Origin: Candidatus Kaiserbacteria bacterium
Lineage (GTDB): Bacteria; Patescibacteriota; Minisyncoccia; Phycocordibacterales; UBA2100
DNA: 39,632 bases
Direction of reading: 5' to 3'
NCBI GenBank assembly: GCA_027066795.1
Contig: JAMONA010000023.1
Span: 1-39,632 of the forward strand
Of the stretch, positions 1-39,632 are shown piece by piece; the stretch's first letter is position 1, and each line of letters opens with the position of its first letter. The notes under the pieces were generated by a model that saw nothing but the letters and a program-made list of their open reading frames with translations, did no database searches and was not told where the DNA came from. Position numbers and translations under genes: made by a program.

Positions 1-45
1 AGCAGAGAAAAAGGAGTAGGTTATTAAAAAATTAATTAAATTATT

Positions 46-570
46 ATGACAGAAGACAAGTCAAAAGATGCAGCCGCAGAGGCTGAGGTGAAGGAGGAGG
101 CACCAGTAGTAGAGGAGGCAAAAACAGAGGAGAAGGCCGAGGAGGCAGCTCCAGTTGTTGAGGAGAAGAAAGAGGAGGTTGCAGAAGAGACTCCAGCAGA
201 GGTACCAGCAGAGTATAAAGAGATGATAGAAAAGATAGAGAGCATGACCGTACTAGAGCTTAACGGCCTAGTTAAAGCTATTGAGGAGCGCTTCGGTGTG
301 TCAGCTGCTGCAGTAGCAGTAGCAGGTGGTGGCGGTGACGCAGCCGCAGCTGAAGACAAGAGTGACTTTGACGTAAATCTTGTAAGCTTCGGAGAGAAGA
401 AGATTGCCGTTATTAAGGTAGTTAAAGACATATTAGGTCTTGGACTTAAAGACGCTAAAGACCTTGTAGAATCTGCACCAGCATCACTTAAGAGTGAGGT
501 TAAGGCAGAGGAGGCAGAGGAGTGGAAGACTAAGCTAGAGGAGGCAGGTGCCACTGTAGAGCTTAAGTAA
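46..570 (+). CDS. rplL: 50S ribosomal protein L7/L12 with ~59-aa acidic N-terminal extension
   Basis: The last ~115 aa follow the L7/L12 pattern ([30 protein letters not shown] ... [27 protein letters not shown] ... [10 protein letters not shown]). Residues 1-59 are E/A/K/P-rich. An intrinsic terminator follows. Alternative start ATG at 223. Confidence 0.9.
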
Positions 571-590
571 TACACTTACCTAATGCGATC

Positions 591-617
591 AAAAGCGGCC
601 CTAACGGGCCGCTTTTT
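591..617 (+). terminator. Rho-independent terminator after rplL
   Basis: GCGGCCC (595-601), loop TAAC, GGGCCGC (606-612), then T5 (613-617). Preceded by A4. Confidence 0.85.
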
Positions 618-634
618 GTATGTATTTCTTAACA

Positions 635-643
635 TGCTATAAT
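635..643 (+). promoter_or_regulatory. Extended -10 promoter (TGcTATAAT), 9 nt upstream of ATG 653
   Basis: TGCTATAAT at 635-643 and TTGTAT at 616-621 (16-nt spacer). The predicted TSS is 2-3 nt before ATG 653. Confidence 0.55.
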
Positions 644-652
644 ATCCCCAAT

Positions 653-1279
653 ATGGCCATGAAAGACCCTTTAACAAAATTATTTGGCTCTGCTGGGAGA
701 ATTAAGATTATGCGTCTATTCTTAGCTAATGATGATGAGTGCATACATATAGCAGATATAGTACGCCAAACCAAGACACTAAAGGCTACCGTAACTAAAG
801 AAGCTAAAATACTAGAGCAATCCGGCTTCTTAAGTAAGGTTAAGTGTCATACAGAGGAGGTGAAAAAGCTCAAAAGCGGGGATAAGATAGTAAAAAAGAC
901 AAAACCTGGGTTTAAACTTAACAAAGACTTTGAATACTTGCAGGCAATGCGGGCACTATTAACCCAAGTCTCTGGTATGCAGGGCAGCGACTTATCCAAA
1001 CGCATGCGTAAGGCAGGCCGAATTAAGGCCTTAGTAGTGGCCGGTGTATTCTTACAAGACACAGCAGCAAGAGTAGACTTATTAATAGTCGGTGATGCTA
1101 TAAAACATCGCCAACTTGAAAGTGTAATAAGGGCTACCGAGGCAGAGCTAGGGCAGAGTTTGCGCTATGCTGTATTCACCTCTAATGAATTTAAGTATCG
1201 TCTAGACATGAAAGACAAGCTTATATGTGATATATTCAACACCCCACACAAGAAACTCCTAAATCGTATAGGTCTCTAG
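653..1279 (+). CDS. Winged-helix (ArsR-like) DNA-binding protein with C-terminal alpha/beta domain
   Basis: N-terminus RIKIMRLFLANDDECIHIADIVRQTKTLKATVTKEAKILEQSGFLSKV looks like a wHTH. The ORF-track start at 620 lies upstream of the -10 box, so ATG 653 is preferred. Confidence 0.5.
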   Translation: MAMKDPLTKLFGSAGRIKIMRLFLANDDECIHIADIVRQTKTLKATVTKEAKILEQSGFLSKVKCHTEEVKKLKSGDKIVKKTKPGFKLNKDFEYLQAMRALLTQVSGMQGSDLSKRMRKAGRIKALVVAGVFLQDTAARVDLLIVGDAIKHRQLESVIRATEAELGQSLRYAVFTSNEFKYRLDMKDKLICDIFNTPHKKLLNRIGL

Positions 1280-1326
1280 TTATATACACAATATACACCG
1301 CATAGACTCTCTATACTCTAAGTAGA

Positions 1327-1335
1327 TGTTATAAT
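1327..1335 (+). promoter_or_regulatory. Extended -10 promoter (TGtTATAAT) for the 1393 gene, with a ~50-nt leader
   Basis: TGTTATAAT at 1327-1335. An in-frame stop at 1375-1377 rules out an earlier start, so this gene has a real leader. Confidence 0.5.
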
Positions 1336-1360
1336 ATAAACAGGTCGAAACTTAAATATT

Positions 1361-1378
1361 ATTAAATCCGGATTTAAT
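1361..1378. repeat. Perfect 18-bp palindrome ATTAAATCC|GGATTTAAT in the leader of the 1393 gene
   Basis: Read directly. The reverse complement of ATTAAATCC is GGATTTAAT. It sits between the -10 box and the start codon. Confidence 0.8.
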
Positions 1379-1392
1379 TTAAAAAAACAATT

Positions 1393-2076
1393 ATGTTAAT
1401 TACTACGTGGGCAGACATACTGCAGAATGCATTTCAAGATGTATTCCGTACATTTGTTAACTTTGTACCAAATGTCGTAGGCGCAATACTTTTCCTTGCC
1501 ATAGGTTGGCTAGTAGGAGTAGTGCTAGCACGTATCATTACTCAGCTTTTCAGGGTTATCAAGCTTGATAACGCACTGCGTTATGCGGGAGCAGAGGAGG
1601 TACTAACAAAAGCAGGAATGAAGCTTAACTCTCCATTCTTTATGGGTGAGCTTGTTAAATGGCTAGTGATCATAGTCTTCTTAATGTTCTCATTAAATGT
1701 TATAGGTCTTGGGCAGGCAGCCCTATTTATGAAAGATGCAATAGGTATAATACTACCGCAGGTCGTATTAGCCGCAGTCATCTTAATAATAACAGCTGTT
1801 ATGGCTAGGTTTGTAGACAGCATCGTCACAGGCTCAGCTAAGGCAACAGGTGTTGAGTCAGCTAACTTCATAGGCAATCTTGCCAAGTGGGCAATATGGG
1901 TGATGGGTGCTCTTACAGCATTCGCACAGCTTGGTGTTGATGCATCATTTATCTACACGCTGTTTACAGGTGTGATAGTGGCATTTTCACTAGCGTTCGG
2001 GCTTGCATTTGGCCTTGGGGGTCAAGGTGCAGCTTCAGAATACCTAGAAAAACTACGCAACGATATGCGTAAGTAA
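1393..2076 (+). CDS. Polytopic membrane protein, conserved-TM-helix repeat type (mechanosensitive-channel-related?)
   Basis: Several hydrophobic helices, repeated motif around ...NFVPNVVGAILFLAIGWLVG... and ...NFIGNLAKWAIWVMGALTAF... A terminator follows. Confidence 0.4.
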   Translation: MLITTWADILQNAFQDVFRTFVNFVPNVVGAILFLAIGWLVGVVLARIITQLFRVIKLDNALRYAGAEEVLTKAGMKLNSPFFMGELVKWLVIIVFLMFSLNVIGLGQAALFMKDAIGIILPQVVLAAVILIITAVMARFVDSIVTGSAKATGVESANFIGNLAKWAIWVMGALTAFAQLGVDASFIYTLFTGVIVAFSLAFGLAFGLGGQGAASEYLEKLRNDMRK

Positions 2077-2108
2077 GTTATTACCTAACAGTAATACCTA
2101 TAATAAAA

Positions 2109-2136
2109 ACGTCTCCACTCGGAGGCGTTTTTATTT
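2109..2136 (+). terminator. Rho-independent terminator
   Basis: ACGTCTCC (2109-2116), loop ACTC, GGAGGCGT (2121-2128) with one G-T wobble, then TTTTATTT. Confidence 0.8.
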
Positions 2137-2162
2137 GACTATCACGAGCTATTTGGTAGTAT
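2135..2162 (+). promoter_or_regulatory. Full sigma70-type promoter upstream of tuf (TTGACT-16-TGgTAGTAT)
   Basis: TTGACT 2135-2140, TGG 2154-2156, TAGTAT 2157-2162. This implies a ~138-nt leader before tuf ATG 2307. Confidence 0.5.
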
Positions 2163-2306
2163 ATATCGCACGCATGGCTTATTGCATGCGCCAGAGTTGC
2201 AGGGTATGGCGGTTACTTTTGTTTATCACTCGTTCTCGCGAGCTAAGCAAAGGTTGCCCAGATACTAAGCAGCAAATATTATTAATTATTAGTAAAAATA
2301 AATATT

Positions 2307-3500
2307 ATGGCAGAAGAATTTAATAGAGATAAGGACCACATTAACGTTGGTACACTTGGTCACGTAGACCATGGTAAAACAACGCTTACTGCAGCAATCC
2401 TTAACTCATTGCACCTAGATGGGCAAAACGTAAAGAAGGCAAGTATCGACGACATCGATAATGCCCCAGAGGAGAAGGAGCGTGGTATCACCATTTCTCT
2501 TTCACACCAGGAGTACGAGACAGCTACTCGTCACTATGCTCACATTGATGCACCAGGCCACGCCGACTACATCAAGAACATGATTACAGGAGCAGCACAG
2601 ATGGATGGTGCTATACTAGTAGTAGCAGCAACAGACGGCCTTATGCCACAAACTCGTGAGCACATCCTGCTTGCTAAGCAAGTTGGTGTACCTAAGATCA
2701 TTGTATTTATCAACAAGACAGACATGCCAGACGTTGATGAGGAGATGATAGAGCTAGTAGAGGAGGAGATCCGCGAGGTTCTTACTCAGTACAAGTACGA
2801 CGGCGAGAACACACCGTTTATACGTGGCTCAGCACTTAAGGGTGCAGAGGCAACAGAGAAAGACGAGTGGGTAGAGAAAATCCTAGAGCTTACAACAGCT
2901 ATGGATGAGTGGTTTGAGATCCCAGCTCGTGAGCTAGACAAGCCATTCCTTATGCCTATAGAGGACATCTTCTCAATAGAGGGGCGTGGTACAGTAGTTA
3001 CAGGCCGCATAGAGCGTGGTAAGGTAACAGTAGGAGAGGAGGTAGAGATCGTTGGTATCAAAGAGACATCACTTACAACTGTTACAGGTGTAGAGATGTT
3101 TAACAAGAACCTACAAGAGGGTCTTGCAGGAGACAACGCAGGTATCCTACTAAGAGGTACTAAGAAAGACGATGTACACCGAGGGCAAGTACTTGCTGCT
3201 AAGGGTTCAATAACTCCACACACAGAGTTTGAGGCTGAGGTATACATCCTTACTAAAGAGGAGGGAGGTCGTCACACACCATTCTTCACTGGTTACAAGC
3301 CACAATTCTACGTACGAACTACAGACGTTACAGGAGAGGTAACACTTGCAGAGGGTACAGAGATGGTAATGCCAGGAGACACTGTAACCTTTAAGGTTAA
3401 GCTGGTAGGCCCTATCGCACTTGAGGACAAGATGCGCTTCGCTGTACGCGAGGGAGGTCGCACAGTAGGTGCTGGTGTTGTTACTAAGGTTGTTGCATAA
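2307..3500 (+). CDS. tuf: Elongation factor Tu
   Basis: [15 protein letters not shown] and NKTD GTPase motifs. Full-length EF-Tu-like 397 aa. Confidence 0.97.
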
Positions 3501-3600
3501 GCAACTTTAGTAGCCCTTACGGGCACACCTATTGCAAGAGTATGGAGTCCGTGGTAAGTTACTTATCACAATAAGTTGTACATTTAAAAAATAATTAATC

Positions 3601-3960
3601 ATGGTAGAAACAAAGAAGAAGGCGCCTACAAAAAAGGCAACAAGTAAAAAGCAAGTAGACAAGCTACGCATACGTGTACGAGCCTACGAGCACAAGCTGT
3701 TGGATATATCTGTAAAGCAGATTATAGACACAGCAAAGCGCTTCGATGCCGAGGTAAGAGGCCCAATTCCGATGCCTACCGAGATTAAGAAGTACACCGT
3801 AAACCGCTCAACCTTCGTCCACAAGGACGCGCGAGAACAGTTTGAGATGCGTGTACACAAGAGACTCATAGACATCTTACAGCCGGAAACCAAGGTAATG
3901 GAGGCACTAACTAACATCTCACTCCCATCTGGAGTGTCAATAGATCTTAAAATGGTGTAA
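3601..3960 (+). CDS. rpsJ: 30S ribosomal protein S10 with Lys-rich N-terminal extension
   Basis: LRIRVRAYEHKLLDISVKQIIDTAKRFDAEVRGPIPMPTEIKKYTVNRSTFVHKDAREQFEMRVHKRLIDI matches S10. About 17 extra K-rich residues at the N-terminus. Confidence 0.93.
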   Translation: MVETKKKAPTKKATSKKQVDKLRIRVRAYEHKLLDISVKQIIDTAKRFDAEVRGPIPMPTEIKKYTVNRSTFVHKDAREQFEMRVHKRLIDILQPETKVMEALTNISLPSGVSIDLKMV

Positions 3961-3991
3961 TAGCAATATAAACTCTATAACCAATTAAAAA

Positions 3992-4014
3992 CCCCTACAA
4001 TTGTAGGGGTTTTT
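3992..4014. terminator. Bidirectional terminator between convergent rpsJ and the 4036-4713 gene
   Basis: Perfect palindrome CCCCTACAATTGTAGGGG (3992-4009), flanked by A5 upstream and T5 downstream. Confidence 0.85.
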
Positions 4015-4035
4015 AATATACTATAAAAAATCTAG

Positions 4036-4713
4036 TTACTGCCTAGCTAACCCATCAACTATAATGCGCTTCATCTCACCCCTCTCGTCCTTAGCACGTT
4101 GAACGTTCTCAATACCTCTAAATGTATAGTCATTTCTAGTACTTAATACACCTCCATCACTAGGCCTCTGTACAAGTGACCCCTTACCGAAGGGGTAGCA
4201 TCCCCTAACTAGAGCCTCACTAGATGCAACAAGATCTATATCTACGATATTACCTCCATGACTCTTGCTGGATACACCTATTCTTATATCATTAAACCCC
4301 ATATTTGTAAAACGTTTTTTAATCTTAAGTATAGTGTCGCCGCTATGCATACATGTATCATATACAAGCAGAGGTAGTGCACTATCTCGTACCAAGTGTT
4401 TATACGTATTATCCATATCATAAGCCACATCAGGCCCTTCGGGCCCTTCAGGCTCTACATAAAAGAACCCGCTAAAAAGAGGACCTGGACTAGTAAAATA
4501 TATGTTGGGCTTCTTGTCGTCGGGGTATACAGTCTTCCAATACTCCCACAAAGGCACATAAAAGTTACGTGCACTCCTGTCAGGCAGTATTATATTTGGT
4601 ATCTTTTGATCATGTATATATTCAGCAACAACCTTAACTTCGTTAAATAACTGCTCTCTGGCTTCTGGGTCATGGTAGTACTTATACTCTTTAGTCGGAC
4701 TTATTCTCTCCAT
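4036..4713 (-). CDS. Phosphoribosyltransferase-fold protein (PRPP-binding-like motif)
   Basis: LLVYDTCMHSGDT resembles the PRPP-binding loop of type I PRTases. The ORF-track start at 4734 is TTG. ATG 4713 lies 7 nt downstream of a TATACT box (4726-4721). Confidence 0.4.
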   Translation of the reverse strand: MERISPTKEYKYYHDPEAREQLFNEVKVVAEYIHDQKIPNIILPDRSARNFYVPLWEYWKTVYPDDKKPNIYFTSPGPLFSGFFYVEPEGPEGPDVAYDMDNTYKHLVRDSALPLLVYDTCMHSGDTILKIKKRFTNMGFNDIRIGVSSKSHGGNIVDIDLVASSEALVRGCYPFGKGSLVQRPSDGGVLSTRNDYTFRGIENVQRAKDERGEMKRIIVDGLARQ

Positions 4714-4792
4714 AGCTAACAGTATACTAAACAATATCTAACATTCAAAATGTACTGGTCACTAGCTTTTCTATGTAGAAGTTAGTTAAATT

Positions 4793-4819
4793 AAAAAACA
4801 CACTACGAATCTCGCAGTG
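4793..4819 (-). terminator. Rho-independent terminator after the M23 peptidase gene
   Basis: On the minus strand: CACTGCGA, loop GAT, TCGTAGTG (one G-U wobble), then TGTTTTTT. Confidence 0.7.
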
Positions 4820-4857
4820 CAGACTTGTTTAAAACCACTATTTGCTACTATGTACCA

Positions 4858-5868
4858 TTAAAACGGATTCCTAGCACCACGGACCTCAAAGTGTAGATGT
4901 GGTCCTGTAGAGCGCCCAGTGTTACCTACATAACCAATCACTTGCCCTTGTGTCACGCTCTGGCCTGTCCAGCTAATGTTTTTACTCATGTGAGCATATA
5001 CCGTCTGAGTACCGTTAGGGTGTTTAATGATTGTATAACGCCCGTAGCCGCCATTATAGCCACCAGCTCTTGCAAGTATTACGCTACCAGCAGCACTAGC
5101 TATAATAGGTGTGCCTGTTGGGGCTCCTAAGTCTACAGCATTGTAACCGTGTATCCTTTGTGTCTTCACTCCAGCTTGGTTAAGAGGGTGGGCGAAGTAA
5201 CCTGTAGCATCTACACGAGAGACGTTACGAGCACGACTTGTAGTCCGGGCTACACGCGCGACAGGCTTAGGGCTAGCTATCTCTCCGTTAGGGATTATAA
5301 CCACCGTACCTTTGGCCAAGTCTTCATCAGGCCCGACTCCGTTATACTCTGCAGCCTCCTCTATGCTTCCTCCATATTTCTTAATAACATCTCTTATAGA
5401 GCCACCGCTCTTGATGGTATATTTGATACCTGTCATAGGTAGTATAACGAGCTTTTGCCCAATATTTATAGTAGAGCCACGCTTAATATCATTGGCCCAT
5501 TTAATAGTATTTATAGACACTCCGAACGTTTCAGCTATTCTACCCAAGCTATCTCCCTCACGTACTATGTATATGCTTATTTGCCCTCCAGTAGTCTTAC
5601 CTTCAGTAAACTCTGTTACGCCTCCCTCTGGCCCGCTCTCGGCCACTAAGGCAGAGCCGTTACGCACTACTATAAAGCCCCCTCCAACTGCTGGGTTAGG
5701 GTCTATATTACGTGCTGCGCGTGGCAAGGGGATTGTCTGGGAGTCATATCCGCTGTCTGTAGTGTACTCAACCTTATATGAAAATAGGGCAGAGATAGTG
5801 TCTAATACACCAGCGTCAGCATGACTGGGTAATGCAAGCCCTAAGGCTAAAAATATAGAGACACCCAC
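4858..5868 (-). CDS. Secreted LysM-domain M23 (lysostaphin-like) peptidoglycan endopeptidase
   Basis: LysM-like segment (YIVREGDSLGRIAETFGVSINTIKWANDI...GQKLVILP). M23 motifs HGYNAVDL ... GYVGNTGRSTGPHLHFEV. Start is GTG at 5868. The signal peptide looks N-terminally short, so the start is uncertain. Confidence 0.85.
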   Translation of the reverse strand: MGVSIFLALGLALPSHADAGVLDTISALFSYKVEYTTDSGYDSQTIPLPRAARNIDPNPAVGGGFIVVRNGSALVAESGPEGGVTEFTEGKTTGGQISIYIVREGDSLGRIAETFGVSINTIKWANDIKRGSTINIGQKLVILPMTGIKYTIKSGGSIRDVIKKYGGSIEEAAEYNGVGPDEDLAKGTVVIIPNGEIASPKPVARVARTTSRARNVSRVDATGYFAHPLNQAGVKTQRIHGYNAVDLGAPTGTPIIASAAGSVILARAGGYNGGYGRYTIIKHPNGTQTVYAHMSKNISWTGQSVTQGQVIGYVGNTGRSTGPHLHFEVRGARNPF

Positions 5869-6075
5869 TGAGGAGTATGTAAATTTCTGTTTTATATATT
5901 GTGTTTTTTACTTTCTTAGCAGTCGTAACCAGTCTTGCAGTATAGCCTTGCGGCAGTTTCTTGTATATTTATAACTGTAACGCACATATATGTATCGTCA
6001 ACAGCTGGCATATTGTACTGTGTATAACTCAAAAGTCAATACCAGACCACTTATTATTAAATTTGTCAATACTTA

Positions 6076-7383
6076 CTACTCTAGTACCTCTATGTTTGCT
6101 CCCACAGCATTTAGCCTCTGTGCTAAATCTTCATAGCCTCTAGCTATCGTATATATATTGCGCAGTATACTCTCACCCTCTGCACCAAGCATAGCAAGAA
6201 AGATTATAAAGCCTGGCCGTAATGCAGGCGGGCACACCACTTGTGCGCCCTTAAGCACGGTCTTACCTACAACCTTAACCCTGTGCGGGTCTAGCAATTG
6301 TACATTGGCGCCGAGCTTATTAAGCTCTGTAAAGTGTATTGCTCTACTCTCCCACATCCAGTCATGTATGAGTGTCTCTCCTTCAGATTGAGTCGCAATA
6401 GGGGCGAAGTAAGGCAGGTTGTCTACATTTAACCCTGGGTAGGGTAGTGGGTGTATCTTATTCTCAGGGGCCTTTAGCTCGCTCTTGTCTGCGTGCACTG
6501 TAATATCTACTAGCTCTGTCTTATCATTTTTAGCCAAATACTTATCACTAGTGTCAAATTTAAGACCCATATACTTAAGCTTAAGCAGCTCAACCTCTAA
6601 GAAGTTAATAGGGCACCTCTCTACTGTAAGCTCCGAACCAGTCATAATGGCAGCTGTAACAAACCCCATAGCCTCTATTGGGTCCTCACTATTATAGTGC
6701 TCTGCCTCCATGTCTATACTCTCCACACCATGCACGGTAAGTATATGTGTACCCACACCATCAATCTTAACTCCGAATGTCTCCATAAGGTGGCAAACAT
6801 CCTGCACTTGGTAGTTGGGTGGTGCATAACGTATGATTGTCTTACCGGGTGTCAGTGCAGCGGCTATTATTAAATTCTCGGCTGCTGTGTCACTTGCCTC
6901 ATACATCACTATTTCTGCTGCTTTGAGTCCTCTATTTGTTACATGGTAGTCATCCTCCTCTGTGAGGATATGCACACCTAGTTCCTCAAGCCCATGCTTG
7001 TGCGCCGCAATAGTGCGCTCTCCCATGTCACAACCGCCAGCGTGTGGCAGACGAAAGTCTTTATCAATATGCACCAAGGCACCGAGCAACATAAGCACAG
7101 AGCGCATACGACTTGCGGACTCTCTGTTTATTTTACTTATATCCCATTGTTTTGGTGGTGTTATCTTTAGTGAAGTGTCACTAAGTGCCTCCACCTTTAT
7201 ATCGAGACTCTTGAATACCTCTAACATACGTCGTATCTCCTCTATACGTGGTATGCCATGTAGCGTAGTTGTACCCTTGTTAATCAGTGATGCACACAGT
7301 AAGCCCAGCGCTCCATTTTTAGATGTGTTAGTAACAATACTACCACTCAATTTCCTCCCACCTTGTATCTTAAAGTCTGTCAT
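6076..7383 (-). CDS. murA: UDP-N-acetylglucosamine 1-carboxyvinyltransferase
   Basis: MTDFKIQGGRKLSGSI... start and active-site region RLPHAGGCDMGERTI. ATG 7383 (M21 of the ORF track) is preferred. It removes the overlap with uvrD and lies 8 nt after TGgTATATT. Confidence 0.93.
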   Translation of the reverse strand: MTDFKIQGGRKLSGSIVTNTSKNGALGLLCASLINKGTTTLHGIPRIEEIRRMLEVFKSLDIKVEALSDTSLKITPPKQWDISKINRESASRMRSVLMLLGALVHIDKDFRLPHAGGCDMGERTIAAHKHGLEELGVHILTEEDDYHVTNRGLKAAEIVMYEASDTAAENLIIAAALTPGKTIIRYAPPNYQVQDVCHLMETFGVKIDGVGTHILTVHGVESIDMEAEHYNSEDPIEAMGFVTAAIMTGSELTVERCPINFLEVELLKLKYMGLKFDTSDKYLAKNDKTELVDITVHADKSELKAPENKIHPLPYPGLNVDNLPYFAPIATQSEGETLIHDWMWESRAIHFTELNKLGANVQLLDPHRVKVVGKTVLKGAQVVCPPALRPGFIIFLAMLGAEGESILRNIYTIARGYEDLAQRLNAVGANIEVLE

Positions 7384-7391
7384 TAGGCTCA

Positions 7392-7400
7392 AATATACCA
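7392..7400 (-). promoter_or_regulatory. Extended -10 (TGgTATATT), 8 nt upstream of murA ATG (leaderless-type)
   Basis: The minus strand reads TGGTATATT-tgagccta-ATG. Confidence 0.55.
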
Positions 7401-7403
7401 CCG

Positions 7404-7412
7404 TGCTAAAAT
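7404..7412 (+). promoter_or_regulatory. Extended -10 (TGcTAAAAT), 6 nt upstream of uvrD ATG (leaderless-type)
   Basis: TGCTAAAAT-accgca-ATG at 7404-7421. Confidence 0.55.
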
Positions 7413-7418
7413 ACCGCA

Positions 7419-9404
7419 ATGTCTGATAACTTAACACCATCACACCTACAAAACCTTAATAGCAGGCAGCTTAAGGCTGTGACTACCACAGAGGGTCCAC
7501 TACTAATAGTTGCTGGTGCTGGAGCAGGGAAGACACGTACTATTACACACCGAATAGTGCACTTAATTAAAAACGGTGTTGCGCCGGAGAACATACTGGC
7601 TGTAACATTTACCAATAAGGCAGCTAAGGAGATGCGCGAGCGTATGCGAGACTTGCTCAATGCAGACACTGAAATCAACAGGCCCATAAATGCCTTAAGT
7701 AGTGGCATGGCAATGCCCTTTATGGCTACATTTCACTCACTCGGAGTACACATCTTAAGAGAAAATGCTGTGGAGCTTGGTATCCCACGCAACTTCACCA
7801 TCTTCGACAGGGCAGACTCCTTAAGGGCTATCAAAAATGCATTGGTAAAGCTAGGTTATGACCCTAAACAATACGAGCCTAAGACTATTCTTGGTATAAT
7901 ATCTAAAGCCAAGGGTAGCAATGTAGGCCGAGAGGAATTCACCGGCTCTGCAAACGGCGGTAGCTACTACGGTGAGATAACTGCAAAATGCTGGCAAGAG
8001 TATGAGAAAGCACTAAAGAAAGAGGGCTCACTGGATTTTGATGACCTGTTAATAAAGACCCATGACTTACTAGCAAATAATACTGATGTTAGAGAAAAGT
8101 ATCAAAAAAGATGGCAGTACATACACATAGACGAGTACCAAGATACAAATGCCGTACAATACGACCTCGTGCGCCTCTTGGTAGGACCTAAGCAAAACAT
8201 ATGTGTCGTAGGAGATGGCGACCAATGTGTATACACGTGGAGGCAGGCCAAGCCAGAGAATATTAATCACTTTGAAAAAGAGTTTGATAATGTGCAGTCA
8301 ATACTTCTTGAGCAAAACTATCGCTCTACAAGTAATATCTTAGCTGCCGCAAATGATATCATCACTAAAAATGTAAACAGAAAAGACAAAAAGTTGTTCA
8401 CAGAGAATGAGGAGGGTTCACTTATTAGTGTCTACGGCGCATACTCAGCTGGAGACGAGGCACGCTACATAGTAGGAGAGTGCGAGAGGTTAATATCTGA
8501 TGAGGGCGTCTCTCCTAGAGAGATAGCCGTGCTCTACCGTGCCAACTTCCAGTCTCGTACACTTGAGGAGCGATTCTTATACTCAGGTACTCCGTACCAA
8601 GTTCTTGGCACCAAATTCTTCGACCGTAAGGAGGTTAAAGATGTGCTCAGCTACCTACGCGCTGCACTTAACCCAAACAGTACTGTAGACGTCACCAGAG
8701 CAGTCAGCACTCCATCGCGTGGTATAGGTAAGATGTCACTTACAAAGATGCTAGACGGTACAGAAGAGTCCCTAAGTCCTGCACTACAAGAAAAGGTACG
8801 TAAATTTAAAAACCTACTTACCGATATAAAACAAACCGCCGCACTATCCAAGCCGTCTGAGACCTTTACCCATATTATCAAAATAAGTGGTATGGAGGCT
8901 AAGTATAAAAATGGTACGGAGGAGGAACGAGAGCGCCTAGAGAACCTTAAAGAGCTTGTCTCACTTGCAACTAAGTACGACGCCAGCGAGCCTATGGAGG
9001 GTATAGAGCACATACTACAAGACGCTGCACTTGCGACAGACCAAGACGAGCTAGCTGAGGACAACAACGCTGTAAAGCTAATGACCGTGCACGCCAGTAA
9101 GGGTCTTGAATTTGACCATGTATTTGTAACAGGGCTTGAGGAGGGGCTCTTTCCCCACGAGAAAATGGGCGACGGTGACGTAGATGAAGAGGAAGAGCGA
9201 CGACTCTTCTACGTGGCCATAACAAGAGCCGGACTAAAGCTATGCCTAACCTATGCAGCTACTCGTACTATATACGGCAGCGAACGAGCAAACATACCAA
9301 GTCACTTCTTAAATGACCTAGACCCTAGATATGTAGAAGATGCAAGGGCATTAGCCAGTGAAGCACAAGGAGAGTCTGGCAAGGTAGACTTAATAGACTT
9401 CTAG
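7419..9404 (+). CDS. uvrD: UvrD/PcrA-family ATP-dependent DNA helicase
   Basis: AGAGAGKTRT Walker A, DEYQDTN, VGDGDQCVYTWRQA, LEQNYRST, TVHASKGLEFDHVF. Confidence 0.93.
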   Translation: MSDNLTPSHLQNLNSRQLKAVTTTEGPLLIVAGAGAGKTRTITHRIVHLIKNGVAPENILAVTFTNKAAKEMRERMRDLLNADTEINRPINALSSGMAMPFMATFHSLGVHILRENAVELGIPRNFTIFDRADSLRAIKNALVKLGYDPKQYEPKTILGIISKAKGSNVGREEFTGSANGGSYYGEITAKCWQEYEKALKKEGSLDFDDLLIKTHDLLANNTDVREKYQKRWQYIHIDEYQDTNAVQYDLVRLLVGPKQNICVVGDGDQCVYTWRQAKPENINHFEKEFDNVQSILLEQNYRSTSNILAAANDIITKNVNRKDKKLFTENEEGSLISVYGAYSAGDEARYIVGECERLISDEGVSPREIAVLYRANFQSRTLEERFLYSGTPYQVLGTKFFDRKEVKDVLSYLRAALNPNSTVDVTRAVSTPSRGIGKMSLTKMLDGTEESLSPALQEKVRKFKNLLTDIKQTAALSKPSETFTHIIKISGMEAKYKNGTEEERERLENLKELVSLATKYDASEPMEGIEHILQDAALATDQDELAEDNNAVKLMTVHASKGLEFDHVFVTGLEEGLFPHEKMGDGDVDEEEERRLFYVAITRAGLKLCLTYAATRTIYGSERANIPSHFLNDLDPRYVEDARALASEAQGESGKVDLIDF

Positions 9405-9420
9405 CTGTACACTTTTACCA

Positions 9421-9846
9421 ATGGAAAGGTTAGTAGAATCACAATCTGTAAAAGATGCTGTCGTAGAGATTGGCGACAATGGTTCAAGTGTCTACTTCCG
9501 TCTTTCTAGAGAAAAGATGGGCGGAGAGCTAGGCTACGCAACGCTACGGCTCCGAAACCTACCCAATAGCCGGACACCTAGATATTATGTAGAAAACCTT
9601 GGTATGCATAAGGAATTTAGTGGGCAAGGACTCGGCTCAAAATTACTCACCGCCATACAAGACTTCCTAGTAGAGCGTGGTGCCGTTGGTTTTTTAACAA
9701 ACACAGCGGGAGCATATAGAGACTTCTACGACATAAAAACTAGAAAAAAGATTATAATGAAAGATATATACAAAAATAACGGATGGGTACAACTAAACAA
9801 CGACACTGGCTACTGGTATTATAATTTAAAACATGATGAGAGCTAA
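9421..9846 (+). CDS. GNAT-family N-acetyltransferase (small)
   Basis: Acetyl-CoA loop-like FSGQGLGSKLLTAIQDFLVERGAVGF. Overlaps the rsmA start by 14 nt. Confidence 0.5.
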   Translation: MERLVESQSVKDAVVEIGDNGSSVYFRLSREKMGGELGYATLRLRNLPNSRTPRYYVENLGMHKEFSGQGLGSKLLTAIQDFLVERGAVGFLTNTAGAYRDFYDIKTRKKIIMKDIYKNNGWVQLNNDTGYWYYNLKHDES

Positions 9847-10621
9847 AAAATCGTTAGGGCAGAACTTCTTAAAAAGTCCTGCTGTGGTGCGCAAGATGGT
9901 AGAGGTCTCAGAAATAGTGAGTACTGACACTGTGCTAGAGATAGGACCAGGCAAGGGAGTACTTACGCAGGTACTGCTAGACACTGGAGCCAAAGTTATT
10001 GGTGTGGAGAAGGACACCGAGCTGATACCTATACTGCAAGACAAGTTTGCTAAGCAGCTAGATGATGGCCAACTCATATTACTCAACCAAGACATCGCGG
10101 ATTTTACAGAGCAACCTGTCGATGGTCTCACTCTATCTGAGTATAAAATCGTGGCAAACATCCCATACTATATTACCGGAGAAATAATAAGAATGTTCTT
10201 AGAGTCAGACCACCAACCAAAGAGTATGACATTGTTAGTGCAAAAGGAGGTAGCACAAAGGATAGTGGCTCATGATGGTAAGGAGAGTATCCTGAGCATG
10301 AGCGTTAAAGTATATGGTAAACCCAGATACGTACAGAAGGTACCTGCAATGCTATTTAGCCCAGCCCCAAAGGTCGACTCCGCAATACTACATATAGGTA
10401 ATGTGTCTAAAGAGTTTTTTATTGAATACGGTATATCTGAAGAACAATTTTTTAAAGCTGTGAAACACGGATTCTCCCAAAAAAGGAAAATGCTTACAAA
10501 TAACCTCAGTATCTCACCTGACGTACTACAAAAACTGTCTATAGATGCAAAAGCAAGGGCTGAGACACTCACTCTTGAGCAGTGGGGGGCTCTATCTAGG
10601 GTACTCACCGATATGGTATAA
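9833..10621 (+). CDS. rsmA: 16S rRNA (adenine1518/1519-N6)-dimethyltransferase
   Basis: KKSLGQNFL start, EIGPGKGVLT SAM motif, NIPYYIT. Confidence 0.92.
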   Translation: MMRAKKSLGQNFLKSPAVVRKMVEVSEIVSTDTVLEIGPGKGVLTQVLLDTGAKVIGVEKDTELIPILQDKFAKQLDDGQLILLNQDIADFTEQPVDGLTLSEYKIVANIPYYITGEIIRMFLESDHQPKSMTLLVQKEVAQRIVAHDGKESILSMSVKVYGKPRYVQKVPAMLFSPAPKVDSAILHIGNVSKEFFIEYGISEEQFFKAVKHGFSQKRKMLTNNLSISPDVLQKLSIDAKARAETLTLEQWGALSRVLTDMV

Positions 10622-10622
10622 T
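10614..10622 (+). promoter_or_regulatory. Consensus extended -10 (TGgTATAAT) embedded in the rsmA stop codon, 6 nt upstream of ATG 10629
   Basis: atgGTATAATactataATG. The same nonamer recurs at 21358-21366. Confidence 0.6.
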
Positions 10623-10628
10623 ACTATA

Positions 10629-10958
10629 ATGGCTCACTTAGCAAAACTTTTACTACTGGTAGCAATTTGTACTACTGTGTCAGCACCACGCGCTGAAGCC
10701 GTTGTAAATTTCGGTGGCTCTATCGGCACCATTATACCTTGTGTTAACACTGTTATATATACAGTACTTGGCCCACCTCGTGGAGGCAAGTACTTATGGA
10801 GTCCAAATGTAACCAAGACATACCCATTCGGCCCACCAAGCCACTCAGGACAATGGCTACTTGGTAACGCCGGCCCTGCTTATTTTTGCTTAGAGAGTGT
10901 ACTCCCGCTTATAGTTCACCCAGGACTACTAATGATAATGATGGGCTCAAGCCAATAA
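10629..10958 (+). CDS. Small secreted protein (109 aa), first gene of the T4SS-like cluster
   Basis: Signal peptide MAHLAKLLLLVAICTTVSAPRAEA. Mature part is G/P-rich with 2 Cys (FGGSIGTIIPC ... GPPRGG ... GQWLLG ... C). The ORF-track start at 10545 lies inside rsmA. Confidence 0.6.
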   Translation: MAHLAKLLLLVAICTTVSAPRAEAVVNFGGSIGTIIPCVNTVIYTVLGPPRGGKYLWSPNVTKTYPFGPPSHSGQWLLGNAGPAYFCLESVLPLIVHPGLLMIMMGSSQ

Positions 10959-10961
10959 CCT

Positions 10962-11813
10962 ATGAGCAGAGGAAGCCTAACATCACTCCTTATACTCTCG
11001 GTCTGTATTATAAGCGCACTGATGCTGGCTGGCCAATATTTGAGTAGTAATACAGAGACTCCTATAATAGAAAGTGCTTTTATAGCTAACAATAGCGCTC
11101 CACAGAGGTATAATGCATTTCAATCTTCAACCCTGACAAATAAAACACCACAGAACACTTTACCAAGCAATAAGCTGCCTGACTGGCAAGACTCTCCAAA
11201 TATAAAGCAAGCTCAATACGTGCCCAGAGTACTAACAGACGAAGCCACCTCTAACAATGACCAAAGAACAGATGTGGAGCATGCACCTTCGCCTCCAACA
11301 ACAAACCTCATTGATATCTGGAGTTGGCTGCCCAGTGCAAAGCCGTCAGTAAAGCAAGAAACTAAAAGCGACCCATTAAAGGACGAAATACATATATATG
11401 GCAACTCGTTTGGTACCTTAGTAAAAAAATTCACTAGCACAGCAGGCGACCAAGTACAAATAATGAGCGACTTCGTAGCAGGTAGGGGCAAACATGGCAA
11501 TACAGATGCTTTAGTAAGGCTTGGCAGCCAATATATAGAGCTTGCCGACTCACTATCTAAGCTTACACCGCCACCAGGATTTAGCTCTACATCCGAGGCA
11601 CTTATCAGGTTATATAAAGAAGTAGGTGAAGCTTCGCTTATGCTTGCTCAAGCCACTACTGACGATACCGCAACAGTATCTCTAATATACTCTTATAATG
11701 ATGTAGTTGGAGAATTCGCCCAAAAGTTTATTACTTTTTCAAGTACCTTTGGTGCATATGGCGTCACCTTCACCAAGGGAGAGGGTGGGGATATATTGAT
11801 GCCCTCTCTGTAA
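10962..11813 (+). CDS. Membrane-anchored extracytoplasmic protein (283 aa), unknown family
   Basis: N-terminal TM SLLILSVCIISALMLAG, then a low-complexity linker and a helical C-terminal domain. Confidence 0.6.
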   Translation: MSRGSLTSLLILSVCIISALMLAGQYLSSNTETPIIESAFIANNSAPQRYNAFQSSTLTNKTPQNTLPSNKLPDWQDSPNIKQAQYVPRVLTDEATSNNDQRTDVEHAPSPPTTNLIDIWSWLPSAKPSVKQETKSDPLKDEIHIYGNSFGTLVKKFTSTAGDQVQIMSDFVAGRGKHGNTDALVRLGSQYIELADSLSKLTPPPGFSSTSEALIRLYKEVGEASLMLAQATTDDTATVSLIYSYNDVVGEFAQKFITFSSTFGAYGVTFTKGEGGDILMPSL

Positions 11814-11819
11814 CAACAG

Positions 11820-11828
11820 TGTTATACT
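11820..11828 (+). promoter_or_regulatory. Extended -10 (TGtTATACT), 7 nt upstream of ATG 11836
   Basis: TGTTATACT-acttgtt-ATG. Confidence 0.5.
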
Positions 11829-11835
11829 ACTTGTT

Positions 11836-12657
11836 ATGAATCAAGGCTTTATATTAAGCAAAAGACTACTGGTTGGAAGTATTTTTGGCATCACAGTGAT
11901 TGGCGGTGCTCTATATATAAACACAAAAAACCATATCTCTAGCAATGCTACGCAACCATCAAGTCAGGTCGCTCAGAACAACAAAATAGACAAACCATAC
12001 TTAAGCACTATGGGGTGGGAGGACTCATTACTGTATGTACCAGCTTCAGATACTACTAAAGTTACTAACACTGACCTAAACGAGACAGAGATACTAACCC
12101 GTAATACGCTCGGTCCATACATAAAACAAAACCAAGACGGAACATACTCTAAAGAGGCGAACACAAGTATAGTAAAAAACGCGACAGCATACATGTTCAT
12201 ACTAGACTATGCTCCACTTACACCAAGTGACATTAAAACTAATACCAAGATTGATAAAAATACCGTACTCGAGTACCGACAAGATTTATACGCCGCGGTT
12301 AAGCCACTTTTTGAACTTGATGAGTACGAGCTTACAACCTATGCAAGAGCCATACAAAATAACTCTAAAGAGGATTTTGACTCGTTACTTACTATAGCAA
12401 GTAAATACAAACAAGCTGGTGATGGCGCCTTGGCCTTAGCTGCACCTAATGATGTATCTGCAGTACACTTAGCTATTATAAATAGTCTGTACAAATTCTC
12501 TGTTATACTTAATGAACTTGCCAAAGGTTATGATGACCCAGCAGCAAGCTTGGCAGGCACAGGCAACTTCACTAAGGCGGAAAATGAATTAGCAGATGCT
12601 TTTAATAAGTTAAAGCTATACTTTATACTTAAAGGAGTAGACAATATAACTATATGA
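11836..12657 (+). CDS. Membrane-anchored extracytoplasmic protein (273 aa), possible paralog of 10962-11813
   Basis: N-terminal TM LLVGSIFGITVIGGALYI. The C-terminal helical domain has similar spacing to the previous gene. Confidence 0.6.
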   Translation: MNQGFILSKRLLVGSIFGITVIGGALYINTKNHISSNATQPSSQVAQNNKIDKPYLSTMGWEDSLLYVPASDTTKVTNTDLNETEILTRNTLGPYIKQNQDGTYSKEANTSIVKNATAYMFILDYAPLTPSDIKTNTKIDKNTVLEYRQDLYAAVKPLFELDEYELTTYARAIQNNSKEDFDSLLTIASKYKQAGDGALALAAPNDVSAVHLAIINSLYKFSVILNELAKGYDDPAASLAGTGNFTKAENELADAFNKLKLYFILKGVDNITI

Positions 12658-14471
12658 TAAAGACACTTATAACAAACCAGATAGTATACATGGTTATATT
12701 AACTGTACTAGCATTTCCAGTATTTACAAATGCTCAGGCAACAGTAAATACTGATAGTATAAGACCTGGGGATATAGAGGCAAGAGAAGCAACCTTACCA
12801 CTAGTAGGCAATAGCTCATCAATACCAGGAGATTTCAGCAATGACGGCCTATACGGCTGTGAGGGGGGCAAGTATGGCTCTGTCGGCTTAGCACATGCAA
12901 GGGGGCCATTTGTACCAGTATCAGAAGAAGCTGTGGCACTTAACACAAACATACTCCTCTATAAAGAGTGCATACTTGATGGGGTAGTAGCCAGGATACG
13001 AGAGACGATGGTAGCCTTTATGGTCAAGAGCACCTTTAACTGGGTTAATCAGACGAATAATGGAGAATCCGCCTTTGTGGCTAACCAAGAGGAGTTCAGG
13101 CAATCTACAGCAGATAATGTTGTAAAAGATAGCCTGGAGGGTAGTAAGACAGCAAACATATGCGAGCCCTTCAGGCAAGACGTACGCACAACACTAGCAA
13201 GAGACTACGCTCGGTCCACACGTAAACCCGAAGACCAATACAAGTGCACCGTGCCAGATAAAGATAAGGATAATTACACAGCGTTCTTAAGAGGCGAAGG
13301 GGTGTTTAACTTAGATACATTCGCGCAAGCCTTGGAGCCACAGAACAACCCACTAACAGTATACGTAATGGCCCAAGAGCAACTGAAGCGCGATATAAAT
13401 AATAAACTTGAAGACGAATATGTAGAGTTAGGTTGGGGAGAGGGTTACAAGTCTCCAAAGGCATGTAAACAAATACCTGCAGGTAATGGTATTTATGAGG
13501 AAAGATGCGAAATAACCACACCTGGGGCTAATATAAAAAATATTATAGACTTCGTCTCTCTTACTGGCCATCGACAGACAGAGAGCGCTGACGAGATAGA
13601 CGAGTTAATGGGCTCTCTTATGAGTAATATACACACACAAATACTCACAAGTGTGGGAGGTCTAAAGGGTATCACTGACTCTATTGGAGGCGCAGCTTCA
13701 TTTGTAGACCAGATAGCGTCAGATGCGTCAGACAAAACAGAAGCAGAATATACACAAGCAGGCATTGGGCTACTCACAAGCGCCATAGCCACTGAGACAG
13801 CCTATGGCGCATCACGGTCGTCCTCTAAAGATAAATTAGAGGAAACAGCAGAGACACTTAAGGCAAGAGAAGGAGCTTGTTGGGACAGGCTCGTGGCACA
13901 AGCCAAGCTCGATCTTATAGAAGAGGCTGTGGCCTTGGCTTGCGCAGACATACGCCCAACTGACTTTGGGGCTAGTACCAATACTGAGTGTACTATTACC
14001 GGATCCGCCGTATCAAGCGATAATACTGAGCCTAACGCAGACAATAATGCTGACGAAAACGACACAACCAGTGACATAGTAATCACGGCAAACGCCGCAG
14101 GCAAGACAGTAACTGCAACTCTAGAGAGGCACAACAATAACTCATTCACCAAGATTGCTCAAAATATATTACCTCTACTACGTGTAGTTAGCCAATCTGT
14201 CACAGACTCAACTAATGCACTGTCCATACTAGCCGGTCTGCAACTCAACCTGTCAACGTCTAACACACCAGGTAATACAAGATTTGTACTTGGCCAAGTA
14301 GACCAACTGGTTAGGGCAGGTAAGTTGCATAAAGAGGCCGACATATACATAGCACAAGAGCAGCACTCTCAGATAACAACAACCATGGACTCTCTAATTG
14401 ACGAGACAACAAGACAGTGGGAGCAAGGTTGGTGCAACCCAGCAAACTGGAGAGACCAGATAAAGCAATAA
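12654..14471 (+). CDS. Large secreted protein (605 aa), unknown family
   Basis: Signal peptide ...MVILTVLAFPVFTNAQA. Scattered Cys. The start overlaps the upstream stop (ATGA), indicating translational coupling. Confidence 0.65.
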   Translation: MIKTLITNQIVYMVILTVLAFPVFTNAQATVNTDSIRPGDIEAREATLPLVGNSSSIPGDFSNDGLYGCEGGKYGSVGLAHARGPFVPVSEEAVALNTNILLYKECILDGVVARIRETMVAFMVKSTFNWVNQTNNGESAFVANQEEFRQSTADNVVKDSLEGSKTANICEPFRQDVRTTLARDYARSTRKPEDQYKCTVPDKDKDNYTAFLRGEGVFNLDTFAQALEPQNNPLTVYVMAQEQLKRDINNKLEDEYVELGWGEGYKSPKACKQIPAGNGIYEERCEITTPGANIKNIIDFVSLTGHRQTESADEIDELMGSLMSNIHTQILTSVGGLKGITDSIGGAASFVDQIASDASDKTEAEYTQAGIGLLTSAIATETAYGASRSSSKDKLEETAETLKAREGACWDRLVAQAKLDLIEEAVALACADIRPTDFGASTNTECTITGSAVSSDNTEPNADNNADENDTTSDIVITANAAGKTVTATLERHNNNSFTKIAQNILPLLRVVSQSVTDSTNALSILAGLQLNLSTSNTPGNTRFVLGQVDQLVRAGKLHKEADIYIAQEQHSQITTTMDSLIDETTRQWEQGWCNPANWRDQIKQ

Positions 14472-14478
14472 CCTCTAT

Positions 14479-17298
14479 ATGAAGTTATCCTTGCTTAAAA
14501 ATAGATTGAGAAGCTACTTAAGACAGTCTTATGGGTATGCCAAACTATGGGCCTCTATATCTTTTGCCTACCTGTTTGTGTTTAGTATAGACATCACATA
14601 TGCTGCCGTAACTGTCTGGACAAAGGGACTAGACATATTAACAGATACAGCCTTAAGTGCCGGTATGGTAGCACTTGCTATATCCATACCAGGCCTACTA
14701 CTCTGGGCCGGCGCAGAGTTATTTAATACAACACTTAGTTATACAGTACTTAACTTCAGTCAGCATATAAGCCCATTTCTAGCAACCTCTAACGGTGGCC
14801 CAGGCGCTATAAAGCTGCTGTGGACTAGTATACGAGATATAGCAAACATACTAATAATTGGCTCTTTTGTATACATAGCAATATCTAAGATATTAAGCCG
14901 CGCTAAAAACTTTAACCATACGATTGTAAACCTACTTGCAGTAGCAATACTTATTAACTTTAGCTTTTTCTTCGCCTTGGTTACTATAGACATATCTAAT
15001 TGGGCGTCTGTACAAATATACAACGCCGTCATACCTAGCGATACACCAGTTGGAACAGGTCTAGCTGAGGTAATTATACACAACATGGGCGGCGTAGAGT
15101 TTACAGGTGGTATGTGGCAAAATATACTAGACGGTTTAAAAAGCACCTTCTCGTCAGGAGGTAAGAGTCTTCTTACTACACTAATCTACATACTTCTAAG
15201 TATGATTATGACACTCTTAGCGGCAATTATGTTCTTTAGGATGTCATTTATGCTTATAGGCCGAGTTGTCGTGCTCTTTATGCTGCTGATAACCTCACCA
15301 TTAGCCTTCGCCGCCATGCTTATACCACCAATTAAGAATTATTGGATATACTGGCGTGACGGCCTTATATACAACTCTATCTTAGCTCCTACACTGCTAC
15401 TTTTGCTCTGGGCCGTCACTGTTATTATGATGACCTTGCATACATCATTATCTGCAGCTATAGGCACAGGCGGTTTAGTACAACAAAGCGGCCAGGTATC
15501 AAATCAGGCAGGACTAGTAGAGACAGCTGTACTCTTCTTCATAGGTATTGGTTTACTATGGGCAGCAATACGCATATCTACAAGCCTATCTACTAAAGTG
15601 GCAGGCTCTATGGGTGGACTAGGTCTTGCTATGAACAAGTTTGCCAATAACCAGCAAGGCAAGATTCTAGGAAAGGGCTTAGGGGGTGCTGGGCGCTATA
15701 TTGGACTTGCAACACTTGGTACTGGATTCGCATCAATGCAGAAAGGTCTCTCAGGCCGAGCTGAATCTTATGACAGTCAGGGTAAAAAAGGTCGTGCTTG
15801 GGCAGCTAGACTTGGTGCGAGCATGATGGCTAAGGGAGAGAAAGCTAATTTCGATATTCGCAACAGCAAGACAGCTCAAGGCCTTGCGTCCAAGGCTGGC
15901 TTAAGCATGGGGGCTGGGCAAACGGGTGGTATTACAGACTTACTTAATAAAAAAGATAAAGCAAAAGCAGCGCAACTTAAGGCCAGTGGTAAGGTTGTAA
16001 GGGACGAAATAGCCAAGGACTTAGCCGCAGCAGGTATCACAGAGTCTCGTAAAGATATGCTGAAGTCTGAGGAGAGAGCAGCCGCAAAAGCACAAGCCAA
16101 CCAAGAGCAGATAGACTCTCTTACAGACACAATGACACAAATGGGCTCTCATGAGAATGCCTTGGGTACAGGAGGAGACCCTGCCCAAGTCTTAGAGCAA
16201 ACACAAGCAAGAGTAGAGAAGCTCAAGAATGGTATAGAGGCAGCTAAGAATTCCAACAACAACGAGCTAGCACAACAAATGGACAGCGAGATGAAGCAGC
16301 AAGAAGCCAAGATAAAAACTGTTAGAAATCTAATAGAAGATAGGGGCGATGGAGAGGGGGCAACACTAGAAAGATTCCGAGACGAAGCAGCTTCCGATAT
16401 TGCATCCATATATAAAGACGGCACTCTAAGCTCTGAAGAAAAGTCTCAAAAAGTTAGTATCGCAAAAGATGCCCTGGTCACCAAGACCAAAAACTATAAA
16501 GATAGACTTTCTAAGTCTCGTACTGCAGCAGCAAGCATGAGCCGTAGAGCAAGCAATAGTGCTTCAACTACACATAATATGATGTTGAACCAACAAAAAG
16601 AGGTTTTGGACCAAAAGGCCGGAATAAAGAAAAACCTAATAGACGAAGAGCGAATCACATCAAAAACCAGAAAGAAGTTTGACGACGTTGCACAACGCCA
16701 CGATGGTATAAAACCAGAACAAGAGCTAAGCGAACAGATAGGACTTATTAATGAGATATCTGAATTAAACCAGAGTCTGGCAAGCCTAGAACATGCTCTA
16801 GAAAAGAGAGACCTAGACCTACAGCGTGCCACTACAGATAGGAATATACTTGCCATAGACACTCTACTGAAATCTATAGACACAATAGAAAGAAATATCT
16901 CCACAACAGCGGCTGCTAAAACCAAGGCAGAAGGTAAGCTAAAATCACAAAAAACTGTGCTAAAAAAAGAGCTTGATGCAAAACGCCGCGAGGTGGCAGC
17001 CAAGAAGGTTGAACTAAGCGAGGCGCAAGGCGCAAGGCGCAAAATCTTGGACAGAGAGTTGGTCAATCTAATTAAATCACTTACCAAACTTAATGAGCAA
17101 GAAGCAAAGTTTAGAGAAAAGACTGAGAAGAATAAGAAAAACCTTGGTAAAACGGATAAAGAACTAGAAGACGAAGAAGAATTAAAGGAGATTGCTAAAA
17201 CACTAGCCACTCTTAAGAAAAATAAAGATGCAAAAGAGAGAAAAGATAAGGAGGCAAAAAAGAAAGCCGAATCTTCTGAAGACGAATCAAAAACTTAA
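14479..17298 (+). CDS. VirB6/TrbL-like polytopic membrane protein with ~550-aa K/E/A-rich coiled-coil C-terminal tail
   Basis: About 8 hydrophobic helices in residues ~20-385, then a long low-complexity helical region (AKAAQLKASGK ... KKELDAKRREVAAKKVELSEAQ ... KERKDKEAKKKAESSEDESKT). Confidence 0.55.
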   Translation: MKLSLLKNRLRSYLRQSYGYAKLWASISFAYLFVFSIDITYAAVTVWTKGLDILTDTALSAGMVALAISIPGLLLWAGAELFNTTLSYTVLNFSQHISPFLATSNGGPGAIKLLWTSIRDIANILIIGSFVYIAISKILSRAKNFNHTIVNLLAVAILINFSFFFALVTIDISNWASVQIYNAVIPSDTPVGTGLAEVIIHNMGGVEFTGGMWQNILDGLKSTFSSGGKSLLTTLIYILLSMIMTLLAAIMFFRMSFMLIGRVVVLFMLLITSPLAFAAMLIPPIKNYWIYWRDGLIYNSILAPTLLLLLWAVTVIMMTLHTSLSAAIGTGGLVQQSGQVSNQAGLVETAVLFFIGIGLLWAAIRISTSLSTKVAGSMGGLGLAMNKFANNQQGKILGKGLGGAGRYIGLATLGTGFASMQKGLSGRAESYDSQGKKGRAWAARLGASMMAKGEKANFDIRNSKTAQGLASKAGLSMGAGQTGGITDLLNKKDKAKAAQLKASGKVVRDEIAKDLAAAGITESRKDMLKSEERAAAKAQANQEQIDSLTDTMTQMGSHENALGTGGDPAQVLEQTQARVEKLKNGIEAAKNSNNNELAQQMDSEMKQQEAKIKTVRNLIEDRGDGEGATLERFRDEAASDIASIYKDGTLSSEEKSQKVSIAKDALVTKTKNYKDRLSKSRTAAASMSRRASNSASTTHNMMLNQQKEVLDQKAGIKKNLIDEERITSKTRKKFDDVAQRHDGIKPEQELSEQIGLINEISELNQSLASLEHALEKRDLDLQRATTDRNILAIDTLLKSIDTIERNISTTAAAKTKAEGKLKSQKTVLKKELDAKRREVAAKKVELSEAQGARRKILDRELVNLIKSLTKLNEQEAKFREKTEKNKKNLGKTDKELEDEEELKEIAKTLATLKKNKDAKERKDKEAKKKAESSEDESKT
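17022..17042 (+). repeat. Tandem heptanucleotide GGCGCAA x3 inside the coiled-coil tail
   Basis: GGCGCAA at 17022-28, 17029-35 and 17036-42. 21 nt in total, encoding AQGARRK in frame. Confidence 0.9.
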
Positions 17299-17780
17299 TG
17301 AATATGAGTATAACCAATAAACAACAAATAGAAGACGCTTTCACAAACTTGCCGCAAGTACTACAAGACGCAGTCACAGACGCAGATGTACAAGCCAAGC
17401 TGCGCGCCTTGGCAGATGTACACAAACTGCATTTAGATAAGTGGACGATACTAGAAGATGAAATAATGAAGGGACTACTTGGTATAACAAACATAGATGA
17501 GCTAGCGCAGAATATACAAGAAAAGGTGGGTCTGTCGTCACAACAAGCTACAGAGATATCTAACTCTGTAGTAAAAATCGTACTCATACCAATACAAGAC
17601 AAACTGCACACAGAGGTAGGGGAGTCACAGAGCACCCTTGAGAGCATAGACTCTCAAGCAAAACCCAAGATAGATATCACTAAGTTCACTGGGGCACCCA
17701 CAGAGCCACAAGAATACCAGCCTGATACACCTAAAAAGTATGTTGCAAACAACGACCCATACCACGAGAGTGTGGAATAA
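17298..17780 (+). CDS. Soluble 160-aa protein, unknown family
   Basis: No TM segment. The start overlaps the upstream stop (TAATG). Confidence 0.55.
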   Translation: MNMSITNKQQIEDAFTNLPQVLQDAVTDADVQAKLRALADVHKLHLDKWTILEDEIMKGLLGITNIDELAQNIQEKVGLSSQQATEISNSVVKIVLIPIQDKLHTEVGESQSTLESIDSQAKPKIDITKFTGAPTEPQEYQPDTPKKYVANNDPYHESVE

Positions 17781-17822
17781 TAGTAGGGTAGTGGACAGTA
17801 CACGAAACAAGTGGTGGAGTGA

Positions 17823-17831
17823 TGTTATACT
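17823..17831 (+). promoter_or_regulatory. Extended -10 (TGtTATACT), 6 nt upstream of ATG 17838, in the only sizeable gap of the cluster
   Basis: TGTTATACT-gtaata-ATG. Confidence 0.55.
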
Positions 17832-17837
17832 GTAATA

Positions 17838-18296
17838 ATGCAATATCCAGTACCACAATTCCAAGATGTAGAAGACAAGATAATAGGCCCCCTCACTTTT
17901 AAGCAGTTCATATATATATTAGGCGGGCTAGGTCTCTCTTATGCAATACTGCAGGCAATACCGACAGGTCTAAATTACCTTTTGATAGCACCAGTAGCAG
18001 CATTGTCGTTAACGCTCTCTTTCTATAAAATTAACAATCAACCGTTTATAAACATAATAGAGTCTGCCTTTTACTACTCTGTACGCAATAAGTTATACTT
18101 ATGGAGTCACAAGAGGAAGCGTGTATACAAAGACGAGCCTGAACTAGGGGGGCGTGCTACGAGCCACGTGGAGGTACCTAATATGAGTGACAGTAAAATG
18201 AAGGAGTTAGCGTGGAGTCTAGACATCAACGAAAACGTAAAAAGAGCCGAGCACGCCAAGAGTATAACTGAGCAAAATGTGCTCAATAGTATATAA
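17838..18296 (+). CDS. PrgI-family / VirB3-like small membrane protein
   Basis: MQYPVPQFQDVEDKIIGPLTFKQFIYILGGLGLSYAIL... is the characteristic PrgI-family N-terminus, followed by a second TM. Sits directly upstream of the VirB4-like genes. Confidence 0.7.
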   Translation: MQYPVPQFQDVEDKIIGPLTFKQFIYILGGLGLSYAILQAIPTGLNYLLIAPVAALSLTLSFYKINNQPFINIIESAFYYSVRNKLYLWSHKRKRVYKDEPELGGRATSHVEVPNMSDSKMKELAWSLDINENVKRAEHAKSITEQNVLNSI

Positions 18297-18305
18297 ATAA
18301 AGATA

Positions 18306-18956
18306 ATGCCAGGAACAACTAAAAAAACAAAGCCATCTCAAAACTTCGTACCTGTTAAAGAGGTAAGGGACGGGGTAGTAACATTAAAAAATGGTGGACT
18401 CAGGGCAGTGCTTATGGCAAGCTCTTTAAACTTTGCCCTTAAAAGTGAAGATGAGCAAAATGCATTTATAATGCAATTTCAAAACTTCCTTAACTCTTTA
18501 GACTTCTCTGTACAAATATCTATACAATCTCGCAGGCTTGATATAAGACCATACATAGCAACGCTAGAGGAGAGACTCAAGGAAACAGTAGACGAACTAA
18601 TGCGTATACAAATAAGAGAGTACATAGAATTTATTAAGAGCTTTACAGAAGCTGCTAATATAATGACGAAACACTTCTTCGTAGTAGTACCATATACACC
18701 TGCTAAAATATCAGTAACTGATGGGCCACTATCCAAAATGCCGTGGAGTACAAAAAAACCACAAGTAAAAGAAGATTTTTCTTTTACAGAGAATGTGTCA
18801 CAATTAGAACAGAGAGTATCTATAGTGCAACAAGGTTTAGTCCGCTCTGGCGTACGTACGGTACAGTTAGGTACAGAGGAGGTGATAGAGCTCTTATACA
18901 AGATATTTAACCCTGGTGAGCTAGACCAACCAATGCAACAAGGTGAAAGTTTTTAA
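18306..18956 (+). CDS. Stand-alone VirB4 N-terminal-domain-like protein (216 aa)
   Basis: FVPVKEVRDGVVTLKNGGLRAVLMASSLNFALKSEDEQNAFIMQFQNFLNSLDFSVQISIQSRRLD parallels the N-terminus of the next gene (IAPSALQITSKSLSLGEKMARTFFVISYPRFLTTGWFSPIINLDKMFDIAIHIHPLD). Confidence 0.45.
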   Translation: MPGTTKKTKPSQNFVPVKEVRDGVVTLKNGGLRAVLMASSLNFALKSEDEQNAFIMQFQNFLNSLDFSVQISIQSRRLDIRPYIATLEERLKETVDELMRIQIREYIEFIKSFTEAANIMTKHFFVVVPYTPAKISVTDGPLSKMPWSTKKPQVKEDFSFTENVSQLEQRVSIVQQGLVRSGVRTVQLGTEEVIELLYKIFNPGELDQPMQQGESF

Positions 18957-18961
18957 TTATT

Positions 18962-20815
18962 ATGGGAATATTTGATTTATTAAAAAAGAATAAAGACAAG
19001 CAAGGAACCGATAGGGCAATGCCCGTACTGCCCGCAGAGATATACCAGCAAGGAGTACTTGAGCTACAAGATGTAATCGCCCCGTCTGCATTACAGATAA
19101 CCTCTAAGAGCCTCTCATTGGGGGAGAAGATGGCACGTACATTTTTTGTTATATCTTACCCTCGCTTTCTTACCACAGGGTGGTTTTCTCCGATAATTAA
19201 TCTAGACAAGATGTTTGATATAGCAATACACATACATCCATTAGACACCACAACGGTACTACGCAAATTTCAAAAGAGAGTAGCTGAGATAGAAAGCCAG
19301 ATCTCCATAAGAGAGGATAAAGGCCTAGTAAGAGACCCTAAACTAGACACAGCCTACGCTGACCTTGAGTACTTACGTGACAGACTCCAACAAGCACAGG
19401 AGAAGTTATTTGAGGCTGGTCTATACATAACAATATACGGTGATACAAGAGAGGAAATAGACAAGATAGAGACAGAGATTCGCTCAATACTTGAGGCTAG
19501 ACTTGTCTACCTTAAGCCAGCCCTATTCCAACAAGAGCAAGGTTTAAAAAGTGTATTACCTTTAGCAAATGACGAGTTAGGCGTAAGAAACAAACTAAAC
19601 TCTGACCCTCTCTCAAGTCTTTTCCCGTTTGTTTCATTTGACCTAACATCTGACCGTGGAATACTTTATGGTATAAACAGGCATAACTCTAGCTTAGTAT
19701 TGTTTGACCGCTTCAGTTTAGAGAACTATAACTCTGTAGTATTCGCTAAGTCTGGTGCTGGCAAGAGTTACATGATGAAGCTAGAGATTTTGAGAAGTCT
19801 AATGTTTGACGCAGATGTAATAATAATAGACCCTGAAAGAGAGTACGAATATCTAGCAGAAACAACTGGTGGACGATACTTTAACATCACTCTCTCTAGT
19901 GAGCACCACATAAACCCATTTGACCTACCAATACCAAGAGAGGACGAGAACCCTGCAGATGTACTACGCAGCAACATAATCACATTAGTAGGCCTATTCC
20001 GTATCATGCTTGGCGGCTTATCACCAGAGGAGGACTCAATAATAGACAAGGCCATCACTGAGACATATGCATTAAAAGATATTAGCCCTGATAGTAACTT
20101 CGCAAACATAGAACCTCCTATACTCTCAGACTTCCACTTGGTGCTATCAGGTATGGAGGGATCAGAGAGCCTCGTACAGCGCCTTACTAAGTACACAGAG
20201 GGTACTTGGAGCGGCTTCTTAAACCAAGCTACCAATGTATCTATGAACAAGAAGCTCGTGGTCTTCTCTGTGCGCGACATGGAGGATGAGTTGAAGCCTG
20301 TGGCCATGTATATAATCACTCACCACATATGGAACATTGTACGTAAAGAGCTTAAAAAGCGCCTACTGGTAATAGACGAGGCATGGTGGATGATGAAGAG
20401 TGACGACACTGCATCATTCTTGTTTGGCATAGCTAAGAGAGGCCGTAAGTACTTCTTAGGGTTGGCAACTATTACACAAGATGTGGCCGACTTCCTAAGC
20501 TCTAAATATGGCAAGGCCATGCTTACTAACTCCTCTATACAGATACTCCTACGGCAGTCACCAACCTCTATAGACTTAATACAAGATACCTTTAAGCTCT
20601 CTGATGAGGAAAAATACCTACTACTAGAGAGTGCTGTGGGGGAGGGTATCTTCTTCGCAGGACTTAAGCATGTGGCCATAAAGGTTATAGCAAGTTATAC
20701 AGAGGATCAGATAATCACAAGTGACCCATCACAGATACTCGCAATTAAAAAAGCAAAGAAGGAACTCTCTGAAGAGAGCATGTCGGAGAGCAGTTTAGAC
20801 TCTATAGAGCTATAA
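18962..20815 (+). CDS. virB4: VirB4/TraC/PrgJ-family type IV secretion ATPase
   Basis: Walker A AKSGAGKSY (GAGKS codons at 19754-19768), Walker B RLLVIDEAWWMM, GLATITQDVADF, typical length and N-domain. Confidence 0.85.
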   Translation: MGIFDLLKKNKDKQGTDRAMPVLPAEIYQQGVLELQDVIAPSALQITSKSLSLGEKMARTFFVISYPRFLTTGWFSPIINLDKMFDIAIHIHPLDTTTVLRKFQKRVAEIESQISIREDKGLVRDPKLDTAYADLEYLRDRLQQAQEKLFEAGLYITIYGDTREEIDKIETEIRSILEARLVYLKPALFQQEQGLKSVLPLANDELGVRNKLNSDPLSSLFPFVSFDLTSDRGILYGINRHNSSLVLFDRFSLENYNSVVFAKSGAGKSYMMKLEILRSLMFDADVIIIDPEREYEYLAETTGGRYFNITLSSEHHINPFDLPIPREDENPADVLRSNIITLVGLFRIMLGGLSPEEDSIIDKAITETYALKDISPDSNFANIEPPILSDFHLVLSGMEGSESLVQRLTKYTEGTWSGFLNQATNVSMNKKLVVFSVRDMEDELKPVAMYIITHHIWNIVRKELKKRLLVIDEAWWMMKSDDTASFLFGIAKRGRKYFLGLATITQDVADFLSSKYGKAMLTNSSIQILLRQSPTSIDLIQDTFKLSDEEKYLLLESAVGEGIFFAGLKHVAIKVIASYTEDQIITSDPSQILAIKKAKKELSEESMSESSLDSIEL

Positions 20816-20816
20816 T

Positions 20817-21365
20817 ATGTCTGACCAAACCCAGTACAAGATTAACGACACCACCAAGTGGGTGATGATATCTCTTGCTCTTATGTTTGATGGTATACAG
20901 TACATAACACCTGGATATACAGACACACTTATTACGGCAATAGCGGCACTGGTTTTCGGTATGATACTAATAGAACATGGAGCACTAACAGTTAAGGGTA
21001 GTAGCGCTCTACGTTATGGGCGTATGCTTGCAGTTGCTGGTGAACTTATCATAAGTCACATACCGGCAATAACACTAACTATCATAATTCAAATACTTAT
21101 ATCTAGGGCGGCAGACAGGGTTGTGCCAGACTCTGTACAAGGTTTATTACGTACAGCTAAACTCAAAGGCAAGCTGCAAGATGTATCTAAAGGGAAAAGA
21201 TTTATAAAAATGCGGTCTAAAAAGATGGCAAGAGTAGCCTACGGCAAGGGTAAACGAGGGGCCAATACTAGGGCTCGTAAGATGGGTATAAAGCCTAGTG
21301 CTGAGACAACTCGTAGGCAACAACGCTTACAAAACACTAAATCTACTCCTAAAACAGTGGTATAA
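20817..21365 (+). CDS. Three-TM membrane protein with highly basic cytoplasmic tail
   Basis: TM segments WVMISLALMFDGIQYI, LITAIAALVFGMILI and ITLTIIIQILIS. The last ~70 aa are K/R-rich (KGKRFIKMRSKKMARVAYGKGKRGANTRARKMG...). Confidence 0.55.
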   Translation: MSDQTQYKINDTTKWVMISLALMFDGIQYITPGYTDTLITAIAALVFGMILIEHGALTVKGSSALRYGRMLAVAGELIISHIPAITLTIIIQILISRAADRVVPDSVQGLLRTAKLKGKLQDVSKGKRFIKMRSKKMARVAYGKGKRGANTRARKMGIKPSAETTRRQQRLQNTKSTPKTVV

Positions 21366-21366
21366 T
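21358..21366 (+). promoter_or_regulatory. Consensus extended -10 (TGgTATAAT) embedded in the upstream stop codon, 6 nt before ATG 21373
   Basis: TGGTATAAT-cagccc-ATG. Identical nonamer and geometry to 10614-10622. Confidence 0.55.
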
Positions 21367-21372
21367 CAGCCC

Positions 21373-22371
21373 ATGCGGTATATATTTATAAGTATTGTTG
21401 TTATATTACTCAACACAAGCTCAGTTGTTGAGGCTGCAAGTTTTAACTCTGTGTCTATCTCAACAGTGCCAGAGTACCCAAAACCAGGAGAAGCCACCTC
21501 TATAAGCCTACAAAGTTACTCCTACGAGCTGCAAGGGCTGCCAATCTCTTGGTATTTAAATGGTGTATTTTTCAAGGAGGGTATAGGCCTAACTAAGATA
21601 TCCCTTAGCGCCCCTGGGCTTGGCAGTGCTACGTCTGTGAAGGCACAAATAGGCAACATAACAAATACAACACTTGAAATAAGGCCAACCACTGTAGATA
21701 TACTATGGGAGGCTGACACATCAACACCTAAGTACTTCCTTGGTAGGGCATTGCCTGTAGACTCCTCAAATATACATGCTGTTGCCATACCTCACCTAGG
21801 TAACCAAGACGCTACAAACCTTATATACAAGTGGTACATAAATGGACGATTCCTCAAGAACCTATCTGGTGCAAACAGAAATACTATAGTAACGTCATCA
21901 CCTAAACTATACGACGACTACTTCTTGTCTTTAGATATACTAGATAACTCAGGCCGCACCCTCGGTAGTAACGGGGTGAAGATACACTCTACAGAGCCAG
22001 AGGTTATATTATATAACATATCACCTCTGTTAGGTGTCATCACTTACAACGCACTAGGTGCAGCCACCATACAAGAGTCATCTATAGAGCGCACTGTGTT
22101 AGCTGTCCCATACTACTTCAACACTCCAAGTATAGGCAACCTGTCATACAAGTGGGATATCTTTAATGCGGAATACATACAAGATATTGGAGTAGATAGT
22201 ATCACAATAACTGATGCACAAGTTGGTGCCGGTGTATCTGTAGAGATAACAAACCCTGAGGCACTCTTACAATCATCACACACAGCATATCGCTTTAAAA
22301 ACTATGAGTCATTACACAACGATACTTATGGTAATGGAGATTATCAATCTCCATTTGGTTCTTCAGAATAG
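21373..22371 (+). CDS. Secreted protein with three internal ~100-aa repeats (Ig-like?)
   Basis: Signal peptide MRYIFISIVVILLNTSSVVEA. Repeat landmarks ISWYLNGVFF, YKWYINGRFL and YKWDIFNAEY. The ORF-track start at 21298 overlaps the previous gene. Confidence 0.6.
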   Translation: MRYIFISIVVILLNTSSVVEAASFNSVSISTVPEYPKPGEATSISLQSYSYELQGLPISWYLNGVFFKEGIGLTKISLSAPGLGSATSVKAQIGNITNTTLEIRPTTVDILWEADTSTPKYFLGRALPVDSSNIHAVAIPHLGNQDATNLIYKWYINGRFLKNLSGANRNTIVTSSPKLYDDYFLSLDILDNSGRTLGSNGVKIHSTEPEVILYNISPLLGVITYNALGAATIQESSIERTVLAVPYYFNTPSIGNLSYKWDIFNAEYIQDIGVDSITITDAQVGAGVSVEITNPEALLQSSHTAYRFKNYESLHNDTYGNGDYQSPFGSSE

Positions 22372-22386
22372 GATAATTTATATAAT

Positions 22387-23652
22387 ATGGAAAAACGAAA
22401 AATATACATAATAACAACCATAGTAATCCTAACTATGTTGACTGCTCTTGCTTTATGGTATGCCTACATCATAAGGCAAGAGGTGTCTATTGGTCAATCC
22501 TCTGAGTTAGACTTATACAATACAACTCAAGAGCTCAGCGGTAGGGTCTCAGGCTCAACAGGTGGCCAAACTAGCGAGTCAAGTACAACAGTATTTGGTA
22601 CACCATATGGCGACACAGTAGTAAGTAATACATCAACCAATGAAACAGTAACGAATCAAGATGGAGTCCTTGAGACTAACATATTAGCAACAGAAGCTTA
22701 TATACCAGAGTCTTGGTCATTATTACAACTACACCAAAGCGCAACAGCCGGACACTTAACAGAAGATGACTCTGTACTGTTTATAGACACTAAAACAGGC
22801 ACATTACTTGAAAACACCCTAGATGGAGAGACGACAAACATGACCACAGATACCATACCGAACCTAATAAAATCATATTTTATTGATACTAATTTTATAC
22901 TACTTGTTAAAAGTGTTGGAGCGCCTATAATTATAAACACATCAAACGATAGGGTACAGACTCTGTACGACACTGTGCTACAAGTATCACAAACAGATAA
23001 CGCTATATACTACACAACACCCAATGCGACACGTGGTATAACTTTAAAAAAGATATCTCACGAAAGTGTAAAGGCGTATGATGTAAAACCAGAGACTGTT
23101 TGGACCTCTAACCTCTCGGGTTGGCTGCTACAGGCAACTTCTGCATCCGTGGTATTAACTCAAAAGGCTTCATACAACATACCAGGCTATTCATATCTAC
23201 TGCCTGGTGGTAGTAATAAGGCAACACTTACAACACTAGTACAGGATGCCCCTAGTTTAATAACAAACATATCTCAGGATGCTAAAAGTCTCTTATACTC
23301 AACCGTTGATAACGATGGTATACACCTATATTTAAAAAACTTGGTAGACAACACTGTAATAACACTATCTACAAAGACACTAGCAAGTAAGTGTGCTTGG
23401 GGTGGTGACTCTAGTACATTTTATTGTGCTGTACCCGACTCATTACCTTCTAGCACTTTACCAGACTCATGGTACAAGGGGCAAGTAGGTTTCTATGATA
23501 GTTTATGGCGCATTAACGCCCAGAGTGGAGACGCACTAGAGTTGGCAGGTGCTACCAACCTTGATATAATAGACATACAAGTTAAAGACTCTGTCATAAC
23601 ATTTAAAGACAAGACAGACCAATCGTTATGGGCAATAGTTAAGGACTTATAG
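22387..23652 (+). CDS. Membrane-anchored extracytoplasmic protein (421 aa), beta-rich, unknown family
   Basis: N-terminal TM IYIITTIVILTMLTALALWYAYI, an S/T-rich linker, and a long beta-strand-like C-terminal region. Confidence 0.55.
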   Translation: MEKRKIYIITTIVILTMLTALALWYAYIIRQEVSIGQSSELDLYNTTQELSGRVSGSTGGQTSESSTTVFGTPYGDTVVSNTSTNETVTNQDGVLETNILATEAYIPESWSLLQLHQSATAGHLTEDDSVLFIDTKTGTLLENTLDGETTNMTTDTIPNLIKSYFIDTNFILLVKSVGAPIIINTSNDRVQTLYDTVLQVSQTDNAIYYTTPNATRGITLKKISHESVKAYDVKPETVWTSNLSGWLLQATSASVVLTQKASYNIPGYSYLLPGGSNKATLTTLVQDAPSLITNISQDAKSLLYSTVDNDGIHLYLKNLVDNTVITLSTKTLASKCAWGGDSSTFYCAVPDSLPSSTLPDSWYKGQVGFYDSLWRINAQSGDALELAGATNLDIIDIQVKDSVITFKDKTDQSLWAIVKDL

Positions 23653-23664
23653 TATATAGCTATT

Positions 23665-24546
23665 ATGTTAGACATCACAAACTTTATTGCAGCGGCAGGA
23701 GAATCTGTAAAGGTCGGGTTTCAGCCACTTACTAAAATACCGTTTTTGAGTAACTGGACTCCAGGCTCAGACTTTACAGGCTCTACCACAGGTGTTTTAA
23801 ACACAGTCTTTAGCTTATCTATAAAAATAGGTGCCATGCTCGCCATATTCATGTTTGTGTTGGGTGGCCTACAGATGATAACCGCACGAGATAACGCAAG
23901 TAATGTAGGCAAGGGTAAGACTAGAATGACAAACGCCGTATTTGGCCTATTAATGCTATTGTCAACATTTGTGGTGCTAAATACCATAAATCCTCAATTA
24001 ACTGAACTAGGGTTCTTAGGAGGTGGTACTATACAGCTTGATGCACCGCCAGCTCCTAAAAAGGCTGTATCTGGCACACCAGATGATCTATCAAATAACC
24101 CATATATATCTACTGGCGGGTTTTTAGCTGTAGTCTTACAAGACGGAGCAATGTCTATAAGAAAGTTTAATAACCGAACCTCTTGTCAGCAGTCTGTTAA
24201 AGGTGGTGCTAGGTGTGTACCAATAACAGACATCTCTTTAAAAAAGGCTCGGGATAAATTATCTCTATTTAGGATAAGTGGCCAAAACAGAACATTTGGC
24301 TGCTACTCTAATGACGGTGGAACAAGTTGTTTATCTATATATAGTAGCGTTAGTCAATGTAAGACCTTGAATACTAATAGTTCACCTATTAAATGCACCA
24401 TTAAAAAGATGAGGGCTGATACACCGACAAAAGATGGTCCATGGGTGTTTGCACGTGCCAGTGATCAAAAATTTGCTGATAAAGAACTGTGCAATTTGAA
24501 AGCAAGCTTATATCCACCAGGATCAACAACTTGTATAAAAATCTAA
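23665..24546 (+). CDS. T4SS-pilin-like (TrbC/VirB2-type) two-helix module fused to a ~170-aa 8-Cys C-terminal domain
   Basis: The hairpin LNTVFSLSIKIGAMLAIFMFVLGGLQMITARDNASNVGKGKTRMTNAVFGLLMLLSTFVVLNTINP matches the pilin pattern (TM, G-G, charged loop, TM). The C-terminal domain has 8 Cys. Confidence 0.55.
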   Translation: MLDITNFIAAAGESVKVGFQPLTKIPFLSNWTPGSDFTGSTTGVLNTVFSLSIKIGAMLAIFMFVLGGLQMITARDNASNVGKGKTRMTNAVFGLLMLLSTFVVLNTINPQLTELGFLGGGTIQLDAPPAPKKAVSGTPDDLSNNPYISTGGFLAVVLQDGAMSIRKFNNRTSCQQSVKGGARCVPITDISLKKARDKLSLFRISGQNRTFGCYSNDGGTSCLSIYSSVSQCKTLNTNSSPIKCTIKKMRADTPTKDGPWVFARASDQKFADKELCNLKASLYPPGSTTCIKI

Positions 24547-25004
24547 CCAACAAACTTTATAACAACTCTGCGGTCTGCTCCTTCTCCTATAGAGCCTGTC
24601 TCTAGCTCCACATCGTCCGCCAGGGCAGCGTGTACCAGCATACGCTCATAGCCATTAGCTGGCTGCAGCTCTACTTCATGCTTAAGCTCTTTAACCTTAT
24701 CTGCCTGTGCCTTGGCGTGTTCTACCACAGTATCTATCTTTTTTTTCTTATAGTCGTTAACATCTATTGTTATACGGTTGCGCTCGTTAATCTTATTCTC
24801 TAACATACGGCTAACTAACATATTAATAGCTCGTAGCACGTCATCTCTCTCTCCTATAAGGAATTCCGATTCTACTGCGTCAACATTTATACAATAAAGT
24901 GTCTGACCAGACACTTTATTCTCTTCTACTCCATTATGAATTATACCTAGTTTGTCTAGTAGGGTAGTGGTTATATCCTCTACATGTTTCTTAATATCTA
25001 CCAT
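24543..25004 (-). CDS. khpB: Jag/KhpB-like KH + R3H RNA-binding protein
   Basis: C-terminal R3H-like ELQPANGYERMLVHAALADD. Sits immediately downstream of yidC, as in many bacteria. Confidence 0.75.
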   Translation of the reverse strand: MVDIKKHVEDITTTLLDKLGIIHNGVEENKVSGQTLYCINVDAVESEFLIGERDDVLRAINMLVSRMLENKINERNRITIDVNDYKKKKIDTVVEHAKAQADKVKELKHEVELQPANGYERMLVHAALADDVELETGSIGEGADRRVVIKFVG

Positions 25005-25005
25005 C

Positions 25006-25737
25006 CTATTCTTCGTTCTTTATTTGTCTACGCACTAATAACTCTTGCCCTATAGCAAATATATTACTAGTAACCCAATATAGTGCCACAGCTGATGATA
25101 TTGTATAAGCTACAACTGTAATAATGATTGGCATAACATATTTCATCTGCATATGCATACTCCTAGCCAAGTCGTCTTTTATACTTGGTTTTGCACCTTC
25201 TTTAGCCTTAGGTGCATGCGGCATTATTATTAACATATTTATAAACTGTGTTATACCAGCTAATAATGCCAATATAATACTCTTGCCGCCCATGGCTACT
25301 AATCCTATAAACATCATATTCACTGCTTCTGGCTCATTTACAAAACTATATAACAACTCAACATTAATACTTGGTAGGCCACCTTTATAAAAGACCCAAT
25401 ATAGGCCAAGTATAATCGGTAACTGTATTAATATAACCAGAAAACCAAATAGTGGATTAATATTGTTTTCTTTATATAAGGCAAGTGTCTTTATGGTTTG
25501 TGCTTGCTTATCGTCTTTTAAACTTTCTTTTAATTTGTCTATTTCTGGTTGTATACGTTTTATTACAACTTGTGTACGTGCCACCTTGTGCGCGAGTGGG
25601 AAGAGCAATAACTTAACAAGTATTGTAAGTATAATTACTGCAATACCAACGTCTGCCATTGGCACAATTCCTATTAAAAATACTAACCCATTGTATAACG
25701 GGTCATATATAGCCGTATTAAATAGTGTAATAAACAT
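25006..25737 (-). CDS. yidC: Membrane protein insertase YidC (short form)
   Basis: The 243-aa polytopic protein reads ...LLFPLAHKVARTQVVIKRIQPEIDKLKE... Conserved rnpA-yidC-jag context. TATTAT (25751-25746) lies 8 nt upstream of the ATG. Confidence 0.88.
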   Translation of the reverse strand: MFITLFNTAIYDPLYNGLVFLIGIVPMADVGIAVIILTILVKLLLFPLAHKVARTQVVIKRIQPEIDKLKESLKDDKQAQTIKTLALYKENNINPLFGFLVILIQLPIILGLYWVFYKGGLPSINVELLYSFVNEPEAVNMMFIGLVAMGGKSIILALLAGITQFINMLIIMPHAPKAKEGAKPSIKDDLARSMHMQMKYVMPIIITVVAYTISSAVALYWVTSNIFAIGQELLVRRQIKNEE

Positions 25738-25766
25738 TAGAGACTATAATACCTTACTTAATACCT

Positions 25767-26027
25767 TTAATCAATTTTATTAATTAACTCATCGGCATCT
25801 GCACTCAACTCTTTAAATGAGAGATTTGTAATACCTTTTTTGGTATATACAATACCTTTTTTAGATACATTCTTAAATAATTCACGAACCTGACGCTTGA
25901 GCTTATTCCTGTCAGTGGCCAGTTTTGCTATTTTTTTAGATACAACTACAACCACCTTAAACGGTGTCCTTATAGTAGACTTATTTCCTTCTTTAAAGGT
26001 AAGATATTTAGATTGCACACTACCCAT
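25767..26027 (-). CDS. rnpA: RNase P protein component
   Basis: [20 protein letters not shown] is the RNR-type motif. The ORF-track start at 26051 is TTG. ATG 26027 overlaps the rpmH end by 8 nt. Confidence 0.8.
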
Positions 26028-26181
26028 TCTTGCGATGTGTTGGTACAGCAAGCTGCTTACGCCCTCGACGACGTCGCCTAAGTATAAGACTTCTACCAGC
26101 AGCAGACTTTAACCTTGATAAAAAACCGTGTTTCTTAGCTCTTTTACGCTTAGATGGTTGATATGTTCTTTTGGTTGACAT
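26020..26181 (-). CDS. rpmH: 50S ribosomal protein L34 (53 aa, short C-terminal extension)
   Basis: [46 protein letters not shown]. Start at M13 of the ORF track, with TAAAAT (26195-26190) 8 nt upstream. Confidence 0.9.
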
Positions 26182-26242
26182 TGCAGAGTATTTTACACAA
26201 AAAAAAGATAAAAGCAACTAACTATTTTATATACATATATAC

Positions 26243-26348
26243 TTATCAACATATACCCACAGGTTATCCACAGAGTTTTCTACTTTTATCTCATATTTAT
26301 GGTTTGTTGCATCCATTTTATTTTAGTATAATGCAAATCTGTGGATAA
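26243..26348. promoter_or_regulatory. DnaA-box cluster upstream of dnaA (oriC, left part / dnaA autoregulation)
   Basis: TTATCCACA at 26264-26272 (perfect). TGTGGATAA at 26340-26348 (perfect, inverted). TTATCAACA at 26243-26251 (1 mismatch). Confidence 0.8.
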
Positions 26349-26386
26349 CACTGTTAATAACTTAATAACTAACAAACTCTGCGCGC

Positions 26387-27760
26387 ATGACAAATTCAAA
26401 CACACCTAATTGTAACCTATGGGATACAGTTCTATTAAAAATCCAACAAGATACAACTGAGGCAAGTTTTAAAACTTGGTTTAAAGACAGTATTTTACTA
26501 AAACAAGAAGATGGGGTGGTATATATAGGTGTAGCAACTCGCATAATGCGTGATTGGTTAAAAGATAAATACTACAAGCTAATTTTAAAAACCATAAGGG
26601 ATATAGACCCAGAAATACGTAATGTAGAATTTACAGTAAGCAAGATGGTTGGTAAAAAGAAAAAAACACAAAAAGACCAGTTACAGAAAAATATACCGAC
26701 AACAAGCCAACTACCTATAGACAACTTATACGTAGACAAGAATGATAACCTTAATCCACGGTACACTTTTGATACTTTTGTTGTTGGCCCATTTAATCAA
26801 CTTGCTAATGCTGCGGCACAGGCTGTATTAAATAGCCCAGCCCTCACATATAACCCTTTGTATGTATACGGCTCTACAGGTCACGGTAAGACTCATTTAA
26901 TACAAGCCTTAGGTAATAAGTTTAAACAAATTTATCCAAGCAAGAAGGTGTTCTATGTAAGCTCTGAAAAGTTTACTCAAGATTATGCCACAGCTGTACA
27001 AACAGGTAGGGCAAAACAGTTTAAAGACAAATACCGTCAATATGACGTTCTGATAGTAGACGATGTTCAATTTATAGCCGATAAAGAAAAAACTCAAGAG
27101 GAGTTGTTCCACTTATTTAATGCATTATACGATAGCAACAAACAAATAATCTTCTCTTCAGATAAACACCCTAACACTATGAAAGGGCTTGAGGATAGAC
27201 TCCGTGGTAGGTTCAGCTCGGGCATGGTGACTGAGATACCAGCACCAGACACTGACTCACGCATAGCTATACTAAAAGAGAAGGTAGCGGCACATAATTT
27301 TACATTAGATACTAAAACTATTGAGGTAATCGCTAAAGAGTTGCGTGGTAATATCCGTGATATCGAGGGGATAGTAAATAATATTGTACTTACCACACAA
27401 TCAAAAGGTCGTGATCTAAGACTCCCTGAAATACGCTCTATCATACAAAACAATATAAGACCCACAAAAAACATAACACCTAAAGATGTTGTAGATATTG
27501 TTGCAGACTACTATACACTCACACCAACCATTATTTATGAAAAGACTCGTAAAAAAGAAGTTGTAAAACCTAGACAAATAATAATGTATATACTTCGTGA
27601 AGATGTTGGCATCTCCTACCCAACAATAGGTGAGCAGCTTGGTGGTAGAGACCATACTACTGTTATACACTCTTGTGACAGGGTACGTAAGATGCTTGAA
27701 GACGATTTTGTATTACAGCAAGAAATAGACCAGATAAGAACAATTATTAGAGATTTATAA
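26387..27760 (+). CDS. dnaA: Chromosomal replication initiator DnaA
   Basis: NPRYTFDTFVVGPFNQLA, GSTGHGKTHL, LIVDDVQF, and a C-terminal DNA-binding domain GGRDHTTVIHSCDRV. Confidence 0.96.
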   Translation: MTNSNTPNCNLWDTVLLKIQQDTTEASFKTWFKDSILLKQEDGVVYIGVATRIMRDWLKDKYYKLILKTIRDIDPEIRNVEFTVSKMVGKKKKTQKDQLQKNIPTTSQLPIDNLYVDKNDNLNPRYTFDTFVVGPFNQLANAAAQAVLNSPALTYNPLYVYGSTGHGKTHLIQALGNKFKQIYPSKKVFYVSSEKFTQDYATAVQTGRAKQFKDKYRQYDVLIVDDVQFIADKEKTQEELFHLFNALYDSNKQIIFSSDKHPNTMKGLEDRLRGRFSSGMVTEIPAPDTDSRIAILKEKVAAHNFTLDTKTIEVIAKELRGNIRDIEGIVNNIVLTTQSKGRDLRLPEIRSIIQNNIRPTKNITPKDVVDIVADYYTLTPTIIYEKTRKKEVVKPRQIIMYILREDVGISYPTIGEQLGGRDHTTVIHSCDRVRKMLEDDFVLQQEIDQIRTIIRDL

Positions 27761-28008
27761 TAAGTTGTGAATAACATGTACAAATACATAAGTTAATATT
27801 GTTGATAAACACTTAATAAGTCACCATTAAATACTAGATATACATAGATAGAATAGTAATCAACAAATTATTAAAATTATATACACACATTATGCACATA
27901 AACAAAACATTAAATATGTAGTAAACTAAAGGTAATTAAACCACTTTCCACATATCAACACCCCTAATAGAGTATAGTACTTAAATTAATAAAAATAACT
28001 AACACCTT
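27761..28008. other. dnaA-dnaN intergenic oriC segment (degenerate DnaA boxes plus AT-rich unwinding candidate)
   Basis: TGTGAATAA 27766-74, TGTTGATAA 27800-08 and TTATGCACA 27890-98 have one mismatch each. The stretch 27821-27940 is very AT-rich. Confidence 0.65.
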
Positions 28009-29130
28009 ATGCAAACAAACATTTCATTCACATGCGACAAAAATAAACTAAGTAAAGTTGTACATATGGTAATGCGTGTGGCAAACCAATCAGCTACACT
28101 AGAATCTTTACAAGGTATATTTATAGAGGTAGTTAATAGTAAAACAATAATTAAAGCAACTAACTTAGAGGTTGGTATAGAAATGACTATACCAGCTACA
28201 GATATGCAAGATGGTGCATTTTTAGTTAATCCAAAACTACTTATTGATGCTATTAAATATTCAGATTCAAACATGATAACAATAAGTAGTAAAAAGGCCG
28301 GTAGTATAAACATTAAACTAGATAATGGTAATACTATAGTTAAAACATTAAATGATTCAGATTTTCCAAATATTCCTAAACAAAATACTGGTGAAAAACT
28401 AGATATAAAAGTTAAGAATATAATAAATGGAATTAAGTCTGTTTTATATGCTGTATCACACTCTGTTATAAAGCCAGAGTTATCAAGTCTGTATATATGG
28501 AAAGATGGGCAACAATTAGTTTTTGTTGCTACAGATTCTTTTAGGTTAGCTGAGAAAAAAGTTAATCAGAATATAATAAATACAGACGACCTATCTATAC
28601 TTATACCTCAAAAAAATACACAAGATTTACTCAGTATATTAGAGCAATTAGATGAGGGTGATAATATAACTGTGCAAGTAGATAACGACCAGTTCTCTGT
28701 ATATACAGACGATATGTATATAACACTAAGGACAATAGACGGAGCTTTTCCAGATTATCAAAAAATAATACCAAAAGAAGCAGTTACAAGTGTTACTGTA
28801 TTAAAACATGATCTATCTCAGATAATTAAGAAGGCTGGTGTGTTTTCAGATAAGTTTAATAAAATAACAATAAAAGCTGATGCTGAAAATAAATTAATAA
28901 CAGTCAGTACTGTAAATGGTGAAGCTGGGGAGACTGTAGACTCTATAACAGGTGTTTTAGAGGGTGAAACAGTAGAGATATCTTTAAACCACAGGTTCAT
29001 TATAGATTGTTTACAGAGTGTGCACTCAGACAGTGTAGTACTATCATTTTTCGGGCAAGGTAAGCCGCTTATAGTTAGTGGGGTAGGTGATAAATCATTT
29101 ATTTATCTAGTTATGCCGATGAATAATTAA
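28009..29130 (+). CDS. dnaN: DNA polymerase III beta sliding clamp
   Basis: The 373-aa product has a three-domain layout, ATDSFRLAEKK and a C-terminal ...YLVMPMNN. Canonical position after dnaA. Confidence 0.92.
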   Translation: MQTNISFTCDKNKLSKVVHMVMRVANQSATLESLQGIFIEVVNSKTIIKATNLEVGIEMTIPATDMQDGAFLVNPKLLIDAIKYSDSNMITISSKKAGSINIKLDNGNTIVKTLNDSDFPNIPKQNTGEKLDIKVKNIINGIKSVLYAVSHSVIKPELSSLYIWKDGQQLVFVATDSFRLAEKKVNQNIINTDDLSILIPQKNTQDLLSILEQLDEGDNITVQVDNDQFSVYTDDMYITLRTIDGAFPDYQKIIPKEAVTSVTVLKHDLSQIIKKAGVFSDKFNKITIKADAENKLITVSTVNGEAGETVDSITGVLEGETVEISLNHRFIIDCLQSVHSDSVVLSFFGQGKPLIVSGVGDKSFIYLVMPMNN

Positions 29131-29132
29131 AT

Positions 29133-29393
29133 ATGAGGACAATAGGCAGCTTTTTAGATAGATTTAAAAATTTAAAAGCCCCAGAGAGGTCTGTGAGGAC
29201 TGCTATAATTAGAGCTGTTACAGATGTTATAGGTATAACTATTAAAGATAATTGTATCAAAATAAATAATGAAAGTATTGTATATATATCACCAGGCTCT
29301 ACTATAAAAGCAGCTATATTTGAAAATAAAAAAATTATTATATCAAGGTTAAATAATATACTTGGTAAAGACCAAATAAAAGATATTAAGTAG
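29133..29393 (+). CDS. DUF721/DciA-like small protein
   Basis: An 86-aa protein next to dnaN. Pattern ...IKINNESIVYISPGSTIKAAIFENKKIIISRLNNILGKDQIKDI resembles the DUF721 core. Confidence 0.4.
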   Translation: MRTIGSFLDRFKNLKAPERSVRTAIIRAVTDVIGITIKDNCIKINNESIVYISPGSTIKAAIFENKKIIISRLNNILGKDQIKDIK

Positions 29394-29406
29394 AATAAAT
29401 AATTAA

Positions 29407-31857
29407 TTATTCTGTATTAAAATTTACCGAGTTTGTAAGTGTGCCACCAGAATCAGAACGGTGTGATATAGCTTTTATAGTACTTACATTAGAACGTTTT
29501 TGGGGTACTATTGTTATAGAGAACGGTGATTTTGTAGAAGACCCAATATATACACCATTTAAAAAATATTCCACTTTAGATAATTGTATTGTTGTATTAA
29601 GTAATACAGTTAAGGGCTTACCAGAGGCTACAGATGAACCCTCTGTTGGATTAGTGATGTATACAGTGTCTGTATTTTGGTTGATTATTTGAGGTTGATT
29701 TATAATTTCTGTGTTATTTTGGGATGTTCCAGTTTGTGGATTCATATTTATACCAGCGGCCCATGTTTGTACTGGGTATTCCCAATTAGAGTATTGAGAA
29801 TCATAACCTGGTATTATAGGAGCAATACCACGAGGGTTAGATTTATTTACAAAGTGTAGTATTGAGTGTGCACCACCAGCTTGAGCAAAAGCTGCTTGCC
29901 AGTCACCAGTTAACATTGGTCCAATGTCCTCAGGTAATGGTTCGGGGGCTACGAATTTTCTATTTTGTACATAAGGCAATACTTCATCCATAAATGCGCG
30001 CCACATAGGGGCAATAACAAACCCTGCTACCTTTTTTACAATAGGGGAGTTGTCGTTATTGCCAGCCCAAGTACCAACAGCAAGAGTTGGAGTATAACCA
30101 ACTACCCAAACATCTCTAAAGTCATTAGTTGTACCTGTCTTTGCGGCTATATCCCAATTGTTAAAATACAAGAATGAACGCCTGCCGTAAGCAGGAGTAC
30201 GTGCAACATTATCAGATAGTACACTTGATAAACTTCTGGCTGCCTGTGCAGAGAGTACTCTCTCAGGTGCAGCCTCGAACTCTTCAAGTATAGTACCTGA
30301 TGAGTCTTCAACTTTTAATATACCAGTTGTAGGATTACGTATACCATCATTAGCAAACACACCATACGCACCAGTTAACTCTAATGGTGAAACTTCACCA
30401 CCACCAAGTACCAAAGATAGACCATAGTGCCCAGCGCCCTCATTTAGTCCATTTATACCAAGTGCTTTTGCTTTTGCTAAGGCATCTTTGATGCCTACAA
30501 GGTGCAACACCTTCACAGCTGGTATGTTTACTGACTGTGCTAGCGCATTACGCAGTGTCATTGGTCCGTTAAACTTACCATCATAGTTCACTGGAGAGTA
30601 GCAAGTACTGCTCATAGTGTAGTCATTAGCACTACAGTTAGTTGAGAACTGTGTCCGTAGGTCAAATACTACTGTACTAGGAGTATACCCTTTTTCAAAT
30701 GCAGTACTATATACAATCGGTTTAAATGTAGAACCTGGCTGCCTATATGCTGTTGCGACGTTAAACTTACCATCTATAGTCTCGTCAAAATAATCTCTAG
30801 AACCAACCATCGCAAGAATCTGACCATTCTGTGGGTCTATAGCCACAAGAGCTGCGTTTTCTGCATTAAACTTAATCTCGTTTTCAGTTGCAAACTTATT
30901 AATAATTCTTTCTCCTGCTTCTTGTATACGATTATCTATTGTGGTAGTTACACGCAGCCCACCCCTGTAAAGAGCGTCCTCACCATATGTCTTCTCTAGA
31001 TAGTCTCTAATATAGAACACGAAGTGTGGTGCAAGTATATTGTGATTTTTAAACTTATTAAATACAACATTTTCATTTAATGCTTCTTTATATTCAGTAT
31101 TATTTATAAAACCATTTTCTAACATTTTAGAGAGCACTAAGTCTTTCCTCTTGTCTAAAGCGTCTTTATTATTACCGTGTGGAGAGTAGTAAGTAGGTCT
31201 TTGGGGTAGTGATGCCAAGTATGCAGATTCGGATAAGGTTAGTTTGTTAGCATCTTTACCAAAAAAGTATTTAGATGCCTCTTGTACACCGTATATAGTA
31301 CCCCCGTATGGCATTTCGTTTAAATAGACACTTAGTATCTCATCTTTAGTTAACTTTTTCTCTAAAGCTATAGCAAGTATCCACTCTTTAGCTTTGCGGG
31401 TCAGTGTTTTTTCCCTGGTTAAGTATACATTTTTTACAACCTGTTGTGTAAGAGTTGAGCCTCCTTGGCCAAATGATAATGTCTGTATATTTGCTATAGC
31501 AGCACGTATAAAGGCTGTTGGCTTAACACCATTATGTTCGTAAAACTCCGCATCCTCTATTGCTATAGTTGCATTACGTAAGTGCCTAGATATATCTTCT
31601 AAAGGAACCACTGTTCGGCGTATATCCCCATATATATTAAATAGTAGCACTTCACCAGTGCGGTCGTATATTTTTGTAGATTGTTCAACTTGTCGGGTAT
31701 CAAAACCCTCTACAGATGGAACCTTAAGAGTAGAGGCCCACCAAAATATATATAAGAATATGGCTATAGTTACAATAACGCCCACTGTAGCGAGTATTTT
31801 TATAACTTTAACTATAGTTAAGGACTTACCCACCTTTTTTCCACCGATTTTAAACAT
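29407..31857 (-). CDS. Class A penicillin-binding protein (glycosyltransferase + transpeptidase) with C-terminal extension
   Basis: GT51 motifs EDAEFYEHNGV and GGSTLTQQ. Transpeptidase motifs STFKP, SVN and KTGTT. N-terminal TM anchor and ~150 extra C-terminal residues. Confidence 0.92.
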   Translation of the reverse strand: MFKIGGKKVGKSLTIVKVIKILATVGVIVTIAIFLYIFWWASTLKVPSVEGFDTRQVEQSTKIYDRTGEVLLFNIYGDIRRTVVPLEDISRHLRNATIAIEDAEFYEHNGVKPTAFIRAAIANIQTLSFGQGGSTLTQQVVKNVYLTREKTLTRKAKEWILAIALEKKLTKDEILSVYLNEMPYGGTIYGVQEASKYFFGKDANKLTLSESAYLASLPQRPTYYSPHGNNKDALDKRKDLVLSKMLENGFINNTEYKEALNENVVFNKFKNHNILAPHFVFYIRDYLEKTYGEDALYRGGLRVTTTIDNRIQEAGERIINKFATENEIKFNAENAALVAIDPQNGQILAMVGSRDYFDETIDGKFNVATAYRQPGSTFKPIVYSTAFEKGYTPSTVVFDLRTQFSTNCSANDYTMSSTCYSPVNYDGKFNGPMTLRNALAQSVNIPAVKVLHLVGIKDALAKAKALGINGLNEGAGHYGLSLVLGGGEVSPLELTGAYGVFANDGIRNPTTGILKVEDSSGTILEEFEAAPERVLSAQAARSLSSVLSDNVARTPAYGRRSFLYFNNWDIAAKTGTTNDFRDVWVVGYTPTLAVGTWAGNNDNSPIVKKVAGFVIAPMWRAFMDEVLPYVQNRKFVAPEPLPEDIGPMLTGDWQAAFAQAGGAHSILHFVNKSNPRGIAPIIPGYDSQYSNWEYPVQTWAAGINMNPQTGTSQNNTEIINQPQIINQNTDTVYITNPTEGSSVASGKPLTVLLNTTIQLSKVEYFLNGVYIGSSTKSPFSITIVPQKRSNVSTIKAISHRSDSGGTLTNSVNFNTE

Positions 31858-31954
31858 ATATACATAGCGTTATACCATTATTTACCCATAATATCCACAG
31901 GTTATTAACTTATTTTACAGAGTTCCGTACTATAGCGACAAATTTTACCTGGGT

Positions 31955-32431
31955 TTAAAGATGTCTATGTGCTAAGTGAGTTAGTGCTGCTGCTATAGCG
32001 TCGTACTCATCATCGTGCTTTATATTCTTTTCTATTTTTACTAGGAGAGGGATCATCGCCATCATCTGCTTTTTATCAGCTCTACCGTTGCCAGCACAGG
32101 CCGATTTTATCTGTAGGGGAGTATATTCAAAAATCTCTAAACCATTAGACTTTGCAATATATATTATAGCGCCTATTACTTGAGCTACACTCATTGCCGT
32201 TTTCTGATTATTTACAAAATAGAGCTTCTCTATAGCTAGTGCATTTGGCTTATAAGTTTTAATTAGGAGCTCTACCGCGTTGCCTATTAACTCTAAGCGC
32301 TCAGGGAAGGGGAGTTGCGCACTAGTCTGTACACAACCAGAGTGTATAAGTTGCTCTTTACTACTAGGCTCCTTTTCCACAATGGCGACACCAAGTCGCT
32401 CGTACCCTGGGTCTATACCAAGTATTTTCAT
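31955..32431 (-). CDS. ruvC: Holliday junction resolvase RuvC
   Basis: MKILGIDPGYERLGVAIVE... and C-terminal ...DEYDAIAAALTH. ATG 32431 (M47 of the ORF track) lies 8 nt after TGcTACAAT. Confidence 0.9.
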   Translation of the reverse strand: MKILGIDPGYERLGVAIVEKEPSSKEQLIHSGCVQTSAQLPFPERLELIGNAVELLIKTYKPNALAIEKLYFVNNQKTAMSVAQVIGAIIYIAKSNGLEIFEYTPLQIKSACAGNGRADKKQMMAMIPLLVKIEKNIKHDDEYDAIAAALTHLAHRHL

Positions 32432-32439
32432 AGAGTTAT

Positions 32440-32448
32440 ATTGTAGCA
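32440..32448 (-). promoter_or_regulatory. Extended -10 (TGcTACAAT), 8 nt upstream of ruvC ATG
   Basis: The minus strand reads TGCTACAAT-ataactct-ATG. Confidence 0.55.
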
Positions 32449-32480
32449 TGGTGTATACTACTAAATATTGAGCAGGCACT

Positions 32481-33443
32481 ATGACAGATATTAAAAATGA
32501 CCTTACTGCATACCAGACACCTAATACAGTAAGGTCTTTATTTGAATTTGCAATAACACTATACGGCACACTTATCTTTATCTATGCTGGGTATATACTC
32601 TGGGCGGGTGCTAACTATTTATTATATGGGTTGGTAACAATGGTGACATCTCTATTTTTTATTAGAATGTTTACAATACAACACGATTGCTCACATGAGT
32701 CTATGTTTAAGAGTCTATTTCTTAATAGGTTGGTGGGCAGGCTGTGCATACTTATCACTACCGTACCATACAGAAGCTGGAAGGCTGAGCATGACTCACA
32801 CCATGATCATGTGGTAGACATAGAGAAGATAGGTCTCGGTGATGTATCACTATGGACGTTAGAGAAGTATGAGTCTAAAGGCAAGGTGCAGCAAACCTTG
32901 TACAGAATATATCGTAATCCATTGTTTTTGCTTGTTATTGCTCCGTTTCTATACTTCTTTCTACGTAACAGGGTGCCAGCTATATATGACAGGAAGATAA
33001 TAATGAGTGTTGTGCTGACTAATATCGTACTACTAGTTATGTACCTTATACTTGTATACTATCTCGGATTCTGGGCAGTCTTCTTCTCTATGATAATACC
33101 AGCATATATAGCCGGCATTATAGGCGTAGGGTTGTTTTATGTACAACATCAGTTTCCTGATGCTCGCTGGTTTACCACACAAGAGTGGTCACATGTGCAA
33201 GCAAGTATAGAGGGCAGCTCGTTACTCGTACTACCGCAGCCATTAGAGTGGTTTACTTACAATATAGGCTACCACCACATACACCATGTAGACAGTGGCG
33301 TTCCTGCGTATAGGTTAAAGCAGTGCTACCAAGAGGTCGAAGCGGTGGGGAAGAAGAGACCTCTAACACTTATGGAGATACTATCCTCTTTTAGGTTAAG
33401 ATTGTGGTCGCGTGAACAGAATAAGCTAATAGGAATCAATTAA
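32481..33443 (+). CDS. Membrane-bound fatty acid (acyl-lipid) desaturase
   Basis: Three His boxes, HDCSH (32682-32696), HDSHH and HHIHH, spaced by hydrophobic helices. Confidence 0.85.
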   Translation: MTDIKNDLTAYQTPNTVRSLFEFAITLYGTLIFIYAGYILWAGANYLLYGLVTMVTSLFFIRMFTIQHDCSHESMFKSLFLNRLVGRLCILITTVPYRSWKAEHDSHHDHVVDIEKIGLGDVSLWTLEKYESKGKVQQTLYRIYRNPLFLLVIAPFLYFFLRNRVPAIYDRKIIMSVVLTNIVLLVMYLILVYYLGFWAVFFSMIIPAYIAGIIGVGLFYVQHQFPDARWFTTQEWSHVQASIEGSSLLVLPQPLEWFTYNIGYHHIHHVDSGVPAYRLKQCYQEVEAVGKKRPLTLMEILSSFRLRLWSREQNKLIGIN

Positions 33444-33459
33444 GGTACTGGGTAGAGCA

Positions 33460-33990
33460 CTACTGTGCATTTGTATACACCTCTTGTACATCGTCTTGTT
33501 CATCTAATATTTCTAATAGCTTGCCCAACTTTTCTCCATCAGCTTCGTTAATCTCCGTGTGTGTATTTGGCTCGTAGCCATCGTTACTTTTAGTGAATGC
33601 CCATGTAGCAGAGCCAGCCGCCGCTAGCTCTAAGCCTTGCTTACTCAATATATGTCTTATCTCTGGAGTTGTCCGGTTTTTGTTATCTGTCACTGCCTCT
33701 ATTATTAGGGCTACGCCACCGGGGCCATATGCTTCGTACAACACCTCCTCGAAGTTTGCACCATCAGCACCAGCGCCCTTGGCTACCGCTCTTTCTATAT
33801 TATTTTTAGGCATGCTTGCTGCCTTAGCGCGGTCTATCACAGAGCGTAGGCCAGGGGAGTCTACGTTACCATCACTCTTTTTTGACTCCAGTGCTATGAG
33901 TTGCGCAAGCTTGCCAAATACCTTACTCCTAGCAGCATCAGCTGCACCTTTTTTATGTTTTATTTTACTCCATTTATTGTGTCCTGACAT
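33460..33990 (-). CDS. yebC: YebC/PmpR-family protein, shortened (176 aa)
   Basis: MSGHNKWSKIKHKKGAADAARSKVFGKL..., YEAYGPGGVALIIEAVTDNKNRT and ...DDVQEVYTN. About 65 residues of the usual middle region are absent. Confidence 0.85.
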   Translation of the reverse strand: MSGHNKWSKIKHKKGAADAARSKVFGKLAQLIALESKKSDGNVDSPGLRSVIDRAKAASMPKNNIERAVAKGAGADGANFEEVLYEAYGPGGVALIIEAVTDNKNRTTPEIRHILSKQGLELAAAGSATWAFTKSNDGYEPNTHTEINEADGEKLGKLLEILDEQDDVQEVYTNAQ

Positions 33991-34121
33991 AATATTTATT
34001 TAGTATAGTTAGTAATTATTTATGTTAATAATTTTAACAAAAAATAAGTTGCATGGCCAGTAATTATAATGTAGTGTTTAAGTTAGAGTACTTTTCAAAA
34101 AACCAATAAGGAGGTTGGATA

Positions 34122-34325
34122 ATGTGCACAAAAGTAATAGGAGTAAGAAGTGTGAACAACTGGACAAAGACTGACGTGCCCATAAGCCACCTAGTTGTTG
34201 TGGTTGATAATATGCCAGAGTGGCACACTTGTGGACATCCAGGGTGTAAAAGTCTTGCTACAGAGCCAGATCATATACACTGCCCAGTACATAAGCCTGG
34301 TCTTAGGGAGTGGGCAGCTGAGTAA
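34122..34325 (+). CDS. Small Cys/His-rich protein (67 aa), possible zinc-binding
   Basis: Perfect SD AAGGAGG (34108-34114), 7 nt before the ATG. TATAAT at 34065-34070. Motif HTCGHPGC...HIHCPVH. Confidence 0.5.
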   Translation: MCTKVIGVRSVNNWTKTDVPISHLVVVVDNMPEWHTCGHPGCKSLATEPDHIHCPVHKPGLREWAAE

Positions 34326-34391
34326 CAAAACAAGGAGCGTTGGCAAAATAATGTCTGCGCCCTTTTTTATTTGCTAAGGCATAGGTGGCTA

Positions 34392-35432
34392 TCACTCTTG
34401 TTCATTGTCCTTGAATTTAGATGGAAACACAGCCATAGGCCAACCTTTTATTATTTCATTATGTATATATAAAATTGCTTGTAGGTGTTCGTATAGATCT
34501 TTTGTAGATTCTATATGGTTATAAAAGTGTGCTTTTAAGTACTCAGCTGCTCTCTCAGCATCGTCTGAGACGAAGAATTCTTGGTCAGTATTCTTAGCCA
34601 CCGTCTTAACCCAAGGCATTTCTAATAAGTTAGCGTAAGCTTCTTTAGGGAGTCTCCTTTTAGAATATTTACCACGAAATAAAAAATCATTAGTAAGTTT
34701 AAACAAATCTTCATTTTCATCAATGGACATTAAGTTTAGGTTAAATAATGCCTCTTGTCCGCCTTCTAGGAATAATCCATCTTGGTCAAGTTGTTGCTTT
34801 GGGTGTGTGGCATTATGTACAGGCTTGCGTAATATAACTGGAAACATTGGTGCAAGAGCCGGCATGTATATGTTTGGGTATGCACGAGCACCCCAGTACT
34901 CCTCCGCAACATCTGCAAACTGCTCTATTGATCTGATTACTTCGTAGCCACCTTCATGCGAGTTATCATAAATAGACACCGGAGACTTAGCAGGGTCGTA
35001 AGTATCTTCCGCAACATCTAGTATGGATTCACCGATCTGTATGGCGTTTTGAAAAAACTTTTTATTTTGTATTACCCATATAGGTTTTATAATGCCTCCC
35101 TCTTTTATAAATTTTCGTATAGCCTTAATACCAGGCATTGTCGGATTGTTTATCTTTACTAGTAGCTTTTTATACACGTATCTATTTATTTCTAAACAGC
35201 GTCCAACAGGGTAGGAGTCAGTGTAGTTTCTGTGTGCGTCTTTCTTACTGCCTTTTATAGCCATATCCGCTTCTTTGCGCAATATTTGTATGTCGTTAAT
35301 TATGGCCTCTCGGTTTGGTAGTATCCATTCTTTAGTTAGGTGTTTCTGCTTCTCGCTCGCCGGCACCATTACAGCATCTAAGTTATCTATACCCTCAAAG
35401 CGTTTATTTTTAGGTATAAGGCTTTCTATCAT
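34392..35432 (-). CDS. Hypothetical 346-aa soluble protein co-transcribed with ruvB
   Basis: Starts 2 nt after the ruvB stop. No motif I can assign. Confidence 0.6.
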   Translation of the reverse strand: MIESLIPKNKRFEGIDNLDAVMVPASEKQKHLTKEWILPNREAIINDIQILRKEADMAIKGSKKDAHRNYTDSYPVGRCLEINRYVYKKLLVKINNPTMPGIKAIRKFIKEGGIIKPIWVIQNKKFFQNAIQIGESILDVAEDTYDPAKSPVSIYDNSHEGGYEVIRSIEQFADVAEEYWGARAYPNIYMPALAPMFPVILRKPVHNATHPKQQLDQDGLFLEGGQEALFNLNLMSIDENEDLFKLTNDFLFRGKYSKRRLPKEAYANLLEMPWVKTVAKNTDQEFFVSDDAERAAEYLKAHFYNHIESTKDLYEHLQAILYIHNEIIKGWPMAVFPSKFKDNEQE

Positions 35433-35434
35433 AC

Positions 35435-36442
35435 TTATTTATTCAAATGCTTTATAGCTGCTGTGGTGGCTACTCTTCCGCGTGGTGTGCGCTCTAGGAG
35501 TCCTAGCTGTATTAAGTATGGCTCGTGCACCTCTTCTATAGTGTTTGCATCTTCTCCTGTGGCTGCAGCCAATGTAGAGAGTCCTACTGGACCATTATTA
35601 AACTTGTTTATTATGACATCTAGCAGCTCTCTATCAGAGTGGTTGAGTCCGAGCTCATCAACCTCTAAGAGCTCTAGGGCTTTATGTGCGGTGTCAGAGT
35701 CTAGTGTGCCACCGTTTACCTCTACAAAATCACGACAACGCTTAAGTAGATAGTTGGCAATGCGCGGGGTGAAGCGACTACGCTTGGCTATCTCATTTAT
35801 TGCTGAGTCCTCTAGCTTTACCCCTAGTATCTTAGCGCTGCGCTTTAATATCTCCTCTATTTCTTCTTTATTATAATACTCAAGACGGAAAGAGCCGCCA
35901 GAGAAGCGACTACGTAATGGTGCTGAGAGTCCAGCCACTTGAGTGGTGGCTGCCACAAGAGTAAAGGGCGGTAGCTCTAGCTGTAAAGTGCGGGCTGATG
36001 GGCCCTTGCCTATAATAATATCCAAGGTACCACTCTCCATAGCAGGGTATAGCACCTCCTCTATGGCTTTATTAAGCCTATGTATCTCATCTATAAATAG
36101 TATGTCACCCTTATTAAGGTTGGTTATTATTGAGGCTAAGTCACCGACCTTTTCTATAGCTGGGCCACTAGTAAGCTTCATCTGTGCCCCTAGTTCACGG
36201 GCTATAAGGTGGGCGAGTGTTGTCTTGCCAAGTCCTGGAGGGCCGTAGAAGAGTATGTGCTCAGGTGGTAGCTTGCGAGCCTTGGCGGCTGTGAGTAGTA
36301 TATGTAAGTTATTCTTAACCCTCTTTTGGCCTATATAGTCAACCCAGGCACTTGGTCTAAGGTCGGAGTCCAGAGAGCCTGACTTAGGCGAATCTGTATG
36401 GCCCTTGTCAGTGTTGATGTTTTGGTTATTAGGTGTTGACAT
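35435..36442 (-). CDS. ruvB: Holliday junction branch migration ATPase RuvB
   Basis: LRPSAWVDYIGQ, GPPGLGKTTLA, LFIDEIHRL and TPRIANYLLKR. Confidence 0.96.
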   Translation of the reverse strand: MSTPNNQNINTDKGHTDSPKSGSLDSDLRPSAWVDYIGQKRVKNNLHILLTAAKARKLPPEHILFYGPPGLGKTTLAHLIARELGAQMKLTSGPAIEKVGDLASIITNLNKGDILFIDEIHRLNKAIEEVLYPAMESGTLDIIIGKGPSARTLQLELPPFTLVAATTQVAGLSAPLRSRFSGGSFRLEYYNKEEIEEILKRSAKILGVKLEDSAINEIAKRSRFTPRIANYLLKRCRDFVEVNGGTLDSDTAHKALELLEVDELGLNHSDRELLDVIINKFNNGPVGLSTLAAATGEDANTIEEVHEPYLIQLGLLERTPRGRVATTAAIKHLNK

Positions 36443-36464
36443 GTTGCAACTTGTGTGCTATTAT
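36436..36464 (+). promoter_or_regulatory. Near-consensus sigma70 promoter TTGACA-17-TATTAT with TG extension
   Basis: TTGACA 36436-41, a 17-nt spacer ending in TGc (36456-58), and TATTAT 36459-64. No protein gene lies downstream on this strand. Confidence 0.7.
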
Positions 36465-36469
36465 CGTGC

Positions 36470-36645
36470 CCGTTAGAGCATACAATTCTCTAAATGACCC
36501 ACAATATGAATCTGGTCAAGGAAGAAGCGGTATAAGGTTTCGACCAAACTACTGCGACTATCCTCAGATTATATTCAGCTTTCATTATTGTTTCTCTCCC
36601 CGAGATTCACGAAAGTATCATTTAGAGAATTGTGTGCTTTTATTA
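36470..36645 (+). ncRNA. Unclassified structured ~170-nt RNA (three-way junction closed by a 23-bp helix, U-tract at the 3' end)
   Basis: 36475-36497 pairs with 36618-36640 (23 bp). The two non-Watson-Crick positions are G-U only on the plus strand. Inner helices are 36503-14/36565-75 and 36579-83/36611-15, with hairpin 36593-96/36602-05. Followed by TTTTATTAT. Confidence 0.55.
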
Positions 36646-36750
36646 TACCACAGCAATTCTTACAACTGACACTACCAGAGAGGAGAGCAGTAGGCAAATT
36701 AAATAATAGTTAGAAAACAAACCTTGCTAACTGGCAATAGACTAAATGGC

Positions 36751-38442
36751 TTACTCTCTAAACAAATCCTCAGTAAGGTCAACTACTCTAGTTAATTCTT
36801 CTAAACTTGTGATACCCTCAAGGGCCTTTACTATGCCGTCCTCTGCCATGCGGCGTATACCTTGTGGCTTGGCTGCACGCCATATATCAGCTTCACTAGG
36901 GTTATTACGCACAGCCTCCTCTACAGCTGGGTCTACTAGTACAGCTTCGAGTATTGCAACTCGGCCCTTGTAGCCACTCTTGCCACATTTGTCACATCCT
37001 CCATCAGCTGGGTGCCATAGAGTATCTCTGTTAGTTGGTAAGTCTTCAGGTCGTGGTATGTTTTTTAAAATCCTTCCAACTGTCTCTTGCTCTTGCTTGT
37101 CCATAGGCTTAGACACTCGACAATGCTTGCATAATCTACGAGCAAGTCTCTGAGCCATAGACACTGAGAGTGCTGCACCTATACTCTCTGGCGCAACGTC
37201 TAAGTCTATAATGCGGGGGAATGTTCCGGCAGCGTTGTTGGTGTGTAAAGTAGAGAATACAAGGTGGCCGGTAAGTGCAGCATTAACCGCTGTGGAGGCT
37301 ACATCAGGGTCTCTAATCTCACCAACCATTATTACATCTGGGTCTTGGCGCAGTATGGCGCGCAGTCCATCAGCAAAGCTATAATTTTTAGTTATTTGAG
37401 TCTGTACTATTCCAGGTAGGTGGTACTCTATAGGGTTCTCAAGGGTTATAATCTTAATGTCAGGACTGTTTACTTTATTTAAGAAGGCATACAGTGTAGT
37501 AGTCTTACCTGAGCCTGTGGGTCCAGTGTTTAGTATCATGCCATTTGGTTTGCTTATTTCGTAGAGGAAGAGCTTTTTAAGGTGCTCATCCATACCTACG
37601 GCGTCAATATCTAACCCTAAGGCTGCTGGATCTAAGATACGTAGCACGATGCTCTCGCCATATGCCCCAGGTATCACCGAGGCTCGTATCTCTATCTCAC
37701 TCTCGCCAACTTTAATACTGAAGCGGCCATCTTGTGCGGTGTTAGACACATTTATCTTCATGCCTGCTAAGAGTTTTATACGAGAGCGCAAAAGCTTGTA
37801 TACATCACTATCAAAATCCATGACGTTAGTAAGTACACCATCAAGCCTGTAGCGCACATGTATATAGGAGTCCTCGGGCTCTATGTGCACATCAGAGGCG
37901 CCAAGTGCCAAGCTGCCACCTAGTAGTACTTCAAGTATACGCGATACTCGGTGTGATTTAGAGCTTGCTAGTGCCTCGCCTATGTTTACCTTTATGTCCT
38001 CTATGTTTTTTAGGTCGGTCTGCATAGAGGTTATAGTCTCAGACGACAGGTTAAGTACACCTCCCTCAGCTGCTGCGGCATACGAGAGGTCCTTATAATG
38101 CCCCCACGCATGCTCAAGACTGCGCACAGAGACCATAAAAAGCTTCACATCATAACCAAGGCTCTTAACTCTCTCTATCTTCTCTATAGTGTCGGCTCGC
38201 TTAGGGGAGCGAGCAGCTATATATACAGTCTTTACCACCATTTTAAAGGCTGCTAATTCAGACTCTCTTGCGTCTGCTTCAGGTATTAATTTTAAGGCGT
38301 CTGTGCTTATACCTTGGCGAGTTAGGTCTACATAGCCCACTCCATATTTTTTAGAGAGTATCTGAGCGAGGCTCTCCTCCTCTTTGATGTGTAGCTCCTC
38401 TAGGCGGGCTGTTTGTTTAGTATCATTAAATTGTACAGACAT
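36751..38442 (-). CDS. pilB: PilB/GspE-family secretion/type IV pilus assembly ATPase
   Basis: T2SSE N-domain (LAQILSKKYGVGYVDL), Walker A GPTGSGKTTT, and a tetracysteine CKHC...CDKCG. ATG 38442 (M39 of the ORF track) lies 7 nt after TGtTATCAT. Confidence 0.9.
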   Translation of the reverse strand: MSVQFNDTKQTARLEELHIKEEESLAQILSKKYGVGYVDLTRQGISTDALKLIPEADARESELAAFKMVVKTVYIAARSPKRADTIEKIERVKSLGYDVKLFMVSVRSLEHAWGHYKDLSYAAAAEGGVLNLSSETITSMQTDLKNIEDIKVNIGEALASSKSHRVSRILEVLLGGSLALGASDVHIEPEDSYIHVRYRLDGVLTNVMDFDSDVYKLLRSRIKLLAGMKINVSNTAQDGRFSIKVGESEIEIRASVIPGAYGESIVLRILDPAALGLDIDAVGMDEHLKKLFLYEISKPNGMILNTGPTGSGKTTTLYAFLNKVNSPDIKIITLENPIEYHLPGIVQTQITKNYSFADGLRAILRQDPDVIMVGEIRDPDVASTAVNAALTGHLVFSTLHTNNAAGTFPRIIDLDVAPESIGAALSVSMAQRLARRLCKHCRVSKPMDKQEQETVGRILKNIPRPEDLPTNRDTLWHPADGGCDKCGKSGYKGRVAILEAVLVDPAVEEAVRNNPSEADIWRAAKPQGIRRMAEDGIVKALEGITSLEELTRVVDLTEDLFRE

Positions 38443-38449
38443 TATTATA

Positions 38450-38459
38450 ATGATAACAT
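38450..38459. promoter_or_regulatory. Quasi-palindromic 10-mer ATGATAACAT serving as overlapping divergent extended -10 elements for pilB and tsaE
   Basis: Plus strand: TGaTAACAT (38451-59), 6 nt, ATG 38466. Minus strand: TGtTATCAT (38458-50), 7 nt, ATG 38442. Confidence 0.5.
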
Positions 38460-38465
38460 GCAACC

Positions 38466-38921
38466 ATGGAGCGCAGAGAGTATATAGTGAATAATGAGCA
38501 GAGCATGCAAGAGTTAGTACTTGAGGTACTAAACCGAGCTCACTTGCTTGCAGCACCTACTGCTGCAGTCTTGGCACTTAATGGTGACCTAGGTGCTGGC
38601 AAAACAACCTTTACAAAAGCCTTAGCTAAAGAACTGGGCGTACAAGAGTCAGTAACCAGCCCAACATTTGTAATACAAAAGTCATATGACATACAAAAAG
38701 ATAACAGCAATTTCAAAAAAATAGTGCATATAGACGCCTATAGACTAGAGAGTGGGGCAGAGGCCGAGGTACTTGGCTTGACTGCGACCATGGCAGACAG
38801 CACAAATTTAGTGGTAATAGAGTGGGCAGAGAACATTAAGAGCGCGCTGCCGCAGAGTGCTATAAGTATAGACTTTAAATATATAAATGAGACAACAAGA
38901 GGAGTGACGATTTGTTCATAA
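38466..38921 (+). CDS. tsaE: tRNA t6A37 biosynthesis ATPase TsaE
   Basis: LNGDLGAGKTTFTKALAKELGV, SPTF and HIDAYRL motifs. Confidence 0.9.
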   Translation: MERREYIVNNEQSMQELVLEVLNRAHLLAAPTAAVLALNGDLGAGKTTFTKALAKELGVQESVTSPTFVIQKSYDIQKDNSNFKKIVHIDAYRLESGAEAEVLGLTATMADSTNLVVIEWAENIKSALPQSAISIDFKYINETTRGVTICS

Positions 38922-38924
38922 CTA

Positions 38925-38953
38925 TTGACAAATAGAGAATCGTGTGGTAAAGT
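38925..38953 (+). promoter_or_regulatory. Full promoter TTGACA-17-TGgTAAAGT
   Basis: TTGACA 38925-30, TGG 38945-47, TAAAGT 38948-53. The ~90-nt leader has an 8-bp hairpin (38994-39001/39010-39017). Confidence 0.55.
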
Positions 38954-39048
38954 ATTCAGCAAGTGGGGGGATTGTTTTTTTGAAAATAACCTGTCTTGTG
39001 TCCCTCACTACACAAGAGATGGTTTAAATAAATATGGAGAATATCAAA

Positions 39049-39534
39049 ATGAAACGTTTTTGGGTTGTATTTGCGGTACTTTTTTCTCTTTTGATGGCCA
39101 GCGCAATCGCGCCGGTATCAGCTGGTAATGTTAATTCTGTACAAAATATTGTACAGAAAACGGATGAATTTCAAGGTTTGGTAAAAGTCGCGATTGGCGA
39201 CTTTGGGAAACTAATTCCAGAAATGAAGGTCGAAGAAAAAAAGGGCAACAAAAAAGTCTCACCAGACATGGTGGTGAAAATAAAAAAAGTGGCTGGTAAA
39301 TTTAACATCCTTGTCGTTGAAGGGATGACCTTAGTAGAGGAGTACTCTGTTATTCGTGACCGCCTGGTGTCAGAACTCCTGGTCTGCGGGAAGAAGAATG
39401 ATTACCAATGCATCCTTGAAAAAGGAGAACAGGTTGTCTCAATTGGTGACATGCATCTGCGCATGGTCGAGCAGCTAGCAACGCTTCATTTTTATGGCCA
39501 AATCTTTACGAAAATAGATAACCTATATTATTGA
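39049..39534 (+). CDS. Small secreted protein (161 aa) with atypical codon usage
   Basis: Signal peptide MKRFWVVFAVLFSLLMASAIAPVSA. GGAG lies 9 nt upstream of ATG 39049. Isoleucine is mostly ATT/ATC, and CTG/GCG/CGC codons are frequent, unlike the rest of the window. Confidence 0.6.
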   Translation: MKRFWVVFAVLFSLLMASAIAPVSAGNVNSVQNIVQKTDEFQGLVKVAIGDFGKLIPEMKVEEKKGNKKVSPDMVVKIKKVAGKFNILVVEGMTLVEEYSVIRDRLVSELLVCGKKNDYQCILEKGEQVVSIGDMHLRMVEQLATLHFYGQIFTKIDNLYY

Positions 39535-39557
39535 ATATAAGTTTTCTAAGAAGGCTT

Positions 39558-39584
39558 GGCAGGGTGGTGATAAGTCACCCTGCC
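39558..39584 (+). terminator. Stem-loop after the last ORF (no U-tract)
   Basis: GGCAGGGTG (39558-66), a 9-nt loop, CACCCTGCC (39576-84). Confidence 0.4.
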
Positions 39585-39632
39585 GTAAAGCACCTATCCA
39601 GTTGATTCTAATATAATAGAATTGGCTCGGTA

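Follow-up and report, generated by a model that had tools for sequence, protein, structure and literature searches.

What does a chromosomal T4SS-like gene cluster do when neither a relaxase nor a coupling protein (T4CP) accompanies it? The 39.6-kb stretch of DNA analysed here (the window) carries thirteen co-directional plus-strand ORFs at 10629-24546, tightly packed between rsmA and jag-yidC-rnpA-rpmH-oriC-dnaA-dnaN (Table 1). Recomputation from the ORF coordinates confirmed that no gap exceeds 57 nt, as the first-pass annotation had reported (3, 22, -4, 7, -1, 57, 9, 5, 1, 7, 15 and 12 nt from g01 to g13), and the three junctions that it had singled out are each exact: an overlapping ATGA (12654-57), an overlapping TAATG (17296-17300) and a single-nucleotide gap (20815/20817). 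Its cluster start at 10614, however, holds no start codon: a TGGTATAAT box begins at this position, and the g01 ATG lies at 10629. For the eleventh gene, g11, the start is most likely ATG 21373 rather than GTG 21298.

Table 1. Cluster genes and promoter-like boxes, in window coordinates.
Feature	Coordinates	Strand	Basis or placement
Extended -10-like box TGGTATAAT	10614..10622	+	ends 6 nt upstream of g01 ATG
g01, 109 aa, N-terminal signal-like and C-terminal hydrophobic segments	10629..10958	+	sequence features
g02, bitopic, TM residues 6-24, C-terminal helical domain of ~140 aa	10962..11813	+	TM prediction, hhalign
Extended -10-like box TGTTATACT	11820..11828	+	7 nt upstream of g03 ATG
g03, bitopic, TM residues 11-29	11836..12657	+	TM prediction, hhalign
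g04, secreted, 605 aa, 10 cysteines	12654..14471	+	AlphaFold2, family search
g05, 939-aa polytopic, extended VirB6/TrbL-like channel subunit (putative)	14479..17298	+	sub-threshold NCBIfam match, TrbL matches of relatives
g06, 160 aa, acidic, soluble	17298..17780	+	TM prediction, alignment
Extended -10-like box TGTTATACT	17823..17831	+	6 nt upstream of g07 (PrgI) ATG
g07, PrgI family (VirB3-like) membrane protein	17838..18296	+	Pfam PrgI
g08, TrsD-like, VirB4 N-terminal domain encoded separately	18306..18956	+	NCBIfam matches
g09, VirB4 ATPase, middle and C-terminal motor domains	18962..20815	+	NCBIfam conju_CD1110, PDB sequence matches
g10, small polytopic membrane protein, basic tail	20817..21365	+	profile search, alignment
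Extended -10-like box TGGTATAAT	21358..21366	+	6 nt upstream of g11 ATG
g11, secreted or anchored, three Ig-like repeats, W-x-x-N-G motifs	21373..22371	+	profile, alignment
g12, extracytoplasmic, N-terminally anchored, conserved C-terminal Cys pair	22387..23652	+	profile vs PDB
g13, VirB2-like T4SS pilin module with C-terminal extension	23665..24546	+	Pfam T4SS_pilin PF18895

The window contains 13 copies of the motif TGNTATAMT where 6.8 would be expected, and four of them stop 6-7 nt short of a cluster start codon. This placement suggests that the four extended -10 boxes are candidate promoters of leaderless sub-operons; several internal extended -10 promoters would then probably give leaderless mRNAs for g01, g03, g07 and g11. 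Among relatives, 46 of 72 PrgI homologs have a TANNNT box 5-8 nt ahead of an in-frame start codon, versus ~13-45% at other cluster genes, and 36 of 71 g11 homologs have one upstream of such a codon.

Conservation and fixed position of the locus

The flanks, previously read as core genes, are indeed so: rsmA, jag/R3H, yidC, dnaA and dnaN were identified by Pfam, and rnpA and rpmH by precomputed gene calls. Only core genes, with no relaxase, T4CP or integrase among them, occupy the ~10 kb before and the ~15 kb after the cluster. In agreement with the earlier reading, relaxase, T4CP (coupling ATPase), VirB11 and integrase families found no ORF match across the window, and a repeat search returned no meaningful direct repeats around the cluster. 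The window holds no tRNA either, and no VirB8-like or VirB1-like component was identified within the cluster. The comparison set comprised 80 related loci, 43 of them from Paceibacteria with full flanks, and core-gene flanks recur in roughly 36-40 of these 43. This recurrence, together with the core-only flanks in the window, indicates that the locus is not an ICE.

Most of the 43 full-flank loci, which come from different species, preserve the order rsmA-(g01)-g02..g13-jag-yidC-rnpA-dnaA-dnaN. On the motor side, median identity across these loci reaches 76% for VirB4, 62% for the TrsD-like protein and 45% for PrgI, compared with 52% for DnaA, 48% for RsmA, 47% for YidC and 37% for DnaN, so that VirB4 is more conserved than DnaA; the extracytoplasmic g04, g05, g11 and g12 evolve fast relative to the motor (25-29%). 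Co-occurrence of the additional genes with virB4 is likewise extensive, g07, g08, g11 and g12 being found in 43 of 43 loci, g05 in 41, g04 in 36 and g06 in 28, with g10-like ORFs in 44 of the 80. That the cluster is a decaying, now functionless remnant of an integrated conjugative element might be argued from the known-family matches in only ~5 of 13 proteins and from the absent DNA-processing genes. The conservation of content, order and VirB4 sequence just described already contradicts this reading, to which we assign practically no probability: every ORF is intact, the packing is tight, the GC content of the ORFs (0.37-0.46) is similar to that of the core genes upstream, att repeats, tRNA and integrase are missing from the window, and the orthologous locus of Southlakia is essential.

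A separate alternative is a working conjugation system that mobilises chromosomal DNA or an unlinked element, its relaxase and coupling protein genes lying elsewhere or having diverged beyond recognition. Our view covers 39.6 kb of the genome, a coupling protein could lie outside it, and 2,918 Patescibacteria genomes have VirD4-like T4CP homologues, for the most part at a great distance from virB4 (PMC12102498). Relaxases, however, occur in only 103 of 3,035 genomes, with 15 relaxase genes near virB4, and the VirB4 phylogeny tracks taxonomic classes in Patescibacteria (PMC12102498). The locus is also fixed at one chromosomal site, a motor more conserved than DnaA is unusual in a mobile-element gene, and in Southlakia the T4CP homologue is dispensable while the T4SS is essential. 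We therefore consider ongoing conjugation highly improbable. The absent mobile parts, fixed position, conservation and published Patescibacteria T4SSs instead support the original proposal of a domesticated, non-conjugative T4SS that could serve host interaction, a reading also reached for Patescibacteria in the literature (PMC10633639, PMC12102498, PMC12857230).

The motor and its recognisable partners

The VirB4 identity of g09 holds: the protein passes the conju_CD1110 VirB4 equivalog cut-off (368.7 bits against 325) over profile positions 184-733 of 752, and matches P-loop_TraG, AAA_10 and TraC_F_IV in Pfam. Walker A (GAGKS, 19754-19768) and Walker B (LLVIDEAW, residue 468, nt 20363) lie as annotated. 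Against sequences of solved structures, g09 matched VirB4 proteins only (4AG5, 5.7e-42; TrwK, 1e-6), which, with the conju_CD1110 score, rules out an FtsK/HerA-type ATPase. Its identity to VirB4 proteins from MAGs of Paceibacteria, Kaiserbacteria and Parcubacteria is 73-96%, and its closest non-CPR relatives are VirB4-like CD1110-family ATPases of Firmicutes and Actinobacteria (31-37%). The preceding gene, g08, had been noted to resemble a VirB4 N-domain, and it aligns to positions 2-134 of the same conju_CD1110 model, as well as to VirB4_plasma (1.5e-12, profile 99-233) and TrsD (7e-6); its precomputed Pfam match is TraC-like PF26593. The four parts recognised in the first pass stand, the VirB6/TrbL-like one weakly, and the count rises to five once this TrsD-like domain, a known family, is added.

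A short stretch of g09 also matches the CedB DNA-import ATPase model (1.5e-10, far under the model cut-off), which bears on a further alternative, namely that the machine works inward like Helicobacter pylori ComB or archaeal Ced, importing host DNA or nucleotides that these bacteria cannot synthesise. Such a machine would need no relaxase or coupling protein, consistent with their absence from the window; the ABY1-class locus adjoins comF, recG and radA (PMC12102498), and a review names uptake from the host as a possibility (PMC12857230). Yet in Southlakia deletion of comEC ends competence and not viability, whereas the T4SS is essential, indicating that the essential T4SS role is not ComEC-dependent DNA uptake (PMC12857230). 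Saccharibacteria natural competence is, moreover, ascribed to type IV pili, and no competence genes lie beside the cluster in the window. An import function thus appears unlikely, if less so than conjugation.

The PrgI/VirB3-like assignment of g07 is secure (Pfam PrgI, 1.1e-7, 32.7 bits against a cut-off of 27). For g05, the VirB6/TrbL-like call stood as to polytopic architecture, with at least 7 predicted TM segments in residues 57-364 and a K/E/A-rich C-terminal half of ~500 aa; the family assignment is weakly supported and sub-threshold for the window protein, which has no Pfam match and a single sub-threshold NCBIfam match (MMCAP2_0566 conjugal transfer family, 1.1e-4). Pfam TrbL is matched by 7 of 45 family members (best 7.2e-5), and TrbL_4 by one.

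As annotated, g13 is T4SS-pilin-like (PF18895, 4.5e-8, above cut-off). The pilin module spans residues 38-106, with two TM helices, and is followed by an extension of ~185 aa that holds seven of the eight cysteines; only the module, ~29% of the query, aligns to relatives. T4SS_pilin is matched by 41 of 46 family members and TrbC/VirB2 by 9. Pilin-domain genes were found in the window and in 66 of the 80 related loci, 67 sources in all; 64 of the 67 have exactly one such gene, and the median length is 300 aa. With its 185-aa extension, the g13 module may not polymerise as VirB2 does. Pilin-domain proteins of relatives are frequently fused to cell-wall hydrolases.

Envelope proteins and a proposed mechanism

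Besides the motor, PrgI, VirB6-like and pilin-module proteins, the cluster encodes seven more conserved envelope or soluble proteins. The roles proposed here for g02, g03, g04, g06 and g10-g12 draw on localisation signals, on profile matches that are weak and on a single predicted structure; the extracytoplasmic members have even numbers of cysteines and carry signal or TM segments. The first gene stands apart. Pfam and NCBIfam searches of g01 gave no match, its homologs (46-66% identity) occur in 14 loci only, and 13 of the 14 lie between rsmA and g02 on the strand opposite virB4. Probably, then, g01 is not an operon member, and of the thirteen-gene machine originally described, the thirteen ORFs in a row remain and the membership of g01 is doubtful.

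Profile alignment of g02 with g03 (hhalign probability 98.4%, E 8.6e-15) identifies the two as paralogs. Searches of g02 against Pfam and PDB sequences matched only designed coiled coils; a positional analog (~290-320 aa, one TM) exists in most related loci, and g03 is detectable by BLAST in 19 of the 43 full-flank loci. The AlphaFold2 model of g04, built from a 92-sequence alignment (pLDDT 83.5, pTM 0.70), predicts an elongated bundle, all-alpha except for two small beta inserts, for which Foldseek found no significant fold match (best E 0.18 in PDB, 0.048 in BFVD). The family is widespread (2480 clusters at E<=1e-3), and some relatives carry adhesion-type modules (F5/8 type C, Ig-like or fn3); g04 is a candidate extracellular stalk, tip or adhesin component.

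The soluble g06 has no TM segment and no family or PDB match; its relatives conserve a C-terminal DPY(R/H)E motif, and in one (L037:950-2230) g06 and PrgI are fused as a single ORF. It is likely a cytoplasmic partner of PrgI/VirB4. Although g10 lacks Pfam and PDB matches, a profile built without the window sequence recovers it at E 5.4e-12, and in the alignment an Asp of the first TM segment is conserved, as is an E-x-I-P...P-x-x-T motif; g10-like ORFs lie a median 31 nt downstream of virB4. Against PDB sequences, the g11 profile matches the Ig-like domains of phage T4 Hoc (E 1.4e-4), and that of g12 weakly matches TolB 7MX5 (E 1.5e-3), so that g12 is probably a TolB-like beta-propeller; a single-sequence AlphaFold2 model of g12 reached pLDDT 35, and one relative carries a PG_binding_1 domain.

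Taken as a whole, the locus is in our judgement quite probably best explained, by analogy with studied systems, as a non-conjugative host-contact T4SS descended from the MPF-FATA conjugation machinery of monoderms. In such an apparatus, a split, cytoplasmic VirB4 motor (N-domain g08, ATPase g09) would form hexamers docked on PrgI and g05, supplying the energy that pulls the pilin-module protein out of the membrane and driving assembly of a short pilus or conduit across the cell wall. Its extracellular part would be formed or decorated by g04 (helical bundle), g11 (Ig-like), g12 (propeller) and g02/g03, and would touch the host cell that these reduced-genome bacteria need; proteins or other molecules, and no conjugated DNA, would cross the host interface. 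A pilus conduit for signals or uptake has been proposed in a review (PMC12857230).

Comparison with known systems

Several VirB4-powered systems resemble this locus in having no adjacent coupling protein or relaxase, namely Bordetella Ptl, Brucella VirB, Helicobacter ComB and archaeal Ced; their task is host interaction or import, not plasmid transfer. The first three, however, belong to diderms and have VirB7-10 cores, and Ced comes from archaea; their sequence relationship to the present locus is confined to VirB4. Among Mycoplasma ICEs, the Mbov_0397 VirB4 model matches g08 (1.5e-12) and g09 (6.8e-78), and an MMCAP2_0566-family membrane protein weakly matches g05, all under cut-off. Mycoplasma ICEs are mobile and carry their own DNA-processing functions.

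Closer likeness is seen to the MPF-FATA T4SSs of monoderms (pCF10 Prg/Pcf, pGO1 TrsD/TrsE, Clostridioides CTn2 and CD1110-family VirB4): g09 passes the CD1110 equivalog cut-off, the TrsD-like N-domain is split off as in pGO1, VirB3 is of the PrgI type, and the outer-membrane core (VirB7/9/10) is absent. Unlike these systems, the locus lacks relaxase, T4CP, oriT-processing genes and a PrgB-type surface adhesin, has a VirB2-like pilin that Gram-positive systems lack, and is chromosomally fixed rather than plasmid- or ICE-borne.

The nearest counterparts lie within Patescibacteria. A phylum-wide survey describes relaxase-less, MPF-FATA-derived T4SSs with the same parts near dnaA, dnaN, rnpA, ksgA and rpmH (Quinonero-Coronel 2025, PMC12102498), and makes explicit the Paceibacteria neighbourhood of ksgA (rsmA), rnpA and rpmH found here. 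In Saccharibacteria, the orthologous T4SS is essential for epibiotic growth, that of Southlakia having pilins and a gene cluster without relaxase or coupling protein (Wang 2023, PMC10633639). The present locus, from a genome of the Paceibacteria type, is thus a known chromosomal, relaxase-less T4SS of ultrasmall Patescibacteria beside the replication origin; the original observation was real and correctly read, but the system had appeared in papers of 2020-2025 and is not new. Like Southlakia epibionticum SEML1_0004-0019, it is chromosomal and beside dnaA/dnaN (PMC10633639, PMC12102498), and the two share the core order VirB6-like, PrgI, TrsD-like, VirB4; a PF18895 VirB2-like pilin and a cluster without relaxase or T4CP are likewise shared with the T4SSs described in these papers. 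In size and architecture g05 resembles the ~1000-aa VirB6-like SEML1_0011 and SEML1_0013, with their hydrophilic C-terminal halves. Saccharibacteria have six small pilins in an array and lysozyme-like, PEGA and NTF2 (VirB8-like) proteins, whereas here one long protein carries the pilin module and neither a hydrolase nor an NTF2 protein is recognisable in the cluster; the Paceibacteria arrangement has its own conserved set: g02/g03, g04, g06, g10, g11 and g12.

Gene cluster, motor and putative channel

Thirteen forward-strand ORFs, here called g01 to g13, were found from 10629 to 24546 by ORF reading of the window, which stems from an ENA metagenome assembly (see table), separated in order by gaps of 3, 22, -4, 7, -1, 57, 9, 5, 1, 7, 15 and 12 nt. 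Re-checking of the features listed in the first-pass annotation shows that the ATGA and TAATG overlaps and the 1-nt gap are all exact, as are the Walker A motif (GAGKS) and the Walker B motif (LLVIDEAW, residue 468) of g09. At 10614, where it began the cluster, there is no start codon; a TGGTATAAT box opens at this base, and the initial ATG comes at 10629. For g11 the most plausible start is the ATG at 21373, right behind another TGGTATAAT box, and the GTG at 21298, farther upstream, is less likely.

Extended -10 boxes of the form TGNTATAMT occur 13 times in the window against 6.8 expected, and four of them stop 6-7 nt short of an ATG, namely those of g01, g03, g07 and g11; a TANNNT box at that type of distance is enriched in relatives as well (46 of 72 PrgI homologs, 36 of 71 g11 homologs). 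A Shine-Dalgarno-like motif precedes none of the 38 window genes checked. The placement of extended -10 boxes right before ATGs, together with this lack of Shine-Dalgarno motifs, suggests leaderless transcription and Shine-Dalgarno-independent initiation in this genome, and we infer possible leaderless sub-operons comprising g03-g06, g07-g10 and g11-g13.

The g09 protein passes the NCBIfam equivalog 'VirB4-like conjugal transfer ATPase, CD1110 family' at 368.7 bits against a cut-off of 325 (profile positions 184-733 of 752), and this Firmicutes VirB4 equivalog is its best curated model. Its Pfam matches are P-loop_TraG, AAA_10 and TraC_F_IV, and its matches among solved structures are VirB4 proteins only (4AG5 at 5.7e-42, TrwK at 1e-6). 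Because the equivalog cut-off, the Pfam matches and the structure matches all point to VirB4, an FtsK/HerA identity is excluded and the earlier assignment to the VirB4 family holds. The protein is 73-96% identical to VirB4 of MAGs labelled Kaiserbacteria, Parcubacteria, Paceibacteria, Paceibacterota and similar, and 31-37% identical to VirB4-like proteins outside the CPR, from Firmicutes and Actinobacteria. According to passages of a survey of 3,035 Patescibacteria genomes (Quinonero-Coronel et al., 2025; PMC12102498), Patescibacteria VirB4 proteins form a monophyletic clade nested in MPF-FATA; judged by identity levels, g09 appears to belong to this clade.

The preceding gene, g08, matches N-terminal positions 2-134 of the CD1110 VirB4 model and TrsD (7e-6), carries a precomputed Pfam TraC-like assignment, and adjoins virB4 in 43/43 of the loci with full 10-kb flanks, among 80 loci from species-level genomes that we compared with the window. 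Given this match to the N-terminal part of VirB4 and to TrsD, VirB4 is split in two genes, like the TrsD/TrsE pair of pGO1. The Pfam PrgI score of g07 (32.7 bits; gathering score 27) bears out its description as PrgI/VirB3-like. The proposed VirB6/TrbL likeness of g05 has weak support: the topology and size of this 939-aa protein (at least seven TM segments, a C-terminal half rich in K/E/A) fit VirB6/TrbL, and seven of its 45 positional homologs match TrbL/VirB6 (best 7.2e-5), but g05 itself has no Pfam match. Its NCBIfam match, to a mycoplasma family of conjugal-transfer membrane proteins, is sub-threshold; three homologs, none with Pfam annotation, were all that a word-indexed search with the N-terminal 420 aa returned, and a profile search against PDB sequences gave designed or chance matches only. 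We regard a VirB6-like identity as plausible but not proven.

Coordinates of features in the window and of ORFs in related loci
Feature	Position	Strand	Remark
g01	10629-10958	+	probable neighbour gene
g02	10962-11813	+	bitopic
g03	11836-12657	+	bitopic
g04	12654-14471	+	predicted helical bundle
g05	14479-17298	+	plausibly VirB6-like
g06	17298-17780	+	acidic, soluble
g07	17838-18296	+	PrgI/VirB3-like
g08	18306-18956	+	TrsD-like VirB4 N-domain
g09	18962-20815	+	VirB4 ATPase
g10	20817-21365	+	small, polytopic
g11	21373-22371	+	Ig-like repeats
g12	22387-23652	+	probable TolB-like propeller
g13	23665-24546	+	pilin-module protein
ATGA overlap	12654-57		g03/g04
TAATG overlap	17296-17300		g05/g06
1-nt gap	20815/20817		g09/g10
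Walker A	19754-68		in g09
TGNTATAMT box	10614-10622		before g01
TGNTATAMT box	11820-11828		before g03
TGNTATAMT box	17823-17831		before g07
TGNTATAMT box	21358-21366		before g11
DnaA boxes	26243-26348		rpmH to dnaA; two perfect, one 1-mismatch (TTATCCACA)
DnaA boxes	27766-27898		dnaA to dnaN; three 1-mismatch
LysM + Peptidase_M23 protein	4858-5868	-	5 kb upstream of cluster
Fatty acid desaturase family protein	32481-33443	+	Pfam 4.6e-32
PilB/GspE-type T2SSE ATPase	36751-38556	-	MshEN domain; Pfam 7e-109
g01 homolog	L001:1951-2277		strand opposite to cluster
g06-like part + PrgI	L037:950-2230		one 426-aa ORF
T4SS_pilin + NlpC/P60	L047:13751-15331		pilin position
T4SS_pilin + NlpC/P60	L062:4294-6075		pilin position
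T4SS_pilin + subtilase S8	L043:13293-15035		pilin position
NlpC/P60	L073:12871-14619		pilin position

Accessory proteins and the pilin-module protein

Homologs of g01 were found in 14 loci only, 13 times on the opposite strand; the gene is co-directional with the cluster in the window and in one relative (L008), and opposite-strand copies are present in L001 and 12 other loci. A search for inverted repeats around g01 that might explain the flipped orientation returned only short ones at chance level. The gene probably adjoins the operon without belonging to it. The bitopic proteins g02 and g03 are paralogs with a common C-terminal helical domain of ~140 aa (hhalign 98.4%); no NTF2/VirB8 signal was detected in either, and their profile found only designed helical proteins among PDB sequences.

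The g04 protein carries a signal peptide and ten cysteines, and its family comprises 2480 representative clusters (phmmer). An AlphaFold2 model built from a 92-sequence alignment is confident (pLDDT 83.5, pTM 0.70) and predicts very long helices packed in an elongated bundle, with two small inserts of beta structure. Foldseek searches with this model against PDB (best E 0.18) and BFVD yielded no significant match; the top-ranked proteins, flagellin, NheA/AhlB and colicin Ia, are elongated helical proteins at E of at least 0.18 and were rejected as homologs. A VirB5/TrbJ-type Pfam match was found in 0/41 family members (families reported at E<=0.01), and g04 resembles VirB5 only in general shape, that of a secreted elongated helical bundle, and in its place just upstream of the VirB6-like gene. 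Some relatives add discoidin (F5/8 type C), Ig-like or fn3 modules, and these appended modules fit a surface-exposed binding component.

In the acidic, soluble g06 protein, a DPY(R/H)E motif is conserved at the C-terminal end. In one relative, a g06-like N-terminal part and a PrgI domain share a single ORF; this one fusion, possibly an assembly or frameshift artefact, hints at a joint role of g06 and PrgI/VirB3 at the cytoplasmic face. That same fused ORF is also the source of an hhalign link seen between g06 and g07, and paralogy of the two was rejected. Profile searches of g06 and g10 against PDB sequences gave designed or chance matches only, and the family of g10 is undescribed. Three Ig-like repeats make up g11 (T4 Hoc match, 1.4e-4), and a weak TolB match (1.5e-3) suggests that g12 is probably a membrane-anchored TolB-like propeller.

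The g13 protein scores 33.5 bits against PF18895 (cut-off 26.6), in agreement with its initial description as T4SS-pilin-like; among its relatives, PF18895 was found in 41/46 and TrbC/VirB2 in 9/46. The pilin module spans residues 38-106; the ~185 aa behind it form a Cys-rich extension, and this part fails to align to relatives. A pilin-domain profile retrieved 70 ORFs from 67 sources, namely 66 of the 80 related loci and the window, with exactly one such ORF in 64 of the 67 and a median length of 300 aa. Enzyme domains occur in the same ORF in some of the 46 family members (NlpC/P60 in three, YkuD in two, VanY, CHAP, Amidase_5 and subtilase S8 in one each, counted per family, so that members may overlap). 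At the pilin position, T4SS_pilin is joined in single ORFs to NlpC/P60 in two loci and to subtilase S8 in another; the corresponding ORF of L073 has NlpC/P60 at E<=1e-3 and no pilin match at that threshold. Passages of Patescibacteria T4SS papers, including PMC12102498, hold no mention that we found of pilin-enzyme fusions or of the g04 fold.

Taken jointly, g13 as a modular carrier and g04 could make the T4SS a device that breaches or grips the host cell wall, a reading we consider possible though doubtful. In such a carrier, as opposed to an ordinary pilus subunit, the VirB4/VirB6 machine would act on the conserved two-helix VirB2-like module, and the hypervariable extension would serve at the host interface, either on display or as delivered material; the cargo would be the Cys-rich ~185-aa domain in the window and cell-wall enzymes or a protease in several relatives.

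Conservation, surroundings and mobile-element families

Comparison of the 43 full-flank loci reveals a near-universal order: rsmA-(g01)-g02-g03-g04-g05-g06-PrgI-TrsD-like-VirB4-small TM protein-g11-pilin/g12-jag-yidC-rnpA-dnaA-dnaN. At BLAST level, g07, g08, g09, g11 and g12 are present in 43/43 of these loci, g05 in 41, g04 in 36, g06 in 28, g03 in 19 and g02 in 9, and positional analogs of g02 with equal size and topology occur in most loci. A profile built without the window sequence recovered the window's g10 at 5.4e-12, and g10-like genes lie directly behind virB4 in 44 loci. The presence counts and the g10 profile thus confirm co-occurrence with virB4 for g04-g06 and g10-g12. Median identity to the window is 76% for VirB4, a value biased upward in absolute terms as the loci were picked by VirB4 similarity, 62% for the TrsD-like protein, 52% for both DnaA and UvrD, 48% for RsmA, 47% for YidC, 45% for PrgI, 37% for DnaN and 25-29% for g04, g05, g11 and g12. 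On these sequence comparisons, the motor is under very strong constraint and the exposed parts diverge fast. Conservation across relatives also led us to reject a decaying remnant, a reading to which we attach almost no credence. Many related MAG records, L001 and L004-L007 among them, bear the title 'uncultured Candidatus Saccharibacteria bacterium', yet by VirB4 (74-83% identity) and gene order they are of the Kaiserbacteria/Paceibacteria type; such naming looks generic or erroneous.

Upstream of the cluster lie genes for L7/L12, EF-Tu, S10, an M23/LysM peptidase, MurA, UvrD, GNAT and RsmA; downstream follow Jag, YidC, RnpA, RpmH, DnaA boxes, DnaA, DnaN, PBP1A, RuvC, a desaturase, YebC, RuvB, a PilB-like ATPase and TsaE. 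Cluster GC (0.37-0.46) is similar to that of the core genes upstream, and the DnaA boxes are consistent with an oriC ~1.7 kb from the cluster end. M23/LysM domains figure among VirB1-like candidates in Patescibacteria, as passages of PMC12102498 report; the LysM + Peptidase_M23 protein could equally be a general cell-wall enzyme. The PilB/GspE-type protein, close to the window end, is probably part of a type IV pilus apparatus, also implicated in Patescibacteria host attachment. As accounts of this lineage generally describe an absence of fatty acid synthesis de novo, the desaturase may act on host-derived lipids.

Scans of window ORFs of at least 60 aa returned no relaxase (MOB) match, and likewise no window ORF matched T4CP (VirD4/TcpA), VirB11 or integrase families; the PilB-like protein is the sole other secretion ATPase of the window. 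No tRNA was found there, and flanking direct repeats are of chance level only (17-22 nt). The family scans and repeat search therefore agree with the first-pass annotation, which had noted none of these mobile-element parts. An ordinary ICE is rejected, there being no integrase, no tRNA and only chance-level repeats at a locus kept across relatives, and a degenerate ICE or recently acquired island is excluded by the strongly conserved motor and fast-diverging exposed parts. Conjugation with the help of unlinked partners is very improbable. Passages of PMC12102498 report TrsD, PrgI, VirB6 and PF18895/VirB2 homologs near virB4 and relaxases as almost absent.

Relation to known secretion systems

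With its components identified, the locus conserved and chromosomally fixed, and DNA-processing genes absent from the window, the proposal of a domesticated, non-conjugative T4SS-like apparatus is supported, and the cluster matches the published Patescibacteria T4SS. In the mechanism we favor, a split-VirB4/PrgI/VirB6-like inner-membrane machine would build a pilin-based structure across the wall, in which the secreted g04 (helical), g11 (Ig-like) and g12 (propeller) proteins would take part, and this structure would mediate contact-dependent exchange with the host cell rather than conjugation. A 2025 review discusses, in the passages concerned, whether the system forms a pilus that conducts signals or serves uptake (PMC12857230). 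A machine for DNA import we consider unlikely. Because PMC10633639, PMC12102498 and PMC12857230 already describe the system, the initial reading of the locus is correct but a rediscovery.

A large part of the bacterial diversity that is still uncultivated belongs to Patescibacteria, which appear to live at the expense of other microbes; by Tn-seq in Southlakia, their T4SS has been shown to be essential for this way of life, as few other machines have. No new type of system comes with the window, which offers a complete and clean instance of how the cluster is arranged in Paceibacteria. Of remaining interest are the accessory proteins yet to be characterised, above all the fold of g04 and the fusions of pilin and enzyme. 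Handles on T4SS substrate and transport direction are the ~12 conserved genes, a g04 fold unmatched though confidently predicted, these fusions, and a motor more conserved than DnaA among loci picked by VirB4 similarity.

Passages of Wang et al., 2023 (PMC10633639) report that epibiotic growth requires the Saccharibacteria T4SS (SEML1_0006-0019), as shown by Tn-seq in Southlakia epibionticum alone, that the pilins of this T4SS are essential, and that it adjoins dnaA/dnaN and is without recognisable coupling and relaxase proteins. For Paceibacteria, passages of PMC12102498 place virB4 beside dnaA, dnaN, rnpA, ksgA and rpmH, the same neighbourhood as in the window, and this pattern of a chromosomal site with no relaxase near virB4 holds here. 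Compared with the Saccharibacteria T4SS, however, the Paceibacteria cluster has no recognisable lysozyme or NTF2 protein, encodes one long pilin-module protein in place of a pilin array, and forms an arrangement with its own conserved accessory set.
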